A stretch of DNA of 64,000 nucleotides, taken from the NCBI GenBank assembly GCA_037127915.1, contig JBAXXL010000023.1:319-64318 (forward strand). The letters run 5' to 3'. The translations under genes were made by a program, and so were the position numbers. The number at the start of each line of letters is the position of its first letter. Within the stretch, counting starts at the first letter, position 1. Source of the stretch: a bacterium. Its GTDB lineage: Bacteria; Bacteroidota; Ignavibacteria; Kapaibacteriales; UBA2268. The notes under the pieces are model-generated. The model ran no database searches, was not told where the DNA came from, and worked only from the letters and a program-made list of their open reading frames with translations. Below, piece after piece: positions 1 to 64,000 of this stretch.

Positions 1-6
1 TAGCTT

Positions 7-1215
7 ATGTTTCCGACTATAAATGAACAGATGGACATCATCCGCCAAGGAATAATGGAATTAATCCCTGAAGATGAATTGGTAAAAAAATTAGAATACT
101 CATTAAAGCATAATAAACCGCTGAATATTAAATTGGGCGCCGATCCTTCGCGTCCGGATTTGCATATCGGCCACGCGGTTGTATTACACAAAATGCGCCA
201 ATTTCAGGATTTGGGACACCACGCCATATTGATTATCGGTGATTTCACCGCTATGATAGGCGACCCTACCGGCAAATCGAAAACACGTCCGCAATTGACA
301 ATCGAAGATACCCGCATTAACGGACAGAGCTATTTGGAACAAGCTACGTTGATATTGTCTAAGGAACGTCTGTCGGTTCGCTATAATTCCGAATGGTTGG
401 GGAAACTTAATTTTAGCGATGTAATTCTCCTTGCGGCGAATTACACCGTTGCTCAGCTTTTGGAACGCGACGATTTCAGCAAACGCTTCAAAGCAGGTAC
501 TCCTATCAGCGTTCACGAATTAATGTATCCATTGGCGCAGGCTTATGATTCATTTGCAATTGATGCCGATGTGGAATTGGGCGGCACGGACCAGAAATTC
601 AATCTTCTTTGCGGCCGCGAAATCCAAAGAGCTTATGGCAAAAATCCGCAATGTATTCTGACTATGCCTATTTTGGAAGGTACAGACGGCGTTCAGAAGA
701 TGAGCAAGTCCTTGGATAATTACATTGCCCTGACCGATACACCACGCGATATATTCGGCAAGGTGATGAGCATTCCCGATGAACTGATTTCGCGTTATAT
801 GCGTTATGGTGCGTTTTTGAGCGACACTGATTGCAATGCAGTGGATGAGGGTTTAAAAGACGGCTCTATGCACCCAAGAACTGCTAAAGTGAATGCGGCG
901 ATGGCTATCGTAGCTTTGTATTATGGTCAGCAAGCCGGCAAAGATGCTTTGGAAGAATTTGAAAGAATTTTCAAGCAAAAAGATATTCCCGACGATGTAC
1001 CGGAAATGAATTTGGCTGTCGATACTATTTCATTGCTCGGCGCTATGTTGGCGACTGACACTGCCCCATCGAAAAACGAAGCCCGCAGATTGATTACTCA
1101 AGGCGGCGTATCGGTCGATTCCGTGAAAATAGACGACCCGTTTTTTGAAATAAAACTTGACGAAAAGCATTTACTTAAAGTAGGCAAACGCAAATTTGTG
1201 TACATTTTGAAGTAA
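7..1215 (+). CDS. tyrS: Tyrosyl-tRNA synthetase
   Basis: 402 aa. Class I aaRS HIGH motif (PDLHIGHAV) and KMSKS motif (KMSKSLDNY). C-terminal S4-like RNA-binding segment (EARRLITQGGVSVD). Size fits TyrRS. Confidence 0.85.
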   Translation: MFPTINEQMDIIRQGIMELIPEDELVKKLEYSLKHNKPLNIKLGADPSRPDLHIGHAVVLHKMRQFQDLGHHAILIIGDFTAMIGDPTGKSKTRPQLTIEDTRINGQSYLEQATLILSKERLSVRYNSEWLGKLNFSDVILLAANYTVAQLLERDDFSKRFKAGTPISVHELMYPLAQAYDSFAIDADVELGGTDQKFNLLCGREIQRAYGKNPQCILTMPILEGTDGVQKMSKSLDNYIALTDTPRDIFGKVMSIPDELISRYMRYGAFLSDTDCNAVDEGLKDGSMHPRTAKVNAAMAIVALYYGQQAGKDALEEFERIFKQKDIPDDVPEMNLAVDTISLLGAMLATDTAPSKNEARRLITQGGVSVDSVKIDDPFFEIKLDEKHLLKVGKRKFVYILK

Positions 1216-1250
1216 GAATATCACCGCGAAGACGCAAAGAAATTCTGTAG

Positions 1251-1276
1251 AGACGACCCACCGGGTCGTCTTTTTT
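1251..1276 (+). terminator. Rho-independent terminator of tyrS (AGACGACCC-acc-GGGTCGTCT plus T6), preceded by CTGTAG
   Basis: Perfect 9-bp stem followed by TTTTTT, 36 nt after the tyrS stop. Forms the 3' module of the family-A repeat (Z motif CACCGCGAAGACGC at 1222-1249). Confidence 0.7.
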
Positions 1277-1367
1277 GTAGGTCCGTGGCTACTCTAAAAG
1301 TTGGCAAATTAGCAATTAGGGTATTTATTCTCTTCACATTTATCATTTATCATTGATAATTAATAAT

Positions 1368-2537
1368 TTATTTTATTCTTTTCGTCAAAAACAGCATTGC
1401 TTTTGCGGCAGCATTTTTTAAACCCCAGATAAAATAATCACCGCCGTCGGAGATACCCATCTTTTTCTTCAGCAGTTCGGCAGTGAGCGGATAATTTCGC
1501 ACGGCAACGTTGGCTTTCATATTCGGTAGATATTTGATAATATCTTTTTTGTCAGGTTTAATATTAGCGATTATTTCAAAAATACGACCCGGAAATTCAT
1601 TCTTCAACACTTCGGATGTGTACAAATGCGTGCTTTGAGCAATTTCATCAATTTCCCATTTCGCGGTGTAAGCTCCAAAAAAACCAAGCTTCATTAACGA
1701 GCTATTCGGTTCATACAAATACAGCTGAGGAGTGCAGAATTTGGTAATTTTTGAGTTCTTAGTGAATTTGTGAGAAACTGTTTCACCCGCGATAATATTA
1801 CTTGCAATATATTCAATTTCACCACGATAATTTTTTTCTATTATTATCAGCAGTTCTTTACACTCGTTATTGACCGATACTATGTGAATGCTTTTTACCG
1901 AATCAAGCTCCGAAATAGCGGATTTAATATCAAGCATTGGGGATAGTTTTATCATCACGAAATTGGCTTTTTTTAGCATTAGGGGCATTAGATTAATTAC
2001 GTGCGGTGTCAAATCGCGAAGGAAATACATTTTTTGTCCAGTTTGGCTTCGGCGGGCAGGGTCAACATAAATAAAATCCACAGGAGTTTCGGAAGTTAAA
2101 AATTCTCGACAATCTTCGGCTATGAATTTTACATTATTAACATCCAGAACTTTAAAATTATTTTCTGCAATTTTACTAAGCTCCACGTTTTTTTCGATAT
2201 GGTAAAATCCCTTAGCAGTTTGAGCAAAGAAATATGTATCTACTCCCCAACCACCGGTCAAATCTGCGCCAATTTTACAATTCACCAAATCGGATTTATA
2301 TTTTGCGGTTAATTCTGAACTGGTTTGCTCCATTTGCAAAGGTTCCGGAAAAATTAAATCAAAATTGGAATAAAATGACGTTAGTTTGTTTTTCGCTTTT
2401 TGTCGCGAAATTATCTGATTAACCGCGAATTTAATATCAATATCTTTGTGTGTTTTCAAGAACAAATCCGCCGCAGAGCTGTGTATATTGCGCTTTATAA
2501 ACTCTTTTGTTAAATCATCCATTGTTCTTTCCGCCAA
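1368..2537 (-). CDS. Class I SAM-dependent methyltransferase (putative RNA methyltransferase)
   Basis: 389 aa. Motif I-like GADLTGGWGVD and post-I acidic residue (FIYVDPARR), typical of Rossmann-fold MTases. Confidence 0.55.
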   Translation of the reverse strand: MAERTMDDLTKEFIKRNIHSSAADLFLKTHKDIDIKFAVNQIISRQKAKNKLTSFYSNFDLIFPEPLQMEQTSSELTAKYKSDLVNCKIGADLTGGWGVDTYFFAQTAKGFYHIEKNVELSKIAENNFKVLDVNNVKFIAEDCREFLTSETPVDFIYVDPARRSQTGQKMYFLRDLTPHVINLMPLMLKKANFVMIKLSPMLDIKSAISELDSVKSIHIVSVNNECKELLIIIEKNYRGEIEYIASNIIAGETVSHKFTKNSKITKFCTPQLYLYEPNSSLMKLGFFGAYTAKWEIDEIAQSTHLYTSEVLKNEFPGRIFEIIANIKPDKKDIIKYLPNMKANVAVRNYPLTAELLKKKMGISDGGDYFIWGLKNAAAKAMLFLTKRIK

Positions 2538-2674
2538 ACTTTTTGTGAAATATTAAATTTATATTATTATATTTATGAAAAAAAATTTATTTTTGTCTAT
2601 ATATAATATGCAATATAGATAAATCGTTTATCAATTGACAAAAATAGTGTAAAAATAAATAGAATGAGGCTGAA

Positions 2675-3289
2675 ATGAAAAATCTTTTCTTAATCGCGTT
2701 AATGATAATATTAATTAGTCCGCTGATGAAATTAGCGGCTCAGGAAGAAATACCTGCCGATTCAACGGTTGCTGATACAACTGCTGGAGATACTTATGAA
2801 ATGGAAACTGCTCTTAAGTTTTGGCAACCAAAATATGAAGTTACAATAACCGGAGCAATTTTTGAAGACGTAGCACAAGCTATTAAAGAAATTGTTGAAG
2901 GTAATTCCTGCGCTGTAATTCAATTTACAATGAAGACTTCCGATGCCGGTTTGGGAAAAGCTGTTATTGAGTCTGACTTTTGTATAATTGCCATTGGTGA
3001 TTCATCTTATAAAATAGCATCACAATTCAGTTTGCTAAAAGGTCAAGAAACTATGGGCCATATTACAATGCCTTTTATTCCCGGTGGCAATTGGAAAAAT
3101 ATGCGTATAAAATATAAGCTTATCATTAAAGAAAATGAAGATGAGACCATCGGTGTGATGATGAAGCTTTGTGAAATAAGTGGTGAAGAATCTTATGTAA
3201 CACGTAAGTTCTATTTTTGGGAATCAAATGGCGTTTTGGAAACTGCATTTATGAATAAAATCAAAGCTAAGTTTCCTCCGAAAGAATAA
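2675..3289 (+). CDS. Secreted hypothetical protein (signal peptide)
   Basis: 204 aa. N-terminal hydrophobic signal ending AAQ. No recognisable catalytic motif. 12 nt upstream of the HD-domain gene, so probably co-transcribed. Confidence 0.5.
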   Translation: MKNLFLIALMIILISPLMKLAAQEEIPADSTVADTTAGDTYEMETALKFWQPKYEVTITGAIFEDVAQAIKEIVEGNSCAVIQFTMKTSDAGLGKAVIESDFCIIAIGDSSYKIASQFSLLKGQETMGHITMPFIPGGNWKNMRIKYKLIIKENEDETIGVMMKLCEISGEESYVTRKFYFWESNGVLETAFMNKIKAKFPPKE

Positions 3290-3300
3290 ATTGGAATAAA

Positions 3301-4509
3301 ATGAGTGTAAGCATTTCTTTATTGACAGAGTTAAACAAAGGATTTCATATCCAACGCTGGAACGAGCGGATTCGTCCTATGGACCTTATCGAAATAGATA
3401 AGCACGCCCATAAGATGATGATTGCTTATTGCTTGGGTAAATACGAAGAAGATAAGGGCAACGTTATTGATTGGCATTATATGATTCGTGACGGTATCTG
3501 TGAGCTACTTCGTAGAATTATTATTTCCGATATTAAATCACCTATCTACAATAAAATCAAAGAGCGGGCTGATGTGTTTATGGCTTTGAACAAATTTGTT
3601 TTCGACAAATTAGAGCCAAAATTTTCTAATAATACTTTGAAAGAAGAACTTCGTGAATTCCTTTTGGAACCTGTTGATAGAACAACACTCACTATGCGTG
3701 TAATTGACGCCGCTCATATTTATGCAAGCTATTGGGAATTCCAAATAATAAAACATTCCAATCCGTTTGGCTACGAGAATACTAAAATCCAAACTGAAAT
3801 GCTGAATAAATTAAACGATTATCGCGATATAGAAGGATTGGATAAATTAATAAATAAGCATACTGTATCTAACTTTGTTGATAAATGCGGACAATTACGT
3901 TTTCAATATAGGTGGGCGCAAATTTCGCGCATTACCAAAACTTCTGTCTTAGGTCATGGAATGATTGTAGCATTACTGAGCTATTTGTTTGTACGCGAAA
4001 ATGACGCTTGCGATAAACGTATTTATAATGCGTTCTTCGGCGGATTATTCCACGATTTACCTGAAATAGTTACACGTGATATCATTTCTCCGGTAAAACG
4101 AAGTTCTACAGAGTTGGATAATCTGATAAAAGAATTGGAAGAAGAGCTGACGGAAAAAGAAATTATGCCGCTGATAGAAAACTCCTGGCATAAGGAAATG
4201 AAGTATTTCATTTATGATGAATTTTCAAACAAAATCATAAAAGATGGCGAAGTCGTTACCGAAATAAGTACCGACGAAATCAACGAAAAGTATAATACAA
4301 ATGAATTTTGTGCTTATGACGGTGCCTTAATACGCGCCGCGGATTTGCTTTCAGCATTTATGGAAGCTTGGTATTCGATAGAAACAGGAATCAAGAATGT
4401 GGATATGCGCAATGCCGCAACAAAAATAAAAGAAACCTATACCACAAAATTAAAACACATTGGCAAGGTAAATCTGAACGAAATATATGATAACTTTGAA
4501 CTAAAATAA
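3301..4509 (+). CDS. HD-domain phosphohydrolase, YfbR-like (5'-deoxynucleotidase family) with a C-terminal extension
   Basis: 402 aa. HD motif FHDLPEIVTRDIISPVKR resembles YfbR HDASEVLTGDLPTPVKY. Upstream His (KHAHKMMIAY). Roughly twice the length of YfbR. Confidence 0.5.
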   Translation: MSVSISLLTELNKGFHIQRWNERIRPMDLIEIDKHAHKMMIAYCLGKYEEDKGNVIDWHYMIRDGICELLRRIIISDIKSPIYNKIKERADVFMALNKFVFDKLEPKFSNNTLKEELREFLLEPVDRTTLTMRVIDAAHIYASYWEFQIIKHSNPFGYENTKIQTEMLNKLNDYRDIEGLDKLINKHTVSNFVDKCGQLRFQYRWAQISRITKTSVLGHGMIVALLSYLFVRENDACDKRIYNAFFGGLFHDLPEIVTRDIISPVKRSSTELDNLIKELEEELTEKEIMPLIENSWHKEMKYFIYDEFSNKIIKDGEVVTEISTDEINEKYNTNEFCAYDGALIRAADLLSAFMEAWYSIETGIKNVDMRNAATKIKETYTTKLKHIGKVNLNEIYDNFELK

Positions 4510-4541
4510 ACACTATATATATAATAAATTATGGAGTATTT

Positions 4542-6476
4542 ATGAAAAAAGTACTGTTAATACTTACTTTATTTTTCATATCATTTATTGCAATAAATGC
4601 ACAAGATAAACACGTAAAATTAGAAGTATCGGCTGAAAAAACCGTTATCAAAAGCGGCGAAGAAACGAGACTTTTGGTTAATATGACGATTGACGAACAT
4701 TGGTACACTTATGCTATTAGCGCGCAATTGAACAAAGAAGGTATCGGTCCGCAAGCGACTGAATTTTCGATTAAACCAGACGGCGCCTTCGACAAAATAT
4801 CAAAAATCTACGCTCAGAAACCTAAATCCAAAAAAGATGAAGGTTTCCAAATGGATATACTGCATTATAAAGGAAAAGCGTATTTCATTATCAAAGTTAA
4901 AGCTCTGAAAGATATTGATTTCGGCAAAGACAAAATTGATTTGGTTGCATATTTACAACAATGTGACCCAACAAAATGCTTACCTGGTGAAGAATTCACA
5001 GCTACAATATCGAAACAACCTGCAACAATAAGCGATGATCTGCTGAAATCTGCAGTTGAATACGATATAACCTATGATGAATCGGGTTATCCGGTAGCAA
5101 CTTCAAAAACAGAAATCAAAACAGAAAAAGAAACCAAAACAAGTGAAAAAGCAGAAATAAAGGAAGAAAAAAGCGGCGGTTCTATTTGGAGTATGATAGC
5201 TCGCGCTTTAGTTAACGGTATTCTTTCTATATTTATGCCTTGTGTATTCCCGATGATTCCTATTACCGTTTCGTTCTTTACCAAGCGTTCGGAATCAGCT
5301 AAAGGTAAAGGTAGAGGAATGCGCGACGCCATCGCTTATGCATTGGGAATAGTTGGTTCGTTTACTATATTCGGATTACTTGTTTCCGGTATATTCGGTG
5401 CGGCAGGAATGCAGGATTTAGTATCGAGCCCTTGGTTTAACTTCTTTGTAGTTGGTATATTTTTATTCTTTGGATTATCCCTGCTTGGCGCTTATGAAAT
5501 TCAAGTACCAACGAAATTGACCAATAAAATAGACACCAAAAGCAGAAACACAAGCGGACTGACGAGCGTTTTCCTAATGAGTGCCACATTCGCATTAGCA
5601 TCATTTTCGTGTACAGGTCCTTTTATAGCGGATTCATTGGTTGCCGCCGCAAATGGAAGCTGGTTTTACCCAATGATTGCAATGATGTGTTTTTCAGCGG
5701 CTTTAGCATTCCCGTTTTTCTTCCTCGCGCTATTCCCTGCGGCATTAAACAAAATGCCAAGTGCCGGTGCTTGGATGAACAATATCAAAATCGTTTTGGG
5801 ATTTGTTGTTTTAGCTATTGCGACTAAATATTTAAATAACGCTTTGCAAGTTTGGGGAATGGATTTGTCGCGCGGATTCGTCCTTTCGATTTATTCCGCT
5901 TGCGCTTTATTAATCACATTGTACATACTCGGTGTATTCAAAACCAAAATGGATGCTCCTGTAGAACGCGTAGGCACGTTAAGATTATTATTCGCTGTAA
6001 CATTTGCTACAGTTACATTCTACATTTTCTCGGGTTTTTTCGGCGGTTCATTGGGCTTTTTAGAAGGTATGCTACCTGCACGCGTAATCACCGAAACAAC
6101 TACAGCCGGTGGCCAGAACGTTGTATGGCTACATAACTACGACGAAGCTATTGCAAAAGCTAAAGAAGAAGGTAAAAATGTATTTTTGGATTTTACAGGT
6201 ATGAATTGCACAAATTGCAAAAAAATGGATGGCGATATGTTCCCGCGTCCTGCTGTGCAGGAAGGTTTGAGCAAAATGGTAACTGTGAAATTATATACTG
6301 ACAAACGCAACGACCCTGAATCGGAGCGTTACAAAAAAATGCAGATTGATGTTTACGGTACTGTCGCTTTACCAACTTATATAATAATTACACCTGAAGG
6401 AAAAGAATTGGGCAGAATATCATATACAAACAGCGAAAGCGAATTCTTAGAATTTTTGGCTAAAGGTTCGAAATAG
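4542..6476 (+). CDS. dsbD: Thiol:disulfide interchange protein DsbD-like (N-terminal DsbD-alpha-like domain, CcdA-like TM core, C-terminal thioredoxin)
   Basis: 644 aa. Signal peptide, multi-TM central region with conserved Cys (FMPCVFPM; SFSCTGPF). C-terminal thioredoxin-like CxxC (GMNCTNCKKM). Confidence 0.7.
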   Translation: MKKVLLILTLFFISFIAINAQDKHVKLEVSAEKTVIKSGEETRLLVNMTIDEHWYTYAISAQLNKEGIGPQATEFSIKPDGAFDKISKIYAQKPKSKKDEGFQMDILHYKGKAYFIIKVKALKDIDFGKDKIDLVAYLQQCDPTKCLPGEEFTATISKQPATISDDLLKSAVEYDITYDESGYPVATSKTEIKTEKETKTSEKAEIKEEKSGGSIWSMIARALVNGILSIFMPCVFPMIPITVSFFTKRSESAKGKGRGMRDAIAYALGIVGSFTIFGLLVSGIFGAAGMQDLVSSPWFNFFVVGIFLFFGLSLLGAYEIQVPTKLTNKIDTKSRNTSGLTSVFLMSATFALASFSCTGPFIADSLVAAANGSWFYPMIAMMCFSAALAFPFFFLALFPAALNKMPSAGAWMNNIKIVLGFVVLAIATKYLNNALQVWGMDLSRGFVLSIYSACALLITLYILGVFKTKMDAPVERVGTLRLLFAVTFATVTFYIFSGFFGGSLGFLEGMLPARVITETTTAGGQNVVWLHNYDEAIAKAKEEGKNVFLDFTGMNCTNCKKMDGDMFPRPAVQEGLSKMVTVKLYTDKRNDPESERYKKMQIDVYGTVALPTYIIITPEGKELGRISYTNSESEFLEFLAKGSK

Positions 6477-6552
6477 TTATTTAACTTTACAATAATCTCC
6501 TAAAATATACTTCAAATATAATTTTAAATTGTATAATATAAAGAGTAATAAA

Positions 6553-6726
6553 ATGAGTAAAGAAAAAGTATTAGCCACATTAAAAAGCAACGGCGAACCA
6601 ATGAAAGCCGGCGAAATAGCAGAAGTTTCGGGTGTGGACAAAAAAGAAGTTGACAAAGCATTGAAAACATTGATGGCAGAAGATTTTGTTCAATCTCCAA
6701 AAAGATGTTTTTACGAAGCAAAATAA
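6553..6726 (+). CDS. Small winged-helix-like protein (57 aa), hypothetical
   Basis: Start adjusted to the in-frame ATG at 6553 (MSKEKVLATLK...). Followed by a bidirectional terminator. Confidence 0.35.
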   Translation: MSKEKVLATLKSNGEPMKAGEIAEVSGVDKKEVDKALKTLMAEDFVQSPKRCFYEAK

Positions 6727-6743
6727 TTATCATCAGTTAAACA

Positions 6744-6776
6744 AAAAGGCGGTTTTTTTTAACCGCCTTTATTTTA
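6744..6776. terminator. Bidirectional rho-independent terminator (AAAAGGCGGTT-tttttt-AACCGCCTTTT) between convergent genes
   Basis: Perfect 11-bp stem, T-runs on both strands. Lies between the stop of 6553..6726 (+) and the stop of 6780..7529 (-). Confidence 0.75.
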
Positions 6777-6779
6777 TTA

Positions 6780-7529
6780 TTAGTATCCGAAAAAAGTTGG
6801 ATATTCAGAATTCGGTATAATAGTAATGTTCCCATACGAATCTCGATGCGCTGAAAATTCCGGTTCCAATTTACCCAATTTTCTAATTTGAATTTTTGAC
6901 CAATCATCAGGCGGTACCATAACGTGGAAGCAAAATCGTATTTCGTATTTTGTACTAATTAATGTCCAATGTTCCACAATCATAATTTCGGGATAAGTCA
7001 TATAAATACGTGCAGGTGTGTCGAAAATAGACGCAAATTCAGGTTTTTCGGATTGAATCCAGTTTTTGAACAAATTTAGCTTTTCCAAGCAAGGCTCGTA
7101 GTTGGTATTTTGTAAGTCATAAACAGCCGCTTTAAACTGATACCTCTTCTCCGAATTTGCGTGAGAACAAACAAGATTGAATGTATATGCTTTGATTTCG
7201 ATAGCAGAACTTGGTTTAATGACAATTTCAGCAATGGTATCGTTCTTTGTCAATGTAGTTTTCATAAGTAAAGCATTTAACTTCGGGTCTGCTTCTAATT
7301 TAAGTTTAACCGTTCCTTCAAATCCCGCTGAAGGAGAAATTCTTACAACGTAAATACCGCCGCCGCCGGCATAAGTTCTAACAGAATCATATTTCGGAAT
7401 TATTTGATAATTACCTGCATCATTCGGATCCGGTTCGGTGCCCTTATCTCTGCAAGATGTAATTGATAATACAGTAATTGTGATAATGAACAACATTATT
7501 AAATTCAATTTTATATTTAATGTTTTCAT
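6780..7529 (-). CDS. Hypothetical lipoprotein
   Basis: 249 aa. Lipobox-like LSITSCRD after a hydrophobic N-terminus. Confidence 0.5.
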   Translation of the reverse strand: MKTLNIKLNLIMLFIITITVLSITSCRDKGTEPDPNDAGNYQIIPKYDSVRTYAGGGGIYVVRISPSAGFEGTVKLKLEADPKLNALLMKTTLTKNDTIAEIVIKPSSAIEIKAYTFNLVCSHANSEKRYQFKAAVYDLQNTNYEPCLEKLNLFKNWIQSEKPEFASIFDTPARIYMTYPEIMIVEHWTLISTKYEIRFCFHVMVPPDDWSKIQIRKLGKLEPEFSAHRDSYGNITIIPNSEYPTFFGY

Positions 7530-7568
7530 CTCATCACCTCATTTTATAGAATAATATTAAAAAAAAGC

Positions 7569-8447
7569 CTACCTAAGCACAACAAAACTTTTTACGATAT
7601 TCTTAGTTTCGTTAACTACAATACAATAATATAAACCTGCCGGTAATTCCGAAATATCAATCAATTTTGTACTTAAAGCTTTTACATCTGTACCTGAAAT
7701 TGACACACATTCGCCAATTGAATTGAATATGCGAATCTCAGAATCGTCGGTTGGTTTTCGGATTTCGATATAGTTATTCGCCGGATTGGGGTATATCAGA
7801 ATGGAGTTATTTTCTTCATCGTTGATTCCGTTCCCGCTTATAATCTCAGCATCTGCCCAAGTGGATGGTTTATTCATAGTTGCCGTCGCAGGGTAAAAAA
7901 CCCAAAAGGTCTGTGTATCGGTAACATCGAATGCTATACCGAAAATTTTATTTTGCTCAGGGTTTATTCCTAATTTCGTAAATGGGATGCTGATTTCCAC
8001 GGTATCATTAAAGTTTGCATCCATAAAGTTTTTCTCTGCTAACCAATCAGGTTGTACTAAAAGACAGTTCGTATAATCTTTTGGTTTCCCTTTCGAATTA
8101 CAGTCGGTGGCGGATACATGAAACCAATGATCTTCTGTATCCCAAGTTGTGGTTTTAGTATTATTAATATCAAACAATACTTCTGGAAAACGGAATTGGT
8201 ATTGAGCTATTTTCAGATTATCACAAAACGCAAACAATAAATTTGCACCATCATGTTTATAGAAGATTCTAACATAATAATTCCCACCGAGCAATAAATC
8301 AACACTATCCGCATCGGACCATTCTCCTTTAGAAAAACATCCATCGATAGTTACGGATTTTCCTTCATAAAAATTTATTTTCTCTAAAGCAGATAAATTG
8401 AATACCATAATAAAGAATATGATATTGGATATAACAAGTTTTCTCAT
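7569..8447 (-). CDS. Secreted protein with T9SS C-terminal sorting domain
   Basis: Start adjusted to MRKLV. C-terminus (IYPNPANNYIEI...LPAGLYYCIVV) fits the type-A T9SS sorting-domain pattern. Confidence 0.55.
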   Translation of the reverse strand: MRKLVISNIIFFIMVFNLSALEKINFYEGKSVTIDGCFSKGEWSDADSVDLLLGGNYYVRIFYKHDGANLLFAFCDNLKIAQYQFRFPEVLFDINNTKTTTWDTEDHWFHVSATDCNSKGKPKDYTNCLLVQPDWLAEKNFMDANFNDTVEISIPFTKLGINPEQNKIFGIAFDVTDTQTFWVFYPATATMNKPSTWADAEIISGNGINDEENNSILIYPNPANNYIEIRKPTDDSEIRIFNSIGECVSISGTDVKALSTKLIDISELPAGLYYCIVVNETKNIVKSFVVLR

Positions 8448-8791
8448 AATATTTACCTCAAAAAAAATCATTTAAAATCTCTTAATAATTTGCACATATA
8501 ACTAAAATCTTAGTTATATTATACATAAAATATCACAAGGTTACATTACATTATAAAAAAATAACCATTTTTTATTTTAATTTAACAAACAACGAAATAA
8601 TATCATTGAAGTAAGCAATCTGAATTTCTTACTAAATTTTTATAGTAATAACACAAAAATTATCAAAATGTTACAAATTAAAAAAATATTTTCAAATCTA
8701 ATAATAAATTTAGAAAAAAATTCTTAATTTTGAAACACTTATCTTACGAATAATTCTAGGATGATTAATTAAAATATTTATAGGAGATTCG

Positions 8792-11620
8792 ATGAAAATT
8801 TTCACATTAATAGCATTGTGCTTAATGCTTGTATTATCTTCGGTTAATCTATCTGCTCAAGATCCTTTAGCCGGTAAAAAAATGTCCGATGTAATCCCTA
8901 ACGACCCGACCGTACTTTATGGTAAGTTAGAAAACGGTATTACATATTACATTAAAGAAAACAAAAAGCCTGAAAAAAGAGCTGATTTACAAATTTTAGT
9001 TAAAGCCGGTTCACTAGATGAAGCAGACGACCAAGAAGGTTTAGCACATTTTGTAGAACACATGGCGTTTAACGGAACTAAAACATATCCAAAAAACGAA
9101 TTGGTTAGCTTTTTTGAAAAAATAGGTATGAGCTTTGGCGGAGATTTAAACGCAAGTACTGATTTCGACAGAACATATTATGTATTTAAAGTACCAACAA
9201 ATGATAAAAAAACAGTTGAACAAGGTTTTCAAGTTCTGGAAGATTGGCTGCATAATATGACATTCGATTCCACAGAATTGGAAAAAGAACGCGGAGTAAT
9301 TCACGAAGAATGGCGCGTTTACCGCGGTGCTCAAGACCGTGCCGACAGAAAGCACTATCCAATAATGCTCTACAATTCGAAATGGGCTAAACGTTTACCA
9401 ATTGGTGATACAACAGATATTTTGCACACTCCACGCCAACGTTTCTTGGATTTCTACAACACTTGGTACCGCCCAAATCAAACCGCAATTATTGCTGTAG
9501 GAGATTTCAAAAAAGATGATATACTAAAATTAATAAAGAAGAAGTTCGGTAAATTACAAAATCCGGCTAACTTTGTTGAAAGACCAACATTCCCTATTCC
9601 GTTGGACCACCAATTATTGACATCGGTATTTGTCGATAAAGAATGGTCCATGCCGCCATATTTCCAAATATATTATAAATTACCGGAAAGAGGCGAGCAA
9701 ACTTACGGCGATTATAAACGCCAATTATCGGAAAGATTGATTAGTGCAATGCTAACCCAACGTCTAAATGAATATATGCAAAAACCTGACGGTCCTTTTG
9801 CTTTCTATGCCGGTGGTGACGCCGGTAGCTTCTACGGAAATGTCTTTACTTTTACATTGTCCTGCTTAGCGAAACAAGACAAGATTTTAGAGGCTTATAC
9901 TACTTTATTAGCAGAAGGTTTCCGTGCTCAGCAACACGGATTTACAGAAGGTGAATTAAAACGCGCAAAAGCAGATATTGTAGCAGGTTTTGATGAAATG
10001 TACAATGAACGCGACAAAATCGAATCGGAAAGGTTTGCTGATGAATATTATACAAACTATATGAAAGGTACTTCATTTCCTGGTATAATTGCCGAAAAAA
10101 CCATTTATGATAAATATGTACCTGAAATTACATTACCAGAACTAAATTCGATGATGAAAGATTTGGTAAATACTAATTCAGTAGTTGTTACTTTTTCCGC
10201 ATTGGATAGCCCTGATTTGAAGGTTCCTACAGAAAGCGAATTAAAACTTATCTACAATATGGCAAAACAAATAGATTATACCCCTTACGTTGATAAAACG
10301 GTTGACAAACCATTAATGGCAAAAATACCAACACCTGGTAAAGTTGTTAAAGAAGAGTTAATTAAGGAAATAGATGCTGTAAAATGGACTCTATCAAACG
10401 GTGCTGAAGTGTATTTGAAAAAAACAGACTTCAAAAACGATGAGATAATGATGAATGCTTATGCGCCCGGTGGATTATCAGTTTTAAATTCTGCTGATTA
10501 CCGCAATGCTTCGCATTCAACTTCTATTATAAACGAATCCGGAATAGCTGAATTTGATAATGTTGAATTGCAAAAACTTTTGACCGGTAAACGCGTTGGT
10601 GTATCTCCAAGTATAAGCGAATTAACTCGCGGATTCAATGGCACGACTGTTCCAAAAGATTTGGAAACATTTATGCAATTAGTAAATCTATATATTACTA
10701 ATCCTCGTAAAGATGCTGAAGCATTCGAAATTTACAAGAAAAATGCAATTGATATGAATGAAAGTCAGCAAAAAGAACCACAAACAGCTCTAATGGATAC
10801 ATTTAGTGTTACATTATATAAAAACAATCCATTTAGAATGCCTGAAACTAAAAAAGAATTAGAAAATTTGAATTTGGATAAAGCATTCAATTTCTATAAA
10901 TCACAATTCGATGGTGTTGGTCAATTCAAGTTCTTTTTCGTTGGTGCAATAGATTTTACCGAAATGAAGAAAATGGTAGAAACTTATATTGCTTCTTTAC
11001 CTGCCGGAACTCCGAAAGTGTACAAAGATAATAATATCCGTATGGCAAAAGGCGAAATTTTCAAAAAAGTATATAAAGGTGTTGATCCTAAAGCTACATT
11101 CTATTTAGCAATGCCGGGCGAATTAGAATATACTTACGAAAACGTTTTTGCTATGAATGCACTCAGTGAATTATTGGATATTCGTTTGCGTGAAGAAGTA
11201 CGTGAAGAGAAAGGTGGAACTTATGGGATTAGTGTTTGGTCAACTCCTAACCATTTCCCTTTCCAGGATTACAAATATAATGTTTACTTTACAACCGCTC
11301 CGGAAAAATTGGAAGATTTGATACTAACAATTAAAAAAGTATTTACCGATATCAAATCCGGTAATTTTAAAGCCGATAATGTAGATAAAATTAAAGAATT
11401 ATTAACCCGTAAGAGAGAAACCGACAAAAAAGAAAATTCCTTCTGGTTAGGTACTATGTATTCGAGAATTTACAACGAGCAACCGTTTACAGTGGTAAAT
11501 GATTACGACAAATATGTCAAAGCCATTACAAAAGAATCTTTAGTAAAAACAGCTAATACATTCTTGAATGAGAAAAACTGGATTCAAGTTGTGCTATATC
11601 CAGAAGCTATGAAAAAATAA
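8792..11620 (+). CDS. M16 family zinc metallopeptidase (pitrilysin/insulinase-like, two-half architecture)
   Basis: 942 aa. Signal peptide. Inverted zinc-binding HxxEH motif HFVEHMAF with downstream Glu (EKERGVIHEE). Second inactive M16 half. Confidence 0.85.
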   Translation: MKIFTLIALCLMLVLSSVNLSAQDPLAGKKMSDVIPNDPTVLYGKLENGITYYIKENKKPEKRADLQILVKAGSLDEADDQEGLAHFVEHMAFNGTKTYPKNELVSFFEKIGMSFGGDLNASTDFDRTYYVFKVPTNDKKTVEQGFQVLEDWLHNMTFDSTELEKERGVIHEEWRVYRGAQDRADRKHYPIMLYNSKWAKRLPIGDTTDILHTPRQRFLDFYNTWYRPNQTAIIAVGDFKKDDILKLIKKKFGKLQNPANFVERPTFPIPLDHQLLTSVFVDKEWSMPPYFQIYYKLPERGEQTYGDYKRQLSERLISAMLTQRLNEYMQKPDGPFAFYAGGDAGSFYGNVFTFTLSCLAKQDKILEAYTTLLAEGFRAQQHGFTEGELKRAKADIVAGFDEMYNERDKIESERFADEYYTNYMKGTSFPGIIAEKTIYDKYVPEITLPELNSMMKDLVNTNSVVVTFSALDSPDLKVPTESELKLIYNMAKQIDYTPYVDKTVDKPLMAKIPTPGKVVKEELIKEIDAVKWTLSNGAEVYLKKTDFKNDEIMMNAYAPGGLSVLNSADYRNASHSTSIINESGIAEFDNVELQKLLTGKRVGVSPSISELTRGFNGTTVPKDLETFMQLVNLYITNPRKDAEAFEIYKKNAIDMNESQQKEPQTALMDTFSVTLYKNNPFRMPETKKELENLNLDKAFNFYKSQFDGVGQFKFFFVGAIDFTEMKKMVETYIASLPAGTPKVYKDNNIRMAKGEIFKKVYKGVDPKATFYLAMPGELEYTYENVFAMNALSELLDIRLREEVREEKGGTYGISVWSTPNHFPFQDYKYNVYFTTAPEKLEDLILTIKKVFTDIKSGNFKADNVDKIKELLTRKRETDKKENSFWLGTMYSRIYNEQPFTVVNDYDKYVKAITKESLVKTANTFLNEKNWIQVVLYPEAMKK

Positions 11621-11648
11621 GCTTTCGATGCAATTTATATTTTTTTTA

Positions 11649-11679
11649 AGGGGTGCAAATTTTGCGCTCCTTTTTTTTA
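11649..11679 (+). terminator. Rho-independent terminator after the M16 peptidase gene
   Basis: GGGGTGCAAA-tt-TTGCGCTCC stem followed by T8. Confidence 0.6.
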
Positions 11680-11689
11680 TGCATTCAAT

Positions 11690-11870
11690 TAATCGAAGAT
11701 GGATTCTTCACTCCGCTCAGAAAGACGAACTTCTTATATATCAAGCAGATACCTGTTTTCGCAGGTATGACGGCTTGCAATACCCCATTTTTCAAAGGGG
11801 GCTTGGGGGTTTTCTTCTCTTCTCATTTTCAACTTTCAATTTTCAATTTTCAATTAATTTTCACTAAGTT
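11690..11870 (-). repeat. Family-A modular intergenic repeat copy (inverted orientation; X and Y modules)
   Basis: The reverse complement contains GAGTGAAGAATCCATCTTCGATTAATTGAAT and AATTGAAAATTGAAAATTGAAAGTTGAAAATGAGAAGA, matching copies at 28540, 30300 and 57727. The two short ORFs called here (11628.., 11653..) are spurious. Confidence 0.6.
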
Positions 11871-11907
11871 TGTATTAGAAAATTAATAAAAATCCGAGAG
11901 AATTATT

Positions 11908-14634
11908 ATGAAAAGTTTTTTGATTATTTTGTGTTGTCTATTTGTCAACATAACTTTATATTCTCAAGGCTCTTCGCTTGATGATATAGTACCGAAACCA
12001 AAATTAGCTTATTACAAAACTTACAGTGCTATGTTTGGTATAAATAATAATACTGTCATTGTATTGAATAGCGAGAATCCTCAGTATTCAGCGGCTTATT
12101 TTCTTAACAAAAAGTTGAAAGAACGATACGTTATCGATACCAGTAAAATTTATCTCGACATGCCACCTGATAATTATGCAAATGTGATATATTTGGGTGT
12201 ATGCGATAGTAAAATAAACGATATGCTATCAAATGACTACGACCAGCCTTATAAAGTTAATAAAGATACACCGGGAAAAGAAGGTTATATTTTAGATGTA
12301 ATACCGGTGCGAATACTGATAAACGCAAGTGACGGCGAAGGTCTAATTAACGCGATTAGAACATTCACGCAAACACTTCTTCCCGGCGATGCTACGACAT
12401 TTGTTCGAGCATATCGCATAATAGATGTCCCGGATTACTCAAGACGCTGGGTTTACTTCCCTACAAATTTCTTAGTAGGTGCTAATACCACTGCCGCTAA
12501 ATCACAATGGAAACAATGGGCGGATTGGAAAATAAATGCCGTAAACCTGACCGATTATAAATTTGATTTTATTAGTACTCAACCGAAACGATACTTCGAT
12601 TCGCTAAGTTCTACTAATAAATTCGCAAAAGCGAACTTTTTGAATATAATTCCATCGACTATGTCTTGGGGATATTCGAACGGCATGATGTTTTTCGATC
12701 CGAATTTTGCAACCGGTTTGCCGGTAAATTTACAGAAATTTGTTATCAAAGCCGATACTGCTGAAATGGTTCCAACAGTAAAAACAACTTTGCCAAACGG
12801 CGATTTTGAAAATTATACAGGAAATAATTTCCCGGGATTTTTGTTTATTGATGGAGCTGGAACGCAAAGCTTTGCAGACAATTCAATCTTTAAGACCGGT
12901 AAAACTTCAATAAGGTTTGAGAATTTTGATGGTTCAAACGCGCGGGTTTGCTATCGTACTAAAGTCAGTCCTTTCAAAGAATATCTAATTTCCGGTTGGG
13001 TAAAAACCGAAAATGCTTCACCGGCTGGCGATATACGGCTAACAGTATTGAATAATAAAGGACAAACGTTGAATTATGCCAATTTGAATGTACCCACCAC
13101 AACTGACGGTTGGAAAAAAATTGATCTCATAGTAAATTCCTTATTAGGAGATACGATGACCGTTTATTTGGGCTTATGGGGAGCTGAGTCAGGTAAAATT
13201 TGGTGGGATGACCTGAAGGTAGAAGAAGCCGCTTTTGTGAATTTGATAAGACGTGAGGGAACACCTTTGAATGTAAACCATCAATATTTGGATGTTGTGA
13301 TTCGCGAAGGAATAGATTATGATACACTTGTGGATAAAAAACTCGGTGCCGCGGCGGGTTGGTTTGGTGAATTTGACACATATCACAAACCGCCGACATT
13401 GAAAATAAAAAATGATGGTATGCTGAAAAATGGCGATACTGTTTTAGCATCGTATTATCACGCTATCACGGTTTATGATGGACAGGTTATGGTTACTATG
13501 TCTGACGATAATCTTTATAAACAAGTGGATAGGGAGTTTCGGCTTTTAGATAGCGTATTGAAGGCAGAAACGTATTTTATGAATCACGACGAATTGCGGG
13601 TAATGAATTGGGATTACGGTGACCAAAGCCGAGGAATATCAGCAAAAGAAATATTAGCGGATAATGTGCACAAATCAATAGATATAATACACAAATACAA
13701 TCCCGAAGCCGATGTATGGGATTGGTCCGATATGTTCGATAATTTTCACAACGCGACTAAGAATTACTATTTAGTAAATGGTGATTTAACTGGTGTAGCG
13801 GATTTGATTCCGAATTCAATGGGCATAGTTAATTGGAATTCAGGTAAGTTATCGAACAGCACTGATTTCTTTGCCGGAAAAGGTTTTAGGCAAATATCTG
13901 CGCCATATTACGATACAGACCAAAATGATATAAGGATATGGAAAGAAAAAACTCAAGGCATTGCCAATTTCGAAGGAATGATGTACACTACTTGGTCACG
14001 AAATTACAATTATGTGAAACATTTTGCCGAATATGGATGGAACCACGCGCCTTATATAACGCATATTCCTCTTTGGGGGATTGAACCCAATAGAAAGCTG
14101 AGCTTCGATGTGCAGATTATCGGTGATGATATGGACAACGGTTGGAAACTTGCAACTGCTAAATTATACTACAGAACCGATGCGAAAGGAAACTTCGTCG
14201 CTAAGAATTTGCATCTTGTTAATAACGCGGCAAATTTAGAAATTGATTTAACAAATGACAATGCATATTTAGAATATTATATCGAAGCTACTGACAATCG
14301 CGGGTGGACTAAGCGCAATCCATTGGAAGCGGATAGATATTACACCCTTGGGACAACGACAAGTGTAAAAGAAGACAATATGAGCCAAGAGTTGCTTATA
14401 TCACCAAATCCGGCAGGAGATTATATTGATATAGAGTTATCAGCAATCAACCCCAAGCTTAAACGTGGGGTTGATGAAACACAAAAAATCTATATTTATA
14501 ATGTTTTAGGAGAAATGGTCTTATCTGTAGGGACAGATCGCGACCTGTCCGCTCGGATAGATATTTCATCATTGTCTAAAGGGCTATATATGGTAAAATA
14601 TGGTCAAAATACTGCTAGGTTTCTGAAAATATAG
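11908..14634 (+). CDS. Large secreted protein with T9SS C-terminal sorting domain (function unknown)
   Basis: 908 aa. Signal peptide. The sorting domain (SPNPAGDYIDIELSAINPKLKRGVDE...LSVGTDRDLSARIDISSLSKGLYMV) is paralogous to that of 49900..51294. Confidence 0.65.
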   Translation: MKSFLIILCCLFVNITLYSQGSSLDDIVPKPKLAYYKTYSAMFGINNNTVIVLNSENPQYSAAYFLNKKLKERYVIDTSKIYLDMPPDNYANVIYLGVCDSKINDMLSNDYDQPYKVNKDTPGKEGYILDVIPVRILINASDGEGLINAIRTFTQTLLPGDATTFVRAYRIIDVPDYSRRWVYFPTNFLVGANTTAAKSQWKQWADWKINAVNLTDYKFDFISTQPKRYFDSLSSTNKFAKANFLNIIPSTMSWGYSNGMMFFDPNFATGLPVNLQKFVIKADTAEMVPTVKTTLPNGDFENYTGNNFPGFLFIDGAGTQSFADNSIFKTGKTSIRFENFDGSNARVCYRTKVSPFKEYLISGWVKTENASPAGDIRLTVLNNKGQTLNYANLNVPTTTDGWKKIDLIVNSLLGDTMTVYLGLWGAESGKIWWDDLKVEEAAFVNLIRREGTPLNVNHQYLDVVIREGIDYDTLVDKKLGAAAGWFGEFDTYHKPPTLKIKNDGMLKNGDTVLASYYHAITVYDGQVMVTMSDDNLYKQVDREFRLLDSVLKAETYFMNHDELRVMNWDYGDQSRGISAKEILADNVHKSIDIIHKYNPEADVWDWSDMFDNFHNATKNYYLVNGDLTGVADLIPNSMGIVNWNSGKLSNSTDFFAGKGFRQISAPYYDTDQNDIRIWKEKTQGIANFEGMMYTTWSRNYNYVKHFAEYGWNHAPYITHIPLWGIEPNRKLSFDVQIIGDDMDNGWKLATAKLYYRTDAKGNFVAKNLHLVNNAANLEIDLTNDNAYLEYYIEATDNRGWTKRNPLEADRYYTLGTTTSVKEDNMSQELLISPNPAGDYIDIELSAINPKLKRGVDETQKIYIYNVLGEMVLSVGTDRDLSARIDISSLSKGLYMVKYGQNTARFLKI

Positions 14635-14643
14635 GCATAAGTA

Positions 14644-14676
14644 AACCTTCCGCAGGTTTGAAACCTGCGGAAGGTT
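14644..14676 (+). terminator. Perfect 15-bp stem hairpin (AACCTTCCGCAGGTT-tga-AACCTGCGGAAGGTT) just after the stop of 11908..14634
   Basis: Seen directly. Starts 10 nt after the stop codon. The following tract is A-rich rather than T-rich, so it could act for either strand or as a structural element. Confidence 0.5.
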
Positions 14677-14788
14677 ATAAAAAACAAAATAATTATCAAT
14701 GATAAATTATTAATTAATAATGCGAAGAGAAGAAGAATTCACCGCAAAGACGCAGAGATGCTAAGAATCATTAGAGGATTAAAAGAAT

Positions 14789-14840
14789 GCCGGTCATCTC
14801 GACTTCGCTAGATGACCGGCTCTTTTCTTCTCATTTTTAT
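14789..14840 (+). terminator. GCCGGTCATCT hairpin plus T-rich tract (terminator-like)
   Basis: Perfect 11-bp stem (GCCGGTCATCT / AGATGACCGGC), 10-nt loop, followed by TCTTTTCTTCTCATTTTT. Shares the GCCGGTCA stem core with the hairpin at 36219. Confidence 0.5.
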
Positions 14841-14867
14841 TTTTCAAATTGTTTATATTTTTCTTAA

Positions 14868-15058
14868 AAACCTTATTTCCAGTACAACCTTAGTAGAAAA
14901 ATATTATTTCGGTGTATCTTCCTAACCTTATTACCTTATCTAGAATTTATCTTTTTCTGATAAAATTTTAAAACAATTCCAATTATATTTTTATAAGGTT
15001 GTAAAATCTGACTTTACATTGCTTTTTGCTACTAAGGTTATATGTTAAATAAGGTTAT
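14868..15058. repeat. AACCTTA-heptamer cluster element with 11-bp terminal inverted repeats (AACCTTAGTAG / CTACTAAGGTT)
   Basis: Six AACCTTA/TAAGGTT heptamers. Outer inverted repeats at 14886-14896 and 15029-15039. Copies at 29398-29530 and 30478-30611. Confidence 0.55.
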
Positions 15059-15122
15059 TTTATTGTTTGTCAATTATAATTTCCAATTGCTAAAGGTGGA
15101 TTCTTCGCTTTTCAACTATCAA

Positions 15123-18100
15123 CTATTTAATAACCACCAGCTCCCTAGTTATAAATCCCGAAGGTGTGATAATCGTAATGTAATATGTTCCGCTTGTTAA
15201 ATGCTCCGCATTTATCTCATATCTCGTTTCGCCTTGTGATAAACGAATAGGATCTGTCTTAATTATTTTCCCTTCAGCAGTAGTGATTTGTATTTTCGCA
15301 TCGCACGTTTCAGCATAGTTTATAATTAGTTCAGCATTATTGCCCGTTGGATTCGGATAAAGTTTGATTGAGCTGAAGAGTTCGCATTCTTTAACAGATG
15401 TTGCGGCTGTTGTGTAATGCCAAGTTTCACTCCAAGGCGTTGTGTATTGTTTGCTCACACCTTTGACACGCCAGAAATAATCTGTACTTACTTCTAAATC
15501 TGCTTTCGAAAGTGTCCATTTGGTGTCAACAATTGAATCTTTATCGAATATCACATTCACAAAGTCTTCATCTGTTGCAACTTGCAGATTATAATATTCG
15601 GCTGTAGTTGCCGGGAACCACAATAAAAGCGTCGGAATATTCACACCGGTACTGCCGGTTTTAGGATTCCGTAGTACAAGTGTTACCTTACCCGTTGTAA
15701 AAGTCCAAACATTTGACCATTGCGAAGTGCCGAATGATTCTTCATTCCAAGCTCTAACACGCCAATAATATAGTATTTCCGGTTCCAATTCTTCAACGTA
15801 TTGTTCAGTTTTGGTCAACGAGTCCATAGAGTAAACCATATCGGTAAATAATTCATTTTTTGATATTTGCAATTGATAGAATTTAGAACCAATGACCTCA
15901 TACCATCTGAATTTTATCGTTGTGGATTGATCTTTAGATTTATCGGGTGGATTGAGTAAATTTGCTGATTGGATACCGGATTTAAATGACCGTATTTCCG
16001 ACCATAGCCCAAAACGCTGACCAACTACCAATCTAACTCGCCAAAAATAGTTTTTGTAATATTCCAATTTATTGGTCTGGAATTCGAGTATGTTTTTTAC
16101 TATTTGATCGTCAACAGTTGTTTTAAAATCCACTTCTTTGGAGATTTGAATTTGAAATTCGCTTCCCGCAACGTGTTCCATCCATGTAAATTTGGCATCT
16201 ATAGGCACATTAACTTTTTGGTTTTCTGGATAAATCAATTCAACCGCTTTTAATGAAGTGCTGAATGTCCATATATCGGAGTAATCGCTTGTCCCTTCAC
16301 TGTTAACTGAGCTAACATGCCAATAATATTCAGTCTCAGCGAGCATATTGTCAATAATTTTAAATGTATCCGCACCAGTACTACCTTCGAAAAATAAATC
16401 CGTGAACGCAGAATCCTTAGCAACTTGAATGAAATATGTTAGAGCTTCAGCGGATTTGTGCCAATTGAATTGCTCCGAAAGCTGTTTATCAATCGAATTA
16501 TTTTCGGGATATATTAATTTAGGAGGCCCCATTACGGTACGGAAGTTCCAAACTTCGGACCAGCGGCTTACATTATCTTTAGTGAATGCTTTAACCCTCC
16601 AATAATACTTAGTTAATCCATTTAATTTACTTGTGGTTATTGTAGTGTCGGGGTAGTTGTTTTGTTCAAACACTAATTTATCAAAGTTTTCATCTTCAGC
16701 TACTTGAATTTGGTAATTGGTTGAACCTACTATTTTATGCCATACTAATTCAGCGGACCGCGGAACTGACACTTTACCTTTTTCAGGACTTATCAAAATT
16801 GGCGGCTCCAAACCGATTGTAAATGTTTGTTTTTCTGTCCATTTGCTTCGAGCAGAATGAGTTTTACTGCGTATCCGCCAATAAAAATCGCTACCGTAAA
16901 ACAAATTTAGTACGACTTTACAAACACTGTCACCCGTTACATTTATTTCGAATGGATCAGGAAATTCTTCAATTTGGTCGAATTGTAACTCATATTCTTC
17001 GGCTAATGGAACAGTTTTCCAGGACATTATAGGATTTATTTCCTCGCCTTTTTGGCCATCTTTTGGTGCTATTATAACTGGCGGTTGGAGAGCTTTGCGA
17101 TTAAGAACCTTATACAAAGCATTTGTCCAAATGTAAGTATAGCCACTATAATCGGTACATATTCCACGGACTCGATCCATATTATAGCATCCCTTCATAG
17201 CCTGCCAACTCATTCCATTATTAGAAGCTGTGTATAGTTCATACAGAATTCCTTGATTTGATGTGCTGATTTGGATTGAAACAAAGAAGTCGCCATATAA
17301 ATCCACTTCAATATTTTTGATACTCCAACCATAGTTTGGAACCAAAATATCCGGTTTGAAATTGATCTGCTTCCAAGTCGAACTGAAATTCTGTGTGTAA
17401 TAGATTTTATTATCGCTAGTATTATAATAATATTGATTCCCGTCTTTTCCATAAACTAATTTCACTGAAGGTTTTATAAATACATGTTGATATGAAAGGC
17501 CGTGGTCTATGGATTTAACAAAATTTTCATTCTGGTTCATATACCAATTAGATTCTTTGTCAATAAATAAATTATCTAAAGCCGTTATTCCATAATCAGT
17601 AACGACCCACGATGCTCCAAAGTCATTTGATACATATAAACGATTATCAAATTCCAAGTATGGTTTTGGTATGCCAGGTGGCTGAGTGATGGTATCAGGA
17701 ACAAGATATGTAAATGTAGCAACTAATTTTTTTGCCAAAGTATCATATTCGATAAAATTAAATTCCCAGTATTTTTCTTTTTTCTCCGGTACCGTTAGCA
17801 ATTTATTGAAAGTTTTACCTCCGTCAATTGAACCATATAAACCTTCATCAGCGGCAATAAACATATTCCCTTCCGGAGTGATTTCTACATCATTTATTTT
17901 ACGACATCTAAAGGTACTTAAATAAGTCCAGTCATTTCCATGATTAATTGACTTATAAACTTTTCGTGAATCATAACCGGTTTTAGTAAATAAAATCAAA
18001 GAGTTGTCGTAATCACTTGTGTATAAATTGAGTTGATCTTCATATCCGGGAAAAACATTTTTGTCTTCCTCTGTGATTTTTTTGGCACATATTGTCCAAT

Positions 18101-19088
18101 GTTCTCCGTTATCTGTGCTTCGAGTAACATCACCTAAAGTGCGAGTTGCTAAAATAGTCCCGTTTGGAGAAACAGCGCAGGCTGTTATTCCAAGAGCAAA
18201 TTCTCCTGTATTTTGCCAGCAATTCCATATATCGTCCCAAAAATACATTCCCGCAGAACGTGTACCCATCAGCATTTGATATCGATTTACACCAACTGCC
18301 ACAACTGCAGTATCTAACAAAGGTCCAATGTCATTTAATTGATAGTGATGGTAATTATTAGGATAAGTATTCCAAGTCATACCGTCGCCCGAAAACATTA
18401 CTCCTCCACCATTTGTAGCGGCATAAATTTTTCCGGATTCGTCTTCGGCAAAATCGTTCAAGAAATAATTTTTCAATTCAGTATTTGACAAAACCCAACT
18501 TTTACAAGTGTCCCGTGAGGCATAGACTCCCCCGCCCGCAGTACCGGCAAGAATTCTGCCGTTTCGCATATATAGCAAGCAGGTAACGTTATCATTCCTC
18601 AGACCTTTGTCGGTTCTTGTCCAATTATCACCATTATCATCGGAATAATAAATTCCACCACCATAAGTTCCGCAAATCACTTTACCTTTATTAGTAACTG
18701 TCAAAGCCTGAACATACAAATTTTTCAAACCGTTGTTTTTTTGAGCCCACGTTGCGGCATTATCTTTTGAATAGTATATTCCTTCACCAAAAGTTGCAAC
18801 ATACAAATCCTTATTGGGTGCAATAATTATATCTTTTATACAAGGATTTTCAATTGGAAAAGTAGTCAATTTAACCCATTTTGTACCGCCATCATACGAT
18901 ACATATAGACCGGCACCATTGGTGCCGGCATATACAATTTGGTCGGTTTTGAACTTAAGCACTTCAACTTCGACACCAGTAGGAATAGTGACACGACCCA
19001 TAAAATCTTCCGGTGCACGGGGTATTGCACGTAGATTAAGATTAGTTGATAGGAGCAATAAAAATAAAATAATAGATAAATTCTTCAT
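15123..19088 (-). CDS. Giant T9SS cargo protein: BNR/Asp-box beta-propeller region, six tandem ~95-aa Fn3-like repeats (YYWRV motif) and a sorting domain
   Basis: 1321 aa. Asp-box motifs (SYDGGTKW, SKDNAATW, SDDNGDNW, STDNGEHW, SIDGGKTF). Six repeats, each ending ...YYW(R/H)V...W.F.T. Sorting domain KLYPNPTGNNAEL...GTYYITIITPSG. Inverted paralog of 32238..36194. Confidence 0.7.
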   Translation of the reverse strand: MKNLSIILFLLLLSTNLNLRAIPRAPEDFMGRVTIPTGVEVEVLKFKTDQIVYAGTNGAGLYVSYDGGTKWVKLTTFPIENPCIKDIIIAPNKDLYVATFGEGIYYSKDNAATWAQKNNGLKNLYVQALTVTNKGKVICGTYGGGIYYSDDNGDNWTRTDKGLRNDNVTCLLYMRNGRILAGTAGGGVYASRDTCKSWVLSNTELKNYFLNDFAEDESGKIYAATNGGGVMFSGDGMTWNTYPNNYHHYQLNDIGPLLDTAVVAVGVNRYQMLMGTRSAGMYFWDDIWNCWQNTGEFALGITACAVSPNGTILATRTLGDVTRSTDNGEHWTICAKKITEEDKNVFPGYEDQLNLYTSDYDNSLILFTKTGYDSRKVYKSINHGNDWTYLSTFRCRKINDVEITPEGNMFIAADEGLYGSIDGGKTFNKLLTVPEKKEKYWEFNFIEYDTLAKKLVATFTYLVPDTITQPPGIPKPYLEFDNRLYVSNDFGASWVVTDYGITALDNLFIDKESNWYMNQNENFVKSIDHGLSYQHVFIKPSVKLVYGKDGNQYYYNTSDNKIYYTQNFSSTWKQINFKPDILVPNYGWSIKNIEVDLYGDFFVSIQISTSNQGILYELYTASNNGMSWQAMKGCYNMDRVRGICTDYSGYTYIWTNALYKVLNRKALQPPVIIAPKDGQKGEEINPIMSWKTVPLAEEYELQFDQIEEFPDPFEINVTGDSVCKVVLNLFYGSDFYWRIRSKTHSARSKWTEKQTFTIGLEPPILISPEKGKVSVPRSAELVWHKIVGSTNYQIQVAEDENFDKLVFEQNNYPDTTITTSKLNGLTKYYWRVKAFTKDNVSRWSEVWNFRTVMGPPKLIYPENNSIDKQLSEQFNWHKSAEALTYFIQVAKDSAFTDLFFEGSTGADTFKIIDNMLAETEYYWHVSSVNSEGTSDYSDIWTFSTSLKAVELIYPENQKVNVPIDAKFTWMEHVAGSEFQIQISKEVDFKTTVDDQIVKNILEFQTNKLEYYKNYFWRVRLVVGQRFGLWSEIRSFKSGIQSANLLNPPDKSKDQSTTIKFRWYEVIGSKFYQLQISKNELFTDMVYSMDSLTKTEQYVEELEPEILYYWRVRAWNEESFGTSQWSNVWTFTTGKVTLVLRNPKTGSTGVNIPTLLLWFPATTAEYYNLQVATDEDFVNVIFDKDSIVDTKWTLSKADLEVSTDYFWRVKGVSKQYTTPWSETWHYTTAATSVKECELFSSIKLYPNPTGNNAELIINYAETCDAKIQITTAEGKIIKTDPIRLSQGETRYEINAEHLTSGTYYITIITPSGFITRELVVIK

Positions 19089-19168
19089 ATATTCACCAAA
19101 AATATAATTATAAACGCACTATACCTTGATTAACACATATTTTGAAATTTTGTTACATTATTTTACAA

Positions 19169-20260
19169 TTAAATTTCATTAATTGGGAAAATAAATCTAT
19201 AATACGTGCCTTGATTCTTAACAGAACCGAATTCTAATTTCCCTTTGAGCATAGATTCTGCAAGGTATTTAGCCCCTTGGAACATAAGGTCTTCTGTTTG
19301 AGCATTGTTTGTTATTTTCTTTAAAATCATATCGAAGCCATAATTGTCGGATAACAAAATATTGCGCGATATTTTTATTACTAAATAAATTTGCTCTTTT
19401 TGGATATCTATTGTTAGTTCGCAATCGTTATCATCCATTCTAATTAGATTTATGCACAAATATCTTATTAATCTCATTAGTAATTGGTACGGTGCTTCAA
19501 AGTTTTTATTCGCTGCATTTTCAGTCACATCAATTTTTATAATTTTCTTTGGATAAAGACTATGAATATGGTCCTTTATATTCTCAAATAATTCTATTGT
19601 ATTAATTATCTGCTTTTGAACTTCAGCATTATTCTTTTCTAAGCAAAGCTGATTTTGGAAAGCAGTTAGATCTTTGATATTGTCTAAACTTGTTTCTGTA
19701 AATGACATTAGTTCATCGAACTCTTCTTGCGGCATTGAAGAATCATTTTGAGCAAGGATATCAAAAACGTTTTTAATCACACTAATATCATTGGCTAAAT
19801 CAAAACCGATTAAATCAAAAAATACTTTCATGAAGGTTTCGTTACTGATATCTTTCAATACAACAATCAAATATTCATCGTAATCGTCTGCATTAAAGAC
19901 AGTAACATCGTATTCAACGTTTAAATCATTAATATTTTCATGATTATATATGGTAGCTTTTGTGCGAACAAGTGAATGATTGATTTGAGCCGATTTCAAT
20001 GAAACTAATACTTTGCAATATTTACAATAGTCCGAATGCCCACATCCTAATTCATTTAAAGAAGAAAATACACAATGGAATAATTCTCCGGGTCTTTTGC
20101 CGAAAAATTCGGAGTATTCCTCGCAATTACTTGCTTTTTTATATACCTCATTAGCTAAAACAACCCTAAAGTCACTATCTATTACTATAGCTATATCAGT
20201 AATGGCATCTATGCTGGATTGTACTTTCCCCAGCCGTTCATCAATTTCAGTATTTTTCAT
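19169..20260 (-). CDS. PAS-like sensor domain protein with degenerate histidine-kinase-like C-terminus (no obvious phospho-accepting His)
   Basis: 363 aa. N-terminal PAS-like region with Cys/His cluster CGHSDYCKYCKV. C-terminal N-box-like (LIRYLCINLIRM) and G-box-like segments. The expected H-box position reads FFDLIGFDLANDISVI. Confidence 0.35.
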   Translation of the reverse strand: MKNTEIDERLGKVQSSIDAITDIAIVIDSDFRVVLANEVYKKASNCEEYSEFFGKRPGELFHCVFSSLNELGCGHSDYCKYCKVLVSLKSAQINHSLVRTKATIYNHENINDLNVEYDVTVFNADDYDEYLIVVLKDISNETFMKVFFDLIGFDLANDISVIKNVFDILAQNDSSMPQEEFDELMSFTETSLDNIKDLTAFQNQLCLEKNNAEVQKQIINTIELFENIKDHIHSLYPKKIIKIDVTENAANKNFEAPYQLLMRLIRYLCINLIRMDDNDCELTIDIQKEQIYLVIKISRNILLSDNYGFDMILKKITNNAQTEDLMFQGAKYLAESMLKGKLEFGSVKNQGTYYRFIFPINEI

Positions 20261-20384
20261 ATTTGAATTTTATAAAATAATGGAACATAATATTTTTAAA
20301 AATAGCATTTTTTTTTTACATTATTATAAATCATAAAAATATTTATATTTTTGTTATGGTAAAAAAAACATAAATGAGATAAAA

Positions 20385-20711
20385 ATGAAAAAACTTCAAA
20401 TTTTACTTGCAACAATTTTGTCATTAACGCTATTTTCTTGTTCGGGATGCGGAGATAATGAACCAAAAGATAAGGCTCCCGTAGAAGATACAACCCTTTT
20501 CAAAGGTAATATTAAAGCAGTTAGCATAGAGCTTGCTAAAGTACCTAAAGAAGTTGTTGATGGAATTAAAGCGCAATATCCTGATGCAAAAATAATGACC
20601 GCAAAGGTATTGGATAACGAATTGGATAAAACTTATTCGCTCGAATTGGATAATAATGGCGAGCAATTGAAAGTAGAAATTACTGAATCCGGTCAAATAT
20701 TAATAAAATAA
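20385..20711 (+). CDS. Small lipoprotein (possibly PepSY-like)
   Basis: 108 aa. Lipobox LTLFSCSG. Confidence 0.45.
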   Translation: MKKLQILLATILSLTLFSCSGCGDNEPKDKAPVEDTTLFKGNIKAVSIELAKVPKEVVDGIKAQYPDAKIMTAKVLDNELDKTYSLELDNNGEQLKVEITESGQILIK

Positions 20712-20713
20712 AA

Positions 20714-22933
20714 GTGAATAACCCAATACAATATCTAAAAGGTGTCGGTCCCAGCCGTGCGGAAGGATTGATAGAATCCGGAATAAAATCCAGTTTAGAC
20801 GCTCTATTCTATTTCCCAACAGCATATATCGATAGAGAAGCAATGCTTAGTATCGAAGCAGCGTATAGAAATATTTACCGCAGACAGTTTTTTACTTCTG
20901 TTGATCCTTACAAAGATGCCGATTTCAAGCACGAAATAACAATTGTTGGCGAGGTCGTCGGAAAAGAAATGCATCGGGGAAAACGTGCTTTTCAATCATT
21001 ATCATTAAAAATCAAAGATGAAACCGGCACCGCAAAAATTAATTTTTGGAGCATGGTTAATATATTTGACAAATTATACGAAAAAGGTATTACTATTGCC
21101 GTTTTTGGTAAAGCATCAATCGACAAATATAATAATTTAGCATTTGACCATCCGGAAATAGAAATCATTCAAGCGGATGATGCCGAAAAGTTCGCATTGG
21201 GTGGAATAATTCCCAAATATCGCTTAACTGACAAAATGAAAAAAGTCCGAATTGGACAAAAAGTTTTGCGGACTATAATCGAACACGCATTAGCAGAACA
21301 TTTGCCTCACCTCGAAGAAACATTGCCGGGTGCGGTCATAAAACATTATCATTTCCCAAAAATTTTAGATACTATAAAAACTCTGCATTCTCCCCAGAGC
21401 CGTGAAGATTTGGATAAGGCACGAAAACGTATTAAGTTTGAAGAACTGTTTTACTATTTCATTCGATTAGCTATTCGTAAGAAAAATTATCAGCGTCCGG
21501 GAACGGGAATTGTGATTCAGCCAAAAAGTAGTTCTGCGCGTTTGCTTTATGATAATTTACCTTTCAGATTAACTGCCGACCAAAAAACCGTGCTTAACGA
21601 AATCGCCAAAGATTTTACAAGCGGCGTGCCTATGCACAGATTGTTGCAGGGCGACGTGGGAAGCGGAAAAACTATTGTTGCATTATTAGCAATGCTTATG
21701 GTGATTGATAAAGGTTATCAAGCTGTTTTAATTGCTCCTACGGAAATTTTGGCGGAACAGCACTATAAAACCATTTCAAAATTACTCGAAATGGTAGATT
21801 TACACGAAATTAAAATAACGTGCATTACCGGCGGCGCTTTAACAAAATCAAAGAAAGGTCATTTATCGTCAATATCCTGCGGCGATTCCAATATCGTTAT
21901 CGGTACTCACGCCTTGTTTCAAAATAGCGTTAGTTATAACAAATTAGCGTTTATAGTGATTGATGAACAGCAAAGGTTTGGCGTGGTTCAAAAAGCAAAG
22001 CTGGTAGAATTGGCAGAAGCTTCCTTCCACGGCGAATTGCGCGATATTAAACCGCATATTTTAGTTACAACCGCCACACCTATTCCTCGTAGTATTATGA
22101 TGACTGTTTCAGGCGATTTGGATGTTTCGGTTATTAAAACTAAACCGCGGAATCGAAAACCGATAATAACAAAAATTAAATTTGATAGTCAGCGGGACGA
22201 AGTGTATAGTTTCATTAGAACATCTGTAAAAGATGGTCGTCAGGTATATTTGGTTTATGCTCTTGTTGATGAAAGCGAAAAAATCGAATCAAAAGCCGCC
22301 ACCACAATGCACGAGCATTTGGCAACGGACATTTTCCCGGATTTAAGATGCGGATTATTACACGGTCAAATGTCAGGCGATGAGAAAGATAAGGTAATGA
22401 GTTCATTTTTGAATAAAGAATTCGACATTTTGATATCAACGACGGTTATCGAAGTCGGTATTGATGTTCCAAATGCTAATTTGATTATTATTGAGAACGC
22501 TGAACGTTTTGGTCTATCACAGCTTCATCAATTGCGAGGTCGTGTCGGACGCGATGAATACCAATCCTATTGTGTTTTATTAGTTGACGACAAATATCAA
22601 CATTTGGTAAATAAAACTCCAAAAGACAGCTTCGACAACCAAGCGGCTTTAGTAAGATTGAAAGCTATGGAAGATACTAATGACGGGTTCAAAATATCGG
22701 AAATTGATTTAAAATTGCGTGGACCGGGTGATATAATAGGTACTCGTCAAAGCGGTAGTATGGATTTTAAATACGCCGATATAGTTGAAGATATAGAGGT
22801 TTTAACGGAAGCGCGCGACATAGCAAATCAAATAATTTCACTCGATCCGGAATTGCTTTCTCCAAACCATTATGTGATAAAAAAGTACATAACAGAGCAT
22901 TTTGGGGATAATATGACTTATGATGTAGCATAA
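20714..22933 (+). CDS. recG: ATP-dependent DNA helicase RecG
   Basis: 739 aa. N-terminus IQYLKGVGPSRAEGL (RecG helix-hairpin-helix-like), Walker A GDVGSGKT, DExx box VIDEQQRFGV, helicase C-terminal motifs (QLHQLRGRVGR). Confidence 0.9.
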   Translation: MNNPIQYLKGVGPSRAEGLIESGIKSSLDALFYFPTAYIDREAMLSIEAAYRNIYRRQFFTSVDPYKDADFKHEITIVGEVVGKEMHRGKRAFQSLSLKIKDETGTAKINFWSMVNIFDKLYEKGITIAVFGKASIDKYNNLAFDHPEIEIIQADDAEKFALGGIIPKYRLTDKMKKVRIGQKVLRTIIEHALAEHLPHLEETLPGAVIKHYHFPKILDTIKTLHSPQSREDLDKARKRIKFEELFYYFIRLAIRKKNYQRPGTGIVIQPKSSSARLLYDNLPFRLTADQKTVLNEIAKDFTSGVPMHRLLQGDVGSGKTIVALLAMLMVIDKGYQAVLIAPTEILAEQHYKTISKLLEMVDLHEIKITCITGGALTKSKKGHLSSISCGDSNIVIGTHALFQNSVSYNKLAFIVIDEQQRFGVVQKAKLVELAEASFHGELRDIKPHILVTTATPIPRSIMMTVSGDLDVSVIKTKPRNRKPIITKIKFDSQRDEVYSFIRTSVKDGRQVYLVYALVDESEKIESKAATTMHEHLATDIFPDLRCGLLHGQMSGDEKDKVMSSFLNKEFDILISTTVIEVGIDVPNANLIIIENAERFGLSQLHQLRGRVGRDEYQSYCVLLVDDKYQHLVNKTPKDSFDNQAALVRLKAMEDTNDGFKISEIDLKLRGPGDIIGTRQSGSMDFKYADIVEDIEVLTEARDIANQIISLDPELLSPNHYVIKKYITEHFGDNMTYDVA

Positions 22934-23013
22934 TAATCAATAATTTATTTGGTCATTAAGCGAAGTATTCATATTTTTGTTATTTATAATATAGACTAAT
23001 TAAGTAAATTACA

Positions 23014-24639
23014 ATGCAAAAATATATATCTCTTTTATTTCTGTTATTAGTGGTTATGGGTTATAGGCTTAGCACACAAGAGCCTGACCTGAGCCAATTA
23101 CCGCCGCAAATACCCAAAGACCAGCAAGATGAATTTTTTATATGCGATGCCGATTCCCAGCGGTGTATCAAAAATATTGCCGGTCAAATAGACCAACTTT
23201 TATCGAGAGTGAAAAGTTCACGTTTATCTGTTTCGGTTTATTCTATTAATCAGGGTAAATATATATACAGGAAGAACAGTGATTTACCTTTGACACCGGC
23301 ATCAAATACAAAGCTAATGACCACTTTCTGTGCTTTTGAGGCATTTGGAAGTTCGTATCCTGTAAAAACAGAAATCCTTACCGATGACGATAATCTTCGT
23401 GATTCTATTATAAATGGGAATTTGTTTATTATCGGGTATGGGGATGCCCTCCTTAAAGTGTCCGATATCGAATATATGGCAGATAAAATTCGCCAAATGG
23501 GGATTAAAGAAATAAAAGGCAATATATATTGCGATTCTAAATTTTATGATACACTAAACAACCGGTTTTACTACAGCGGTGACCACGATGAAGTAGAACG
23601 CTTGCCATTAATTTCCGCTTTAACTGTTGAACGTAATGTGGCAACGGTAATCGCAACTTCAGGGAACCAATCCGGAAAACCTGTAAATGTGAACATAATC
23701 CCGCAATCAGAATCATTCCAAATAAACGTTACTGCTACTGTACGTGGTGGTGTTAAGAAAGCCAAATCCGAACTGCCAAATACAACAAAAGCGGGCGAAA
23801 CCAAATCTCGTGCAGGCGATGAACTTTATGCCAAATCACGAAAGAGAAGTTCGATTACAATCCAATCCAGATTGGACAAAAAGATTAATAAGCAAAATTT
23901 TTATATCAATGGTTCATTAGCCGCGAATAAAACCTATTCGATGCAACATTTTATTCAACAGCCGCAATTAGCTGTCGGCGGTGCTATGAAAAGCAGGCTC
24001 ATATCCGGTGGAGTTCGCGTGTCGGGCTATGTAAAAGATATTTCTGAATATCCAAAGAAGGACTACGATCTGAATACATTAAATGTATTTTCCCGCTCAA
24101 TTTTGGAAATATTGAAACCTATTAACCGCGATAGTGATAACTTTTTAGCAGAAAATATATTCAAAATGTTGGGTGCTTATGCAGGGGTTAGTAATGATTG
24201 CGCAAAAGGTGCAAGAAAATATGAAAAAGAAACGATGGCGCACTATCAAATACCATTCGACAAATGCAGTATTAATGACGGCTCGGGTTTATCGAGACGC
24301 AATTTGCTGACCACAACAGTATTGACACAAATTTTAATAAAAGCATATTATTCCGATTTTTACAAAGAGTTTTGTGAAACTCTTTCGCTTGCAGGCAAAT
24401 ACGGAACATTGAGAAATCGGATGAAAATGACAGCCGCATATAACAACTTGCAAGCTAAAACCGGAACTTTGGGATCCGCCAGTGCTCTATCGGGTTATGT
24501 AAGGTCACTAGATGGTGAAGTATTCGTGTTTTCCTGCATTTTTAATGGTTCCGATGTTGGAACTTACAAAATGACGGAAGATAGAATAGGTTCTTTATTA
24601 GCATCATTTTTCTATGATTCAAAAGATTTAACAAAATAG
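23014..24639 (+). CDS. dacB: D-alanyl-D-alanine carboxypeptidase/endopeptidase, PBP4 family (peptidase S13)
   Basis: 541 aa. Signal peptide. SxxK motif PASNTKLMT, NDGSGLSRRN, KTG motif (KTGTL). Confidence 0.75.
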   Translation: MQKYISLLFLLLVVMGYRLSTQEPDLSQLPPQIPKDQQDEFFICDADSQRCIKNIAGQIDQLLSRVKSSRLSVSVYSINQGKYIYRKNSDLPLTPASNTKLMTTFCAFEAFGSSYPVKTEILTDDDNLRDSIINGNLFIIGYGDALLKVSDIEYMADKIRQMGIKEIKGNIYCDSKFYDTLNNRFYYSGDHDEVERLPLISALTVERNVATVIATSGNQSGKPVNVNIIPQSESFQINVTATVRGGVKKAKSELPNTTKAGETKSRAGDELYAKSRKRSSITIQSRLDKKINKQNFYINGSLAANKTYSMQHFIQQPQLAVGGAMKSRLISGGVRVSGYVKDISEYPKKDYDLNTLNVFSRSILEILKPINRDSDNFLAENIFKMLGAYAGVSNDCAKGARKYEKETMAHYQIPFDKCSINDGSGLSRRNLLTTTVLTQILIKAYYSDFYKEFCETLSLAGKYGTLRNRMKMTAAYNNLQAKTGTLGSASALSGYVRSLDGEVFVFSCIFNGSDVGTYKMTEDRIGSLLASFFYDSKDLTK

Positions 24640-24646
24640 GGGTTCT

Positions 24647-27600
24647 ATGAAAAATTATATAATACTTACGATATTAGCTTTGTTTTCGTTGACTACAGTC
24701 TCCGCGCAGAACTACTTTATTGAAAACAAGGGACAATGGACGGACGAGGTTTTATTTAAAAACCAATCCGCCGGAAATACTACGTGGATAACGAAAAGTT
24801 CGGTAGTATTCGATTATGCGCAATATTCAGAGATTTCAGAAAATGAATTTTCAGCCACGGGGCAGGTAATTAAAATGGAATTTTTGAATTCTAATTTAAA
24901 TACCGAATATTCTGGGAAAAAAAAATTGAGCGCTTACCATAATTATTTTATCGGTAACAATCAAAATAAATGGAAATCCAAAGTCGCGCTTTATGAAGAT
25001 GCCGTTCTGACAAATGTTTATGAAGGGATTGATTTGAAATTTTACTGGGATGAAGGAACTATTAGATATGATTTCATCGTTGGTCCAAAGTCCAACCCCA
25101 ATCAAATCAAACTGAAATTCAGCGGACAAGATGATATAAGCATCAGCAAAGATAGCGAATTATGCTTAACAACCCGATTCGGTGAAATAAAGCATACGAA
25201 GCTATTGGTTTATCAGATGGTTAATGGTCAGAAGACAGCAATAAAATCCGCTTTTGTTTCCCTTGCCGATAATACATTCAAATTTGAAATTGGCGCTTAT
25301 GATAAATCCCGAGAGTTGGTTATAGATCCCTTAATATATTCTACTTACATTGGTACATCCGATAACGACCGCGCATTCGAAATGACGTTGGCTCCTGACG
25401 GTAAACCAATTATTGTTGGTCTGTCTTGGAATTCATCCTATCCTACCAGTAGCGGTGCATATCAAAAAACGGTAAAAGGTAATTCCGACGGAATTTTGAC
25501 CAAAATGAATGATGATTGTACTGCCGTCTTATTTTCCACGTTTTATGGCGGTTCCCAATGGGAAGAGCCGCGTGGTATCGATTATGACACCGAAGGGAAC
25601 ATTTATATCGCCGGTGAAACTATGTCAACAGATTTTCCGGTTTCATCTATGGCTTATCAAAAAACTGCCGGTGGTAACAACCAATCCGATGCCTTTGTTT
25701 TAAAATTTTCGTCTGATGGCAGTCAACTTATTTTTTCCACTTATTTAGGAACCGCTCAAGCTGACCAAGCCAAAGATTTAAAAATTGACCCAAACGGTTT
25801 TGTATTTGTAATTGGTGAAGCACGGTCTTCGGCTTTTCCAATAACGGCTAATGCCGTTCAAAAAACTTATAGCGGCGGTCCGGTTGACGGATTCTTGACA
25901 GTTTTTTCACCTGATGGAAAGGACTTAGTGTATTCCACTTTCATAGGCGGAACGGGTGACGACTTTCCGCGTAAAATACTGTTAGACGGCGATTTCCTAT
26001 ATATTGTTGGACATACACGATCAACAGATTTTCCGGTTACTGCAAATGCTTATCAAAAAACTATAGGCGGTAATCGTGACGCTTTTTTGATTAAGTACCG
26101 AGGTCAAGGGACAGAGACTTTATTTTCAACTTTTATAGGCGGTAGTTTGGATGATAGTGGAATTGGAATGTGTTTTGATGCCAATAAAAATATAATTTTC
26201 ACAGGTAATACATTTTCTACAAATTATCCGGTCACTAACGATGCTGTTCAAAAAACTCTCGCCGGTGATGATGATGTGATGGTAACAAAGTTCAATCCGG
26301 CAGGAAATCTGATATATTCTACTTTTATAGGTGGTAAAGCAAGCGATAGAGCTAACGATATTCGGTGCGACGAATTTGGTAATTATTACCTGACCGGTAT
26401 GACTAAATCAAATAATTACCCTACAACTTTGAAAGCATTACAAAAAACTTATATAAGCAAAGAAGATGTATTGGTTACTAAGCTCAATCCTAATAATCCG
26501 AGTTTACTTTATTCAACTTATTTAGCAGGGAATAACGAAGATTGGGGACGTAGTATTGCTTGTTATGGAAATACAGTAATTGTTACGGGATATACAAGCA
26601 GTAGTGATTTTTTGATAAGTGATAATGCTTATAAGAAGACATTCAGCGGTAATAGAGACATTTTTCTCACGAAATTCTCGCCCGACGAAGGAACATTGGA
26701 TAAACCTATATTAGTTAATCCAGTAAAAGGCGCGGTTGATGTTATTATTCAGCCAACGCTGATTTGGGAAAAAGTAGATTACGCTGACGCTTATACTGTA
26801 ATAGTTGCCAAAGACATTGATTTGACAAATAAGGTATTTTCTCAAACCGGTATTACAACCCTACAGAAAAAAATAGATACTGAATTGGAATCGAATAAAA
26901 AATATTATTGGGCGGTTACAGCAAAAGCTGGAGCTGTGGTTGGTCCACAGTCCGATGTTTATTCATTTACAACTGAAGTAAATCTATCCGTGCCGACTTT
27001 AATCTCACCTCCAGATAAAGCGGATGATGTTGTATTAACACCAAAATTTACTTGGTCTCAAGAACCCAATACCGATAATTATCATTTACGTCTGCTTAAT
27101 TCAAATAATCCGGATGATATTATTTTCGAAAAACTATTTCCTACCGAAACAGAGTACGTTTCTCCTATTACATTAGAAGAAGGTAAAGAATATTTCTGGA
27201 CAGTCAGAACAATTTATAATGGTGAAATAGGACCTTGGGCTTCGATTTCTTCATTCACAACCAAATCAACCATCAAAGCACCAATTTTGGTCTATCCGGC
27301 GGATAAAGATAAATATGTTCAGTCAAAAAACACTCTATTTTATTGGAAAAAAGAAAAAACAGCAACGCAATACGAAATTTATATTTATGAAGAAGCTGAT
27401 TTAAAATCTCCGATTAAAACCGCTCTAATAAGCGATACATTTTATATTAACAATTCTGATTTGGAATACGGAAAGATTTATTATTGGACAGTTCGCTCGA
27501 AATCGTCCAACCAGACCAGCTCTTGGACAGAAATGTTTAGCTTCCAAACTGAAGTAGTTATGGAAAAACCTATTTTAATTTCTCCCGAAAATTTCACTAA

Positions 27601-28396
27601 AGATTTGACTATTTATCCAAAATTTGTTTGGCACAGGGTTAATTACGCAGTTAAATACAAGCTCGAGATTATGATTCCCGATGCTTTAGTTTATCAAGCA
27701 GAAACAAGCGATACAAGTTTTCAAATGCTCGAGCCGTTGGAAAACGGTGCGGGATTATATTGGCAAGTGAGAGCTATCGGTGTTGATGAAACAGAACAAT
27801 TGTCCGATACTTGGGAATTTAGTACAATCGATGCCTTAATTGCACCAACATTGGTCAGCCCAGACGAAATGGCTCAAATTGACCCCGCAACAGCAACATT
27901 CGTTTGGAATAAAGTTCCACATTATGATGGATTATACAATATTCAGATTTACAAAAGACCCGGCTCTGTCTTGGTTATTGACGAGATTGTAGAAGATACG
28001 GTTTATACTGTTGATGAGCCTCTGCTGTACAACCAAGGTTATTATTGGCAGGTGTCTTATTTCCGTGGTGACGAAACGAGTCCTTGGTCAATAGTCAGAC
28101 GTTTCACAACTTATCCGACTTCAGTAAAAGAAAGCCCACTCTTCAGCTCAATCAAACTTTATCCTAATCCAACGGGCAGTAAAGCTGAACTAAGTATAAA
28201 CTATTCTGAAACCTGCGACGCGAAAATCTTTATCAGCACAGTGGGTGGAAAAATCATTAAAACGGATGTTATCAGATTATTAATTGGCGAAACGCGATAT
28301 GAAATTGACACGGAACACTTAACTTCGGGATCATATTATATTACAATTACCACACCTGCGGGGTATATTACAAGGGAATTAGTAGTTGTTAAATAG
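24647..28396 (+). CDS. Giant T9SS cargo protein: SBBP beta-propeller repeats, Fn3-like YYW repeats and a sorting domain
   Basis: 1249 aa. Repeats of the YSTY.GG..D...DxxGNxYxxGxTxSxDFPxTxxAYQ type (SBBP/PF06739-like). C-terminal half has the same ~95-aa YYW repeats as 15123 and 32238. Sorting domain about 88% identical to that of 32238..36194. Confidence 0.7.
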   Translation: MKNYIILTILALFSLTTVSAQNYFIENKGQWTDEVLFKNQSAGNTTWITKSSVVFDYAQYSEISENEFSATGQVIKMEFLNSNLNTEYSGKKKLSAYHNYFIGNNQNKWKSKVALYEDAVLTNVYEGIDLKFYWDEGTIRYDFIVGPKSNPNQIKLKFSGQDDISISKDSELCLTTRFGEIKHTKLLVYQMVNGQKTAIKSAFVSLADNTFKFEIGAYDKSRELVIDPLIYSTYIGTSDNDRAFEMTLAPDGKPIIVGLSWNSSYPTSSGAYQKTVKGNSDGILTKMNDDCTAVLFSTFYGGSQWEEPRGIDYDTEGNIYIAGETMSTDFPVSSMAYQKTAGGNNQSDAFVLKFSSDGSQLIFSTYLGTAQADQAKDLKIDPNGFVFVIGEARSSAFPITANAVQKTYSGGPVDGFLTVFSPDGKDLVYSTFIGGTGDDFPRKILLDGDFLYIVGHTRSTDFPVTANAYQKTIGGNRDAFLIKYRGQGTETLFSTFIGGSLDDSGIGMCFDANKNIIFTGNTFSTNYPVTNDAVQKTLAGDDDVMVTKFNPAGNLIYSTFIGGKASDRANDIRCDEFGNYYLTGMTKSNNYPTTLKALQKTYISKEDVLVTKLNPNNPSLLYSTYLAGNNEDWGRSIACYGNTVIVTGYTSSSDFLISDNAYKKTFSGNRDIFLTKFSPDEGTLDKPILVNPVKGAVDVIIQPTLIWEKVDYADAYTVIVAKDIDLTNKVFSQTGITTLQKKIDTELESNKKYYWAVTAKAGAVVGPQSDVYSFTTEVNLSVPTLISPPDKADDVVLTPKFTWSQEPNTDNYHLRLLNSNNPDDIIFEKLFPTETEYVSPITLEEGKEYFWTVRTIYNGEIGPWASISSFTTKSTIKAPILVYPADKDKYVQSKNTLFYWKKEKTATQYEIYIYEEADLKSPIKTALISDTFYINNSDLEYGKIYYWTVRSKSSNQTSSWTEMFSFQTEVVMEKPILISPENFTKDLTIYPKFVWHRVNYAVKYKLEIMIPDALVYQAETSDTSFQMLEPLENGAGLYWQVRAIGVDETEQLSDTWEFSTIDALIAPTLVSPDEMAQIDPATATFVWNKVPHYDGLYNIQIYKRPGSVLVIDEIVEDTVYTVDEPLLYNQGYYWQVSYFRGDETSPWSIVRRFTTYPTSVKESPLFSSIKLYPNPTGSKAELSINYSETCDAKIFISTVGGKIIKTDVIRLLIGETRYEIDTEHLTSGSYYITITTPAGYITRELVVVK

Positions 28397-28434
28397 TTTT
28401 AAATTTTGAATGTTGAGTTTTGAATGTAGGGGCA

Positions 28435-28465
28435 GAAAATTTTCTGCCCTTTCTTTATCAGAATT
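28435..28465 (+). terminator. GTAG-preceded hairpin terminator (TGTAG GGGCAGAAAA|TTTTCTGCCC plus T-rich)
   Basis: Perfect 20-nt palindrome immediately after the 24647..28396 stop. The 5' TGTAG flank is the one seen on the other family-A hairpins. Confidence 0.7.
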
Positions 28466-28519
28466 AGAATGAAGGGATTAGAAGATTATAGGATAGATTG
28501 TCATACCCGAGGGATCGGG

Positions 28520-28640
28520 AATCCATCTTCGAATAATTGAAAATAGTAAGTTGAAAATGAGGAGAAAGAGAAGATAAACCCCGTAATTCGTAATTTGAAA
28601 TTCGTAATTGTTGGTCAAAAAGGCTATCCTTTTTTGGGAT
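28520..28640. repeat. Family-A repeat copy (W-X-Y modules) ending in GGCTATCC...GGATAGCC hairpin
   Basis: GGGAATCCATCTTCGAATAATTGAAAAT...GTTGAAAATGAGGAGAAAGAGAAGATAAA...CGTAATTCGTAATT. The hairpin at 28611-28640 reads as a T-tailed terminator on the minus strand for the DUF4160/DUF2442 operon. Confidence 0.6.
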
Positions 28641-28651
28641 AGCCATATAGG

Positions 28652-28894
28652 TTAACTGTTTACTATTGTGCTGTTTTCATAAATTTCGTTTGGGCAAATA
28701 TCCTCTCCGGTAATCCATTCCAAAGTAATATCTCTTACCGTGACAGTTTTAAAAATTGAGGGATTTATAAGATTTTTATATGCCGGATGTGTTAACCACT
28801 TATTCATATCATAAATGCGTTTCTCACCATTCTGAAATACTATTTCAAGAAGGAAATCATCTAATGCTTTAACAGTTTTAGGACGCGGTACCAT
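28652..28894 (-). CDS. DUF2442 family protein
   Basis: 80 aa. Pattern VKALDDFLLEIVFQNGEKRIYDM...TVRDITLEWITGEDICPNEIYE matches the DUF2442 profile known to me. Confidence 0.65.
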   Translation of the reverse strand: MVPRPKTVKALDDFLLEIVFQNGEKRIYDMNKWLTHPAYKNLINPSIFKTVTVRDITLEWITGEDICPNEIYENSTIVNS

Positions 28895-28897
28895 AAT

Positions 28898-29164
28898 CTA
28901 TTCCAAACCTTTAATTGTGAAATATGAGCCTTCTTCTTGAGTTAGTTTCCATAGAGCGCATAGTTCGTCATAGTGCAACACGGCCCAAGCGGCTACTAAT
29001 TTATTTTGTTTATTAGGAAGCGAACCTATAATAATTTCGCCATCCAAAGTATAAGTAGCCGAAAACTCTCCATAGACTGCGTGGAAGTGAGGAATATGAT
29101 GGCTTTCACTATCCTTGAAGAACATTCTTATCAATATTCCATAAAATTGTGAAATCAAAGGCAT
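28898..29164 (-). CDS. DUF4160 family protein
   Basis: 88 aa. Conserved HHIPHFHAVYGE motif. The canonical DUF4160-then-DUF2442 gene order is preserved, with a 3-nt gap. Confidence 0.7.
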   Translation of the reverse strand: MPLISQFYGILIRMFFKDSESHHIPHFHAVYGEFSATYTLDGEIIIGSLPNKQNKLVAAWAVLHYDELCALWKLTQEEGSYFTIKGLE

Positions 29165-29324
29165 ACTATTTTCCTATTATTATTAACTTTGGCAATATTG
29201 CAAATAAATTACTAATTTTATATATGATTAAACGAATAATCGTAATTCATATTTTGATTATGGATATCATAGTCCAAATTGGATAAATGTTTTTGTTTTG
29301 AAAATAAAAAAGGCTAAACTTATT

Positions 29325-29640
29325 GGGGATGTGCTGTAAGCTTGCTCCGAAAGAGCTAAATCTCAATAACCGCGGGCAAAACCTGTGGGAAGTCCTAAAA
29401 CCTTATTCCCTTAATTAACCTTAGTAGAAAAATGACCGATTTGTCCGCAAACCTTATTACCTTATTGGAAAACGAAAATAAGCGAATAAGGTTAGATGAG
29501 TATATATTTCAGCTTTCCTACTAAGGTTTGAATAGAAAATAATGAACAAAATATTTTTTGTAGAGACGTTGCATGCAACGTCCCTACAAACAGTATTTTA
29601 ATAAAATCAAAAAGGCTATCCTTTTTGGGGGATAGCCTAA
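29325..29640. repeat. ~300-bp repeat B1 (includes AACCTTA cluster, GTAG hairpin 29559-29588 and GGCTATCC terminator hairpin 29613-29637)
   Basis: About 85-90% identical to 30413-30720 by eye. Internal perfect palindrome GACGTTGCATGCAACGTC preceded by TTTGTAGA. Confidence 0.65.
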
Positions 29641-29663
29641 AACAATTAATAATAATTATAACG

Positions 29664-29897
29664 TTATCCAAACATCGGCTGATTAATAAAGCTAATATCT
29701 TTAGTAGGGATATGGTTGAATATCATTTGAGTAAAATCAACTTTTCCCTTGACGTTCAACACTTCAATACCAATAACATTACCTTGGTCATCAACATCTA
29801 CTATATAATCAGGAGATATTTCGAATGAATCCACCCCCGGAATATCTACAAAATTTATATATAACGCATCTGTTTCATTATCATAATTGAATTTCAT
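29664..29897 (-). CDS. DUF2283 family protein
   Basis: Start adjusted to MKFNYDNETDALYINF..., the hallmark DUF2283 N-terminus. The longer ORF call to 30023 overlaps the upstream gene. Confidence 0.6.
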   Translation of the reverse strand: MKFNYDNETDALYINFVDIPGVDSFEISPDYIVDVDDQGNVIGIEVLNVKGKVDFTQMIFNHIPTKDISFINQPMFG

Positions 29898-29907
29898 TTC
29901 AATCCTC

Positions 29908-30135
29908 TTATTTAAAATTTCTATCAAAAAATGCTGTATGAATTGTTTCTTCGTCTTCAAGTAAAATAATTCTAACAAATTTATTATAATCTGACGAAAA
30001 ACCCCAGACTTTAATTTTTCCATCTTCCTGAATTTCTTTTTTGAGCGGATGCAGGATAATCTCTGCTAGAAGTTCAGGGGTCAAATATGGACGCTTCGGA
30101 AATACATCAACAATAAAATGATTTGTGAATTTCAT
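29908..30135 (-). CDS. DUF4258-like protein (partner of DUF2283)
   Basis: 75 aa. Family assignment rests on gene pairing and size plus the C-terminal ...IHTAFFDRNFK. Confidence 0.45.
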   Translation of the reverse strand: MKFTNHFIVDVFPKRPYLTPELLAEIILHPLKKEIQEDGKIKVWGFSSDYNKFVRIILLEDEETIHTAFFDRNFK

Positions 30136-30224
30136 AACTTTTTGTTAGATAAAACTATTTATAATATCAAAATTACTAAATTTGTTTGAATTAATACCAA
30201 TATATTTTCAGCATGGTGCGGGTT

Positions 30225-30410
30225 GCTTCATTTTCTGAATTAGGGTTCAAAGATTAAAAGATGATAGGAGGGTTTATCATTCCCTAGGCAACGTGAAACC
30301 ATCTTCGAATTATTGAAAATGGGAAATGGAAAGTTGAAAATGAGAAGAAAGAGAAGATAAATCCCGTAATTCGTAATTGATTGGTCAAAAAGGCTATCCT
30401 TTTTTTGAGG
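30225..30410. repeat. Family-A repeat copy (W-X-Y, then GTAATTCGTAATTGATTGG and a partial GGCTATCC hairpin)
   Basis: TTTTCTGAATTAGGGTTCAAAGATTAAAAGATGATAGG...GTGAAACCATCTTCGAATTATTGAAAAT...GAAAGTTGAAAATGAGAAGAAAGAGAAGATAAATCCCGTAATTCGTAATTGATTGG. Confidence 0.6.
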
Positions 30411-30412
30411 AT

Positions 30413-30720
30413 TTGCTCTAAGTTTTTTCTGAAAGAGCTAAATCTCAATGACTGCGGGTGAAACCGAAGAAAATCCTAAAACCTTATTTCCTTTATTAAC
30501 CTTAGTAGAAATATGACCGCTTTATCCGCAAACCTTATTACCTTATTGGAAAACGAAAATAAGCTAATTAGGTTTAAGGCAAAAAAAAATCACCTTTCAT
30601 ACTAAGGTTTGAATAGAAAATAATGAGAAAAATATTTTTGTAGAGAAATAACATGCTACGTCTCTATTTGCCGAATTTACAATAAAATCAAAAAGGGCTA
30701 TCCTTTGTGGGGATAGCCTG
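30413..30720. repeat. ~300-bp repeat B2 (AACCTTA cluster 30478-30611, degenerate GTAG hairpin, GGCTATCC terminator hairpin 30691-30719)
   Basis: Direct repeat of 29325-29640. The hairpin reads as a T-tailed terminator on the minus strand for the lipoprotein operon 30746..32067. Confidence 0.65.
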
Positions 30721-30745
30721 AGCTTTAGGTTAATAATGAGTTTTT

Positions 30746-31396
30746 TTATTTCTTCCTGTTTATATATTCTTCATAACCTTTTCGCATTTGCCATTGAAGA
30801 AATGTATCTTTCATCAATTCGTTGGTTGAGTCGGGTTTGTGTTTTAATGGACGAAAACGCCAGATGGAGTCAGTCAAATGGATTATTCTTTTACCATTTT
30901 CAATATAAGAACCAACATGATAAAGCCCGTGATTATCTAATATTTTGAAAATGTTTTTGGTAGCTTTCCCTTTTTGTAATAAATACTTTAGGTTATAAAG
31001 AAATAGGCTATCATTTGAAATTTGATAAGAACCATAAGTAAATTTCTCATACAATGATGCCCCATTATAACAAAAGTTATGTTCTATCTTATAATCTAAT
31101 AAATTTAAGGAATCAGCTTCACATCTTGATTCTTCGTAAATACCATTAGTAAAAAATATATAAACAAAATATCGATTAGGAGAATCTTCATTATCTATCA
31201 TATCCGTCGGGATGTTTTTTTTGTTTAAATAGTAATAACCATTAATAGGAAAATTTGTATGCTCTTGATACATACCCCAACCGGGCAGAGATTTCTTTGG
31301 ATCGTATCTGTAATCGTGAGCCGAATGGCAACCTGAGATTACTATTAGTGGCAAAATCATAACCCAAAAAAGTCGATTTGTTTTTAGTTTTTTCAT
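30746..31396 (-). CDS. Lipoprotein, tandem paralog 1
   Basis: 216 aa. Lipobox VISGCHS. N-terminal ~50 aa and C-terminal ~35 aa nearly identical to 31399..32067. Central region divergent. Confidence 0.55.
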   Translation of the reverse strand: MKKLKTNRLFWVMILPLIVISGCHSAHDYRYDPKKSLPGWGMYQEHTNFPINGYYYLNKKNIPTDMIDNEDSPNRYFVYIFFTNGIYEESRCEADSLNLLDYKIEHNFCYNGASLYEKFTYGSYQISNDSLFLYNLKYLLQKGKATKNIFKILDNHGLYHVGSYIENGKRIIHLTDSIWRFRPLKHKPDSTNELMKDTFLQWQMRKGYEEYINRKK

Positions 31397-31398
31397 TT

Positions 31399-32067
31399 TT
31401 ATTTCTTCCTGTTTATATACTCTTCATAACCTTTACGCATTTGCCCTTGGAGAAATGTATCTTGCATCAGCTCGTTAGTTGAATCCGGTTTGTGTTTTAA
31501 TGGACGAAACCTTAAAAAAACCGAATCTGTAAAAAGCTGAATTGGTACATTGTCCATTCCAAAATAATATCCAACTGGATGAAGTTCTTTATTATTTAGT
31601 ATTTGAAAAATAGATTTTGGCGGTTTGCCATTTTTCGGAATATAAACATCAATTGAATAAAGAAAAAGGCTATCGTTAGATATTTGATAAGAGCCAAAGT
31701 CATGTGTATTATCAAAAATTTTTTCACCTATATTAATGTTGTTTTCAATATTATAATCCAATTGATTTAATGATTCAGCTTTACATAAGAAATCTTTGTA
31801 AATTCCATTGATATAATAAATATTTATATTGTAAATCGGAATACTATCATTAGTTTCTAAATTAGATTTAAATTCATGGGGTATATGTGTAGCATCATTA
31901 TAATAATATCCATTTATAGGAAAATTTGGATGCTCTTGATAGACACCCCAGCCGGGCAGAGATCTCTTTGGATCATATCCGTTATCGTCAATCGAATGAC
32001 ATCCGGGGATTACTATTAATGGCAAAATCATAACCCAAAAAAGTAGATTTGTTTTTAATTTTTTCAT
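31399..32067 (-). CDS. Lipoprotein, tandem paralog 2
   Basis: 222 aa. Lipobox VIPGCHS. Shares termini RFRPLKHKPDSTNELM.DTFLQ.QMRKGYEEYINRKK with paralog 1. Confidence 0.55.
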   Translation of the reverse strand: MKKLKTNLLFWVMILPLIVIPGCHSIDDNGYDPKRSLPGWGVYQEHPNFPINGYYYNDATHIPHEFKSNLETNDSIPIYNINIYYINGIYKDFLCKAESLNQLDYNIENNINIGEKIFDNTHDFGSYQISNDSLFLYSIDVYIPKNGKPPKSIFQILNNKELHPVGYYFGMDNVPIQLFTDSVFLRFRPLKHKPDSTNELMQDTFLQGQMRKGYEEYINRKK

Positions 32068-32237
32068 ATCCTAAGCCTCTCAAAATAAAAATCCAGATAA
32101 TCAATCAATAAAATTTATCGAAATTACGATATTTTGAATAAATGACAAATTATTTATCAAAGAGAATGTAACAAAATCCCAAAATATGTGTTATTTTGTA
32201 TATAGTGTGTTTATAATAATTATACTTTGGTGAATAT

Positions 32238-35200
32238 ATGAAGAATTTATCGATTATTTTATTTTTATTACTCTTATTAACCACTCTTGCACAAGGTTCG
32301 CTTACACGTGCACCGGAAGATTTCATGGGTCGCGTTACTTTACCTACAGGTGTAGAAGTGGAAGTACTTAAGTTCAAATCAGATCAAATTGTTTACGCAG
32401 GTACAAATGGTGCCGGCTTATATGTATCCTACGATGGTGGATCAAATTGGGGTAAACTAACCGCTTTTCCAGAGGAATTTCCCTGCATAAAAGATATTCT
32501 TATCACAAAGAACAAGGATTTATATGTTGCCACTTATGGTGGTGGTGTTTACTATTCGAATGATAATGGTGCTACTTTTATCCCTAAAAATAATGGGATC
32601 AAAAATTTATTGATTCAAGCATTGGCTGTTACACAGAGCGGCAAATTACTTTGCGGTACTTACGGCGGCGGAATTTACTATTCCGATAATGATGGAGATT
32701 ATTGGACGAGAACCGATGCAGGATTGCGTTATGACAACGTAACCTGTATAACCGAAATGAATAATGGTTTTATTTTAGCCGGTACTTGGGGTGGTGGATT
32801 TTACGTATCCCGAGATACTTGTAAAACATGGCTTGTATCTAATACCCAATTAACGAACATATTTATTAATGACTTAGTCAAAGATGAATCAGGTAAAGTG
32901 TTTGCTGCTACAAACGGAACCGGAGTTATGTTTACCGGTGATGGTATTACATGGCACAACTATAGTAATAAATATCATCACTACCAAGTAAACGACATAA
33001 GCCCGTTATTGGATACCGCTGTTGTCTCTGTTGGAGTAAATAAATATCAGTTGCTTATGGGTACCAGATCGGCAGGAATGTATTTTTGGGATGATATATG
33101 GAATTGCTGGCAAAATACCGGAGAATTTGCTCTTGGCATAACAGCTTGCGCTGTGTCACCAAACGGGACTATTTTAGCAACTCGAACTTTAGGTGATGTT
33201 ACTAGAAGTACCGATAATGGTGAACATTGGACTATTTGCGCAACAAAAATTATTGAATATGATTTAGCTGAGTTCACAGGATTTGAAGACCAATTAAATC
33301 TTTTTACTAGTAAATTCGATAATTCATTGGTATTGTTTTCAAAGTCAAATACCATCAGGAAAGTCTATAAATCTGAAAATCACGGTTATGATTGGAGATA
33401 TTTAGGATCATTGACCGTTAGGAAAATCAATGATGTTGAAATCACCCCTGAAGGGAACATATTTGTTACCGCTGATGAAGGTGTATATGGTTCGATAGAT
33501 GGAGGTAAAACTTTTAATTCGATATTAACGGTACCTGATAAAAAGGAAAAATACTGGGAATTTTACGATATCGAATATGATGCTGTTACTAAAACTATTG
33601 CAACTACATTTGTATATTTTGTTCCCGATACTATCACTCAGCCGCCAAATAAGCCTAAGCCATTTTTAGAGTGTATAAATCGGATATACAAATCAACAAA
33701 TAATGGTACTTCATGGACGAATGCTGATTATGATACAACAGGTATTGATTTTTTCCATATTGATAAACAATCTAATTGGTATATGAGAAAAGGTATTAGT
33801 TTTGTTAAATCGGTAGACCATGGATTATCTTTTAATGCGTTATTTCCACATAAAGTCAAAAGATTAATTTATGGAAAAGATGGTAATCAATATACTTTTG
33901 ACGATCAGAATCAATTGTTTTATTCTTCGAAATTCAGTTCAACTTTTAATCAAATTCCATTTAAACCGGAAATATTGGTTCCAAGTAATGATTGGAGTAT
34001 TAAGAATATATCTATTGACTCAAATAGTAGAATATATGTTTCGATATGGATTAGCACTCCCTCGCAAGGAGTTATTTACGAACTATATAAGACAGATGAT
34101 TTTGGAAATAACTGGCAAACATTAAAAGGATGTTATAACATGGATAGAATCCGTGGAATATGTTCTGATTATAGCGGATATACATATATATGGACGAATG
34201 CTTTATATAAAGTACTAAATCCTATATCGTTAGATGCGCCATTTACTATAACACCGAAAGATGGTCAAAAGGGCGAAGAAATTAATCCTGATTTTGCTTG
34301 GGAGCGCGCAAAATTTGCTGAAGAATACGAACTTCAAATTGACCAGACCGATTTATTCTATTCACCATTTGAAACTAATGCTACTGGTGATACAACTCTT
34401 AAGGCGGTCATAGAATTGAAATATAACCAAGAGTACTATTGGCGGATAAGGAGCAAAACGCACTCGGCGCGTAGTGCTTGGACAATTAATTCATTTACAA
34501 CGGGAATGGAACCTCCGTTTTTGATTAGCCCTGAGAAAGACGAACTTGGTGTTCCGCTGAATGCCGGTTTAAAATGGCATAAAAAAGAAGAGGCAACGCA
34601 TTATTCAATTCAAGTGGCTGAAGATGAGAATTTTGATAAAATTGTTTATTCGCAAGATAATCATCCCGATACAACTATTACAACTAATAAATTAATCGGA
34701 TTAAAAACTTATTACTGGCGCGTGAAAGCATTTACTTCAAACAATGCCAGCAGTTGGTCCGAAGTTTGGAACTTCCAAACTGTTTTGGGACCGCCGAAAT
34801 TAGTCTATCCTGAAAATAATTCTCTTGATAAATTGCTTTCGGAGCAGTTCAAATGGCATAAATCCGCTGAAGCTCAGACTTATTTTATTCAAGTCGCAAA
34901 AGATTCAGCATTCACGGATTTATTTTTTGAAGGTTCATCAGGTGTGGATACATTTAAAATTATCGATAATATGCTACCCGAGACTGATTACTTTTGGCAT
35001 GTAGCATCGGTAAATACTGAAGGAATCAGTGAATATTCAGAAATATGGACGTTCAGAACATCATTTAAACCTTTAGAATTGCAGACCCCAGCTAACGAAA
35101 AGGTTAATGTCCCTCTTGATACTAAATTTACTTGGTTGGAACACAACGGCGGTAGTCAATATCAAATTCAAATATCAAAAGTTAACGATTTCAAAACAAC

Positions 35201-36194
35201 TGTGGTTGATGAGAAAGTTAATAATTTGCTCGAATACCAAACAAATAAATTGGAATACTACAAAGAGTATTTCTGGCGTGTAAGATTAATTGTCGGTACT
35301 CGTGTTGGTCTATGGTCAGAGGTTTGGGCGTTTAAAACAGGTATTCAAAGTGCAGGACTACTGAATCCGCCGGACAAATCTATCGACCAGCCGACCACAA
35401 TTAAATTCAAATGGTCTGAGATAATAGGTGCGAAATACTATCAATTGCAGATTTCGAAAAACGATAATTTCACGGATTTGGTTTATTCTATGGATTCGCT
35501 GGATAAAGCAGAACAATATGTTGAAGACCTTGAACCAGAATTACTTTATTATTGGCGGGTACGTGCTTGGAATGATGAATCTTATGGAACATCCCAGTGG
35601 TCACAAGTGTGGACATTCACAACCGGCAAGGTTACGCTGATACTCCGCAATCCGAAAACAGGAGCAACAGGAGTTGTTATTCCAACACTTTTAACTTGGT
35701 TTACAGCAACAACTGCGGAATATTATCATCTGCAAGTTGCAAAAGATGCCAATTTTACGAATGTTATTTTTGATAAAGATTCGATTTATGATACCAAATG
35801 TACGCTGTCGAAAACAGATGTCGAAACAAACACAAATTACTTTTGGCATGTAAAAGGCGTAAGCAAAAAATATACAACTCCTTGGAGCGATACGTGGCAA
35901 TTCTCAACCGGAGAAGTATCGGTTAAAGAAAGCCCACTATTCAGCTCAATAAAACTTTATCCAAATCCAACGGGCAGTAAAGCAGAGCTAAGTATCAACG
36001 ATGCTGAAACCTGCGACGCGAAAATATTAATCAGCACAGTGGATGGGAAAATCATTAAAACGGATGTTATCCGATTATTAATTGGCGAAACACGTTATGA
36101 AATTGACACGGAAAAGTTATCTTCCGGATCATACTATATTACGATTATCACACCGTCGGGGTATGTGACGCGGGAATTGATAGTAGTGAAATAA
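32238..36194 (+). CDS. Giant T9SS cargo protein (BNR/Asp-box region, six Fn3-like YYW repeats, sorting domain); inverted paralog of 15123..19088
   Basis: 1318 aa. The first ~70 aa and a 66-aa internal block (LLMGTRSAGMYFWDDIWNCWQNTGEFALGITACAVSPNGTILATRTLGDVTRSTDNGEHWTICA) are near-identical to the minus-strand paralog. Sorting domain about 88% identical to that of 24647..28396. Confidence 0.7.
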   Translation: MKNLSIILFLLLLLTTLAQGSLTRAPEDFMGRVTLPTGVEVEVLKFKSDQIVYAGTNGAGLYVSYDGGSNWGKLTAFPEEFPCIKDILITKNKDLYVATYGGGVYYSNDNGATFIPKNNGIKNLLIQALAVTQSGKLLCGTYGGGIYYSDNDGDYWTRTDAGLRYDNVTCITEMNNGFILAGTWGGGFYVSRDTCKTWLVSNTQLTNIFINDLVKDESGKVFAATNGTGVMFTGDGITWHNYSNKYHHYQVNDISPLLDTAVVSVGVNKYQLLMGTRSAGMYFWDDIWNCWQNTGEFALGITACAVSPNGTILATRTLGDVTRSTDNGEHWTICATKIIEYDLAEFTGFEDQLNLFTSKFDNSLVLFSKSNTIRKVYKSENHGYDWRYLGSLTVRKINDVEITPEGNIFVTADEGVYGSIDGGKTFNSILTVPDKKEKYWEFYDIEYDAVTKTIATTFVYFVPDTITQPPNKPKPFLECINRIYKSTNNGTSWTNADYDTTGIDFFHIDKQSNWYMRKGISFVKSVDHGLSFNALFPHKVKRLIYGKDGNQYTFDDQNQLFYSSKFSSTFNQIPFKPEILVPSNDWSIKNISIDSNSRIYVSIWISTPSQGVIYELYKTDDFGNNWQTLKGCYNMDRIRGICSDYSGYTYIWTNALYKVLNPISLDAPFTITPKDGQKGEEINPDFAWERAKFAEEYELQIDQTDLFYSPFETNATGDTTLKAVIELKYNQEYYWRIRSKTHSARSAWTINSFTTGMEPPFLISPEKDELGVPLNAGLKWHKKEEATHYSIQVAEDENFDKIVYSQDNHPDTTITTNKLIGLKTYYWRVKAFTSNNASSWSEVWNFQTVLGPPKLVYPENNSLDKLLSEQFKWHKSAEAQTYFIQVAKDSAFTDLFFEGSSGVDTFKIIDNMLPETDYFWHVASVNTEGISEYSEIWTFRTSFKPLELQTPANEKVNVPLDTKFTWLEHNGGSQYQIQISKVNDFKTTVVDEKVNNLLEYQTNKLEYYKEYFWRVRLIVGTRVGLWSEVWAFKTGIQSAGLLNPPDKSIDQPTTIKFKWSEIIGAKYYQLQISKNDNFTDLVYSMDSLDKAEQYVEDLEPELLYYWRVRAWNDESYGTSQWSQVWTFTTGKVTLILRNPKTGATGVVIPTLLTWFTATTAEYYHLQVAKDANFTNVIFDKDSIYDTKCTLSKTDVETNTNYFWHVKGVSKKYTTPWSDTWQFSTGEVSVKESPLFSSIKLYPNPTGSKAELSINDAETCDAKILISTVDGKIIKTDVIRLLIGETRYEIDTEKLSSGSYYITIITPSGYVTRELIVVK

Positions 36195-36218
36195 TGAGTT
36201 TATAAAGAAAGAAGAAAG

Positions 36219-36260
36219 AGCCGGTCAAAGAGCGTAATTGCATTGACCGGCTTTTTTTCT
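36219..36260 (+). terminator. Hairpin terminator (AGCCGGTCAA ... TTGACCGGCT plus T7) after 32238..36194
   Basis: Perfect 10-bp stem with 15-nt loop, then TTTTTTT. Followed by a W-module (CTGAATTAGGATTGAATGATTAGAATATT) homologous to 28462-28500 and 30243-30280. Confidence 0.65.
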
Positions 36261-36418
36261 GAATTAGGATTGAATGATTAGAATATTGGTTGTAGACAAC
36301 AGAATGGGTTGTCACGCTTTTGGTGATTTTTAATATAGCAGTCTGAAACTAAATTAGATTTGTCTAACTCAATTAAAAATTGTAATTTTACTTTTTTAAT
36401 AAATCTACAACTTAACTA

Positions 36419-39400
36419 ATGAAAATTATCTTTATAATATATCTAGTAACTCTATTTAATATAGTAAACTGCCAAGCGCAATTACCATCAGGAACAATAT
36501 TACACTTGAAAGCGGACGCGGGATTAGTTCTCAATGGCGATAAAGTAGTCGAATGGCAGGACCAAACTAATTCAGAAATTAAAGCTTTTCAAACTGATGG
36601 CAGTTTGCAGCCGGTTTATGTTAGTGATGGAATCAATGGCAAACCAACTGTCCGGTTCGATGGCACAAAGTTCCTTGAAGCAAGTGCTGTTTTTCCGGTT
36701 TTTGAAGATTATTCGCTTTTTTTTGTAGTTAGTATTTCGAGTTTCAATTATTATAATATGATGGTTTCCGGAAATGGTCATGGAGTATTTTACAATCCGC
36801 CACGAGCTTTTCATACCAATACATCGGTACAAGCAATTTCCAACAAAACATTATCCTTGAACAAACCTGCCCTTATGAGTGTGATTTATACGGAAAGCAC
36901 ACAAACAGTAAAGTTATATATGGATGGAGTTTTGGTAGCTGAAGCTCAAGTGGGTTCGAACTACGATCCTATAATATTTTTAGGAGCATATTATCAAAAT
37001 TATTTCTTATGCGGTGATATTCCCGAAGTTATACTTTACGAACGGGCTATGGACAATGCTGAACAAAAATCTGCTGAGTCATACCTATTTGATAAATATC
37101 TAATCGAACGTCCGGAGGACGGTTTACCAGATAAAACGTTTACCGCTATTCCTGCAAATTATCAATTATTTCCTCGTGATAAAGATAATTATACCAATGT
37201 AAAAATTGCCGGAAATTTTAAACAAACAAAATTCAATAAAATATCGGTTAAAGTTTATAAAAATAATAAAATCACAGAAACTATATCGCAGAACTTAGAT
37301 TTTGTAAATGGTTCTGCGGCTTTTAATTTTGATTGTAAGATCCATGCTGAATTAAGTAATTATAAATTTTTAATTTCCGCAGTGAACTCATCTCGTGATT
37401 CCATAATGAAAGTTAGACACAATATAGTTGCCGGAGATGTGATATTATTGGACGGACAGTCAAATACTCAAGCCAACAACAATTATTATGATATAAACGA
37501 TTTTATTAGAACATTTGGTGGAAATTTTTCAAATTCTGCGGCAGATACACTTTGGGCATTGGGAGATGATTGGTCCACCGGTTTGTTAACCAACATAGGT
37601 GCTTGGGGAATGACATTAGCTCAACGGATTTTGGAAAACCAGAAAGTTCCGGTTTGTGTTATTAACGGTGCAGTTGGCGGAACAATTATCGAATCACATT
37701 TACCCGTCCCCGGTGATAGATATAATTTATCTTCTATCTATGGCAGTATGCTTTATAGAGTAGAAAAAGCCAAACTAAAGAATGCCGCAAGAGCATTATT
37801 TTGGTATCAAGGTGAATCGAACGGAGTTTGGGATTACGAAAACAATTTTATAACGCTTACTAATGAATGGCTAAAAGATTATCCGAATATTCAAAAAATT
37901 TATACTGTCCAAATACATACCGGCTGTGGTGGAGGATATACCCATAGCCAATTGCGCGAGGTTGAACGCCGGATGCCGGAAATAATTAAAAATGTAAAAG
38001 TTGAAACAATTGCGGCTTCGGGATTGCCCGGACACGATGGTTGTCATTATGAATTAATAGGATATCAGACTTTGGGAGAACAGTTGTACCGGCAGTATAA
38101 TAGAGATTTCTTTGGTTCGAAAGATACCGTGGCTATAAGTTCTCCAAACATTAGCGAAGCATTTTTTACAAGCCCGAGTAAAGAGCAAATTGCTTTGGTT
38201 TTCAAACCAAAGCTTACCAAAATGCGTGCTCAAGCCGATACAGTTGTCAGCGGAATTGAAGCCTCATTAAAAGATTATATATATCTGAGCGATGGAGCGA
38301 AAATCATGTCTATAAATTGCGTAAATGATACCGTATTTTTAAATTTGGATAGAGGCTCAAAATCTCAGACAATAACTTATGTTCCTGAATTATATTACCA
38401 TGATTCTTACATAATTTATGAGGGACCATGGTTTTTCAACCAACGAAATATGGGAGCCTTGACATTTGATCAATTCCCAATTGTAGAAAAGAAAGCAATT
38501 ATTATAGATAATTTTACAAAAGAACTGATAGCATGCGCAAACACAGAGAATAACTTCATTATTTGCGCGGCTTCGGAAAGCGGTGGAGCAGTTGCTCAAT
38601 ACCAATGGTATAAAGATGGCGTTGAGCTTTCGGGCGAAACAAATCCTAAACTTGATTTTCCTAATTTTGATTATCCAATTAGCGGCATATACCAATGTAA
38701 GGTTTCAGCCAAAGGAGATTCTAAAGCACTATTGTCGGGAGATATTCCTGTTTATGCTTTAAGTTTACCTGAAATTACAGACCAACCGAAAGAGATCATA
38801 AATGCTCAAATCGGCGGGATATATTCGTTTGAAGTTAAAGCTCATTACCGCGGAAAAGTTCCTCCTTATTACAAGCAATTCTTCCAATGGTATAAATATA
38901 CAGCCGCAACAAATGAGTTTACACCTTTGCCGAATGGTGGTAAATTCGCAGGAGCTACTTCATCAATATTAATTGTAACAGGATTAAGCGATGAAGACTT
39001 TTGCCGAAACGGTGATTATTATTTTGTCGAGATAGTTTCACAATGCGGTTCCGTTCGTTCCAATCCATTTATAATTTCACAAAAACCTGAGATTGTATTC
39101 CGCGATAACCCTAAGGATTTTAATGTTTGTGCAAATACGGATGTCGTTTTTGAAGCTTTTGCTATAGCACCGGTTGGTTATGCGATTGATTATTCTTGGC
39201 AAAAAGACGGCGTTGATTTAATAAACAATGCACAGTACAATGGAGTGAATACTACAAAACTTCAGATATTTAATGTGGATATTACCCAAATGGGTTCCTA
39301 TAAATGTATTGCAAAAATAGTTTCTGAAAATATTTCTGTGGAAAGTACCGCCGGTACCCTGACATTCAAATCAGAACCTATTGCCGCCGCTCTCAGCGAT

Positions 39401-39958
39401 GCTAATCCTACTGTCAAGCGTGGAAACGATGTTGCCTTCAAAGTTGAACTATTGGCAGGAGCGGAGCCTTTAACCGTGGGTTGGAAATTCAATGGCGAAA
39501 TCATCAAAGAAAGTGTTTGGGATGAATTTAATAGCGATAAATTGCTGACCTTATTGCTTGAATCAGTAAACGAAAATCAAGCCGGAGAATATATCTGCTA
39601 CTTGGAAAATGAATGTGCTTTGAAAGAAGTAAATTTCCACTTAAATGTAACGAAATGGGATGAGGCAAACAGTGTAGAAGAAATTTCTGAAAATGGGTAC
39701 TCACTATATACAGCAATTCCTAATCCGACAAACGAAACTGCGACCATAAAATATATAATGCCGCGCTCAGGATTGGTAAAATTTACTTTATCCGATATTA
39801 GCGGTCGAACAATAAGAAATCTGTTTGAAGGATATGCAGTTGAAGGAATGAATACTTTGCTGATCAATGTAAAGCAACTCCATTTATCTACGGGAGTATA
39901 TTTCTATACTATGACAAGTGAAAATTTCTCCGGAGTACGTTCGATTATAGTAGAATAG
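36419..39958 (+). CDS. T9SS cargo protein: N-terminal LamG-like lectin domain, sialate O-acetylesterase-like (SASA/DUF303) domain, Ig-like repeats and a sorting domain
   Basis: 1179 aa. LamG_3-like N-terminus. SASA block I LLDGQSNTQ, block III WYQGESN, D..H (HDGCHY). Ig-like repeats (YQWYKDGVEL, YSWQKDGVDL). C-terminal sorting domain (IPNPTNETATIKY...GVYFYTMTS). Confidence 0.65.
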   Translation: MKIIFIIYLVTLFNIVNCQAQLPSGTILHLKADAGLVLNGDKVVEWQDQTNSEIKAFQTDGSLQPVYVSDGINGKPTVRFDGTKFLEASAVFPVFEDYSLFFVVSISSFNYYNMMVSGNGHGVFYNPPRAFHTNTSVQAISNKTLSLNKPALMSVIYTESTQTVKLYMDGVLVAEAQVGSNYDPIIFLGAYYQNYFLCGDIPEVILYERAMDNAEQKSAESYLFDKYLIERPEDGLPDKTFTAIPANYQLFPRDKDNYTNVKIAGNFKQTKFNKISVKVYKNNKITETISQNLDFVNGSAAFNFDCKIHAELSNYKFLISAVNSSRDSIMKVRHNIVAGDVILLDGQSNTQANNNYYDINDFIRTFGGNFSNSAADTLWALGDDWSTGLLTNIGAWGMTLAQRILENQKVPVCVINGAVGGTIIESHLPVPGDRYNLSSIYGSMLYRVEKAKLKNAARALFWYQGESNGVWDYENNFITLTNEWLKDYPNIQKIYTVQIHTGCGGGYTHSQLREVERRMPEIIKNVKVETIAASGLPGHDGCHYELIGYQTLGEQLYRQYNRDFFGSKDTVAISSPNISEAFFTSPSKEQIALVFKPKLTKMRAQADTVVSGIEASLKDYIYLSDGAKIMSINCVNDTVFLNLDRGSKSQTITYVPELYYHDSYIIYEGPWFFNQRNMGALTFDQFPIVEKKAIIIDNFTKELIACANTENNFIICAASESGGAVAQYQWYKDGVELSGETNPKLDFPNFDYPISGIYQCKVSAKGDSKALLSGDIPVYALSLPEITDQPKEIINAQIGGIYSFEVKAHYRGKVPPYYKQFFQWYKYTAATNEFTPLPNGGKFAGATSSILIVTGLSDEDFCRNGDYYFVEIVSQCGSVRSNPFIISQKPEIVFRDNPKDFNVCANTDVVFEAFAIAPVGYAIDYSWQKDGVDLINNAQYNGVNTTKLQIFNVDITQMGSYKCIAKIVSENISVESTAGTLTFKSEPIAAALSDANPTVKRGNDVAFKVELLAGAEPLTVGWKFNGEIIKESVWDEFNSDKLLTLLLESVNENQAGEYICYLENECALKEVNFHLNVTKWDEANSVEEISENGYSLYTAIPNPTNETATIKYIMPRSGLVKFTLSDISGRTIRNLFEGYAVEGMNTLLINVKQLHLSTGVYFYTMTSENFSGVRSIIVE

Positions 39959-40202
39959 AATGGAAAATTTTGTGAAATAAGTTTGAAGTATTAATAAGTA
40001 TTATGTAAACTTGAATGGTAGTTTATTGGAATAAGACATTATTAAGAAAAATTAATTATTTATAAACTACAGATACAAAAGGATTTGCAACGACCTAAAA
40101 AATATTTTTAATTTTCCTGTAACTTTTTTTGTTTTCATGTGTCTTATAACATACGTTTTGTACAATAATTAGAATTTTATTAATTACTAATGGAGAACAA
40201 AG

Positions 40203-41507
40203 ATGATTTACAAACGAGATTTTCATTTCTTGATTATCTTCCTGTTAAGTTTACTTTTCTTAAATTCGTGCGATACCGCAAATGTTACTGCCCCAGTGAA
40301 AAAAGCTAATTTGGAAGGTTATGTTATTGATTACATAACATACGAAAAAATGTCCGGAGCATTTGTAAAAACAGAACCTGCAACAACGGTGGTTATTACG
40401 GACAATACAGGAAAATTTGTTTTCGAGAATATTGAAGTCAAAGAGTACGTTGTTACAGCACAAAAAAATGGTTATTTCGATGGCAATATAAAAATTGTAT
40501 TAGATGCCGATAATACTAACTCTGTGATCATTCCTATGCGCGACCTGAAAAGTAATTTCGGCAATCTGCACGGATATCTTTACAGCAACCAAACAAAGAG
40601 ACCTATTGCGAATATCGATATCGAAACGATTCCTTTCAATGCAACTGCAAAAACCGACGATAAAGGATATTTTAGTATCGATTTACCACAAGAAAAATTT
40701 ACCTTAGTGTTTAAATCGGCAAATTATAAAACTTACTATCTCAACGACATTCAGGTAACCGGTAAGGTGACAGATGATTATAAATTATATTTGGAACCAT
40801 CTATTCCTGATGGAAATTCATCTTTAGCAAACTACGAAAAAGTATATTATAATTTTGAAAATGGTTATCCTTATGACTTGAGCGGTAATGGTAATCACGG
40901 CTCTTATGTTGGTGAGATTAATTATTCGTCCGGCCGATTCGGTGACGCTGTACATTTAACCGCCGGTAGTGAAAAATATATTTCATTTATTACTGTACCC
41001 TTTATAGATTACGCTAAATTAATGAAGTATTCTGTTGTTATTTGGGCAAAAGAAGAAAATCCAATAGTTAATAATAAAAGTATCTATTATTTCTTTACAG
41101 GTGACGAAAGTATGGGATTTGCTGGAATCGGCCGCAGTAGCTTATGGAATGATAGCACGGATTCTCAAAAGTATTTATGTTTTAGCACCGGAGCCGATAA
41201 GAGTACTATTTATTCACCATATATTCATCATTTTACTATTGATTACAATTCTTGGAATATGTACACTATCGTTAAAGACGGTGATATGATGACTGTTTAT
41301 ATCAATAAAGATAAGGTTGCAACTCTTCAGCAGAATAAAGCCATTAAACCAACTGTTCATTACATAGGCAAATATATTAATACAGAAAATTTAGTTAGCA
41401 CTTTCAACAATTTTGGCGGATACATTGACGAATTCAGAGTGTTTAATACTACTTTAACAGAAGAACAAGTGGCTAATCTATTTTACAATAATTCATTAGG
41501 TAAATAA
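40203..41507 (+). CDS. Lipoprotein with two CarbopepD_reg-like domains and a C-terminal LamG (Laminin_G_3) lectin-like domain; tandem paralog 1 of 4
   Basis: 434 aa. Lipobox LFLNSCDT. CarbopepD_reg-like segments (GYVIDY...VITDNTGKFVFENI). LamG_3 ending YIDEFRVFNTTLTEEQVANLF. Confidence 0.6.
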   Translation: MIYKRDFHFLIIFLLSLLFLNSCDTANVTAPVKKANLEGYVIDYITYEKMSGAFVKTEPATTVVITDNTGKFVFENIEVKEYVVTAQKNGYFDGNIKIVLDADNTNSVIIPMRDLKSNFGNLHGYLYSNQTKRPIANIDIETIPFNATAKTDDKGYFSIDLPQEKFTLVFKSANYKTYYLNDIQVTGKVTDDYKLYLEPSIPDGNSSLANYEKVYYNFENGYPYDLSGNGNHGSYVGEINYSSGRFGDAVHLTAGSEKYISFITVPFIDYAKLMKYSVVIWAKEENPIVNNKSIYYFFTGDESMGFAGIGRSSLWNDSTDSQKYLCFSTGADKSTIYSPYIHHFTIDYNSWNMYTIVKDGDMMTVYINKDKVATLQQNKAIKPTVHYIGKYINTENLVSTFNNFGGYIDEFRVFNTTLTEEQVANLFYNNSLGK

Positions 41508-41534
41508 CCTTATCAATATCGAAAGGAATGAAAA

Positions 41535-42836
41535 ATGAAAAAGTTTATTATTGTGGTTACGCTTTTTGCATTAATTATTATGCTGGATGCATGCACAGAT
41601 AAGAACGTTGTGAAACCATTAGCAAAAGGCTCTGTTAACGGGGTTGTAGTGGATTATGTTACAGGTACACCGCTTGGAAATGTATTTATCTCCTCGGAAC
41701 CGGCTTTCACAACCAAAAAAACAGATAACACCGGTTCGTTTACATTGGATAATCTCGAACCTAATGAATATCAAATAATAGCAGAAAAATCCGATTACGA
41801 GGTGGCAAAAGTTTTAGTACATATAACTGAAGGGAAGACAACTAGTGTTAATATTCCTATGATGAAGAAAAATTTGCAGTATGCGAGATTAAGCGGTACA
41901 ATATTAGGAAGTATCGATACATTACCGCTGAAAGATGTTGAGTTAACTATTAATCCTGAAATCGATGCTTTAAAGGATCTTAAAACCGATGCCGATGGAA
42001 AATTCGATTTGTCATTGCCGCCTGGAGTTTATTCTATTACGTTTATCAAAAAAGATTATTTAACATTGGTTAAGACATTTTCATTCAATCCGTTTCAAAC
42101 TATCTCCAAAGATTTCATTATGGAATTCACTGAAGAATATGTAAATCCGACCAACGTAGTAGATCATTTGGTATATTATAGCTTTGATGAGACCGACAAT
42201 TATTTACAAGATTTTTCCGGTAACAATTTCAACGGAGTTAAATCGGGGACTATTACAACTGAAACCGGTAAATTTGGCAATTGCATCAGGACAACAGGTA
42301 CAACTGATGCCTCAGGCGGCTGGATTAGTATTCCTATGATCCTTAATGAAACAACATTCAGCATAAACTTTTGGGTAAAAGAAATTAGTTTAGCTTATTC
42401 AGGGGGGCAATCATATTTCCAAATCGGCTTGCAAAATACAGGAACTTGTTTTATTGGTAGGTCGGTTCCATGGAGTATATCAGGAGGCGGAACTGATTTG
42501 TTTTATCAATTTGCGGTTGGCGGTAACAATACTCAAACTACTAAACAACCCTTGTATGTTAACGATAATTCCTATACCCCTGCAAATTGGAATATGTTTA
42601 CTTTGGTTTATAAGACGGGGACTATGACAGCTTATATTAATGGCCAAAATGTAGGTTCCCAACAACAAAATTTTGAAATAGGTACAAGCAATAAAATAGG
42701 TATAGGTATCCAATGGTGGTCGTCTAATGCGTCAACAAGACTAAGTGCTTATTATGATGAGTTTAGAATTTTGAATGTTGGTCTTACTGCTCAACAAGTA
42801 TCACTATTGTATCAAAATAATATTTATTCCAGATAA
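41535..42836 (+). CDS. CarbopepD_reg-LamG lipoprotein, tandem paralog 2
   Basis: 433 aa. Lipobox IMLDACTD. ~45-50% identity to paralogs 3 and 4. LamG_3 ending YYDEFRILNVGLTAQQVSLLY. Confidence 0.6.
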   Translation: MKKFIIVVTLFALIIMLDACTDKNVVKPLAKGSVNGVVVDYVTGTPLGNVFISSEPAFTTKKTDNTGSFTLDNLEPNEYQIIAEKSDYEVAKVLVHITEGKTTSVNIPMMKKNLQYARLSGTILGSIDTLPLKDVELTINPEIDALKDLKTDADGKFDLSLPPGVYSITFIKKDYLTLVKTFSFNPFQTISKDFIMEFTEEYVNPTNVVDHLVYYSFDETDNYLQDFSGNNFNGVKSGTITTETGKFGNCIRTTGTTDASGGWISIPMILNETTFSINFWVKEISLAYSGGQSYFQIGLQNTGTCFIGRSVPWSISGGGTDLFYQFAVGGNNTQTTKQPLYVNDNSYTPANWNMFTLVYKTGTMTAYINGQNVGSQQQNFEIGTSNKIGIGIQWWSSNASTRLSAYYDEFRILNVGLTAQQVSLLYQNNIYSR

Positions 42837-42866
42837 ATTAAATTATCGAAAATTGAAGGTAAAAAA

Positions 42867-44171
42867 ATGAAAAGAACAATTTTGATTTTAGGGCTGATTT
42901 GTTTATTTATCATTTCTGCATGTAATGAAAATAATCCTGTTAGCCCAATCCAGAAAGGCTTTATCAGTGGTCAAGTAACTGATTATACTACCGGCCAGCC
43001 TATAGCTAACGTATTGGTAACAACTTGTCCTTCTTCTCGAACCGCGCTGACAGATAATAATGGTAGATTCATTTTAGAAAATATTACTACTGGTGAATAT
43101 AGATTAATTGCGGAAAAAAACGAATTTTCGCCGTCATCTTCCAAAGTGAGCGTTTTATCAAACGATACTACCGATATTGCTGTACCTATGAAATTATCGT
43201 TGAATAAATACGGTTTATTGTATGGTTTATTAACCGACGAGAAGAGTTCACCCCTTGATAGTGTTGAAGTGATTATTAGTGATGGAGCAGAAACAATAGC
43301 TGATACGATTACCGATAGTAAAGGATTTTATAGCATAGCTCTTCCATTCGGCAAATATTATGTGACTTTAAGTAAATCAAATTACCAACCTGTGGATAAG
43401 GATGTTGAAGTTTTAAAAAATCAAGCGATTAATTTGAATGTTGTGTTAATCAAGACTGAAATAGAGATTCCTATCCCAAGTAAATCAGAATTATATGTTT
43501 ACTATAGTTTTAACGTTGATCCAGGAACGACTAATGTAACAGACAATTCAGCAAATGGTTTTAATGGTACGTTGATGAACAAAGACTGTGTATATGAAAC
43601 CGGCAAGTTTGGCAATTGCATAAGATTGATAGGTAAACCCGGTATCACCGGTTGTTGGATTAAACTTCCATGTGCAATGAACCTGCCGGAGTTTACTGTT
43701 AACATGTGGGTTAAAGAGATAAGCTCTAATTGGGGGTCAGGACAAGCATATTTCCAAGCAGGGAATAATTCCAATTCTGTGTGTTTGATCGCCCGTAACG
43801 CTTTTTTCAGTATAGTATCTAACACTTCTGAACTTGATTACAATTTTGCCGTGGGAGCAATAAATACTAGCGGTGCTTCTAATACTCCAATTACTTTAGC
43901 TGACAATGGGTATGATCCTTATGCTTGGAATATGTTTACATTGGTATATAAGAAAGAGGGTTTAATGGACGCATATATTAATGCTAAATTAGTTGGATCA
44001 AAAAATCAGGCGTTCAACATAAACCCAAGTGGTAATATAGGAATAAATGTGCAATGGTGGTCTGGTGATGGTGCTACCAGATTGACAGCTTGCTACGATG
44101 AGTTTAGAATTGATAAATCAGCTTTGTCCACAACAAAAATAGAAAGACTTTATAAAGAAAATAAATATTAA
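42867..44171 (+). CDS. CarbopepD_reg-LamG lipoprotein, tandem paralog 3
   Basis: 434 aa. Lipobox IISACNEN. Shared core motifs ETGKFGNCIR...WVKEIS...GQAYFQAGNN...AWNMFTLVYK...CYDEFRI. Confidence 0.6.
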   Translation: MKRTILILGLICLFIISACNENNPVSPIQKGFISGQVTDYTTGQPIANVLVTTCPSSRTALTDNNGRFILENITTGEYRLIAEKNEFSPSSSKVSVLSNDTTDIAVPMKLSLNKYGLLYGLLTDEKSSPLDSVEVIISDGAETIADTITDSKGFYSIALPFGKYYVTLSKSNYQPVDKDVEVLKNQAINLNVVLIKTEIEIPIPSKSELYVYYSFNVDPGTTNVTDNSANGFNGTLMNKDCVYETGKFGNCIRLIGKPGITGCWIKLPCAMNLPEFTVNMWVKEISSNWGSGQAYFQAGNNSNSVCLIARNAFFSIVSNTSELDYNFAVGAINTSGASNTPITLADNGYDPYAWNMFTLVYKKEGLMDAYINAKLVGSKNQAFNINPSGNIGINVQWWSGDGATRLTACYDEFRIDKSALSTTKIERLYKENKY

Positions 44172-44320
44172 CTTTTTTTAGAGAAAAAATTAAATTTAAG
44201 GAATAATTGACGGAGATTTCTTATATTTGCATATTGGTTTTAAAATAAAGTATTTTTTCAAAAAATAATAGGTTTTTTTCAGAAAAAAAAATGTGTTTTT
44301 AGAATATATTAGGTGTCTTT

Positions 44321-45625
44321 ATGTTAAAAAAATTATTAATCCTCGTGGTACTTCTATCGCCGATTCTTTTCGGCTGTAAGGAAGATACCCCTGTAACTCC
44401 GAGTACAAACGGAAATATTGCCGGCGTTGTACTTGATTTCGATTCTGCTTTGCCATTGGAAAATGTATTTGTTTCAACAATTCCAATCACAACAACAGTA
44501 AAAACAGATGCTCAAGGAAGGTTTACCTTAGAAAATCTGGAAGCTCAAGTTTACAAATTAGTTGTCGAAAAATCAGGGTATGATTCTTACACTACCTCGA
44601 TTTCAGTGCTCGCGACAAAAACTACTCAAATCACTGTTCCGCTCAAATCAAAAACTTCCGGTTACGGAACAATTAGCGGATTTGTTACCAACAAAAAAGA
44701 TTTGAAACCAATCAGCAATGTGATTATTTCAATTTCGCCTGCACCGGATGGATGGACCGATATTAGTACCGACGATACAGGTTATTACACAATTCAATTA
44801 CCGGCAGGTGTTTACACCATGCATTTAACTAAAACTGATTTTAAATCTATAAGCAAAGTATTTACTTTAACCAAAAGCGAATCCGCAAATTTAGATATCG
44901 TTATGGAAGAAGGAACTACTGATCCGCCTATTGATGAAAATTTATATGTTTATTACAGTTTTGATACTCAATTAGGCGGTTCTGCTGTAAAAGATAATTC
45001 CGGCAATGGTTATAACGCCCAAATCGTAAATAATTGTCAATATGAAACAGGTAAGTTTGGAAGTGCAATTAAAACAATAGAAGGTTCAGGTTATTCAGGT
45101 GGATGGATTAAAATGGATTTCCCCTTCAATTTATCTGAATTCACTATAAGTTTTTGGGTTAAAGAAGTATCCGCAGAGTTTGGTGGAGGTCAAGCATACT
45201 TCCAAGCAGGGAACAATGATGATGGTGTATGCCTTATGGGAAGGAATGGAGCTTGGTCTAATATGAATTCAATAGGCGATGGGATAAATTATCATTTTGC
45301 TGTAGGAGCCAACAGTAACGATTATAATGGCTCTAAAGTTCCTTTAGCAGTTAATGACGTAAACTACAATCCTGAATCATGGAATATGTTAACCATGACT
45401 TATAAAAATGGGAAATTTTATGCATATATAAATGGAAATTTAGTTGGTTCAAAGAACCAACCTTTTTCCGTTGTTCAATCTGATTTGATGGGCCTTGGAA
45501 TACAATGGTGGGAAAGTAGTGCTTCAACAAGGCTTACTGCCTATTATGATGAGTTTAGAATATATACAGTATCGTTAACTCAATCCCAAATCACGAATTT
45601 ATACGAAACGAATTCCTTGAATTAA
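44321..45625 (+). CDS. CarbopepD_reg-LamG lipoprotein, tandem paralog 4
   Basis: 434 aa. Lipobox ILFGCKED. Same core motifs. Terminator hairpin at 45654-45685. Confidence 0.6.
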   Translation: MLKKLLILVVLLSPILFGCKEDTPVTPSTNGNIAGVVLDFDSALPLENVFVSTIPITTTVKTDAQGRFTLENLEAQVYKLVVEKSGYDSYTTSISVLATKTTQITVPLKSKTSGYGTISGFVTNKKDLKPISNVIISISPAPDGWTDISTDDTGYYTIQLPAGVYTMHLTKTDFKSISKVFTLTKSESANLDIVMEEGTTDPPIDENLYVYYSFDTQLGGSAVKDNSGNGYNAQIVNNCQYETGKFGSAIKTIEGSGYSGGWIKMDFPFNLSEFTISFWVKEVSAEFGGGQAYFQAGNNDDGVCLMGRNGAWSNMNSIGDGINYHFAVGANSNDYNGSKVPLAVNDVNYNPESWNMLTMTYKNGKFYAYINGNLVGSKNQPFSVVQSDLMGLGIQWWESSASTRLTAYYDEFRIYTVSLTQSQITNLYETNSLN

Positions 45626-45653
45626 TTCCAAAATAAAAAAAATAATTCTTAAA

Positions 45654-45685
45654 GGCAGTTCCATAAACTGCCTTTTTCTTTTGAT
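45654..45685 (+). terminator. Rho-independent terminator (AAGGCAGTT-ccataa-AACTGCCTT plus T-run)
   Basis: Perfect 9-bp stem then TTTTCTTTTG, 28 nt after the stop of 44321..45625. Confidence 0.7.
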
Positions 45686-45780
45686 TGAAATTTAAAAAAA
45701 GTAAGTAAAAAGCAAATTGGGAACAGTTTTTGCTGATATTTTGTTAATTTTGTACTATTAAAAATAGATATATAAAGAAA

Positions 45781-47832
45781 ATGAAGCAAATACTTATACT
45801 CTCTGCATTTTTACTGATTTACTGCAATAGCTTACTGATTTCGCAAGATAATACTGAATATTCTCTTGAAGATTCATTACAAGTTTATGAAAACAAACCG
45901 CGATATGGAGGCTTTTTTCATTTAGGATATGATATTCATCTGGGAGACTTTTCGGGTATTCCGGGTATCCCGAGCTGTTGTCCATCTTATAATTTTGGAA
46001 TGGCACCGGGTATATCGGTTGGAGCACTATACGAAAGACATATTACGGATACTATAGGCTTAAGTTTTCGTTTGGGTTATAATACGATGAATGGAAAATT
46101 CCAATCCGTTGAGCCTACATGGGTAATTCTGGATGGTAAACAAGCTGATGGAGAGTTTACGCATTATTTCAATACCAATATGGGTGTTATATCGTTGGAA
46201 GCATTAGGAAGCTATAAGGTTTGGCGCGATATGGATGTGTATGCGGGTTTGAACTTTGGGCTTATAACTAATGCTGAATACAGCCAATATGAACTAATTA
46301 CTAAACCAGCGGACCGAGCAACATTTCTAAACGGTAAGCAAATAAGAAATGATACATCCGGTCCGATAGATGCTGTACGTCGTTTTCAATGCGGTTTGAC
46401 TTTGGGAGCGGGTTATCCCCTGCCGCTCAATGCGATAAGATCGCTATTTATTGTTCCCGAGGTATTTTATAGTTTTTATTTTACTCCTCCTGTAAAAGAA
46501 ACAACTTGGTTTGCGCAAAGTATAAAAGTAGGTGTGTCGATTAAATACAAACAACCGCCGCCACCACCAAAAGCTCCCGATCCTCCAATGGAGCCGGCAT
46601 CACCGCGTTGGTTGCCTGATCCGCCGGCATTACCTGCAATAACAGCTGATATTTCCGCACAACTATTAGATTCCGCCGGTAATGTCAAGGAAAACGAAAA
46701 TTTGGTTATCGAAGATTTCGTTTCACTAAATTTGAGACCGCTTTTAAATTATATTTTCTTTGAAGAAAACTCTGCTCAATTGCAGAATAAATATATAAAA
46801 CTTTCAAATCAAGAAACGAATAATTTTTCTGATAAAGATTTAGTTCAACTCGATGTATTAGAAACGTATTATCAAGCGTTAAATATTTTCGGAATGCGTC
46901 TGCGGAACAATCCTGATGTTACTATTACGCTTTTGGGTACGAATTCAAATTTGGGCGATGAAAAAGGGAATTTAACACTGTCAGAACAAAGAGCGCAAGC
47001 TGTTAAGGATTATTTCACCCAAGTCTGGGGTATTGATCCGGAAAGAATTAAGATTAAAGCCGTAAATTTACCACCTAAAAAATCGGACGATAGCGATTCT
47101 CCCGAATATGCTTCACAAGAAAACAGACGTGTAGAAATACTTTCGTCGTCTGACATTCTAAGCGAACCAGTAATAACAACCGATACAAAGCGCACTATAT
47201 CTGCCGATAAGATTCAGTTTTTGCCTAAAGTAAATTCGAATATCGATTTAGAATCTTGGAAAGTTGAAGCAAAGCAAGGCGATAAAGTTTTATCCAGTTT
47301 TTCAGCTCAAGGCACACCCCCGGAAGTTTTGGATTGGGATATTGATGCTAATAGCAAGAATGCTCCAACTACCTCAGGTGATATAACTTATTGCTTGGAT
47401 GTAAAAGATAAATTGGGACGTACGACACGTTCAAAATGCTTTAATTTACCTGTTGAGCAGATTACTATAAATAGAAAACGTAGTGAGAATATCAAAGATA
47501 AAGAATTTGAATATTACAGTTTGATATTATTTGATTATGGTAAATCAAATCTTTTAAAAGAACATTCAAAAGTTTTGGATTTTATAAAAGGTAGAATCAC
47601 TCCGAATGCTGTTGTTTATGTAAAAGGTTACACTGACCAAATGGGCGACGAAGAAACAAACGATAGAATAGCTGACAAACGCGCAAATTCCGTCGGTAAC
47701 AGCTTGAGAATAAATAAAGCCAATGTTATAGGATTGGGTGAAAAAGACGCCTTGTTCGATAACAGCACCCCTGAAGGACGCTTCTATTGCCGTACGGTAA
47801 GAATTGAAATTGAAACTCCGGTGGAAAAATAA
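45781..47832 (+). CDS. OmpA-family outer-membrane protein with N-terminal beta-barrel, Pro-rich linker and two OmpA-like peptidoglycan-binding domains
   Basis: 683 aa. Signal peptide. PPPPPKAPDPP linker. Two OmpA_C-like segments (TLLGTNSNLGDEKGNLTLSEQRAQAV; YVKGYTDQMGDEETNDRIADKRANSV). Confidence 0.6.
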   Translation: MKQILILSAFLLIYCNSLLISQDNTEYSLEDSLQVYENKPRYGGFFHLGYDIHLGDFSGIPGIPSCCPSYNFGMAPGISVGALYERHITDTIGLSFRLGYNTMNGKFQSVEPTWVILDGKQADGEFTHYFNTNMGVISLEALGSYKVWRDMDVYAGLNFGLITNAEYSQYELITKPADRATFLNGKQIRNDTSGPIDAVRRFQCGLTLGAGYPLPLNAIRSLFIVPEVFYSFYFTPPVKETTWFAQSIKVGVSIKYKQPPPPPKAPDPPMEPASPRWLPDPPALPAITADISAQLLDSAGNVKENENLVIEDFVSLNLRPLLNYIFFEENSAQLQNKYIKLSNQETNNFSDKDLVQLDVLETYYQALNIFGMRLRNNPDVTITLLGTNSNLGDEKGNLTLSEQRAQAVKDYFTQVWGIDPERIKIKAVNLPPKKSDDSDSPEYASQENRRVEILSSSDILSEPVITTDTKRTISADKIQFLPKVNSNIDLESWKVEAKQGDKVLSSFSAQGTPPEVLDWDIDANSKNAPTTSGDITYCLDVKDKLGRTTRSKCFNLPVEQITINRKRSENIKDKEFEYYSLILFDYGKSNLLKEHSKVLDFIKGRITPNAVVYVKGYTDQMGDEETNDRIADKRANSVGNSLRINKANVIGLGEKDALFDNSTPEGRFYCRTVRIEIETPVEK

Positions 47833-48938
47833 TGAGGGCTACACGAGCTTACATAAATTTGAAAAATTTAGAAGACAATATTGAGGCAATAAGAAAAGAA
47901 ATTCCCGAGTCTGAGATATTAACAGTTATAAAGGCTAATGCCTACGGTCATGGCGCGGTTGAAATCGCACGCGCTTTGCGCCGAATAAATATAAATTATA
48001 TTGGCGTAGCATTTCCTGAAGAAGGTGCCGCTCTAAGAGAGTCAGGGGATTTGGGTGAAATTGTTTGTATTGTCCCTTGTCGAAAAGATGATGTCTCAAT
48101 TTTACTGAATTATAATATTCAAACGGCGATATTCGATATTGATATTTTAAAATACTACTCCAATTATGCTATTGCAAACGGCAAGGTCATAACTGCGCAT
48201 TTGTTTATTAATACCGGTATGAACCGCGATGGTATCCGTTGGGACAAAGCTGTTGAGTTTATGGAGTTGGCAAAAAGCCACAAGGGTGTCAAAATTATCG
48301 GTTTAATGACTCATTATGCTACGTCGGATTTTAGAGAACGTAGTTTTGCTTTGGGGCAACTGAAAGATTTTAATACCGCTTATGAAGAATTAAAGAAAGC
48401 CGGTTTTAGGTTTCAATTTGTCCACTCCGCGAATAGCGGTGCTATTGCCAATCTGCCGGAATCCTACTACAATATGATACGCATGGGAATCAGCGTTTAT
48501 GGACTAATGCCTGAAGAAGAACTTTTAGACCAAATACCGCTTAAACCTGTATTGGAATTAAAAAGCGAAGTACTGGCTATTCAAGAGGTGAAATCGGGGG
48601 AAACGGTAGGGTATTCGTTTCAGTATTTTGCCCGGAATGATACTCGCATTGCAATCGTTCCAATCGGCTATGGTGATGGATATAGACGTTCACTTGGTAA
48701 CAAAGCGCAATGCTTAATTAACGGTAAACGATATTCGGTCGTAGGGTCAGTATGTATGGACCAAATATTTGTTGAAATCTTCCAAGATAAAATTAAAGTT
48801 GGTGATGAAGTTGTTTTAATCGGCAAACAAGGAAATGAATTTATTAGTGTATATGAATTAGCCAATTTTGCCGGGACAATTCCTTATGAAATAACCACCG
48901 GAATTTCGTCAAGAGTACCAAGAATTATAGTGGACTAA
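47832..48938 (+). CDS. alr: Alanine racemase
   Basis: 368 aa. PLP-lysine motif VIKANAYGHGAVE. C-terminal Alr beta-domain (YGDGYRR, SVCMDQIFV). The start codon overlaps the stop of the OmpA-family gene (ATGA). Confidence 0.9.
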   Translation: MRATRAYINLKNLEDNIEAIRKEIPESEILTVIKANAYGHGAVEIARALRRININYIGVAFPEEGAALRESGDLGEIVCIVPCRKDDVSILLNYNIQTAIFDIDILKYYSNYAIANGKVITAHLFINTGMNRDGIRWDKAVEFMELAKSHKGVKIIGLMTHYATSDFRERSFALGQLKDFNTAYEELKKAGFRFQFVHSANSGAIANLPESYYNMIRMGISVYGLMPEEELLDQIPLKPVLELKSEVLAIQEVKSGETVGYSFQYFARNDTRIAIVPIGYGDGYRRSLGNKAQCLINGKRYSVVGSVCMDQIFVEIFQDKIKVGDEVVLIGKQGNEFISVYELANFAGTIPYEITTGISSRVPRIIVD

Positions 48939-48946
48939 GCTGAATA

Positions 48947-49744
48947 ATGAAAATAAATGACGATAAATATTATAAGCAATACCAAGATTTGATCGGTGTA
49001 AATATTGATAATCTTATCAAGTCATTTGATTTTAACGAAGCAGAGACCGATTTAGGATATAAAACTCAGGCAAGTGCTGTATTTTCTTCGAATATCGAAG
49101 GAAATACCATTGATTTGAATTCATTTATGAATTATAAATTATCGCAGGAAAAATTTAAATCCCACAAAGAAATTCGGGAAATCGAAGATTTAGTTTCCGC
49201 TTATGAATTTGCTCAATCCAACCAACTTAATGAAAAGACATTTTTGCATTGTCATAAAATTTTCTCAAAAAATTTAGTTATCGAAAGCAAGCAAGGAAAG
49301 TATCGCACTGAGAAAGTCGGAGTTTTTGGTCAATCAGGACTTGTTTATTTAGCAGTGGAACCGGAATTTGTTCAAGAAGAAATGAAAGAGTTTTTCAAAG
49401 GTATAGCCGATTTACTAAAAATGAATTTATCAAATTCCGAAGTATTTTATTATGCCTCTCTGATTCATCTTAAATTTGTTCATATACATCCTTTTATGGA
49501 TGGGAATGGACGCGCCGCCCGATTAATTGAAAAATGGTTCATCTCTGAAAAGTTGGGTGAAAGATTTTGGAAACTTTTATCCGAAAAATATTATAAAGAG
49601 CATCAGGCGAAATATTATAATAATATCAATTTAGGTGTGAATTATTATGAGTTGAATTACGACAGATGCCTTCCCTTTTTGATGATGCTACCGCAAGCGA
49701 TGGATAATAGTTCGAAAAATACCAATAACTACTTAACAACCTAA
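48947..49744 (+). CDS. fic: Fic-family protein (class II, cis inhibitory motif)
   Basis: 265 aa. Fic active-site motif HPFMDGNGRAARL. N-terminal [ST]xxxE[GN] inhibitory motif SSNIEGN. Confidence 0.85.
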   Translation: MKINDDKYYKQYQDLIGVNIDNLIKSFDFNEAETDLGYKTQASAVFSSNIEGNTIDLNSFMNYKLSQEKFKSHKEIREIEDLVSAYEFAQSNQLNEKTFLHCHKIFSKNLVIESKQGKYRTEKVGVFGQSGLVYLAVEPEFVQEEMKEFFKGIADLLKMNLSNSEVFYYASLIHLKFVHIHPFMDGNGRAARLIEKWFISEKLGERFWKLLSEKYYKEHQAKYYNNINLGVNYYELNYDRCLPFLMMLPQAMDNSSKNTNNYLTT

Positions 49745-49899
49745 TGCTTAAGCGTAAGGTTGAAAAACATTATTCCTATTTAAATCTCAAATTATTCTTA
49801 TTAATAAAAAAAATCTTTGTGTAACGAAATTACAAAAAATGTGTATATAGACTAATACTTTATGAAAAAATAATTTTTTTATATTTTATTGGAGTATAT

Positions 49900-51294
49900 A
49901 TGAGATATTTATGGTCAATTTTGTTATTATTATGTCTTTCTCTGATAACTGTTGTAGCAAAAGAGAATGATAATCGGAATAAAACAAATCCCTTATTACA
50001 AGGGAATAAGGAATTACTGGACCAAGTCGTACTTTATTCAGCTAACGGTGATTCAACCAAAAGCATTTACGAATATGATGCTAATGGAAATTTAGCAACC
50101 ACTTTAACAAAAAAATGGCAAACAGAAAAGTGGGAAGATTCAAAAAAATATTCTTATACTTACAATCAAGACAATAAGCAGATATTACAGCTTGATGAAG
50201 AATTTAAAAATGATGCTTGGCAAAGTACACAACGTTCTACTATGACTTACGACGCTTATGGATTTTTATCACAAAATTTGATCGAAGTTTTCAAAAATGA
50301 TCAATGGATTAATCAAAGCCTCACCTCTTATGCAAACACTGAAAATGGAGATGTATTGTCTTACAGATTTGAAGTATGGTTGAATGATAAATGGGAACTC
50401 GCGCGGGCTCAAGATTATACTTATAATGAAAATGGTAAAAAGTCCAATTATACTGATGAGAGCTGGGAAGCGGGTCATTTGACAAGAAAGATGCGTACAA
50501 ATTACGGTTATGATGTAAAGGGAAATCAAATTACTGAAAGTCTTGAGATGTACGAAAATGAAGTGTGGACTGAAGTTTACCGTGCTAATTATACTTATGA
50601 TTCTGAAGGGAATAACACTCTGTATGTTTCCGAAAACCAGCAGGATGGCGAGTGGTCTTTTACAGAACGTAGAACTAGCGAATACGATTCCAAAGGTAAT
50701 ATGTTGTCGGAAAGAGATGAATGGTTTGATGGAACAAAATGGTTTTATTTTGCAAAATATACGTATACATTCAGTGAAAATAATCATGAACTTACATTTT
50801 TACAACAAAGTTATGACACAATTAATTTAGTTTGGGAAGATCATTATAGGAGAACTACTACCGAGAATGAGAAAGGCAATATTTCTTCTATTGTTTCTGA
50901 AGCTTGGGTAAGCGATAAATGGGTAAAAGACAATAATATGCTAGTTATTTTTGATAAAACGGGCAAAATGTTTACATATATTGGATGTAAAATTGAAGTT
51001 TCATATAAAGAGGTAAATGATGTTAAAGAAGAACCTGAACATCAAATAATACTTAGTTGTTCGCCTAATCCGGCAGGTGATTTTATAACGATAAGCGCGG
51101 GAGCAATCAACCCCATGCTTAAGCATGGGGTTGATGCCGCTACTGAAATCATTATCTATAATACTCTCGGCGAAAAAGTATTATCTGTAGGAACAGGTCG
51201 TGACCTGTCCGCACCGATTAATATTTCCGATTTACCAAAAGGTATGTATTTTATAAAGGTTGGAACTGAAACAACGAAATTTGTAAAGATGTAA
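49900..51294 (+). CDS. T9SS cargo protein with tandem YD/RHS-like repeats
   Basis: 464 aa. Signal peptide. ~25-aa periodic W.....Y.YD..GN units (YEYDANGN, YTYNENGK, YTYDSEGN, SEYDSKGN). Sorting domain SPNPAGDFITISAGAINPMLKHGVD...LSVGTGRDLSAPINISDLPKGMYFI. Confidence 0.65.
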   Translation: MRYLWSILLLLCLSLITVVAKENDNRNKTNPLLQGNKELLDQVVLYSANGDSTKSIYEYDANGNLATTLTKKWQTEKWEDSKKYSYTYNQDNKQILQLDEEFKNDAWQSTQRSTMTYDAYGFLSQNLIEVFKNDQWINQSLTSYANTENGDVLSYRFEVWLNDKWELARAQDYTYNENGKKSNYTDESWEAGHLTRKMRTNYGYDVKGNQITESLEMYENEVWTEVYRANYTYDSEGNNTLYVSENQQDGEWSFTERRTSEYDSKGNMLSERDEWFDGTKWFYFAKYTYTFSENNHELTFLQQSYDTINLVWEDHYRRTTTENEKGNISSIVSEAWVSDKWVKDNNMLVIFDKTGKMFTYIGCKIEVSYKEVNDVKEEPEHQIILSCSPNPAGDFITISAGAINPMLKHGVDAATEIIIYNTLGEKVLSVGTGRDLSAPINISDLPKGMYFIKVGTETTKFVKM

Positions 51295-51334
51295 ATGAGT
51301 TAGTAAAGATTTTTTTTTATAAAGTTAAAAGAAG

Positions 51335-51375
51335 AAAACGTCCGACACGTGAAACAGGTGCCGGACGTTTTGATT
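51335..51375 (+). terminator. Hairpin terminator (AAAACGTCCG ... CGGACGTTTT) after 49900..51294
   Basis: 10-bp stem with 17-nt loop, followed by TTTTGATT. Confidence 0.5.
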
Positions 51376-51387
51376 ATACATTCTGAA

Positions 51388-51480
51388 CGCAGTGAAGAAT
51401 CCATCTTCTTGAATAGCCACGACTTTTTTTCCTCGGGTCAAGAGTTCCTCTTGACGCGGCGTAATTCGTAATTGATTGAT
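51388..51480. repeat. Family-A repeat copy (X module plus CGTAATTCGTAATTGATTGAT)
   Basis: CATTCTGAACGCAGTGAAGAATCCATCTTC and GCGTAATTCGTAATTGATTGATAATG. Direct repeat of 57716-57890, flanking the three-gene operon. Confidence 0.6.
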
Positions 51481-51486
51481 AATGTA

Positions 51487-54171
51487 TTAATTTTCCAGTT
51501 TAATTATTCTCAAAAAACTTGGTGTTTTGTTTTCAATTAGTTTATTTTTTATACGATGAAAACTTTGTGTTACCACATCGAGATTTCTATATTTTTCTAC
51601 AGAGCGGACCGAATAAATCTTTCCCGTTATCTCAACGATTTCAACATCCATTCCCGGAATTTGGTTTAGTCTTTCTTTATATTTGCTAGCATTTTCGAGA
51701 TTTTGATAAACACCAAAGCTTACAACAAACTGGTTGCACTCTTTAATAAGCGGCATTGCAAACTCTTTTATAGCTAGTGGAAAACGTTTTATCGCTGTTT
51801 GAATGGAATCGGTAAACACATTTGCTTCCGCTTCGGATTGGAAACTATTGGAGAATAATCTATGCGCTCCTGTACCCGATCCATCGTCAGCAATATTCAA
51901 ATTGTTTTCGAAATATCCAAAAGAATAATCGATGAGGATTTTTTGAATGTCTTCCGCCTCTTTTCTATTATCAAATTTTAGTTCTACCGTATAGTAACAA
52001 TTCTCTTTAACCGGTTGCTGTTTTTCGAAATCGAAATCCCGCGGCACAGCATCAAGTGAAATCTCAATCCTCCGCATCAAAGCATCGGTTTGAACGATAG
52101 AATCTTTTTGTCTATAGATACCTTTGCCGTTTATTTCGTATTTTACACGTTTGCTATCATAAGCCGATCTATACACTTGGCTGGTTGACATAAGATGATT
52201 GTGGATAGTTTCATAAGTATAGTATGCCCGCAACATAGAGAGCATCACATTACCATTCTGGCCGCCGGTAACTCCATCGATATTAAATTTGACCATTTTG
52301 TTATTAGTATCAATTAATGAAGCTATTTGGAAAGCTTGTCTATGAGAAATTTTTAAATCATTTACTATTAAATCCTTACCTGTATATACCCCATCCAAGC
52401 CGTGCGCATCGGTATAGCCATTAATAGTAATTCTTAGTACCAGCGAGTCGCCGCAAGTTATTTCTTTCAATTGTAATATAGGCAGTTTGCTGTTAATATC
52501 GTCATAAATTTTAGATTCGAAATACGCGTCAATGTGTCTTGGAACGGTATCGTACTTCCAATCATTATCCTTATAATTTGCTCCTTTCAATTGTCCTGTA
52601 CGCTTCTCATTTTGGAAAATATCCCAATTCTCTTTAGTCAGCGGTCGCCAATATCCGGTAATGAAGTAAGGTACTCCGCTCTGGTCGGAGAAAATAATTG
52701 TACCTAAATCGCTACCCACTATATCCACAACTAAATCTTGTATAATTAATTTGTCATAATCCGGTGTTTCAAATTTAACTGGATCGCATTTATATATCGG
52801 GTTATCAACTTTCAAAATATAAGTTGAATTTTTCTTTAGATTTGAAAATTCTTCGCCGTTTTTCACTTTACCGACTATATTACCTGCTTCATCTTCGATT
52901 ATCACGGTAACCAATCCAAGAAAATCGTTACTTGTAGTATCTTTATCAATAGATGTACAACGATCTCTAAGTTGAATATTAATTAACACACTAATTGTTA
53001 GCGATGTACCAGGATTTATGTCCTCATTCTCAACACCACAAGCATATATATCATATTTCCCTTGATTGTCTTTTCTGGAGAAGTAGAGGCTTGTACCATT
53101 GTCACTCAAAAAAGGAGATATTTCGTCGTTACTTGTATTGATAATTCCCGGAAAAGTTAATCGCAATTTGCTCTTTGATATTTTGGCATTGTTTATATTT
53201 CTTACGTTTTTCCAAGTATCATTAAGATCGCTTTCTGCAATATAGATATCGAAACCGCCTTTACCATTTGGCCTGTTAGATGAAAAGTAGAAATTACCAT
53301 CGTTGCCTATATGAGGGAATGTTTCGTCATATTGGGTGTTTATCGAATTCAGGGGCAGAGGGGTATCCCAATTACCGGAAACTTTTTTAGAATACCAAAT
53401 ATCCAATCCGCCTTTACCGCCGGGGCTGTTTGAAACGAAATATAGAACCTTTCCGTTAGGAGATAGCATAGGCTGTGATTCCCAGTAATCGTCAGTGTTA
53501 ACAGCATCTATAGGTGTAGGTTTAGTGTAACCGTTTGTCGTTTTTTTAAACTCGTATAAATCCCAGTTTTTACTTGTTCCTACGGTATCGAATTGTCTAT
53601 CAGCCGCAATTATGAAGTTAGAGCCGTCTAATGATGTAATCGGTCCCCGGATAAGGTTATCGTTTTGCGATCCTGTTACTAAAATTTTCGGTTTGCCCCA
53701 CCCTGTCCATGGATCCAATTTACCACCGGTATTGACTCTCGTTGAATAAAATACATCACCAAAGTTCTTCTCATCTGTAATTAAAGAATAATATTTTGAA
53801 TGTTTTTTCGGCTTTTTAATAACAGCTTTGGGAGAATTACCAACCAACCAGCCAAACGGAAAATAATTCCAAAATCCGTATCGTTGCGGTTTATCATATA
53901 TTCTGGACGAAGTAAACCAAAGGATTTCACTATTTCCATTACGTGTTATTACAGGTGCATACTCGTCGGTTATATACTTGTCATAATACAATGCGTGTTT
54001 CTTGGAACTAAAAATCGATGTACTCCCGATTGTATCTGATGTTACGTTAATAATAGCGGGAAGTATCTTGCAATCTAAATCTTGCGCCTTCAAACCCAAA
54101 CAGTTAGAAGACAATCCTATAGCACAAAAAACTAAAACTTTTTTTATATTCATACTGTTAAATAAATTCAT
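51487..54171 (-). CDS. Envelope protein: TolB-like WD40/PD40 beta-propeller repeats, OmpA-like domain and C-terminal SPOR-like domain
   Basis: 894 aa. Signal peptide. PD40-like repeats (PMLSPNGKVLYFVSNSPGGKGGLDIWYS; PHIGNDGNFYFSSNRPNGKGGFDIYIA; PFLSDNGTSLYFSRKDNQGKYDIYA). GYTDAHG OmpA-like segment. SPOR-like tail. Confidence 0.55.
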   Translation of the reverse strand: MNLFNSMNIKKVLVFCAIGLSSNCLGLKAQDLDCKILPAIINVTSDTIGSTSIFSSKKHALYYDKYITDEYAPVITRNGNSEILWFTSSRIYDKPQRYGFWNYFPFGWLVGNSPKAVIKKPKKHSKYYSLITDEKNFGDVFYSTRVNTGGKLDPWTGWGKPKILVTGSQNDNLIRGPITSLDGSNFIIAADRQFDTVGTSKNWDLYEFKKTTNGYTKPTPIDAVNTDDYWESQPMLSPNGKVLYFVSNSPGGKGGLDIWYSKKVSGNWDTPLPLNSINTQYDETFPHIGNDGNFYFSSNRPNGKGGFDIYIAESDLNDTWKNVRNINNAKISKSKLRLTFPGIINTSNDEISPFLSDNGTSLYFSRKDNQGKYDIYACGVENEDINPGTSLTISVLINIQLRDRCTSIDKDTTSNDFLGLVTVIIEDEAGNIVGKVKNGEEFSNLKKNSTYILKVDNPIYKCDPVKFETPDYDKLIIQDLVVDIVGSDLGTIIFSDQSGVPYFITGYWRPLTKENWDIFQNEKRTGQLKGANYKDNDWKYDTVPRHIDAYFESKIYDDINSKLPILQLKEITCGDSLVLRITINGYTDAHGLDGVYTGKDLIVNDLKISHRQAFQIASLIDTNNKMVKFNIDGVTGGQNGNVMLSMLRAYYTYETIHNHLMSTSQVYRSAYDSKRVKYEINGKGIYRQKDSIVQTDALMRRIEISLDAVPRDFDFEKQQPVKENCYYTVELKFDNRKEAEDIQKILIDYSFGYFENNLNIADDGSGTGAHRLFSNSFQSEAEANVFTDSIQTAIKRFPLAIKEFAMPLIKECNQFVVSFGVYQNLENASKYKERLNQIPGMDVEIVEITGKIYSVRSVEKYRNLDVVTQSFHRIKNKLIENKTPSFLRIIKLEN

Positions 54172-54200
54172 TGCTCAACTCCTAATGATATAGTAATTAT

Positions 54201-56393
54201 CTAAAACAAAATTGGATAAATAGCTCTGAAATCAATACCTGAAAGATGGAAAATATTGGTGTCCACTTCGCGGCCCAAATATCTGCCTTCTATGTGTAAA
54301 ATTCCAATTTCGCATGGAATACCTGTATTCGAATCATCTTTATTACTCCATAAAACATATACAGCTTTAAGAAGTAATTTTTCATTAGGGTCTGCACTGA
54401 CAGGATTCCCGCCAACAGATGTGAAGCCGTTAGTAAATGTAAAAGTGCCATTTTGATATTCATTTCTTATTTGATTTACAACGTCTTTAGTGTTTTTAAT
54501 CTCATTGACTGTCATATATTTCCAAAACTTAACATTTTTCATTATACCGCTAGGTGCTAATTTGAGAATAGGCTCCCTATCGGTTGTCACCGTCGCTGAA
54601 TTATCGTAAACATCAATATAAAAATCACCTTGATCGGGAGGATAAGGGGCGAGTTTACCATCTATACCGCGAATACTGCGAACCAAATCCGATGTGTTGC
54701 CTTCGCTTAGGCCATTGAACCAAAACACTTGTTGTTCTTGAATGTCTACCACATCCGAAAGCTGGTTATAACCAGATATTTTTTGTAGTTCCGAAGTCTG
54801 TGGAGCTGTTGTTACTATAGCCACTACTTTAATTGTTTGAGCGGCGCATCCCGGAATATTTGAAGATAATGTAAGATAAATAGTAAACGTGCTATCTTCT
54901 GTTTTTTGGTTATTACCTCTTTTGCTTAGAACTCTATTTTGGAATTCTTCGATTGTCGGCGCGGTAAAGGTAACACCTAAGCTAAATGAATAACCAGACT
55001 TTAATGAGAATCCCGTTGAATTGGTAAAGGTAAAATACTTCAAGGATAATTGATTTTGTTCTTTATCCTCGACCGAGATTCTGATATCAACAGGATCGAA
55101 ACACGCGTCAATCGGGTAAGAAATAGTAAAACTCTCAACTTTTTTACTTGGTTCATTGGTACAAGTGTTTGCTTTTGAAAATAGGAATCGACTGCATACG
55201 CCGGTAACAAATTGATAATTTCTTTCTGTATTGCTAAATTCCAGATCAACGCCGGTTATCATTAGTTTCGGACATACATCCACGCAAGCTTTAGCTTTCA
55301 AAATTAAAAGTGTTGTACAAGTTTTATCACCGGTTTTGTAGGTAACTAAAAAAGTATCAGGTTTCATTTGGGTATCTTTTGCAGTAAACTTCAAATCAAC
55401 TTTTAATGCTTTGTTATAATTAACAGTTGCATTATATTTAGTTATTTGCCACTCCCCTATTTTGCTCAGTGATTCTATACTAATGATTTCATCCACGCAG
55501 TTTACCTTAGTATTGATAAACACTTCTTCGTTCTTATATTCTTTTGGAGTACCAAGCGTATTTCTATCATCTTCCTTATTAATAATTGTCGGTTCAAGAT
55601 CAAGACATTCGCATTTCGCTTCTACTATTTCAGCCGCTAAATTGACGGTTAATACAGCAGATTTGTCTGTACATTCAGCTTGAATCAGCAGATTTTTTGC
55701 ATATTTATTAATATTATTGATTGCATTTAACTGTACTGTAATTGTTATAGATTGACCGGTTACAAGAGTTACCGAAGAACCCGCCGCAGGGCTGACCAAT
55801 TCAAATGGCGCTATACTTGCGGCAGACGGCATTTTTAATGTAATAGGTTCGGCACCATTATTTACGAAAAGCGTTGCGCTTTTGTAATAATATTTGTCGA
55901 TTTCCGAACGGCTTATCTGAGTTGAGCCGTTTTCATCTAATATAGTTAATTTGTATGTATCATCTTTCAAATCATCACATTTCAGCGGTGGTGGCGGCTC
56001 TGGATTGAAGTACAACACCACGGTTGTGTCTTTGCAACAAGGGTAAATTGGTTCAACTTGAGTCTGCCCTTTATAACTACCTATTATTTGATACTGCTTG
56101 CCCATCGTCGGGGCTTCGAACACTAATTCCGCAAAGCCTGAATTGTCGGTAATATCTTGTGCTACATAAGTGTTGGCTAACGGGTCGAACGCCTTTATTT
56201 GTGCATTAACAGCCGGTACATTAGTTGCTTTACCGGAAGTATCGCGTAAGAAAGCATAAGCCGAGATTTTTCTTTGCGAACTATCGTTTGGCATAATTGT
56301 ATTTTGAACACATCCGCCAGCGACCATTAAAAGCAATAGCGAAACTATCAAATACCGGCTTTTAATTAAATTTATATGAATTCTTGTTTGCAT
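54201..56393 (-). CDS. Large Cys-rich lipoprotein, function unknown
   Basis: 730 aa. Lipobox MVAGGCVQN. Numerous paired Cys (PCCKD, CEC, CVDVCP). No recognisable enzymatic motif. Confidence 0.5.
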   Translation of the reverse strand: MQTRIHINLIKSRYLIVSLLLLMVAGGCVQNTIMPNDSSQRKISAYAFLRDTSGKATNVPAVNAQIKAFDPLANTYVAQDITDNSGFAELVFEAPTMGKQYQIIGSYKGQTQVEPIYPCCKDTTVVLYFNPEPPPPLKCDDLKDDTYKLTILDENGSTQISRSEIDKYYYKSATLFVNNGAEPITLKMPSAASIAPFELVSPAAGSSVTLVTGQSITITVQLNAINNINKYAKNLLIQAECTDKSAVLTVNLAAEIVEAKCECLDLEPTIINKEDDRNTLGTPKEYKNEEVFINTKVNCVDEIISIESLSKIGEWQITKYNATVNYNKALKVDLKFTAKDTQMKPDTFLVTYKTGDKTCTTLLILKAKACVDVCPKLMITGVDLEFSNTERNYQFVTGVCSRFLFSKANTCTNEPSKKVESFTISYPIDACFDPVDIRISVEDKEQNQLSLKYFTFTNSTGFSLKSGYSFSLGVTFTAPTIEEFQNRVLSKRGNNQKTEDSTFTIYLTLSSNIPGCAAQTIKVVAIVTTAPQTSELQKISGYNQLSDVVDIQEQQVFWFNGLSEGNTSDLVRSIRGIDGKLAPYPPDQGDFYIDVYDNSATVTTDREPILKLAPSGIMKNVKFWKYMTVNEIKNTKDVVNQIRNEYQNGTFTFTNGFTSVGGNPVSADPNEKLLLKAVYVLWSNKDDSNTGIPCEIGILHIEGRYLGREVDTNIFHLSGIDFRAIYPILF

Positions 56394-56427
56394 TTATTTA
56401 TTCCTTATAGTAATCTTTTTATTTAAT

Positions 56428-57444
56428 TTAAAAACTAAGACCTAATCTTAAAAAAACGGCGTTTGACAATCGGTATGGATTTAAATCCTGATTTTGCACA
56501 CATTCCGGCGGAGCAATCAACTCCGGTAGGGGCGTGTATATCCATCTGTATCCTAAATCGACACTTAAATCTATATGTTTTGTGATTGCAAATTCTTTAC
56601 CCAAACCCAGGTCCGCAAATGCACCTAACGGTTTGATATTTTTATCTTTATCCTTTTTTATGGTAATCAATCCGCCAAAGTCGGTGAAGAAAAACCAGGT
56701 GTTGCAACTTCTCATCGCACTACAACAATCCACAAAGGCATTTACATTGCTTGTGTAGCGCAAACGAATGGCGGCAGGTACAAAATACGAACCGTCCATG
56801 GGCCACAAACCGGTTAAAATACCAATTTTTGTTGACGAAGGAGTTTTGTCAAGCCAATAAAACAATTTGTCGAGAAATTTAAATCCCGTTATAGCCGATA
56901 TTTCTCCGCCTACAAGAATTTTGGAACCGCCATAGCCAAATCCAAAATCATCTTGAATATAAGTTGTGTCGGGATAGACGGTTTGATCAATCGCGTTCCA
57001 TTTTAAAGGATTTCTTCTAATACCGCCCATAGCTTTGATTTCCCATATTAATCCGCTTCTATCGCGAGAGCAGGAAAAGCAATCGGTTTGTCCGCGAATA
57101 GGTTCAATTACACTTGGTGTATTAATCCCATTTGCCATTGTAGTTATAACTTTAGTATTTATAGAATCAATTCTATAAATATTCATTTTAACATCGTAGA
57201 AAGCAAGAATTGGTTTATGACAGCTATCATAAACGACAGGTATGTAATTTGTCATAATTGAACTTAAAAATTCACCCTTATTACCTTGATTTTCCACCTT
57301 TTTTACAAATTCTATATTATATAAAGTATTTGATTTTACCTTTATATAATTTTTGTCCGGATATTCCTCTATTACCGTCTTACAAGAAGAAAGCACCAAT
57401 AATAGTGAAGTGAAACAAATAGAGACTTTTATGAAATTTACCAT
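56428..57444 (-). CDS. Lipoprotein / putative outer-membrane beta-barrel protein
   Basis: Start adjusted to MVNFIKVSICFTSLLLVLSSCKT (lipobox). C-terminal ...LRLGLSF ends in Phe, typical of outer-membrane beta-barrels. First gene of a three-gene minus-strand operon. Confidence 0.45.
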   Translation of the reverse strand: MVNFIKVSICFTSLLLVLSSCKTVIEEYPDKNYIKVKSNTLYNIEFVKKVENQGNKGEFLSSIMTNYIPVVYDSCHKPILAFYDVKMNIYRIDSINTKVITTMANGINTPSVIEPIRGQTDCFSCSRDRSGLIWEIKAMGGIRRNPLKWNAIDQTVYPDTTYIQDDFGFGYGGSKILVGGEISAITGFKFLDKLFYWLDKTPSSTKIGILTGLWPMDGSYFVPAAIRLRYTSNVNAFVDCCSAMRSCNTWFFFTDFGGLITIKKDKDKNIKPLGAFADLGLGKEFAITKHIDLSVDLGYRWIYTPLPELIAPPECVQNQDLNPYRLSNAVFLRLGLSF

Positions 57445-57707
57445 ACTTTTTTTGGGATAAAACATATTTTGAAAAATTATGATTCTCATATAATACACCT
57501 TTTTGTGATAAAAGAAACTCTGTGAGATGGGTTTTGTAAATAAATAATTGGCTCTGCACGATTTTTTAATTACTTACAAATCATCTAATATTTTCAACCC
57601 AAAAATAATTATATTTTTTGGAATAACAATTAGATTTTTAGTTATTATCTAAAATATTTTCGCTATTTATGACAAAGAGCCTAAAAAAATGGTAATTGTC
57701 AATAAAT

Positions 57708-57890
57708 GGGATCCGTCATTCTGAACGAAGTGAAGAATCCATCTTCAATTAATTAAAAATTGAAAGTTGAAAGTTGAAAATAAGAAGAAGAATTCACCGC
57801 AAAGACGCGGAGACGCGAAGAAATTGTTTTATCTGTAGGGACAGGTCGCGACCTGTCCACCTTTGCAACTCGTAATTCGTAATTGATTGA
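57708..57890. repeat. Family-A repeat, most complete copy (W-X-Y-Z, GTAG hairpin GGACAGGTCGCGACCTGTCC, CGTAATTCGTAATTGATTGAT)
   Basis: Perfect 20-nt palindrome at 57839-57858 with 5' flank GAAGAAATTGTTTTATCTGTAGG, shared with sorting-domain coding sequence at 51170-51210 and 14510-14550. Confidence 0.65.
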
Positions 57891-58017
57891 TGATTTTCTT
57901 CAATCCTGAAAGGATGGAAATATTGTAGAAAATGGAAATATACGGTGGCACTAACCCTGGAAAGGTGGTATAATAAAAATGACCTCTTTAGAGGTCATAT
58001 ATTTGTAGATATAGAAC

Positions 58018-58278
58018 TTATTTATAAGCATCTTTTCTATGTTTTACAGCAATAATATCTAAAATCATCTCAATATCCGATATTGAATACAATACTCTAT
58101 AATCGCCCACGCGTATTCTCCAGATATTATTCGTTCCTTGAAGCTTTTTGCATCCGTTAGGTCTTGGATTATGAATTAAAAGTTCAATTCTTTTCCAAAG
58201 CCTTTCGACAATTTGATTATCAAGAGATTCTATTTCACTAACAGCCGATTTTGAAAAGTTTATATTATAGCTTTTCAT
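58018..58278 (-). CDS. relE: Type II toxin, RelE/ParE family
   Basis: 86 aa. C-terminal WRIRVGDYRVLYSISDIEMILDIIAVKHRKDAYK matches the RelE/ParE core. Confidence 0.75.
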   Translation of the reverse strand: MKSYNINFSKSAVSEIESLDNQIVERLWKRIELLIHNPRPNGCKKLQGTNNIWRIRVGDYRVLYSISDIEMILDIIAVKHRKDAYK

Positions 58279-58462
58279 CCAATTTGCCTTGTTTTATCAA
58301 TTTATCTTTGACATCCTTAAGGCTTGTACGGGGCTCATTTTCACGCGATTTAGCAACTAATAAATCGTAGAAATCTTCCCAAATGCCCTTGTACTTTTTC
58401 AAATCAATAAGCACAGCTGTTTTATCGCCTTGTTCTGTTACAATATATTGAATGCCGTCCAT
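58265..58462 (-). CDS. Antitoxin (Phd/RelB-like) of the RelE module
   Basis: Start adjusted to MDGIQYIV. 14-nt overlap with the toxin gene. Small acidic protein upstream of relE. Confidence 0.55.
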   Translation of the reverse strand: MDGIQYIVTEQGDKTAVLIDLKKYKGIWEDFYDLLVAKSRENEPRTSLKDVKDKLIKQGKLDEKL

Positions 58463-58790
58463 TATATACCTTTTAAGCAAATTTATTATATGATTTTATA
58501 TATTTACAACGAATAAAAATAACGAATATTTGAAGATAATATAACGGCTAATTATAAATTATAAATGAGAAGAAGAAAAAACAATAAAAAGACCTAGGTT
58601 GAGGTCGAATGTTTGTAGAAAAATGCACCCCGTTTTTGAAAAACGACCCCAGCGTGGTCGTGTCTTTTTCTTTCTTGATTATTCCCGATTTTTCAAAGGA
58701 GTTTAGGGGCTTTCTCTTCTAGGGCGTATGCAATACGCCCCTACATTAACAATTTACAATTAACCATTATTGCTTCATACCCCACACCCC

Positions 58791-58819
58791 AAAAAAAAAG
58801 GCTGACAAATTGCCAGCCC
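58791..58819 (-). terminator. Rho-independent terminator of 58849..60189 (GGGCTGGCAATTTGTCAGCC plus T9 on minus strand)
   Basis: Plus-strand A9 followed by GGCTGACAAATTGCCAGCC. Confidence 0.65.
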
Positions 58820-58848
58820 TTATGGAATATTTGATTATTTTTATGTAT

Positions 58849-60189
58849 TTACATAATAACTATTTTACCACCGTAAAGCGTTTTGCCGGCTGTTTTAAAT
58901 TTGTACATATAGACACCGGAACGTAAGTCCGCAACATATACAGGTTCGCCTTTCGTGACTGTTTCATTAATTAATTCTTGACCGGTCAAATCGTAAATAA
59001 TTATATCAAGTGTAAGTTCACTACCGACCCAATTGAAAGTTATGTATTCTGTGCTCGGATTTGGAGAAACCTGAGCGGAAGATAATTTGTTGTCAAAAAC
59101 AGACGAACCTTCAAAGTTTGAATAGTAATATATAGATTTTGAACTGTCGGTGAGTGTTCCTGAATCATAGGCATAAGACATATTCGAAACAACCTGATGG
59201 CTGAAGAAATCCTTCATATCAGCGTCACTTGGTGTAAAAGGCAAAACTAAGTCATTCGACGAATAATCATTGTTGTATGAATAAACATCCTTATCTGTTG
59301 TTACTAATTCGTCGCTACCTGGGTTTTTTATATAATCTGTTTCCATATACCTATTGTTGAATCCATCATATTTATAGGCTATTTCGTTGCTGAAAATCAG
59401 CAATTCATTTCCATTATCATCAAATTCTACAGTCCAGGCAGTTATCTTATCAAGATTATTATTTCGATATGCATATTTATCTACTCCTGTTTTTAACCAA
59501 TCTTCATTCCAAGAGTATCTGGTACATTCGGTTAGTTTTTGATTATTATCATAAGTATATTCATCTTTTCCGATTAAACCAATTTCACTACTCATTGTAT
59601 AACCGTAATTCAATGTAGTAATCAATAGTTTATTGGAGTTGTATGTGTATTCATATCTGCCGCTGACCGCCCAAGAACTTGTAGCATCATCCCAATATAA
59701 CTCCGCTTCCGTTGCAAGTGTGCCATTATCATTATATGTATAATCAGTTTTAGTTATGTTAATACCATTAGTTATTTTTTGAATACTTGAAATCATATTA
59801 CCCTTTTGGTCATACTCATAGTCGGTACTGAAATTATAAACCAAATTCGAAGTTCCGGTATTATAAATTTTCATTGTCCCTTTTGTTACCTGACCTATTT
59901 GGTTATAGGAAAAAGTCATTTTTGCGTCAACTTTTATTCCTTCTTCGAATGGCTCACCATAAGAAACTGCACTATCCAATTTTTGTTTGGTCGTGTTTAG
60001 ATCGTTTATAGTGTTTAGCTTATCTTGAGTATTAGCCGCTAAATGAACTCTCCCTGCGAATTGATTTGGTAAAAACGCATTCACTAAGCTATGGTTTGAT
60101 AACTTATCGCCCGGTGTTGCGAACGTTAATGTACTAATGGTTATAAACGCCATTAATAATGTTGCTAATTTTTTCATAATTTTCCTCAT
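58849..60189 (-). CDS. T9SS cargo protein with YD/RHS-like repeats
   Basis: 446 aa. Signal peptide. Repeats (DYTYNDNGT, YEYTYNSNK, DEYTYDNNQK, EFDDNGNE). Sorting domain VSPNPSTEYITFNW...GVYMYKFKTAGK. Confidence 0.6.
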   Translation of the reverse strand: MRKIMKKLATLLMAFITISTLTFATPGDKLSNHSLVNAFLPNQFAGRVHLAANTQDKLNTINDLNTTKQKLDSAVSYGEPFEEGIKVDAKMTFSYNQIGQVTKGTMKIYNTGTSNLVYNFSTDYEYDQKGNMISSIQKITNGINITKTDYTYNDNGTLATEAELYWDDATSSWAVSGRYEYTYNSNKLLITTLNYGYTMSSEIGLIGKDEYTYDNNQKLTECTRYSWNEDWLKTGVDKYAYRNNNLDKITAWTVEFDDNGNELLIFSNEIAYKYDGFNNRYMETDYIKNPGSDELVTTDKDVYSYNNDYSSNDLVLPFTPSDADMKDFFSHQVVSNMSYAYDSGTLTDSSKSIYYYSNFEGSSVFDNKLSSAQVSPNPSTEYITFNWVGSELTLDIIIYDLTGQELINETVTKGEPVYVADLRSGVYMYKFKTAGKTLYGGKIVIM

Positions 60190-60304
60190 GAATAAGATTA
60201 TTGATACGTTTTATAATTTTTAAATCATAACATAATTACGAGGGAAATTTCTAATTGTTTCAATTTCTTCATACCCTATGTCCTAAACCCTAACCCCAAT
60301 ACCC

Positions 60305-60334
60305 TAAAAAAAGGGTTCGGCAAGCCGAACCCTT
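60305..60334 (-). terminator. Rho-independent terminator of the M24 peptidase gene (AAGGGTTCGGC..GCCGAACCCTT plus T7 on minus strand)
   Basis: Perfect 11-nt arms. The A-run on the plus strand precedes the hairpin. Confidence 0.7.
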
Positions 60335-60368
60335 TAATAGAATTTGTATTTATTTTAATACATATACT

Positions 60369-61595
60369 TTATCCTTCAATCGTAGGTAGTTCTTTCGGTG
60401 GATGAGTCAATCTAACTCCGCCTTGACTGGTTACGATGAATGGATCTTGGATACGCATACCGAATTTTTCGGTATAAACACCGGGAGCAACCATGATAAC
60501 GCATTTTTCGGGTATCAGGTCTATTTCATTTGCAAAATTAATAAATGGGTGTTCTTTGGAACTCAAACCAATGCCATAACCCAATCCGTGTTTAAAATAA
60601 TCGTTGCAACCTTTCGATTTCATAAACTCTCGTACAATAGCATCATAATGCAAACCTGACATCCCAGGTAATACTGCTTTCATTGCAACTTCTTGAGCTT
60701 CATAAAGAATGTCATACATTTCTTTTTGCTGTTTCGTAGCTTTGCCTATTGCTATAGTTCTCGAAATCTCAGCTTGGAAACCTTTGTATTGCGTCGAAAA
60801 GTTAATCATCAGCAATTCATTCTTTTTTAATTTTTTATCAGTTGGTTTACCATTTATTATATTACCACGTTCGCCTGAAGTAACCAACACTTGTGTTGGA
60901 ATATGCTCAGAACCTAAACGGCGGCTGATATAACCAATCTCGTTTGCCAATTCGTCTTCCGACATCTTAACTTTGATTATTTTGAGTACTTCGCTGTAAG
61001 TTTCCTCGGCTATTTCACACGCTTTTTTGATAAATTCTAATTCTTCTACACCTTTCGGCTGAGTGAACGGTTCGAAGAAATAAGGCGCAGGTTTAAATTT
61101 TACCGGGCGAATTTTATTACGAATATCAATTGCAAGGGAATATGGTATCTTATCTGCTTCAAAACCAAGAGTGACAAACTCGTTGAATATCTTAGTCTTT
61201 CGGCAGTAATCCCAAATATTACTTGTTATGTGGATTTTCAATCCGGGCAAATCGTAAAGTTCTTCTTGAATTTGCCTTTCATAGCGATAATCCGTAAAGA
61301 AATGGATATTATCACCGTGAACTATAACTTCTGCAAATGAACCGGAGAAGTTGGTTAAGTATCTAATGTTTGGCAAATATGAAATATATGCGGCTTGTAC
61401 TTTATATTCATCCATTGCGTATTTGAGTTGATTTAATCTCAAATCAACAATACTTGGATATTTATGTGCCGCACTTCCTTTACCGGAAGATGGATTCTTT
61501 TTTATCTCTTTTTCAACCGAAGGTGGTTTTACAGTCGGTTTCGGAGTATTTTTTATACTTTTTTTTGTTTCTTTTTTAGCCATAATAACAAACAC
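60369..61595 (-). CDS. pepP: M24 family Xaa-Pro aminopeptidase (creatinase/prolidase N-domain plus M24 catalytic domain) with a Lys/Pro-rich N-terminal tail
   Basis: 408 aa. M24 metal-ligand context (HGLGYGIGLSSKEHP; VIMVAPGVY). Basic N-terminal 45 aa (KKETKKSIKNTPKPTVKPP). Confidence 0.7.
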   Translation of the reverse strand: MFVIMAKKETKKSIKNTPKPTVKPPSVEKEIKKNPSSGKGSAAHKYPSIVDLRLNQLKYAMDEYKVQAAYISYLPNIRYLTNFSGSFAEVIVHGDNIHFFTDYRYERQIQEELYDLPGLKIHITSNIWDYCRKTKIFNEFVTLGFEADKIPYSLAIDIRNKIRPVKFKPAPYFFEPFTQPKGVEELEFIKKACEIAEETYSEVLKIIKVKMSEDELANEIGYISRRLGSEHIPTQVLVTSGERGNIINGKPTDKKLKKNELLMINFSTQYKGFQAEISRTIAIGKATKQQKEMYDILYEAQEVAMKAVLPGMSGLHYDAIVREFMKSKGCNDYFKHGLGYGIGLSSKEHPFINFANEIDLIPEKCVIMVAPGVYTEKFGMRIQDPFIVTSQGGVRLTHPPKELPTIEG

Positions 61596-61600
61596 TTATA

Positions 61601-63088
61601 TTATATGAAATAATTTGGAGATTCTTTTGTAATACTAACGCTATGTGGATGAGATTCCCTTAAAGAAGCAGAGGAAATCTGTGTAAATCTAGCTTCATTT
61701 TGCATTTGCTTGATATCGGCACAACCGCAATACCCCAATGAGGAGCGTAAACCGCCGATAATCTGGTATATTGTCTCACTTACATTGCCTTTGAAAGGCA
61801 CTCTTCCTTCGATTCCTTCTGGTACATATTTTGCGATATCATCTTCGACATCTTGGAAGTACCTGTCAGCTGAACCTTTTTTCATTGCATCAACAGATCC
61901 CATACCGCGATAAATTTTATAAGCACGGCGTTCGTAAATAATTTTTTCGCCTGGGCTTTCTTCGTGACCGGCTAACATATTCCCTACCATAACTGTATCG
62001 GCGCCACCGGCAATAGCTTTCGCTATATCACCTGTTTGCTTAATACCTCCGTCAGCAATAACCGGAACACCATATTTATGTGCTACTTCCACAGTATTCA
62101 TTATAGCGGATAATTGTGGAACCCCAACACCTGCAATTATGCGGGTTGTACATATAGAACCGGGTCCTATACCGACTTTTACACCGTCAGCACCGTGGTC
62201 TATCAAAGCCTGTGCGGCTTCACCGGTTGCAATATTTCCACCAATAACACCAATATTCGGATAAGCTGTTTTGATTTTCTCAATCATTTTCAATACGCCG
62301 ATTGAATGTCCGTGAGCAGTGTCAACAAATATTGCATCTACACTGACCGCAACTAATGCCGCCACTCTATCCATTGTATCGGATGTTACTCCTACAGCGG
62401 CACCAACACGTAAACGACCTTTGTAGTCTTTGCATGCTGTCGGATGCATTTTCTTTTTTTGTATATCTTTAAATGTAATTAATCCCAATAATTTATTATT
62501 TGCATCAACTACGGGCAATTTTTCTATTCTTTGCTTTTGTAGAATTTCTTCCGCTTCTTCCAATGTTGTACCAATAGGAACAGTAATCAGAGAATCTTTT
62601 GTCATAATAGTGGAGACATCAGCATCCAAGGAAAGTTTAAAGCGCAAATCGCGGTTTGTCACTATGCCAACCAATTTACCGTCACCATCAACAATTGGAA
62701 TACCGGAAATACTGAATTTTGCCATTAGTTCTAAAGCTTTCGATATTTTAGCATCGCATTTTAATGTGATGGGGTCCATTATCATACCGCTTTCGGAGCG
62801 CTTAACTAAATCTACTATATCAGCTTGAGCGGCTATTGAAAGATTTTTATGTATTACACCCATCCCGCCGGCACGTGCCAAAGCTATAGCCATAGCGGAT
62901 TCCGTTATAGTATCCATCGCGGCACTGAGAATTGGGATATTGAGTTTTATATCTTTTGTTATTGACGTTTCTAAACTAACTTCTCGAGGCAATACTTCGG
63001 AGTAGCGGGGTACTAGCAACACATCGTCGTATGTTATTCCTTTGTACAAAATTTTATTTTCTGCCATTTTCCAGCCTGTTTTTTTCAT
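61601..63088 (-). CDS. guaB: Inosine-5'-monophosphate dehydrogenase
   Basis: 495 aa. ...ILYKGITYDDVLLVP... N-terminus. Tandem CBS pair. Catalytic loop GIGPGSICTTR. The likely true start is the internal MAENKIL at 63067. Confidence 0.92.
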   Translation of the reverse strand: MKKTGWKMAENKILYKGITYDDVLLVPRYSEVLPREVSLETSITKDIKLNIPILSAAMDTITESAMAIALARAGGMGVIHKNLSIAAQADIVDLVKRSESGMIMDPITLKCDAKISKALELMAKFSISGIPIVDGDGKLVGIVTNRDLRFKLSLDADVSTIMTKDSLITVPIGTTLEEAEEILQKQRIEKLPVVDANNKLLGLITFKDIQKKKMHPTACKDYKGRLRVGAAVGVTSDTMDRVAALVAVSVDAIFVDTAHGHSIGVLKMIEKIKTAYPNIGVIGGNIATGEAAQALIDHGADGVKVGIGPGSICTTRIIAGVGVPQLSAIMNTVEVAHKYGVPVIADGGIKQTGDIAKAIAGGADTVMVGNMLAGHEESPGEKIIYERRAYKIYRGMGSVDAMKKGSADRYFQDVEDDIAKYVPEGIEGRVPFKGNVSETIYQIIGGLRSSLGYCGCADIKQMQNEARFTQISSASLRESHPHSVSITKESPNYFI

Positions 63089-63247
63089 TTTGTAAATCTT
63101 AATAGTGCTACGACGAAAACTTCGCTATTTTATTATAAATAAATATTTCTTTATTGATTCGGTTTTAAGCCAATAAATATTTTTCTCGATTCTTTATAAT
63201 ATACCTATATTTAATACGTTTAATCATTAAATATTTGGATTTTGATT

Positions 63248-64000
63248 ATGACAGACTTAGAAATTGCTCAATCAGCAGAGATACTGCCAATAGGACTCGT
63301 AGCAGTAAAAATTGGTATAGCACCAGACACATTAGAGTTTTATGGAAAATACAAAGCAAAATTACCCTTATCAATAATTGATGAAAAAAAGATTGCAAAA
63401 AGCAAATTAGTACTTGTAACTGCAATAACACCAACACCTATGGGCGAAGGTAAAACTACGGTTACTATAGGGCTAGTTGATGGTTTAAACAAAATAGGCA
63501 AAAACACAGCCGGTGCTTTGCGCGAACCGTCGTTGGGACCGGTTTTTGGAATGAAGGGAGGTGCGGCAGGTGGTGGACAATCCCAAGTTATACCAATGGA
63601 AGACATCAATCTACATTTTACCGGTGATTTCGCCGCTATTGAAAAAGCAAATAATTTACTTTCCGCCGTTATTGATAACGAACTGTATTTCAGTAGTGCT
63701 TGTGGTTCATCGTTAAACCCTAATGAGATTTATTGGAAAAGGGTTTTCGATATGAACGACCGCGCTTTGCGCAATATAGTTATAGGATTGGGCGGACCCG
63801 GAAACGGATTGCCCCGCCAGGATGGTTTCAATATTACAGCGGCTTCAGAAATAATGGCAATTTTATGTTTATCCAAAGATATAGAAGATTTGAAAAATAG
63901 GTTGGGGAATGTTTTTGTTGGGCTGAATTACGATAAAAAACCAGTCTTTGCTCGTGATCTCAATGCCGAAGGTGCAATGGCGGCTTTGCTGAAAGATGCA
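63248..64000 (+). CDS. fhs: Formate--tetrahydrofolate ligase (5' part; continues beyond the window)
   Basis: Manual translation from ATG 63248. P-loop [14 protein letters not shown] and FTHFS signature [19 protein letters not shown]. No stop before the window end. Confidence 0.85.

Follow-up and report, generated by a model that had tools for sequence, protein, structure and literature searches.

What kind of element is formed by the clusters of the heptamer AACCTTA, in both orientations, that are found at three places of the window (the whole stretch of 64,000 nucleotides that was analysed, which is nearly all of a 65-kb metagenome contig)? The first-pass annotation described these clusters as iteron-like arrays bounded by inverted repeats, and the counts have revealed that the three clusters are real. 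AACCTTA occurs 24 times in the window when 13.2 ± 3.8 are expected, a number that was reached in none of 100 shuffles, and 15 of the 24 are concentrated in three stretches of about 490 nt in all, with the other 9 at background level. The 11-mer AACCTTAGTAG, allowing one mismatch, was found 6 times (0.79 expected) and was confined to the same three sites, at each of them once on the plus strand and then once on the minus strand. A search with an arm profile that was built from other genomes only, and that took no sequence from the window itself, has detected six arms (E-values from 9e-14 to 1e-5) and none besides.

Exactly three two-armed elements are therefore considered here, copies 1, 2 and 3, located at 14865-15058, 29396-29542 and 30477-30623 and with a length of 147-194 nt and two inverted arms each. 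When the degenerate right-hand A' boxes are counted, copy 2 runs to 29546 and copy 3 to 30627. An arm consists of box A (AAACCTTATTT), box B (AACCTTA plus GTAG, that is, the 11-mer above) and box C (AACCTTATTACCTTATT) with constrained spacing, and the order common to the copies is A, B, C, a short central stretch, and then C', B' and A' inverted. There are four heptamers per arm, one in box A, one in box B, where it is fused to the invariant GTAG, and two in box C. In the window copies box A is AAACCTTATT(T), box B lies 8-9 nt after A and box C about 22-27 nt after B, and the gap between the arms is 6-51 nt. The arms and their boxes are the following:

14865-14941, plus strand: left arm of copy 1 (arm profile E=1e-11, sequence and heptamer positions), with box A at 14866-14878 (AAAAACCTTATTT), box B at 14886-14896 (AACCTTAGTAG) and box C at 14924-14939 (AACCTTATTACCTTAT).
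14993-15058, minus strand: inverted right arm of copy 1 (arm profile E=1.1e-6; 36-nt inverted repeat), with box C' at 14993-15000 (a single ATAAGGTT), box B' at 15029-15039 (CTACTAAGGTT) and box A' at 15047-15059 (AAATAAGGTTATT).
29396-29468, plus strand: left arm of copy 2 (arm profile E=1.5e-13, sequence), with box A at 29396-29408, box B at 29417-29427 and box C at 29450-29466.
29475-29546, minus strand: right arm of copy 2 (arm profile E=4.5e-9; single-stranded DNA fold z=-3.7), with box C' at 29477-29493 (AATAAGCGAATAAGGTT), box B' at 29518-29528 and a degenerate box A' at 29537-29546 (AAATAATGAA).
30477-30549, plus strand: left arm of copy 3 (arm profile E=9.1e-14, sequence), with box A at 30477-30489, box B at 30498-30508 and box C at 30531-30547.
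30556-30627, minus strand: right arm of copy 3, partly decayed (arm profile E=1e-5), with box C' at 30558-30574 (AATAAGCTAATTAGGTT), box B' at 30599-30609 (ATACTAAGGTT, one mismatch) and a degenerate box A' at 30618-30627.

This anatomy modifies the initial description in several details. Five to six heptamers had been assigned to each copy, a number that does not hold for copy 3, with four exact heptamers, and the 11-bp inverted repeat said to be perfect in all copies has one mismatch in the right 11-mer of copy 3 (ATACTAAGGTT, 30599-30609). The 11-mer pair had also been taken as the boundary of the elements, but it cannot be the outer one because box A (AAACCTTATT on one side, AATAAGGTTT on the other) is located 8-9 nt further out. 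This outer box is intact on both sides in copy 1, and the right one is degenerate in copies 2 and 3 (AAATAATGAA and AAATAATGAG, respectively). Folded as single-stranded DNA, each copy forms an interrupted hairpin (z=-3.3 for copy 1; z=-3.7 for copy 2; z=-3.2 on the plus strand and -4.8 on the minus strand for copy 3) whose stems are the box:box' pairs.

The surroundings of the three copies agree with those given in the first description. Copy 1 is located between the convergent 3' ends of the genes 11908-14634 (plus strand) and 15123-19088 (minus strand). Copies 2 and 3 are located between minus-strand genes. In the minus-strand sense, each follows one gene set with the terminator hairpin of that set and lies upstream of a TA-like pair, the DUF4160/DUF2442 pair (29164->28652) in the case of copy 2 and the DUF2283 pair (30135->29664) in the case of copy 3. 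Both copies lie within a larger module, of about 320 nt, that has been duplicated and shows these features:

29320-29638, no strand assigned: duplicated module with copy 2, detected by direct repeats and alignments; its twin, with copy 3, is at 30402-30719.
29560-29587: GTAG-tagged palindrome in the module 29320-29638, which is context and not part of the element proper.
29614-29637, minus strand: terminator hairpin GGCTATCC..GGATAGCC in the same module, also context and not part of the element proper.

Copies 2 and 3 have 87% identity and lie in this module, so that they probably derive from one insertion followed by a later segmental duplication, and their position beside the TA-like pairs seems to be a coincidence or a result of the local duplication. 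Copies 1 and 2 have little in common outside the boxes. Since these two are little alike and the likeness of copies 2 and 3 is a local duplication, the elements are, in the window alone, an ordinary non-coding repeat, dispersed and without traces of recent activity. The G+C content of the window is 31-41% per 2-kb window, mostly 33-38%, and its genes include some that code for large proteins with type IX secretion tails, traits that point to the FCB group. One short-read metagenome contig breaks off inside copy 3. The genes that flank copy 1 were otherwise found only on short contigs or on the contig of the window itself.

Arms of the same type are present outside the window, as shown when one genome per species was scanned for the pattern AACCTTATT-N6-12-AACCTTAGTAG, which matched at least 120 chromosomal stretches in other genomes. 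Among the matches listed, the phyla Bacteroidota, Ignavibacteriota, Chlorobiota, Calditrichota, KSB1 and Desulfobacterota are represented. The carriers listed include Bacteroidales, Prolixibacteraceae and other Marinilabiliales, Paludibacter and Lentimicrobiaceae, as well as Melioribacteraceae, Kapaibacterium, Desulfobacterales and Desulfococcaceae. A single match was found in 2.9 million viral contigs, and thus the arms are not a phage feature.

The boxes and their spacing are under selection. Box C, the base after box A and an A-rich run before box A were conserved across the scan loci; the conservation of boxes A and B in these loci is by design, as both were fixed by the scan pattern, and it was found independently in loci that were picked by a Y1 transposase protein alone (see below). 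Outside box A the conservation is gone within about 4 nt, and the spacers are unconserved, save for being G-poor between B and C. The start-to-start spacing was 18-21 nt from A to B and 32-37 nt from B to C. When the left arm was compared with the reverse-complemented right arm in 57 two-armed elements, identity was 0.94 in the box columns and 0.33 in the spacer columns, the latter being the value expected from composition, which means that the two arms have the boxes alone in common. A single arm is a set of direct repeats without self-complementarity, and the only pairing possible is that of the boxes of a left arm with those of a right arm.

The 238 arms in the listed scan loci include 108 that form 54 short convergent pairs and 105 that are solo, with only one pair enclosing a gene. 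All the short elements (57/57) are extragenic, free of overlap with any ORF of at least 100 aa; where a crude ORF calling allowed their neighbours to be classified, the arrangements were 29 tandem, 7 convergent and 2 divergent. Arms of one genome have spacer and internal sequence in common (for example in OY782765.1 and HSG9), and such genome-specific subfamilies, which are expected if the arms were amplified within the genome, suggest from sequence likeness that this amplification has taken place. Target-site duplications, proposed earlier as a check on the flanks of the copies, were not consistently found at any offset or length, the best combination giving 11 of 45 matches when 4.6 were expected, as would be anticipated for a Y1 mechanism.

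A gene encoding a Y1 transposase adjoins the arms or lies between them at four of the listed scan loci (L108, L104, L021 and L109). At L108 the arms enclose a 146-codon ORF, with its start about 25 nt downstream of box C and a stop codon that overlaps box C'. The L108-type protein, of about 145 aa, matches the Pfam family Y1_Tnp (PF01797) with 69 bits (5e-19), scores 57.2 bits on the NCBIfam IS200 model NF033573 (cutoff 55) and 16.5 bits on the NCBIfam RAYT model NF047646 (cutoff 80). The nearest solved structures are those of the ISDra2 and IS608 TnpA proteins, with which the HUH (HVH) and catalytic Tyr motifs align, and the E. coli TnpA-REP structure was not among the PDB matches of this protein. 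The catalytic motif is KYILNQREHH, which corresponds to Y---Q--HH, and a WQ motif and a short conserved C-terminal tail are also present. The protein family includes 4461 clusters at E<=1e-10, most of them on only 1-3 contigs.

A reverse test has been carried out with 80 metagenome loci picked by similarity to the Y1 protein alone. Among the assessable loci, 64/74 had an inward-facing arm upstream of the gene, 73/76 had one downstream and 58/70 had arms on both sides. The start of box B precedes the ATG by a median of 60 nt and box B' follows the gene at a median of 50 nt, while the B-box background in these loci, more than 600 nt away, was 0.056 per kb. The complete units (n=47) fall mostly into two sizes: 34 of them measure 146-254 nt (mostly 146-193 nt) and 9 measure 574-596 nt, 8 of these long units coming from the Y1-similarity loci; the remaining four (331, 414, 450 and 758 nt) may be mis-paired arms. 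About 460 nt separate the two arms of a Y1-bearing unit. When the cargo between inward-facing arms separated by 300-5000 nt was considered, only housekeeping genes between separate elements were found in addition to Y1, in one scan.

The Y1 ORF is absent from the window, where tblastn gave nothing and the best profile match had E=0.31, so the window copies are gene-less derivatives. They are non-coding, shorter than about 500 nt, with inverted ends that are common to a transposase-encoding unit and present in several copies, which are generic features of MITEs. With good confidence, the three loci are considered non-autonomous, two-armed, MITE-like derivatives of a mobile or domesticated Y1 unit of about 580 nt with the same arms, a reading close to the MITE with terminal inverted repeats that had been offered at first as an alternative.

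The boxes vary together with the enzyme. Some Y1 units carry the variant heptamers AACCTCA, AACCTAA, ACCCTAA or ACCCTTA, with the variant repeated in boxes B and C of both arms and the GTAG after box B invariant in all the variant lineages; in the one neighbouring short element that was examined (L198) the variant was also present. Among about 20 units with a non-canonical box B on at least one side, left and right arms were fully concordant in 8 and partly in 3. The other units with a non-canonical B look like single decays. Units with the same variant were each other's nearest Y1 relatives, although this co-segregation of box variants and Y1 clades could partly reflect common ancestry. Because direct repeats in one arm do not pair with each other, their concerted change favours a single reader co-evolving with the boxes, and the adjacent Y1 protein is the obvious candidate, for which the co-variation is supportive rather than proof.

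On the established anatomy, conservation pattern, association with the Y1 gene and co-variation a model may be built in which we infer that Y1 reads the boxes and moves the units, and likewise the strandedness of its substrate, the sites where it cleaves and any activity at present. The parent unit consists of a left arm A-B-C, a gene of about 145 codons encoding a Y1 (HUH, IS200-like) enzyme and an inverted right arm C'-B'-A', and the window copies retain both arms and have lost the gene. A Y1 enzyme encoded elsewhere in the genome would recognise the boxes of these gene-less copies, either as duplex sites, perhaps by means of its short conserved C-terminal tail, or as box:box' stems formed by both arms in single-stranded DNA, in which case the folded window copies could be the substrate. 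The enzyme would then nick and rejoin single strands near the GTAG/CTAC tags without target-site duplication, and this cutting and rejoining would have spread gene-less units into intergenic DNA. The IS200/IS605 and RAYT enzymes cut and rejoin single strands in this way, without duplication of the target site, and local hairpins in single-stranded DNA are the binding sites of the known Y1 transposases. Such a hairpin cannot be a requirement here, given the solo arms and the separation of about 460 nt in the gene-bearing units. As an arm has no self-complementarity and 105 of 238 are solo, the mode of recognition must be other than in IS608 and RAYT, unless the reader of the boxes is a different protein. 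The loci analysed gave no instance of transposition, of an excision junction or of an empty site, so the exact ends of the units and their mobility are putative.

Other explanations have been considered. The one that survives best, although it is unlikely, is that the elements act mainly as RNA (a small RNA, a bidirectional hairpin terminator or a 3'-end stabiliser), with the boxes serving as RNA stems. Terminator or 3'-end-stabiliser roles have been proposed for many REPs, and the long interrupted hairpin of each copy (z from -3.2 to -4.8), the ends AAAAACC...GGTTTTT, which provide a T-run 3' of the hairpin on either strand, and the extragenic location, mostly downstream of at least one gene, would fit such a role. 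However, Rfam 15 gave no match at the gathering score in the whole window, and E-value scans near the copies only gave unrelated families below threshold. Complementarity of the spacers between arms is at chance, and as the stems are invariant boxes there is no covariation supporting an RNA structure. In addition, the boxes are kept in the 105 solo arms, and in Y1-bearing units the two arms are far apart. An RNA function may be a secondary, exapted role, and since a T-run follows the hairpin on both strands, a side role as hairpin terminator or mRNA stabiliser for the host would be possible according to the predicted folds.

It is very unlikely that the arrays are iterons or operators for a replication initiator or regulator of the host, at an origin or at the TA-like operons, and unrelated to transposition. 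The heptamers in both orientations with fixed spacing and free spacers, together with the location of two copies upstream of small TA-like pairs, are what such sites would look like, but copy 1 is located between convergent 3' ends, copies 2 and 3 are part of a duplicated module, the arms occur at 120 or more unrelated chromosomal sites of several phyla, and they enclose a Y1 gene in 58 of 70 loci picked by the protein. A rep or regulator gene was not consistently adjacent, and the ORFs examined around the window copies include no rep gene. The initial proposal of replication iterons is thus unsupported, as the arms are also almost absent from viral contigs and bracket a transposase gene. The related proposal of multimeric sites for a DNA-binding protein is, by contrast, plausible, as it fits an anatomy of invariant boxes, constrained spacing, free spacers and concerted variants.

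Ordinary MITEs of an insertion sequence with a DDE transposase, with Y1 as a frequent passenger or neighbour, would also be short, non-coding and dispersed, with terminal inverted repeats, and are nevertheless highly improbable here. The sole compact and tightly enclosed cargo in the one scan was the Y1 gene, extending from about 25 nt after box C to C'; the boxes co-vary with the Y1 clades; the arms are alike at the boxes alone, unlike the continuous terminal inverted repeats of the DDE type; and no target-site duplication was found. That the elements are attC-like sites of an integron-like cassette array holding the TA-like pairs is scarcely credible: same-strand small gene pairs do alternate with imperfect palindromic repeats of about 150 nt between 28.4 and 32.1 kb, and TA cassettes are typical of chromosomal integrons, but this candidate is disfavoured by the ends GTACAAC, AATTAAC, GTTATAT and GTTTGAA, which do not fit the RYYYAAC and GTTRRRY cores, by the isolation of copy 1, and by the Y1 gene, rather than an integron integrase, that the family flanks. 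A promoter function has also been set aside: arms are located directly before genes at, for example, L023 and L008, but they occur at both flanks of the Y1 gene and also where two genes converge.

The gene-less derivatives of a Y1 unit have been compared with the systems already described. In the REPIN/REP-RAYT systems or 'REPtrons' (Nunvar 2010, Bertels & Rainey 2011, Ton-Hoang 2012) a Y1 gene is likewise flanked by inverted short extragenic repeats, gene-less inverted doublets are dispersed in intergenic DNA, a GTAG (GT[AG]G) tag is present, the repeat co-varies with the enzyme and there is no target-site duplication. The differences concern the repeat, as a REP is a GC-rich hairpin with GTAG at its foot whereas the arm described here is an AT-rich sequence of about 75 nt with four heptamers and without self-complementarity, and the enzyme, which is of class 1 (Y---Q--HH) whereas RAYT proteins are of class 2 (Y---NP). 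Since the repeat unit is not a hairpin and the enzyme is not of the RAYT class, the family falls outside RAYT/REP.

TIRtrons (Di Nocera et al. 2013, PMC3733652) consist of a Y1 gene flanked by terminal inverted repeats instead of hairpin REPs, with the repeats scattered in the genome as singles, dimers and clusters (PMC3733652). The TIRYT proteins described are RAYT-like, mostly of subclass 2.1 with HTH tails, and come from Proteobacteria and Acidobacteria, and most of their inverted repeats have GGGGWSAS in common (PMC3733652, PMC6006769). The present family resembles TIRtrons in having a Y1 gene flanked by inverted repeats that also form a dispersed family, and differs from them in the protein, the sequence of the inverted repeats, the host phyla and the presence of boxes instead of a continuous repeat. 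Classical IS200/IS605 elements have same-strand subterminal hairpins and no inverted repeats, whereas the arms found here are inverted and without local hairpins; a Y1 HUH enzyme is encoded by the parent unit and not by the window copies. The Correia/NEMIS, RUP and ERIC elements are also short, non-coding, intergenic and dispersed, with inverted ends and the capacity to form hairpins in transcripts, but they are tied to DDE enzymes and have continuous inverted repeats and usually target-site duplications, in contrast to elements with boxes only and no such duplication found.

The partner Y1 protein fits 'subclass 1.2' of Quentin et al. 2018 (PMC6006769), a class of about 148 aa with WQ and Y---Q--HH motifs, found in Bacteroidetes at low copy number. 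The assignment is based on length, Y1_Tnp, the WQ and Y---Q--HH motifs, the C-terminal tail, the few contigs per cluster and the Bacteroidetes hosts. Subclass 1.2 was reported without IS200-type ends and as 'REP: no' (PMC6006769). The repeat search in that work called for a GC-rich hairpin with GT[AG]G at a distance of 0-2 nt (PMC6006769), and as a hairpin was demanded, AT-rich non-hairpin arms would not qualify. A box-and-spacer repeat family present in several phyla is thus a likely DNA partner for this formerly partnerless subclass. The family was not retrieved when the literature was searched for its box sequences and for systems of Y1 plus repeats in Bacteroidota, with an incomplete coverage that makes a prior description possible.

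The logic of the system is known, as it is REPtron- or TIRtron-like, and what sets it apart is the unusual architecture, the class of enzyme and the host phyla. The REP/RAYT association is the textbook case of a transposase and miniature repeats persisting together, and it is known mainly from Proteobacteria. More tentatively, and as a proposal in which we have somewhat less than even confidence, the AACCTTA/GTAG arms and the 145-aa subclass 1.2 Y1 protein might constitute an unrecognised REPIN-RAYT-like partnership of the FCB group and Desulfobacterota, in which a class 1 HUH enzyme would read fixed-spacing arrays of heptamers instead of a local hairpin. If this were true, Y1 enzymes would have a new mode of substrate recognition, and a 'domesticated transposase plus genomic repeat population' would have arisen independently a second time. 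What the subclass 1.2 enzyme binds and cuts, and whether the system is selfish or domesticated, become testable questions. The arms also give annotators a simple signature of a repeat that breaks metagenome assemblies, and clusters of AACCTTA should not be taken for operators of the neighbouring genes. In current databases the Y1 clusters are labelled 'IS200/IS605 family transposase' by NCBI and 'RayT' by JGI.

The terminator hairpin AAAAAGGCTATCC-TTTTT-GGGATAGCC was found five times in the window, all on the minus strand:

28618-28646 (-), terminator hairpin
29311-29336 (-), terminator hairpin
29610-29638 (-), terminator hairpin
30388-30412 (-), terminator hairpin
30691-30719 (-), terminator hairpin

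Its complete form follows each gene set, and each 320-nt module (the duplicated segments carrying copies 2 and 3 of the two-armed AACCTTA-box element) opens with a truncated form that has only the left half; thus direct repeats of about 22 nt bracket the module of copy 2 or copy 3. The DUF4160/DUF2442 gene pair separates the repeat blocks 28451-28595 and 29320, the counterparts of which (30227-30378 and 30402) are adjacent. This arrangement has the appearance of recombination at the terminator hairpin or of a cassette-like insertion there. An independent short-read contig with the lipoprotein genes (L204, Logan SRR12676970; window equivalent about 30603-32396) terminates within the copy 3 right arm, which fits a role of this element as a repeat that breaks assemblies in the source community of that contig.

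In some other genomes, such as Melioribacteraceae OY782765.1 (L005, L070, L075, L105, L115, L119) and Mariniphaga (L083), the arms are mostly solo and in the same orientation, and are followed by a lineage-specific conserved sequence (e.g. ...AACCTTATTGCCTTTTTATTTTTCGGTATCGGAATTAAAAAATCAGAGTAAGAG) with no inverted partner, suggesting that they are composite or one-armed derivatives. Box A, the outer box of the arm, is doubled (AACCTTATTtatACCTTATT) in some lineages, and in others it shows the variant AACCTAATT, unlike boxes B and C (AACCTCA), as seen at L198 (700-1040), L171, L174, L139 and other loci; therefore, the outer box may be read differently from the inner boxes B and C.

Palindromes of the classical GTAG-tagged type are present at five sites:

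29560-29587 and 30640-30666, GTAGAGACGTTGCATGCAACGTCCCTAC, adjoining copies 2 and 3
14511-14550, 51171-51210 and 57819-57858, GTAGGGACAGGTCGCGACCTGTCC, direct repeat D13

Canonical REP-like hairpin repeats are therefore also found in the host genome, perhaps served by a different Y1/RAYT transposase.

Other repeated sequences and paralogous genes of the window are the following:

11684-11860, 28451-28595, 30227-30378, 51381-51408 and 57714-57789, both orientations, intergenic family, CGTCATTCTGAACGAAGTGAAGAATCCATCTTC then TTGAAAGTTGAAAATGAGAAGA-type runs
14442-14476 and 51102-51136, hairpin AGCAATCAACCCCA..GCTTAA..TGGGGTTGATG (D17), two copies 91% identical
15123-19088 (-), 24647-28396 (+) and 32238-36194 (+), cell-surface protein paralogs with type IX secretion tails
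30746-31396 (-) and 31399-32067 (-), tandem lipoprotein paralogs
42260-45561, three consecutive gene-sized repeats (1.3-1.45 kb)

The dispersed intergenic family corresponds to repeats D4, D10, D18, I8, I9, I14 and I24 (direct, D; inverted, I) of the window repeat search. Each cell-surface paralog has about 1250-1320 amino acids, and two of the three share about 72-76% DNA identity in inverted orientation. The conserved D17 hairpin lies inside the 3' ends of two genes, adjoining repeats D9 and D13, and the entire 3' segment 14442-14597 recurs at 51102-51257.

Follow-up and report, generated by a model that had tools for sequence, protein, structure and literature searches.

Mosaic families of outer-surface paralogs that are shaped by intragenomic recombination are well known, with the bab/hop genes of Helicobacter pylori, the tpr genes of Treponema, and the opa genes of Neisseria as typical examples. 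The two inverted paralogs considered here (A and B), located in a window of 64,000 nucleotides that was analysed as a whole, resemble these systems in that several full-length paralogs occur per genome and are each expressed separately, that a conserved scaffold is combined with a variable ligand-facing region, and that phylogenetic relationships are incongruent along the gene. Unlike them, the present case involves another protein fold, the T9SS route, an environmental Kapaibacterium, and an ancient exchange between A and B. The silent-cassette systems of Neisseria (pilE/pilS), Borrelia (vlsE), and Anaplasma (msp2) likewise possess a variable central cassette with conserved flanks able to anchor recombination. 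However, they pair a single expression site with numerous silent cassettes that lack promoters, whereas all nine retrievable copies of the present family are full length, with their own start codon and signal peptide, and eight of the nine carry a common upstream motif; silent-cassette antigenic variation was rejected on these grounds. Hin/Gin, shufflons, and the invertible promoters of Bacteroides also share with this locus the presence of inverted repeats that bracket a segment beside surface-protein genes, but those systems combine a site-specific recombinase, short near-perfect repeats, and a small promoter or gene-end segment, whereas here no recombinase was found among the 36 largest ORFs of the window, the repeats are 72–76% complementary, and the segment is 13 kb long and holds housekeeping genes among others. 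The most probable interpretation (with a probability of about 0.7) is that A and B are members of a mosaic T9SS surface-protein family with segmental exchange between paralogs, that the exchange between A and B is old, and that the pair does not constitute a switch.

Paralog A (15123..19088, minus strand; 1321 aa; NCBI MEI6090660) and paralog B (32238..36194, plus strand; 1318 aa; MEI6090672) are full-length, head-to-head open reading frames (ORFs) around a 13.1-kb segment (19089..32237). The first-pass annotation had described both this inverted arrangement and a common architecture, and the latter is borne out by Pfam, which detects beta-propeller/BNR-type domains, Ig_Rha78A_N/fn3 repeats, and Por_Secre_tail in each. 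The two genes align over 4,070 nt with 73.4% identity, and their proteins are 71% identical. In A, beta-propeller 1 (aa ~40–335) and beta-propeller 2 (aa ~350–650), both predicted from Pfam and AlphaFold2/Foldseek, are followed by a stalk of five to six Ig/fn3-like domains (Pfam) and by a type A T9SS C-terminal domain (aa 1243–1319, 15132–15362, minus strand; Pfam and TIGR04183), which corresponds to the sorting domain at aa 1240–1316 of B (35955–36185, plus strand; Pfam and NCBIfam). Both proteins are predicted to be type A cargo of the T9SS, as this domain scores above the curated cut-offs of PF18962 (27 bits) and TIGR04183 (23 bits), with 34.9 and 37.5 bits in A and 34.1 and 29.7 bits in B, respectively. 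The N-terminal MKNLSIILFLLLLSTNLNLRA is hydrophobic and forms a helix over aa 2–21 in the AlphaFold2 model, and represents a putative Sec signal peptide. Genes of the T9SS machinery (PorK/L/M/N, Sov, PorU/V) are absent from the 64-kb window. In addition, Por_Secre_tail was found by Pfam in at least eight further ORFs of the window.

The AlphaFold2 model, which covers aa 1–770, has a mean pLDDT of 70, with poor confidence precisely at aa 242–348, and seven GTxGGGxYxSxDxGxxW-like blades are readable in the sequence at aa 54–331. Foldseek matched the model best to the BT4663 sensor domain 4a2m (E = 1e-19, TM 0.42), followed by PorZ 5m11 and GH74 enzymes, and a profile search of PDB sequences retrieved 3v9f, its best match, and GH74. 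The GH74 profile matches are weak (E = 1e-5) and each extend over single blades, and the match to the NCBIfam F510_1955 glycosylhydrolase model is under its cut-off (117.6 vs 175 bits). Like the periplasmic sensor domains of BT4663 (4a2l/4a2m) and BT3049 (3v9f) and like PorZ (5m11), A and B are predicted to present two tandem beta-propellers and then an Ig-like domain, and like PorZ they end in a T9SS C-terminal domain. Unlike these proteins, they have no transmembrane or kinase part and carry five to six additional Ig/fn3 domains, and unlike a single-copy component of the PorZ type, they occur with ~10 paralogs. Foldseek E-values for the Bacteroides hybrid two-component sensor domains and PorZ range from 1e-19 to 3e-16; with TM-scores of 0.3–0.42 and 12–14% sequence identity, the relationship is one of fold resemblance and not of family membership. 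We infer that the proteins are displayed at the surface, where they would bind a glycan or similar ligand.

A shared accession prefix, MEI60 (MEI6089814 to MEI6091749), assigns nine complete paralogs and two partial ones to one MAG. The 14 close homologues are 57–73% identical, and the next match falls to 30%. The nearest genome, a Ca. Kapaibacterium sp. MAG that represents the sole other species in the genome scan, contains three dispersed paralogs, and a metagenome scan returned short contigs at 61–67% identity and no close locus. The family is a lineage-specific multigene family in uncultured Candidatus Kapaibacterium (Bacteroidota). Its remaining paralog pairs are tandem or dispersed, never inverted, and all of its sequences come from short-read MAG contigs, with a MAG coverage of 7–10x; a P0013-like gene of the source MAG is split across contig ends. 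Throughout the family, the scaffold (propeller-1 blades 1–5, Ig stalk, and C-terminal domain) is conserved and propeller 2 is hypervariable, with two deep types that are ~33% identical to one another. A diversity-generating retroelement was rejected as the source of the hypervariable region: the scanned ORFs include no reverse transcriptase, and the differences between paralogs comprise indels and affect all residue types.

Three DNA blocks of A and B (the upstream stretch, the first 200 bp of coding sequence, and an internal block) had been read in the first-pass annotation as nearly identical and as traces of ongoing gene conversion. When aligned, they are 75% (60/80, with 10 gap columns), 81%, and 86% identical, respectively, the last at 18080–18280 versus 33048–33250, coordinates that are 2 nt off register, and near identity is therefore not borne out. 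The upstream similarity is that of a motif with the family form TGTAACAAA...GTTA, which reads ATGTAACAAAATTTCAAAATATGTGTTA before A (19131..19158, minus strand; 43–70 nt 5' of the ATG and followed by a conserved TATAG(T)) and ATGTAACAAAATCCCAAAATATGTGTTA before B (32166..32193, plus strand). These are its only two matches in the 64-kb window, and in the fetched loci it was seen solely before family genes. It also occurs in another species, and in L001 it takes the form of a near-perfect palindrome, TGTAACAAA-N9-TTTGTTACA. A sigma-70 promoter scan gave nothing above chance, with TTCAAA-17-TATAGT falling within the conserved motif before A, and no intrinsic terminators were found. The motif is a putative operator or promoter through which the paralogs may be co-regulated, and, being common to the family and to another species, it does not qualify as a trace of conversion between A and B. 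The similarity at the start of the coding sequence likewise extends to P0012, P0013, D, and P0002; for example, B and P0012 are 95% identical over nt 1–60.

Of the three blocks, only the internal one is specific to A and B. Its core (18084–18272, minus strand, in A; 33054–33242, plus strand, in B) encodes an identical run of amino acids at aa 273–335, in propeller-1 blades 6–7; the run, reported earlier as 66 aa, is 63 aa long, and its DNA is 88% identical (167/189), with 22 differences that are all silent. The block is conserved family-wide, yet the A–B pair stands out with 88% DNA identity vs 60–76% in other pairs. The matching antisense ORFs that had been pointed out do exist, as a trivial consequence of sense-strand similarity. 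The best 60-bp windows between A and B reach 90–95% identity and the best block 88–92%, and the longest exact match, at 26 bp, is unremarkable in a family where most pairs show 16–47 bp. The patchiness of the A–B similarity is real and mostly due to protein conservation.

Silent sites provide a measure of its age. The overall pS between A and B is 0.67, near saturation, and it lies at 0.57–0.75 in every segment past aa 30. At identical residues, the same codon is used in 36/57 cases (63%) in the block vs 53% elsewhere in the gene (binomial p = 0.09), where 45% would be expected under full randomisation. With a longest exact run of 26 bp, no tract of recent A–B conversion with silent identity far over background was found. 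Since silent sites are near saturation, the A–B exchange appears to be ancient, and the gene-conversion mosaic proposed earlier stands as past exchange between paralogs, but not as an ongoing conversion of A and B, given the pS of 0.67 and the 22 silent differences per 189 bp. The minimum 40-codon window (aa 281–320) has a pS of 0.27 (permutation p = 0.04, for a window picked post hoc), and a further, more recent conversion of short extent may therefore have affected A and B there.

The exchange itself is recorded in a 1.2-kb cassette of which the internal block forms the conserved edge. In A, this cassette (17124..18347, minus strand; aa ~248–655) comprises propeller-1 blades 6–7 and the hypervariable propeller 2; the copy in B (32979..34196, plus strand) has approximate ends, derived from region identities and bootstraps. 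In a bootstrapped nearest-neighbour analysis, A groups with P0002 over aa 101–250 and 641–1321 (500/500) but with B over aa 251–640 (476–500/500). Among informative sites, 133/155 inside the cassette agree with B and 173/209 outside it agree with P0002, which places the breakpoints in A at aa 243–248 and aa 655–665 (~18347 and ~17124). Protein identity between A and P0002 is 83–91% in the scaffold and 31% in the cassette, and between A and B it is 61–93% within the cassette (61%, with 93% in the block), the relative ages of the two relationships being judged from protein identity only. Positional counterparts in other genomes are less similar than A and B are to each other, at 49% in the cassette and 72% in the block for A and P0004, and 41% and 73% for B and P0008. 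At the DNA level, the cassette without the block is 68% identical between A and B vs 51–63% in most pairs, and the scaffold is 68–75% identical, not above A vs any other paralog. Outside the cassette, B is nearest to P0008, P0012, P0013, and D. Moreover, cassette types are distributed across scaffold clusters, and D carries an independent B-like patch within a P0013-like gene. Such statistically supported incongruence of the nearest paralogs shows segmental exchange between paralogs of one genome: A and B share a tract of specific common ancestry, and recombination or gene conversion between paralogs has therefore occurred.

In the proposed mechanism, a T9SS-exported protein with a Sec signal peptide, two tandem beta-propellers, an Ig/fn3 stalk, and a type A sorting domain would undergo segmental exchange between paralogs, which would leave scaffold and cassette with different histories. 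A would consist of a P0002-like scaffold and a cassette (aa 248–655) nearest to that of B. The upstream patch would represent the conserved promoter or operator of all copies, the 5' coding patch the signal peptide and first blade common to the subfamily, and the internal patch the 5' border of the A–B cassette, a part under strong constraint. The direction of exchange is one that we infer. Alternatively, A may have arisen long ago as a local inverted copy of B, with flanks that were subsequently replaced by P0002 sequence or copied into P0002.

A further tract links B to paralog D (MEI6089814), which lies on another contig: 317 bp of B (34842..35158, plus strand) are 100% identical to D. In a second, independent assembly of the same population, 24 sites differ within the inner 193 bp (34910–35102), and D changes identically there. 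All inter-assembly differences fall within this one stretch of B, which is flanked by 68- and 56-bp runs of B–D identity, and the assemblies are otherwise 100% identical. No third paralog matches as donor of either allele, as judged from the protein sequences of the other paralogs. Two explanations fit the 317-bp tract: a recent conversion, or an assembly bubble that collapsed. Its identity within each assembly, together with the differences between them, is a hint of active reassortment. A working combinatorial diversification, in which ~10 co-regulated full-length surface proteins reassort propeller 2, with propeller-1 blades 6–7 and the propeller/Ig boundary as anchors, and which is still active in the natural population, is nevertheless considered doubtful.

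It is quite unlikely that recombination played no part, i.e., that A and B are plain old duplicates whose patchiness reflects uneven purifying selection only. Conservation does explain the patches upstream and at the 5' end, the internal block occupies the portion of the propeller region that is most conserved family-wide, and its silent-site identity is not significantly over that of the rest of the gene (p = 0.09). However, uneven constraint cannot switch the nearest relative of A from P0002 in the scaffold to B in the cassette with such bootstrap support and sharp breakpoints, and the spread of two cassette types over scaffold clusters and the independent B-like patch of D also speak against this explanation.

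The first-pass annotation had proposed ongoing homogenisation of A and B by gene conversion, and a possible recombination that would flip the 13 kb between them and swap their promoter-proximal parts as a means of phase or antigenic variation, a model that we regard as very improbable. The segment contains a 363-aa gene (19169–20260, minus strand), a PepSY-like gene (20385–20711, plus strand), the housekeeping genes recG (20714–22933, plus strand) and Peptidase_S13 (23014–24639, plus strand; a D-Ala-D-Ala carboxypeptidase acting on the cell wall), a DUF7948/SBBP T9SS cargo gene (24647–28396, plus strand), a DUF2442/DUF4160 pair (28652–29164, minus strand), a DUF2283 gene (29664–30023, minus strand), and a tandem gene pair encoding 216 and 222 aa (30746–32067, minus strand). 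No recombinase was detected by Pfam in the 36 largest ORFs of the window, which include all those of at least 80 aa in the segment and, outside it, ORFs of 100 aa or more. Near-perfect inverted repeats are absent from the segment ends, where the arms are 72–76% complementary over 250–1725 nt and short arms 80–90%, and no convincing short inverted repeats of the kind that flank invertible promoters in Bacteroides were found around the promoters. Recombination by RecA depends on a perfectly matched stretch of at least ~25 bp and becomes steeply less frequent as sequences diverge. An inversion would need homologous recombination over ~27% divergent repeats; it would occur rarely in evolution, if at all, and would not act as a switch. 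The second assembly is collinear with the window over 22236–46194 (24 kb, B side) at 99.9% identity, and the neighbourhood of A recurs in another species. Short-read Logan contigs, found via recG and the 222-aa gene, stop 17 nt into A and 159 nt into B; ending at the 5' ends of the genes, they are uninformative on orientation, and such breaks are expected at repeats but also at a variable junction. The inverted arrangement with its A–B-specific block and the single window of lowered silent divergence would suit ongoing conversion and flipping, and B may have undergone a very recent conversion, but its partner there is D. Against the model stand the short exact matches and the 22 silent differences in the best block, the overall pS, the family- or subfamily-wide nature of the upstream and 5' similarity, and the tandem or dispersed position of the other family pairs, together with the RecA requirement, the missing recombinase, the housekeeping cargo, and the collinear second assembly; inversion or phase variation is not positively supported.

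Least probable of all is a mosaic produced by chimeric short-read assembly of a repetitive family at 7–10x coverage: the 24 differences in B that co-vary with D do look like a de Bruijn bubble that collapsed at k = 55, and the P0013-like gene is split over contig ends, but the cassette of A is only 68% identical in DNA to that of B and has no better match in any known paralog, which marks it as a sequence of its own rather than a copy joined in error, A–B exact matches (<=26 bp) are under assembler k-mer sizes, and the B side and the A-side neighbourhood are reproduced by the independent assembly and by another species, respectively, so that an artefact can account for the B/D tract but not for the A/B mosaic.

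If the mosaic-family reading is right, the locus does not open a new phase-variation mechanism; it would represent an ordinary instance of a well-known process, the formation of mosaic surface-protein paralogs, in the little-studied Kapaibacteria. It also cautions that tracts specific to one paralog can be collapsed in short-read MAG assemblies, as may be the case for B 34910–35102, an outcome that mimics or hides gene conversion. For the organism itself, the analysis would define an undescribed family of T9SS cargo with a reassorted hypervariable second beta-propeller, and the family-specific palindromic motif before its genes predicts a dedicated regulator.

Gene A (15123..19088, minus strand, 1321 aa) and gene B (32238..36194, plus strand, 1318 aa) are paralogous head-to-head ORFs of the same architecture, with both 5' ends facing a 13.1-kb segment. 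N-terminal beta-propeller-type matches occur in both proteins, along with a Por_Secre_tail domain scoring above cut-off and several domains of the Ig_Rha78A_N/fn3 type. An end-to-end blastn alignment beginning approximately 96 nt upstream of the start codons gives 73.4% DNA identity across 4,070 columns (71% at the protein level). The first-pass annotation of this pair, which had described three nearly identical DNA blocks in an otherwise diverged background, is confirmed in part: identity is indeed patchy (0.55 to 0.95 per 60-bp sliding window), but it reaches only 75% in the upstream stretch (gaps included), 81% in the first 200 bp of coding sequence, and 86% in the internal block as initially delimited, 2 nt out of register.

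Among 5.8 billion proteins searched there are 14 close homologues, 57-73% identical and each about 1,310 aa long, beyond which the next match falls to 30%. Nine complete copies (A, B, P0002, P0006, P0007, P0010, P0012, P0014, and D, which lies on another contig) have protein accessions with a common MEI60 prefix, as does a P0013-like copy present as two contig-end fragments; we take this prefix to mean a single MAG. Because P0002, the protein most similar to A, shares the prefix, it represents a same-genome paralog rather than an orthologue; its accession is MEI6091108, and its gene lies on a 48.7-kb contig. The A/B population has been independently assembled several times (ERZ4201038, ERZ4223250, and GCA_964645665.1), its Logan contigs derive from runs SRR12676969 and SRR12676970, and the closest species representative, a Candidatus Kapaibacterium sp. 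MAG, contains three dispersed paralogs. Elsewhere in the window's genome, the P0014-P0007 and P0010-D pairs are tandem, so the inverted arrangement of the A-B pair is not a family property. T9SS cargo genes are unusually dense in the window, with at least 10 ORFs having Por_Secre_tail domains (7569-8471, 11908-14634, A, 24647-28396, B, 36419-39958, 49900-51294, 58849-60189, and others). The 3' end of A (15121-15417), encoding the last domain and the C-terminal sorting domain, is 76% DNA-identical to 28102-28398, the 3' end of an unrelated DUF7948/SBBP cargo gene inside the 13.1-kb segment; different cargo families have C-terminal modules in common. The SASA/Ig T9SS cargo gene at 36419-39958 is followed immediately downstream by a tandem array of four paralogous genes (40203-45625; 433-434 aa; two CarboxypepD_reg domains and Laminin_G_3).

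The proposal that A and B are mosaics formed through recombination holds, as their relationships change along the protein. Scaffold identity (aa 100-245 and 665-1321) is 83-91% for A-P0002 and 69-76% for A-B; B shares 78-86% with P0008, P0012, and P0013. Two types of central region exist in the family, with about 33% identity between them: type I in A, B, and P0004-P0008, and type II in P0002, P0009-P0014, and D. Here A and B are mutual nearest relatives at 61%, with A-P0002 at 31%. In an alignment-column bootstrap, the nearest neighbour of A was P0002 in 500/500 replicates for aa 101-250, 641-760, 761-1000, and 1001-1321, and B in 476-500 of 500 for aa 251-335, 336-450, and 451-640. Informative sites, defined as positions that distinguish B from P0002, put the breakpoints in A at aa 243-248, between propeller-1 blades 5 and 6, and at aa 655-665, where propeller 2 gives way to the first Ig domain; 133 of the 155 sites inside are B-like, and 173 of the 209 outside are P0002-like. 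By region-wise identity, the internal block is the 5' edge of this longer A-B-specific segment; A-B is an outlier there in both DNA (88%; other pairs 60-76%, barring the recent duplicates D-P0013) and protein (93%; others at most 75%). Since cassette type (aa ~248-655) cuts across scaffold clusters, differing between A and P0002 and between B/P0008 and P0012/P0013/D, reassortment is a feature of the whole family. Positional counterparts in other loci favour intragenomic exchange. In a locus of another species (L003), P0004 lies beside a 363-aa gene, recG, Peptidase_S13, and SBBP genes, the same as upstream of A, and in L027, P0008 neighbours a homologue of the 216/222-aa genes upstream of B; the A and B cassettes are nearer each other than to either counterpart.

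Modelling of aa 1-770 with AlphaFold2, using the 14-sequence alignment as input, gave an all-beta structure with a mean pLDDT of 70. Its best PDB matches are double-propeller sensor domains of Bacteroides hybrid two-component systems (4a2m, E = 1e-19, TM 0.42), PorZ (5m11), and GH74 xyloglucanases, and a sequence-profile search is in line with these matches. Seven GTxGGGxYxSxDxGxxW-like blades of propeller 1 are readable in aa 54-331, with propeller 2 at aa ~350-650. The segment best conserved between A and B, aa 242-348 of A (window ~18045-18365), is poorly modelled (pLDDT <50), and pLDDT is 80-92 in the hypervariable propeller 2.

Silent sites do not agree with the suggestion that A and B are undergoing ongoing gene conversion. 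Nei-Gojobori pS is 0.67 overall and 0.57-0.75 in each segment past aa 30, and no exact DNA match exceeds 26 bp. Within the internal block, the peptides are fully identical over 63 aa (aa 273-335), yet the underlying DNA differs silently at 22 positions (88% identity). The same codon is used at 53% of identical residues gene-wide, compared with 45% expected for random silent sites, and at 63% in the 63-aa block (p = 0.09). The DNA similarity of the block is therefore mostly a consequence of unchanged protein, and the exchange behind the common cassette, whatever its form, is old. The lowest 40-codon window, aa 281-320 (pS 0.27, permutation p 0.04), may reflect a younger, short event.

The two remaining patches, which had also been singled out as conversion evidence, are not specific to the pair. 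The upstream stretch contains a motif, ATGTAACAAA-N5-AAA-N4-KKGTTA, whose only matches in the window precede A and B (0.01 expected by chance), and which precedes only family genes in all fetched loci. It is alignable in eight of nine paralogs, followed by TATAG and then GGTGA ahead of the ATG, and is also present in another species, where one copy forms a near-perfect palindrome, TGTAACAAA-N9-TTTGTTACA. Given this distribution, the motif is a family-wide cis-element rather than an A-B conversion tract, and we infer a putative operator or promoter. A second conserved element, CAATCAATAAACTTTATCGAAATTACGATATTTTGAATAAATGACAAAT (window ~32085-32135), is absent before A and common to B and five paralogs (D, P0014, P0013, P0008, and P0012, in L030, L024, L026, L027, and L028, respectively), indicating that the duplicated unit takes in at least 170 nt of 5' flank. 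Over nt 1-60 of the coding sequence, A-B identity is 82%, compared with 95% for B-P0012 and 80% for A-P0012 and A-P0013; over nt 61-300 it is 78%, compared with 82-83% for B-D and B-P0013. This similarity is a property of a subfamily with the signal peptide MKNLSI(I/V)LFLLL, not of the A-B pair.

The idea that A and B mediate inversion of the intervening 13 kb is probably wrong. RecA-dependent recombination requires a minimum of approximately 25 bp of perfect identity, and its efficiency drops steeply with divergence; the inverted repeats are 72-76% complementary, so that A and B could cross over on an evolutionary timescale but would not act as a switch. Pfam revealed no recombinase in the 36 largest window ORFs, a set that takes in every segment ORF of at least 80 aa and, elsewhere, ORFs of at least 100 aa. 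Window 22236-46194 has a collinear counterpart, 99.9% identical, in the ERZ4201038 contig. Conserved synteny of the 5' flank of A in the other species is uninformative here, because an intragenic crossover would move the flank along. The segment contains recG, a D-Ala-D-Ala carboxypeptidase gene, another T9SS cargo gene, and small toxin-antitoxin-like genes. The 363-aa gene that immediately precedes A, also on the minus strand (19169-20260), keeps its position in another species (79% aa identity); it resembles sensor histidine kinases only at a sub-threshold level (NCBIfam, E = 7e-5, with a score well short of the cut-off). Divergent from B is a tandem pair of paralogous genes (216 and 222 aa; 30746-32067, minus strand) without Pfam or NCBIfam matches; a 214-aa homologue (56-64% identical) occupies the equivalent place upstream of P0008, at L027 308-952 on a JGI metagenome contig. 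Among small DUF2283/DUF4160/DUF2442 genes, 29307-29638 and 30385-30719 form a direct repeat of ~335 bp (82% identity). A GC-rich palindrome, GTAGAGACGTTGCATGCAACGTC(C/T)CTAC, occurs at 29548-29599 within AT-rich intergenic DNA, and a sequence related to it, TGACGTTGCATGC(T/A)ACGTCTCTAC, is present ~130-150 nt upstream of D (L030) and P0013 (L026); it may represent a small palindromic element with dispersed copies.

The best hint of recent exchange within the family involves B and D. Between the window and the second assembly, all 24 substitutions over 24 kb fall within B 34910-35102, the sole other difference being a 2-bp indel (28777-28778). A 317-bp tract of B (nt 2605-2921; window 34842-35158) is 100% identical to D in each assembly, with the same 24 sites changing in D in concert with B; the other loci concerned are L030 17223-17473, L032 8200-8450, and L029 12643-12893. 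D is otherwise P0013-like (91%) and shows an unbroken run of ~58 B-like informative sites in the tract. The tract flanks (68 bp and 56 bp) are identical in both assemblies. In three of four comparisons they are nearer B's relatives (86-96%) than P0013 (81-88%), and only P0008 in the right flank departs from this. For the flanks at least, this favours a genuine exchange from B to D. Two explanations are possible for the inner 193 bp: a de Bruijn bubble that the assembler collapsed, consistent with SPAdes-style contigs at 7-9x coverage and flanks of at least 55 bp each, or real, recent, bidirectional conversion. A search of the other paralogs for either allele of the inner tract gave no match. 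The tract also cautions against a face-value reading of fine-scale identity in this MAG. Overall, A and B belong to a new lineage-specific family of paralogous, probably surface-displayed proteins with a reassorted variable module, the class itself being familiar.

What the first reader, a model, noticed from the sequence alone, without database searches (positions are those of the whole stretch)
24647..28500. Domain-shuffled third paralog: SBBP propeller N-terminus fused to the shared Fn3-like repeat region, with a near-identical sorting domain and 3' flank but a different terminator hairpin
Gene 24647..28396 has an unrelated N-terminal half of SBBP-type beta-propeller repeats. From about nt 26700 onward it carries the same ~95-aa YYW repeats as the other two giant paralogs. 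Its last ~95 aa are about 88% identical to the end of 32238..36194 (VKESPLFSSIKLYPNPTGSKAELSIN...). Similarity continues about 50 nt past the stop, since the W-module ATCAGAATTAGAATGAAGGGATTAGAAGATT at 28462 matches CTGAATTAGGATTGAATGATTAGAATATT at 36260. The intervening terminator hairpins are unrelated (GGGCAGAAAATTTTCTGCCC versus AGCCGGTCAA...TTGACCGGCT). This suggests a recombination-based system that exchanges 3' modules (repeats, sorting domain and flank) among cargo genes, and perhaps swaps hairpin modules as well.
Basis: seen in the sequence. Interest (0 to 1): 0.55.

Follow-up and report, generated by a model that had tools for sequence, protein, structure and literature searches.

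The report
Swapped secretion tail on SBBP protein
A large secreted surface protein of an uncultured Kapabacteria-type bacterium had its roughly 90-residue type IX secretion tail replaced by a copy from an unrelated neighbouring protein family; this looks like a one-off, fairly old gene-conversion event, not a dedicated module-swapping system.

Summary
Gene A (24647..28396) is DUF7948 + SBBP propeller + five Fn3-like repeats + a T9SS type-A sorting domain (CTD). Nucleotide similarity to paralog B (32238..36194) is confined to the CTD: 87.6% over 275 nt. It is bounded sharply, at 28121-28127 (36% to 88%) and at the stop codon (88% to 28%).

The decisive evidence is from orthologs. Two syntenic orthologs of A, in L002 (86% aa) and in Candidatus Kapaibacterium GCA_038206725.1 (72% aa), match A up to codon V1160 and then carry different CTDs. 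A's CTD falls within the variation of the B/C-family CTDs and is closest to B. Synonymous difference from B is about 0.3, against about 0.7 between A and its most distant ortholog. So the CTD was replaced by non-reciprocal recombination.

- The Fn3 repeats are only about 25-27% identical to B's and are ancestral to A.
- A's terminator hairpin and 'W-module' flank are orthologous to those of the L002 gene.
- The W-module is the start of a ~200-nt dispersed intergenic element that is not tied to cargo genes.
- No recombinase or reverse-transcriptase (RT) domain turned up in the ten neighbouring ORFs scanned, the junction has no repeat or hairpin, and there is no diversity-generating-retroelement (DGR) mutation signature.

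This is ordinary domain swapping with a clean natural example. Side observation: GTAG-headed palindromes sit in frame inside other CTDs.

The parts
24647..28396 (+). Gene A: secreted T9SS cargo protein, 1249 aa (signal peptide, DUF7948, SBBP propeller, five Fn3-like repeats, type-A CTD)
   Evidence: ORF; translation; domains; the identical protein is present in an independent Logan assembly
24716..25333 (+). DUF7948 domain (aa 24-229)
   Evidence: Pfam PF25778, E=1.6e-60, 205 bits
25334..26695 (+). SBBP beta-propeller repeat region (about aa 230-683)
   Evidence: PF06739, 63.9 bits against a cutoff of 20.5. NF047494 partial match to aa 267-496. Hundreds of SBBP homologs cover about the first 53% of the protein
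26696..28120 (+). Five Fn3-like (Ig_Rha78A_N-type) repeats of about 95 aa. Ancestral to the A lineage and not shared with B/C at sequence level
   Evidence: blastp of A 684-1155 against B gives 25-27% in three registers. No blastn hit to B or C. 90-92% nt identity to the L002 ortholog up to 28126
28121..28126 (+). 5' junction: codons S1159-V1160 (TCAGTA) are still A-type, identical to L002; B has TCGGTT. The crossover lies between 28126 and 28127, with at most 2-3 nt of microhomology
   Evidence: Alignment; maximum chi-square breakpoint at 28121, identity 36% to 88%; the A-L002 high-scoring segment ends at 28126
28127..28393 (+). Acquired B/C-type T9SS type-A sorting domain (CTD). Segment 1 (28121-28324 as computed) is 90.2% identical to B. 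Segment 2 (28325-28393) is 79.7% identical to B and is also B-type in the L002 ortholog
   Evidence: PF18962 30.5 bits against 27, and TIGR04183 28.5 bits against 23
28394..28396 (+). Stop codon, which is also the 3' limit of A-B similarity
   Evidence: Maximum chi-square breakpoint at 28396, identity 88% to 28%
28428..28451 (+). Intrinsic-terminator-like hairpin of A (GTAG-headed: TGTAGGGGCAGAAAATTTTCTGCCC). Locus-ancestral, not swapped
   Evidence: Terminator scan; the 20-nt palindrome is 100% conserved in the L002 ortholog flank
28446..28644 (+). Dispersed intergenic element E1 (about 200 nt).
   Evidence: nhmmer finds a second full copy at 30221-30413, an ortholog at L002:13802-14016, and partial copies at 36250-36317, 57714-57789 and 11805-11856(-). 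Self-blast 28451-28635 against 30227-30405, E=2e-34
32238..36194 (+). Gene B: B/C-family cargo (BNR/F510_1955-like propeller, about six Fn3-like repeats, CTD). Closest relative in the window of A's CTD, and the likely donor lineage
35925..36191 (+). CTD of B, the counterpart of A 28127-28393
   Evidence: blastn 87.6%; CTD pS 0.355
36220..36258 (+). Terminator hairpin of B (AGCCGGTCAA-14 nt-TTGACCGGCT, then a T-run), unrelated to A's
   Evidence: Read directly from the sequence. The loop is longer than 8 nt, so the scanner did not list it
36250..36317 (+). Partial E1 copy (first ~60 positions of the element) in B's 3' flank. This is the source of the 'flank similarity'
   Evidence: nhmmer E=6e-4, model positions 6-62; shuffle tests 0/500
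15123..19088 (-). Gene C: second B/C-family paralog (72.8% nt to B over its whole length). Its CTD (15126-15392) is 77% identical to A's

Best explanation
Gene A is an old, conserved T9SS cargo gene (DUF7948-SBBP propeller head, five Fn3-like stalk repeats, type-A CTD). In the lineage of this window its original sorting domain was overwritten by the CTD of the B/C cargo family through a non-reciprocal recombination event (ectopic gene conversion).

Shown: the replacement tract is about 270 nt. It starts between 28126 and 28127, right after the shared Ser-Val at the stalk/CTD linker, and it ends within the last codons before the stop. A's own 3' flank, terminator and dispersed repeat were left untouched.

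Inferred: the 5' joint has only 2-3 nt of microhomology, so it is effectively illegitimate. The 3' crossover probably used pre-existing homology in the last ~70 nt, because the L002 ortholog also has a B-type tail. That makes it a homology-facilitated illegitimate recombination type of event. Selection then kept only an in-frame joint at the domain linker.

Because type-A CTDs are portable T9SS secretion signals (my background knowledge, not tested here), the chimera should stay secreted. Consistent with that, the acquired CTD has since evolved under purifying selection. No dedicated exchange machinery is involved.

The flank resemblance to B comes from a separate family of short dispersed intergenic repeats.
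For: (1) A-B nucleotide similarity is limited to 28121..28395 (87.6%). A-C similarity is limited to the same tract (77.6%). B-C similarity runs over the whole gene (72.8%).

(2) Breakpoints are sharp: 36% to 88% at 28121 (chi-square 141) and 88% to 28% at 28396 (chi-square 175).

(3) Orthologs of A sit in conserved synteny (C-ortholog, 363-aa gene, 108-aa gene, RecG, S13 peptidase, A). They match A at 92% (L002) and 74% (L004) up to 28126. After that, L004 has an unrelated CTD. L002 has an unrelated CTD except for its last 68 nt.

(4) The L002 and L004 orthologs continue to resemble each other about 50 nt beyond A's junction (SVLDEN / SVLDNS). So the non-B CTD start is ancestral and A is the recipient.

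(5) A's CTD lies inside the CTD variation of the B/C family: 81/92 identical to B, against a family mean of 71.5 and maximum of 83. Among 1.84 billion representative proteins, only five clusters score above 129 bits with the B-type CTD profile, and the next hit scores 71 bits. The five clusters are two for the B/C family, one VWA type, one CxxCH type, and A itself.

(6) Timing: CTD pS for A-B is 0.355 (0.29 in segment 1). This compares with 0.57 for the B-C CTDs and 0.67 for A against its L004 ortholog. So the A and B CTDs share an ancestor far younger than gene A.

(7) Differences are neutral-looking: 23 of 34 at third codon positions, pN/pS about 0.15.

(8) A's flank and terminator are orthologous to L002's.

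(9) It is not an assembly artefact. The tract is 12% diverged from B, it is flanked on both sides by A-locus sequence, and the identical gene is present in an independent Logan assembly.

(10) Precedents: domain rearrangement and gene conversion among T9SS cargo of Porphyromonas gingivalis (PMC5266723). One-sided-homology recombination is a described mechanism (PMC3240628).
Against: Only three A-lineage sequences exist in the searched data, so polarity rests on a three-taxon argument plus the dS argument.

The divergence between the window and L002 is itself mosaic. The C gene and the 363-aa gene have pS about 0.7, while RecG to A have pS about 0.3. The high-identity block ends exactly at 28126. 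So part of the sharpness in the A-versus-L002 comparison could be the end of an inter-lineage homologous-recombination tract, and not the original conversion joint.

A-B CTD divergence (12%) is slightly larger than A-L002 divergence (8-10%). The actual donor may therefore be an unseen paralog, or the event may pre-date the w/L002 split.

The history of the last 69 nt is unresolved: A-L002 75%, B-L002 84%, A-B 80%.

The 3'-anchor (HFIR-like) mechanism is inference only. Secretion of the chimera is untested.
Confidence: 0.78

Rival explanations
1. A dedicated recombination system moves 3' cassettes made of stalk repeats, sorting domain and flank among cargo genes, and swaps terminator hairpins, using GC-rich palindromes or GTAG hairpins as recombination sites.
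For: The CTD really was exchanged, with sharp borders. The CTD of the L002 ortholog is a three-part mosaic that contains two palindromes also found elsewhere. GTAG-headed palindromes lie inside other CTD coding regions and in intergenic DNA. One GTAG hairpin is a clean presence/absence indel between copies of element E2.
Against: Repeats and flank are not part of the exchanged tract. There is no palindrome or notable inverted repeat at the A or B junctions, and the B-type CTD contains none. No recombinase, transposase or RT domain was found in the ten neighbouring ORFs scanned. The event is old (pS about 0.3) and was followed by ordinary purifying selection. E1 copies are not preferentially next to cargo genes.
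Confidence: 0.07
2. The B-type CTD is ancestral to gene A. The orthologs in L002 and L004 each lost it by their own replacements, so the polarity is reversed.
For: The L002 ortholog keeps a B-type tail of 68 nt (89.7% to B). Its middle part is 79% identical to the CTD of another cargo gene, window 51154-51254. This shows that CTD pieces do get replaced in that lineage too.
Against: L002 and L004 share the same non-B start of the CTD (SVLD...), about 50 nt past A's junction. If the domain had been inherited since before the L004 split (pS about 0.67), A-B CTD synonymous sites should be near saturation, yet pS is 0.29-0.36. A's CTD is closest to B of the same genome.
Confidence: 0.08
3. There was no exchange. 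The CTD is simply the only strongly conserved part of two anciently related proteins, or it converged under selection.
For: CTDs are conserved secretion signals. Within the B/C family the CTD is somewhat better conserved than the rest of the protein: 75.5% against 72.0% nt for B-C.
Against: Orthologs of A have unrelated CTDs. Similarity is high at synonymous sites (pS 0.29-0.36). The step from 36% to 88% identity occurs within a few bases.
Confidence: 0.02
4. A diversity-generating retroelement or another templated mutagenesis system rewrites the 3' end of A using B as the template.
For: DGRs target the C-terminal ends of surface proteins (background knowledge). A and B share a 3' tract of about 270 nt.
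Against: The mismatches show no adenine specificity: 12 substitution types are seen, and 23 of 34 are at third codon positions. No reverse-transcriptase domain was found in the ten neighbouring ORFs scanned, and the window has no Rfam match at gathering threshold.
Confidence: 0.01

Closest known systems
Domain rearrangement and gene conversion among T9SS cargo of Porphyromonas gingivalis (RgpA/Kgp/HagA adhesin modules; Dashper et al. 2017, PMC5266723)
   Same: These are T9SS cargo genes of one genome that share C-terminal modules. Combinatorial modularity and gene conversion are proposed there as the source of surface-protein diversity.
   Different: There the shuffled units are adhesin domains and the CTD stays constant. 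Here the stalk repeats stay put and the CTD itself is the exchanged unit, moving between otherwise unrelated cargo. The host here is an uncultured Kapabacteria lineage.
Homology-facilitated illegitimate recombination (one homologous anchor plus one illegitimate joint; e.g. PMC3240628)
   Same: One end of the tract lies in sequence already shared by recipient and donor type (the last ~70 nt of the CTD). The other end is a joint with 2-3 nt of microhomology.
   Different: The mechanism is inferred from the end product only. Whether the donor DNA was intragenomic (paralog B) or came from outside is unknown.
T9SS type-A C-terminal sorting domain (TIGR04183 / PF18962) as a portable secretion signal
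   Same: A's last 77 aa score above both curated cutoffs. The domain follows an Ig/Fn3-like stalk, as in the other cargo examined here.
   Different: Here a natural replacement is documented by ortholog comparison.
GTAG-tagged REP elements / BIMEs, including intragenic REPs (Di Nocera et al. 2013, PMC3733652; Nunvar et al. 2010, PMC2817692)
   Same: The hairpins in A's flank and elsewhere are short palindromes headed by GTAG. They lie mostly downstream of ORFs and are combined with other short modules in mosaic intergenic elements. Some lie in frame inside genes.
   Different: No RAYT gene was seen among the window ORFs scanned, and copy number in the genome is unknown. That survey lists Bacteroidetes only among the phyla with CGTC-tagged repeats, and this passage does not list Bacteroidetes for GTAG repeats. 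These elements are not involved in the A/B CTD exchange.

Membership tests
T9SS type-A sorting domain (Por_Secre_tail, PF18962 / TIGR04183) | C-terminal domain of about 75 aa scoring above the curated cutoffs, located at the extreme C-terminus | tested here: met
   A aa 1171-1247: PF18962 30.5 bits (cutoff 27) and TIGR04183 28.5 bits (cutoff 23)
T9SS type-A sorting domain (Por_Secre_tail, PF18962 / TIGR04183) | N-terminal Sec signal peptide on the same protein, and T9SS machinery in the genome | not tested
   The N-terminus MKNYIILTILALFSLTTVSAQ looks like a signal peptide by eye. No predictor was run, and T9SS core genes were not searched for; only a 64-kb window was available
SBBP beta-propeller repeat proteins with DUF7948 | DUF7948 followed by SBBP repeats | tested here: met
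   PF25778 205 bits and PF06739 63.9 bits. More than 5000 homologs share this head
B/C cargo family (BNR/F510_1955-like propeller + six Fn3-like repeats + CTD) | Homology over the whole length, including the N-terminal propeller | tested here: not met
   A shares no N-terminal homology with B/C. Its repeats are only 25-27% identical. Only the CTD is shared, so A is not a 'third paralog'
Ectopic gene conversion / non-reciprocal recombination tract | A tract of high identity between non-orthologous genes, with abrupt borders | tested here: met
   36% to 88% to 28% identity, with borders at 28121 and 28396
Ectopic gene conversion / non-reciprocal recombination tract | Phylogenetic incongruence: the tract groups with the donor family while the flanks group with orthologs | tested here: met
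Ectopic gene conversion / non-reciprocal recombination tract | Homology on both sides of the tract before the event | tested here: not met
   On the 5' side there is only TCnGTn microhomology. On the 3' side, homology is plausible only within the last ~70 nt. Hence the HFIR-like variant is proposed
Diversity-generating retroelement target | Template/variable repeat pair differing at adenines, plus a nearby reverse transcriptase | tested here: not met
   Mismatch spectrum is unbiased. No RT domain in the ten neighbouring ORFs scanned
Site-specific cassette-exchange or shufflon-type system | Recombinase gene plus conserved recombination sites at the cassette borders | tested here: not met
   No recombinase domain in the ten neighbouring ORFs scanned. 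No notable repeat or inverted repeat at 28121-28127 or 35919-35925
REP/BIME-type dispersed intergenic repeats (for the W-module and GTAG hairpins) | Short palindromes with a conserved GTAG head, in multiple dispersed copies, mostly downstream of ORFs | tested here: met
   TGTAGGG-palindromes read by eye in the sequence at 28426-28449, 29557-29590 and 58722-58747. The 25-mer TGTAGGGACAGGTCGCGACCTGTCC occurs at 57834-57858, 14526-14550 and 51186-51210. E1 copies
REP/BIME-type dispersed intergenic repeats (for the W-module and GTAG hairpins) | Cognate RAYT (IS200/IS605-like Y1 transposase) in the genome | not testable with these tools
   Only a 64-kb window of this genome is available, and no such domain appeared in the ORFs scanned

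The most novel reading that the evidence does not exclude
In this Kapabacteria lineage, the 3' ends of T9SS cargo genes may be a recurrent recombination hotspot. Sorting-domain segments would be repeatedly re-assorted among unrelated cargo, and REP-like GTAG palindromes embedded in frame in CTD loops would take part in this, as mobile inserts and/or as recombination-prone sites.

Observations that leave this open:
- Gene A took a whole B-type CTD.
- The CTD of its L002 ortholog is a mosaic of three parts: an ancestral start, a type-2 CTD piece with two palindromes, and a B-type tail.
- Two unrelated window genes share a palindrome-bearing CTD.
- Different palindromes occupy the same CTD loop in different genes.
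Probability: 0.15. Interest if true: 0.6.

Novelty: new member of a known kind. Interest (0 to 1): 0.33.

Why it matters
This is a clean natural case in which a T9SS sorting domain behaves as an exchangeable module in evolution. One type-A CTD replaced another on a conserved cargo protein, joined exactly at the stalk/CTD linker, and was then kept under purifying selection. That agrees with the view that cargo recognition by the T9SS depends on the CTD fold and not on the passenger.

It also has practical consequences. CTD similarity should not be used to infer paralogy or orthology of cargo genes. In these poorly studied Kapabacteria MAGs, surface-protein loci are recombination mosaics.

It does not reveal a new mechanism.

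Tried and rejected
- A protein search with the CTD alignment in the 5.8-billion-protein index returned nothing usable. It was replaced by the exhaustive representative search.
- Two metagenome scans for more A orthologs, one with a single sequence and one with an alignment of the last stalk repeats, found none. The ortholog set therefore stays at three lineages.
It was rebuilt as alignment A3.
- Rfam: no family at gathering threshold in the window. In 28397-30745 there were only sub-threshold chance-level hits, all to hairpins. No tRNA or tmRNA was found.
- The DGR hypothesis was rejected on the mismatch spectrum.
- A recombinase or mobile-element explanation was rejected for lack of any such domain in the ten neighbouring ORFs scanned and lack of junction repeats.
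- I tested whether the cargo gene after alanine racemase in the Kapaibacterium genome (L007, 848 aa) is an ortholog of window gene 49900..51294 with a swapped tail. The two are not homologous.
- Assembly chimera was considered and rejected. The tract is 12% diverged from B, it has A-locus sequence on both sides, and an independent assembly is identical.
- I considered that the palindrome-encoded CTD motifs might be widespread. Among the 240 proteins held at the time, only the L002 ortholog has them.

Full report
WHAT IS THERE.

Pfam and NCBIfam give A the architecture DUF7948 (aa 24-229, E=1.6e-60), SBBP propeller repeats, Fn3-like/Ig_Rha78A_N repeats, and a type-A T9SS sorting domain (PF18962 30.5 bits, TIGR04183 28.5 bits). 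B and C have a BNR/F510_1955-like propeller head, stronger Ig_Rha78A_N/fn3 matches, and the same kind of tail.

Relatives are annotated as Candidatus Kapaibacterium, so the source is an uncultured member of the Kapabacteria.

CHECKING THE OBSERVATION. blastn with 7-nt words finds similarity between A and B only at 28121..28395 against 35919..36193 (275 nt, 87.6%). Between A and C it is the same tract (77.6%). B and C align over their whole length, including about 100 nt of promoter region, at 72.8%.

The stalk repeats of A (five units, aa 684-1158) align to B's repeats at only 25-27% in three different registers. They belong to the same domain family but are not the same cassette.

An ungapped identity profile anchored on the stop codons steps from about 36% to about 88% at 28121, and from about 88% to about 28% at 28396 (maximum chi-square 141 and 175). 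So similarity does not run on past the stop.

The 'W-module' match about 60 nt downstream is real (0 of 500 dinucleotide shuffles reach the observed score), but it is a separate feature (see 'The flank and the hairpins' below).

THE DECISIVE COMPARISON. A search with protein A found two full-length orthologs: P0002 (86% identity, JGI metagenome contigs L002/L003) and P0003 (72%, GCA_038206725.1, L004/L005). Many distant proteins share the DUF7948-SBBP head. A few share the whole architecture at about 30% identity, so the head/stalk/tail arrangement is old.

Both orthologs lie in the same gene order as in the window: C-ortholog, 363-aa gene, 108-aa gene, RecG, S13 peptidase, A. Yet their C-terminal domains differ. 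L004's is unrelated to A's (18% aa). L002's is unrelated except for its last ~22 residues.

At nucleotide level, A and the L002 gene are 92% identical up to 28126. They have no similarity across 28127-28325. From 28326 they are again similar (84.5%), through the stop codon and about 140 nt into the flank.

The two orthologs go on resembling each other for about 50 nt past A's junction (TSV-LDEN / TSV-LDNS). The non-B start of the CTD is therefore ancestral, and A is the recipient. The Ser-Val codons at 28121-28126 are still A-type (TCAGTA, as in L002, where B has TCGGTT). The joint lies between 28126 and 28127 with at most 2-3 nt of microhomology.

WHERE THE NEW TAIL CAME FROM. A's CTD sits inside the CTD variation of the B/C family. 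It shares 81 of 92 residues with B, and the same number with one other family member. The family's mean pairwise value is 71.5 and its maximum 83.

An exhaustive profile search of 1.84 billion representative proteins shows that this CTD type is a tight, lineage-restricted group. Five clusters score 130-174 bits, and the next hit drops to 71 bits. Those clusters are the B/C family (a full-length and a truncated representative), a VWA-headed cargo, a CxxCH-headed cargo, and A itself. The Kapaibacterium genome has the first three architectures, all with Fn3-like stalks.

Synonymous differences date the event. pS between the A and B CTDs is 0.355 (0.29 in the first 204 nt). The B and C CTDs give 0.57. 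A against its L004 ortholog gives 0.67. The window against L002, for RecG, the S13 peptidase and A, gives 0.26-0.32.

The tail is thus much younger than gene A, but it is not recent. Since the event it has evolved under purifying selection: 23 of 34 differences are at third codon positions, and pN/pS is about 0.15.

MECHANISM. The tract is a non-reciprocal replacement of about 270 nt. No recombinase, transposase or reverse-transcriptase domain appeared in the ten neighbouring ORFs scanned. No notable inverted repeat lies at the junction in A or B. The mismatch spectrum has no adenine bias, which rules out a DGR.

The 5' joint is essentially illegitimate. The 3' crossover must lie in the last ~70 nt, where the L002 ortholog shows that the A lineage already carried B-type sequence (89.7% to B). 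I therefore favour a recombination with one homologous anchor and one illegitimate end (a described mechanism, PMC3240628), followed by selection for an in-frame joint at the stalk/CTD linker. That last step is inference.

That type-A CTDs are portable secretion signals is background knowledge and was not tested here. It would explain why the chimera is viable.

Precedent exists for module rearrangement and gene conversion among T9SS cargo in P. gingivalis (PMC5266723). There, however, the CTD is the constant part.

THE FLANK AND THE HAIRPINS. A's terminator-like hairpin (28428-28451) and the following ~200 nt are orthologous to the flank of the L002 gene, and the 20-nt palindrome is identical. 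They were not exchanged.

The W-module is the 5' end of a ~200-nt intergenic element, E1. E1 has a second full copy at 30221-30413, which is not next to a cargo gene. There is an ortholog at L002:13802-14016, and partial copies lie in B's flank (36250-36317, E=6e-4), at 57714-57789 and at 11805-11856. The A/B flank resemblance therefore reflects a dispersed mosaic repeat family of the REP/BIME kind (PMC2817692, PMC3733652). It is not co-transfer with the CTD.

CAVEATS. Only three A-lineage sequences could be recovered; two metagenome scans found nothing more.

Divergence between the window and L002 is itself mosaic. The C gene and the 363-aa gene are as far apart (pS about 0.7) as they are from L004, whereas RecG through A have pS about 0.3, with the switch near 20.7-21.0 kb. 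The high-identity block ends at 28126. Inter-lineage homologous recombination has therefore also shaped this locus, and may contribute to how sharp the A/L002 border looks.

A-B CTD divergence (12%) slightly exceeds A-L002 divergence (8-10%). The true donor may be a paralog outside the window, or the event may slightly pre-date the split. The history of the last 69 nt is unresolved.

VERDICT. However, the exchanged unit is the sorting domain alone, the event is old and single, and nothing points to a dedicated system. It is a good natural example of a known process, domain swapping by gene conversion among surface-protein genes.

The more unusual things are side observations. GTAG-headed palindromes are encoded in frame inside other CTDs. 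The L002 ortholog's tail is a three-part mosaic. These keep open, at low probability, a broader 'CTD recombination hotspot' reading.

Noticed in passing
window 14526-14550 and 51186-51210 (inside CDS), 57834-57858 (intergenic); L002:13631-13654 (inside CDS): The 25-nt GTAG-headed palindrome TGTAGGGACAGGTCGCGACCTGTCC lies in frame inside the CTD coding sequence of three otherwise unrelated cargo genes, where it encodes LSVGTxRDLS. The same 25-mer occurs in intergenic DNA. None are expected by chance. Intragenic GTAG REPs are known in other phyla (PMC3733652).
   Followed up: partly
window 14446-14475 and 51106-51135; L002 about 13553-13589: A second in-CDS palindrome (ATCAACCCCA..TGGGGTTGAT, perfect in the 51106 copy) sits in a CTD loop. 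At the homologous loop the L002 A-ortholog carries a different palindrome (AAACCTTCCGAAGGTTTCGAACCTTCGGAAGGTT, encoding KPSEGFEPSEG). That one resembles the terminator palindrome at window 14644-14676.
   Followed up: partly
L002:13424-13753 (3' end of the A ortholog): Its CTD is a mosaic of three parts: an ancestral A-type start, a middle part 79% identical to the CTD of window gene 49900..51294 (51154-51254), and a B-type last 68 nt that is 89.7% identical to window B.
   Followed up: partly
window 29307-29638 and 30387-30719; partial copy 14867-15040; L002:13983-14300: A ~335-nt repeated intergenic element (E2) with long internal pairing (AACCTTAGTAG...CTACTAAGGTT). Its RNA fold z-score is -5.9 and it has no Rfam family. 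Its GTAG hairpin (29557-29590) is absent as a clean ~28-nt indel in the L002 copy. This suggests that the hairpins are gained or lost as independent modules.
   Followed up: partly
window 28652-29164 (-) and 29664-30135 (-): A DUF2442/DUF4160 small-ORF pair and a DUF2283-containing pair sit between copies of E1 and E2. The first pair is absent at the corresponding place in L002, which instead has a ParE-type toxin gene further on. The region downstream of A is a variable islet.
   Followed up: partly
window 15000-21000 versus 21000-28126, compared with L002: Divergence is mosaic. Gene C and the 363-aa gene differ from their syntenic L002 counterparts as much as from the L004 genome (pS about 0.7, 73-75% nt). 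The 108-aa gene is intermediate (pS 0.51, 78% nt). RecG, the S13 peptidase and A are 90-93% identical (pS about 0.3). The switch lies near 20.7-21.0 kb and implies homologous recombination between lineages or replacement of an allele.
   Followed up: partly
window 14401-14567 versus 51061-51227: The GH20-domain cargo gene 11908..14634 and the 464-aa gene 49900..51294 share only their CTD (59% aa, 74.6% nt). Similarity starts at the CTD and ends at the stop codon. This is a second CTD subtype shared by unrelated cargo in the same window.
   Followed up: partly
window 30746-31396 (-) and 31399-32067 (-); 40203-45625 (+): There are tandem paralogs: two adjacent genes of about 220 aa with no Pfam match (74% nt identical), and four consecutive 433-434-aa ORFs. 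The first of the four has CarboxypepD_reg plus Laminin_G_3 domains.
   Followed up: no
L007:3727-6273 and L008:3655-6264 (Candidatus Kapaibacterium GCA_038206725.1): Two further cargo architectures end in the B-type CTD after Fn3-like stalks. One has a CxxCH-containing N-terminal region and stalk repeats closely resembling those of B/C. The other has a VWA domain.
   Followed up: partly

Follow-up and report, generated by a model that had tools for sequence, protein, structure and literature searches.

The 11.4-kb stretch between positions 36419 and 47832 of the window, i.e. of the 64 kb of DNA analysed here, is probably made up of three separate, neighbouring modules: an esterase gene, a set of lipoprotein genes and an OmpA-alr pair. 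The DNA originates from an uncultured member of the Kapaibacteriia, a class which NCBI taxonomy places in the Bacteroidota. All six open reading frames reported for the stretch by the first-pass annotation proved to be real in position and length. They are located on the plus strand, encode proteins of 1179 aa (gene 1), 434, 433, 434 and 434 aa (P1 to P4) and 683 aa (an OmpA-family protein), and are separated, from 5' to 3', by 244, 27, 30, 149 and 155 nt. Their interpretation as one locus for glycan capture and deacetylation was not borne out as synteny in related genomes breaks the modules apart. The value of this result is mainly corrective, since a system that looks coherent in one sequence falls apart upon comparison with related genomes.

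Gene order in related genomes

The slot upstream of the OmpA-alr pair holds four lipoprotein genes in the window, one in each of the loci L001 to L003 and none in L009 (OmpA 88-94% identical); as the genomes compared consist of fragmentary MAG or metagenome contigs, they may encode paralogs at other sites. In L001 to L003 a UDP-glucose dehydrogenase gene on the minus strand, taking the place which the esterase gene occupies in the window, is followed by one P4 ortholog, the OmpA gene, alr and a Fic gene. P4 is the only copy with orthologs in related assemblies (81-89% identity), and the relatives which harbour these orthologs show the order P4-OmpA-alr-Fic without the esterase gene and without P1 to P3. 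According to blastn, positions 29633-40038 of the window, including gene 1, and positions 40148-44213, comprising P1 to P3 (alignment A1), are absent from all three loci. The segment in between (40039..40147, plus strand) is common to the window and these relatives (blastn, alignment A1); there it is found directly 5' of the sole P4 ortholog, while in the window P1 to P3 are interposed. This indel reflects either an insertion in the lineage of the window or a deletion in the relatives.

L009 exhibits the order UDP-glucose dehydrogenase, OmpA, alr and contains neither a lipoprotein gene nor the Fic gene. Its homology to the window begins at position 45611, i.e. 14 nt upstream of the P4 stop codon, with the last 15 nt or so of the gene being kept, which suggests that a 3' remnant together with the adjoining terminator survived a deletion. 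L010 likewise possesses OmpA-alr without a lipoprotein gene, L011 contains an independent tandem pair of lipoprotein family members, and in L012 to L014 members of this family have unrelated neighbours; copy number among the relatives is 0, 1, 2 or more, or 4. No lipoprotein or OmpA gene is present near the gene-1 orthologs in L015 to L017 (67-72% identity), and the distant OmpA orthologs adjoin neither a lipoprotein gene nor alr. The gene orders of L001 to L003 and L009 and the neighbours of these gene-1 and distant OmpA orthologs deprive the one-locus claim of support.

The same applies to the boundary between P4 and the OmpA gene. P4 is followed by an intrinsic-terminator-like hairpin consisting of a 10-bp stem and a T-run (45651..45683, plus strand; consensus match), which is conserved in L001, L003 and L009. 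Behind it lies a highly conserved promoter-like region (45687..45780, plus strand; alignment A5, likewise a consensus match) which includes TAATTTTG and is 89% identical to the spacer of L009. From these sequence features we infer that the latter region acts as the OmpA promoter and that the modules are transcribed independently. P4 and OmpA may be functionally linked, their adjacency being kept in three assemblies, over a short evolutionary distance.

In the model initially proposed, acetylated glycans of host or algal origin are captured by the four LamG lipoproteins and deacetylated by the LamG-SASA esterase, with the OmpA protein serving as an anchor. Consistent with this model, every product is secreted or located in the outer membrane, all genes share one strand, gene 1 and P1 to P4 alike contain LamG domains akin to carbohydrate-binding modules, and the esterase triad is intact. 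Yet, the co-location of these genes is found only in the source assembly, and gene 1 is set apart from P1 by the 244-nt gap, as is P4 from OmpA by the terminator. Since a profile scan of the ORFs yields eight T9SS cargo genes within the 64-kb window, adjacency to one of them is expected by chance and means little. Furthermore, the 32 scanned ORFs of the window include no SusC/SusD-type transporter (TonB_dep_Rec or SusD Pfam match, absent from the listed related loci as well), no GH33 sialidase or nan genes, no glycoside hydrolase partner and no regulator, which also speaks against the model. For an Asp-box propeller protein encoded upstream, the only model matched is a generic one of F510_1955 type, with a score below its cut-off. 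We consider the one-locus model, which is already largely refuted by synteny, to be very improbable.

Gene 1

Gene 1 (36419..39958, plus strand) encodes a T9SS cargo protein as indicated by Pfam and NCBIfam profiles, an AF2 model (pLDDT 88), Foldseek and homologs. The combination of LamG, SASA/SGNH, Ig-like and T9SS sorting domains originally assigned to it is corroborated by profiles, model and Foldseek matches. A signal peptide precedes, with approximate limits, an N-terminal LamG jelly-roll (aa 22-232), a beta-sandwich (aa 240-335), the SASA/SGNH esterase domain (aa 336-566), a further beta-sandwich (aa 575-690) and some four Ig-like domains (aa 700-1085); the C-terminus is formed by a type A sorting domain (aa 1101-1178). 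With 61.3 bits the SASA profile (PF03629) exceeds its cut-off of 24.8, the match covering profile positions 60-224 only; Ig_3, I-set and Ig_2 are detected by Pfam as well. Laminin_G_3, at 23.4 bits, stays under its cut-off of 27.6, the jelly-roll fold of this domain being supported by the AF2 model and Foldseek. The sorting domain is recognised by PF18962 (Por_Secre_tail; 30.4 bits versus 27) and TIGR04183 (31.1 versus 23) and, along with the hydrophobic N-terminus, marks the protein as T9SS type A cargo.

In an alignment of 24 homologs (26-72% identity) the GQSN (residues 346-349) and QGE (464-466) motifs and His543 are invariant, while Gly421 and Asp540 are nearly so (>=90%). The SGNH triad, made up of the nucleophile Ser348 within GQSN (codon 37460..37462), Asp540 (38036-38038) and His543 (38045-38047; all plus strand), is thus intact. 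Foldseek aligns the model with the CE20 acetylesterase XAC1771 (7kmm, E 1.9e-21) and with 8f9p (E 4.5e-20); further matches are mammalian SIAE, a Pedobacter CE20, 2apj and 1zmb. Gene 1 thus probably encodes a T9SS-secreted carbohydrate O-acetylesterase whose SGNH/SASA fold is nearest to CE20 enzymes and SIAE. Among its homologs "sialate O-acetylesterase" is an annotation name only. As XAC1771, initially annotated by mistake as a sialate esterase, acts on xyloglucan oligosaccharides (PMC8245568), the substrate of gene 1 cannot be read from the name. The N-terminal LamG domain probably aids substrate finding, and the Ig-like domains would serve as a spacer that separates the enzyme from the C-terminal sorting domain.

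Gene 1 appears to reside in a strain-specific island amid many other T9SS cargo genes. Its 70 homologs include LamG-SASA-T9SS proteins of about 780 aa from Kapaibacterium/Ignavibacteria, and the T9SS-secreted LamG-SASA esterase family is widespread in Kapaibacteriia/Ignavibacteria, a modest but real finding.

The OmpA-alr unit

The OmpA gene (45781..47832, plus strand) codes for an outer-membrane protein with a beta-barrel, two OmpA_C domains and a Pro-rich linker, as evident from Pfam and NCBIfam profiles (OMP_b-brl_2 plus two OmpA stretches). It is a member of a family which is conserved over its full length across Kapaibacteriia/Ignavibacteria, more than 140 homologs being known from the search (30-89% identity, about 100% coverage). 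The start of the alanine racemase gene alr (47832..48938, plus strand; TIGR00492, 361 bits, and synteny) shares base 47832 with the OmpA stop, so that the gene of the double-OmpA protein overlaps alr by 1 nt, in keeping with the earlier reading of the two as linked. The pair is conserved in L001, L003, L009 and L010. Downstream of alr a Fic-domain protein is encoded (48947..49744, plus strand; PADLOC SoFic, 94 bits), whose gene is present in L001 to L003 and absent from L009. OmpA-alr, with Fic, would represent a conserved unit of the envelope which is preceded by a promoter-like region of its own, tethers the outer membrane to peptidoglycan and supplies D-alanine. Identity with PorE (37 bits versus 600), CHU_0125 (21.5 versus 620), Pal or any other named OmpA equivalog (best score YiaD, 94.8 versus 175) was rejected, the scores being below the cut-offs; the protein can be assigned to the OmpA family in general terms only.

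The lipoproteins P1 to P4

P1 (40203..41507), P2 (41535..42836, starting 27 nt past P1), P3 (42867..44171, starting 30 nt past P2) and P4 (44321..45625), all on the plus strand, were assigned by ORF, Pfam and alignment and, in the case of P4, by the orthologs described above. That they are four tandem lipoproteins, each with two CarboxypepD_reg domains and one LamG domain, was confirmed by Pfam, lipoboxes and fold: the Laminin_G_3/ConA-like domain scores above the profile cut-off and displays a jelly-roll fold. The lipobox, situated at residues 19-23, reads LNSC in P1 (Cys23), LDAC in P2, ISAC in P3 and LFGC, followed by K-E-D, in P4; its cysteine is invariant in alignment A2. The identity of 45-50% formerly ascribed to the paralogs applies solely to the LamG domain of P2 to P4, whereas over the whole length it amounts to 39-42% among these three and to 25-29% between P1, the most divergent copy, and the others. 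LamG is the best conserved part of P2 to P4 rather than the most diversified one, contrary to the suggested diversification of a ligand-binding surface, and this, too, leaves the one-locus claim unsupported.

Searches beyond the source assembly yielded no ortholog of P1. On present sequences the family appears extremely narrow, and its paralogs (25-42% identical) appear old and frequently gained and lost. The lipoproteins are under purifying selection which is relaxed relative to their neighbours, dN/dS being 0.13-0.14 compared to 0.03-0.05 for OmpA and 0.013-0.017 for alr. In their LamG domain omega is 0.12-0.15, which gives no indication of positive selection on the domain as a whole. Whole-protein scores against the models of the Kustd1514 S-layer glycoprotein (34-55 bits versus 1400) and the fimbrial protein TafC (15-25 versus 410) are far below the NCBIfam cut-offs and reflect single-domain resemblance; both identities were rejected.

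P1 to P4 would be acylated at the lipobox cysteine. The lipoprotein export signal, of consensus K-(D/E)2 or Q-A-(D/E)2, directly follows the lipidated cysteine (PMC5080379). P4 as well as its orthologs P0002 and P0004 (C-KED) match it exactly, the consensus being derived from Capnocytophaga, Bacteroides and Flavobacterium, not from Kapaibacteriia; P0003 reads C-TED, and P1 (C-DTAN), P2 (C-TDKN) and P3 (C-NENN) are only partially acidic at this site, with one or two acidic residues. Because of these acidic residues and the exact signal of P4, display on the cell surface is probable. The two transthyretin-like domains would form a stalk holding out the ConA/LamG-like lectin head, which would bind a glycan or another extracellular ligand. 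We infer surface exposure, lectin function and stalk role, and the proteins are probably surface-exposed lectin-like binders. Occupying a cassette slot 5' of OmpA with 0, 1 or 4 genes in close relatives, they would make up an accessory binding repertoire and not a fixed pathway.

Conversely, the lipoproteins might face the periplasm and work with OmpA in a complex, linked to alr, which tethers or remodels outer membrane and peptidoglycan. The conserved P4-OmpA-alr order in L001 to L003 is in line with this reading, as is the occurrence of CarboxypepD_reg fused to OmpA_C in other proteins such as P0008 and in PorE-type proteins (weak NCBIfam match). However, L009 and L010 have OmpA-alr without a lipoprotein gene, OmpA orthologs of 36-47% identity never have one nearby, and family members in L012 to L014 have unrelated neighbours. 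Moreover, between P4 and OmpA lie a terminator-like hairpin and a conserved region resembling a separate promoter, and lipoprotein dN/dS is three to eight times that of OmpA or alr. A periplasmic role is therefore quite improbable.

A different function at the surface is also conceivable, although unlikely: P1 to P4 could be variable surface proteins that are not mainly nutritional, i.e. adhesins which bind particles or other cells, components of an S-layer-like coat, or decoys or variants, with phage or predator pressure accounting for the turnover in copy number. Such turnover among deeply diverged paralogs and the relaxed selection would fit this explanation. S-layer and adhesin proteins often contain domains of CRD/PEGA type (weak matches), and LamG folds are found, too, in receptor-binding domains of toxins, in minor pilins and in a phage tailspike. 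Against it stand the omega values of the LamG domain, the lack of repeats, invertases or other phase-variation signals around the array, and the fact that PADLOC has no family matching gene 1 or P1 to P4. In addition, the head domain is structurally closest to domains that bind carbohydrates.

Within the preferred reading as surface-exposed binders, we put forward only tentatively, with low confidence, that the CRD-CRD-LamG lipoproteins represent a SusCD-independent surface lectin repertoire of a previously undescribed kind, carried in the OmpA-side cassette slot at 0-4 copies among congeners. If so, the set of lectin lipoproteins carried would decide which particles, polymers or partner cells are attached, or which phages adsorbed. 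Should the lipoproteins turn out to be surface lectins, they would offer a handle on polymer attachment or sensing by these bacteria in the absence of Sus-type machinery. The findings on esterase, lipoproteins and OmpA answer no long-standing question; they describe a lineage-restricted, lectin-headed lipoprotein family with rapid gain and loss in a little-studied, uncultured class of the Bacteroidota.

Comparison with known systems

With CE20 enzymes (XacXaeA/XAC1771 of Xanthomonas citri, PpCE20_II of Pedobacter) and SIAE, gene 1 shares the beta-sandwich and SGNH/SASA module and the Ser-His-Asp triad in GQSN, QGE and DxxH blocks (Foldseek E 2e-21 to 1e-17), while sequence identity is only 12-16%. 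Additional features of gene 1 are the LamG domain at its N-terminus, its four Ig-like domains and its T9SS sorting domain, and it is not part of a xyloglucan or sialic-acid utilisation locus.

The 683-aa OmpA protein has the N-terminal beta-barrel, Pro-rich linker and OmpA_C domain in common with OmpA-family peptidoglycan-associated proteins but differs in having two OmpA_C domains parted by an extra beta-rich segment. This double-OmpA architecture of 670-700 aa is conserved throughout Kapaibacteriia/Ignavibacteria and scores below every NCBIfam equivalog cut-off.

SusE/SusF-type SGBPs combine a lipid anchor and an export-signal-like acidic stretch with tandem Ig-like beta-sandwiches and a terminal domain of carbohydrate-binding type. 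P1 to P4 resemble them in layout, fast evolution and poor strain conservation, which may be taken as a functional analogy only: homology in sequence was not found, the scanned ORFs offer neither a SusC/SusD pair nor a PUL context, and the head adopts a Laminin_G_3/ConA-like fold instead of a SusE/F-type CBM. Domain 4 of AbnA, a GH43 arabinanase from Geobacillus stearothermophilus (PDB 5hon), is an enzyme appendage, whereas its counterpart in P1 to P4 is the head of a non-catalytic lipoprotein.

Gene models and domain composition

The six-gene layout proposed by the first-pass annotation is reproduced exactly in all its coordinates. The esterase gene (gene 1; 36419-39958, 1179 amino acids) is followed by the four lipoprotein paralogs P1 (40203-41507, 434 amino acids), P2 (41535-42836, 433), P3 (42867-44171, 434) and P4 (44321-45625, 434) and by the OmpA gene (45781-47832, 683), the gaps between the six genes measuring, in this order, 244, 27, 30, 149 and 155 nt. 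Base 47832 is common to the OmpA stop codon and the ATG of the alanine racemase gene alr, a one-base overlap.

Nearly all of the original domain assignments are likewise borne out by Pfam and NCBIfam. In the gene 1 product a SASA domain (61 bits) is combined with several Ig-type domains and a sorting domain of T9SS type A; the N-terminal Laminin_G_3 domain (LamG) scores 23.4 bits, which is below the curated cut-off. Each of P1-P4 comprises two CarboxypepD_reg domains (CRD1 and CRD2) and one LamG domain, the latter above the cut-off (35-51 bits), and all four carry a classical lipobox (LNSC in P1, LDAC in P2, ISAC in P3 and LFGC in P4). The mutual identity of 45-50% ascribed to the paralogs, however, holds for the LamG domain of P2-P4 only; as whole proteins P2-P4 are 39-42% identical, and P1 shares 25-29% with the others. 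The OmpA protein consists of an OMP_b-brl_2 barrel and two OmpA stretches. Membership in PorE, TafC, the Kustd1514 S-layer protein and Pal was rejected, every score being far under the cut-off. PADLOC yields no match for the esterase or the lipoproteins.

Synteny with related contigs

In three near-relative contigs with a P4 ortholog (L001, L002 and L003) the gene order is DUF2442/DUF4160, UDP-glucose dehydrogenase (UGDH, minus strand), one lipoprotein, OmpA, alr and a Fic-domain gene. By blastn, L001 351-1068 corresponds to window 28615-29330, L001 2683-2792 to window 40039-40147 upstream of P1, and L001 2823-8322 to window 44214-49718. Window 40148-44213, which harbours P1-P3, is therefore an indel between the shared upstream segment and P4 (alignment A1). 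In place of the relatives' UGDH gene, the window has a block (29633-40038) with a DUF2283 gene, a tandem pair of unknown lipoproteins, a T9SS cargo gene encoding 1318 amino acids and the esterase gene. A further near relative (L009), whose OmpA protein is 88% identical, possesses UGDH, OmpA and alr and is devoid of both lipoprotein and Fic. Its homology to the window sets in at 45611, 14 nt ahead of the P4 stop codon, and the terminator hairpin as well as the OmpA upstream region are kept. These remains mark a deletion, and the lipoprotein gene can accordingly be dispensed with.

Elsewhere the parts of the locus occur separately. Esterase orthologs (67-72% identity) on three other contigs (L015-L017) have unrelated neighbours, and tblastn detects no lipoprotein family member in these loci. 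Neither a lipoprotein gene nor alr lies alongside the distant OmpA orthologs of L006-L008 (36-47% identity), and the lipoprotein family members of L012-L014 are flanked by a DUF5777 gene and a methyltransferase. The view that the six genes form a single glycan-processing system is thus not supported, the synteny being the decisive evidence. Best supported is the juxtaposition of three modules, namely an acetylesterase, a lipoprotein slot of variable copy number which evolves via gene gain and loss, and an OmpA-alr envelope unit.

Transcription signals

Directly 3' of P4 there is a hairpin (45651-45683) with a 10-bp GC-containing stem followed by a T-run, and the 94-nt region 5' of OmpA is nearly invariant; L001, L003 and L009 keep both. 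Considered along with the short gaps within P1-P3 (27 and 30 nt) and the 244 nt that separate gene 1 from P1, these signals suggest three or more transcription units, i.e. gene 1, P1-P3 and OmpA-alr-Fic. The putative P1-P3 transcript possibly reads on into P4, which keeps a conserved upstream region of its own. A scan for sigma-70 promoters gave a result at background level (66 found, 61 expected) and was left unused.

The OmpA-alr-Fic segment

More than 140 full-length homologs of the OmpA protein (30-89% identity, about 100% coverage, 670-715 amino acids) are found in Kapabacteria/Kapaibacteriota, Ignavibacteriota and Bacteroidota MAGs. Owing to this breadth, the combination of a barrel with two OmpA_C domains is to be regarded as a phylum-level housekeeping outer-membrane protein. 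Its tight coupling to alr is conserved among near relatives only, and a conserved OmpA-alr envelope unit is the best-supported reading of this pair. The Fic gene (48947-49744) occurs in L001-L003 but is missing from L009, which marks it as an accessory addition to the housekeeping pair. Its product matches PADLOC SoFic (94 bits) as well as PDC-S04 candidates. The Ignavibacteria contig L008 contains two OmpA-family genes for proteins of about 680-710 amino acids (2101-4131 and 9838-11131) within 8 kb; hence the double-OmpA protein can itself be duplicated in related phyla.

The esterase

For the N-terminal 692 residues of gene 1, 70 homologs are detectable, many of which are LamG-SASA-T9SS proteins of about 780 amino acids with 37-44% identity across their full length. 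They originate from sources named Candidatus Kapaibacterium or Ignavibacteria and are often labelled "sialate O-acetylesterase". In an alignment of 24 sequences G346-Q-S348-N349, Q464-G-E466 and H543 are invariant, while conservation at G421 and D540 is 90% or more, so that both the catalytic triad of the SGNH domain, as originally proposed, and the oxyanion residues are intact. The fold matches of the AF2 model (pLDDT 88) include XAC1771, the founding member of CE20 (E 1.9e-21), as well as sialic acid esterases of mammals, a CE20 enzyme from Pedobacter, 2apj and 1zmb. XAC1771 was first annotated as a sialate 9-O-acetylesterase and actually de-acetylates xyloglucan oligosaccharides (PMC8245568). 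Because of this mislabelling, the substrate of gene 1 is not fixed by its annotation name. As a member of a widespread family gene 1 is unexceptional; it is best described as a secreted LamG-SASA (CE20-like) acetylesterase within a strain-specific island.

The lipoproteins

The AF2 model of P4 (pLDDT 79.6) is all-beta and comprises three domains. Its head retrieves the same lectin-like jelly-roll matches as the N-terminal domain of the gene 1 model and, at lower rank, clostridial neurotoxin Hc-N domains, trans-sialidase lectin domains, CBM40s and pentraxins. These matches uphold the LamG-like nature of the C-terminal domains. In every family member acidic residues follow the lipidated Cys; the sequence is C-K-E-D in P4 and in two of the three P4 orthologs, and C-T-E-D in the third. 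C-K-E-D corresponds exactly to K-(D/E)2, the export signal by which lipoproteins reach the cell surface in Bacteroidota (PMC5080379), while P1-P3 match it only partially. As Kapaibacteriia are placed inside Bacteroidota (NCBI taxonomy), surface export is a reasonable assumption. P1-P4 are probably surface-exposed and lectin-headed.

The family is very narrow with rapid turnover. When 5.8 billion proteins were searched by word index, only nine matched P4: P4 itself, three orthologs (81-89%), a fragment of 239 amino acids (76% identity), P3 and a further three that are remotely related. Scans of 185,579 species-representative genomes and of JGI metagenomes detected no member closer than 24-29%; the genome scan with alignment A3 gave two weak, irrelevant loci only, and the metagenome contig scan two weak loci with 27-29% identity. 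An exhaustive HMMER profile search, whose result is dominated by giant multi-CRD proteins, added among its best 150 matches only P0166 (426 amino acids) and two longer variants with extra CRDs, P0257 and P0250. P0166 is encoded on the 2.6-kb contig L011, where a second, 46% identical paralog follows 22 nt downstream. In the NJ tree the L011 pair clusters together (support 92), as does P4 with its orthologs (89), and these two groups unite (76), leaving P1, P2 and P3 outside. Tandem duplication has consequently occurred independently at least twice, and P1-P3 are old lineages for which no orthologs have been sampled.

As synonymous sites are saturated between paralogs of 25-42% amino-acid identity, dN/dS was taken against orthologs; with dS between 0.5 and 2 the values are rough. 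They amount to 0.13-0.14 for the whole P4 gene (CRD1 0.05-0.10, CRD2 0.12-0.18, LamG 0.12-0.15), 0.12 for Fic, 0.03-0.05 for OmpA and 0.013-0.017 for alr. P4 is under purifying selection, relaxed relative to its housekeeping neighbours, and dN/dS per domain against orthologs gives no sign of domain-wide diversifying selection. Compared between the paralogs, conservation is highest in LamG (45-48% for P2-P4) and lowest in CRD2 (27-30%), which does not agree with a simple view in which diversification centres on the ligand-binding head. Across the collinear block 44321-49744, dS against L001 is uneven (P4 and Fic about 0.54, OmpA 1.0, alr 1.4), which could result from recombination, mosaic ancestry or noise near saturation.

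The surrounding region

Secreted cargo is very dense in the window: eight genes with a T9SS type A sorting domain (at 7569, 11908, 15123, 24647, 32238, 36419, 49900 and 58849) occur within its 64 kb, and adjacency of such cargo to any gene here is therefore of little significance. Housekeeping genes are interspersed (tyrS, recG, a dacB-like S13 peptidase, DsbD, IMPDH and an M24 peptidase).

Two large cargo genes (24647-28396 and 32238-36194) end in a direct repeat of 275 nt with 88% identity (28121-28395 and 35919-36193), which encodes their T9SS sorting domains. These repeats bracket part of the variable block and could serve as sites of recombination. The window has a third paralog of this cargo type on the minus strand (15123-19088). 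The 32238-36194 product shows about ten Asp-box (SxDxGxTW-like) motifs in its N-terminal propeller region, repeated Ig_Rha78A_N/fn3-like domains and a partial match to NCBIfam F510_1955 glycosylhydrolase (93 bits, cut-off 175); it is not recognisable as a GH33 sialidase.

A mosaic of small genes occupies 28451-30719, with DUF2442 (28652-28894), DUF4160 (28898-29164) and DUF2283 (29664-30023), the last followed by an overlapping 75-aa ORF, and with duplicated intergenic segments (29307-29638 and 30387-30719, 82%; 28451-28635 and 30227-30405, 76%). The DUF4160/DUF2442 pair recurs in L001, L002 and L015. Inside the strain-specific block missing from the relatives, two tandem lipoprotein-like paralogs (30746-31396 and 31399-32067, minus strand; 216 and 222 amino acids, 74% DNA identity) have nearly identical N- and C-termini and match neither Pfam nor PADLOC.

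Comparison with known systems

Among the 32 ORFs scanned in the 64-kb window there is no SusC/SusD, sialidase or nan gene, and a literature search for the CRD-CRD-LamG combination turned up only an unrelated giant-protein paper. Residual novelty lies in the lipoproteins as a possible Sus-independent surface lectin repertoire, a role which we consider rather improbable and which would be of moderate interest if true. The esterase and the OmpA protein belong to already known families, and the lipoprotein family, although uncharacterised, combines common domains in a common way.
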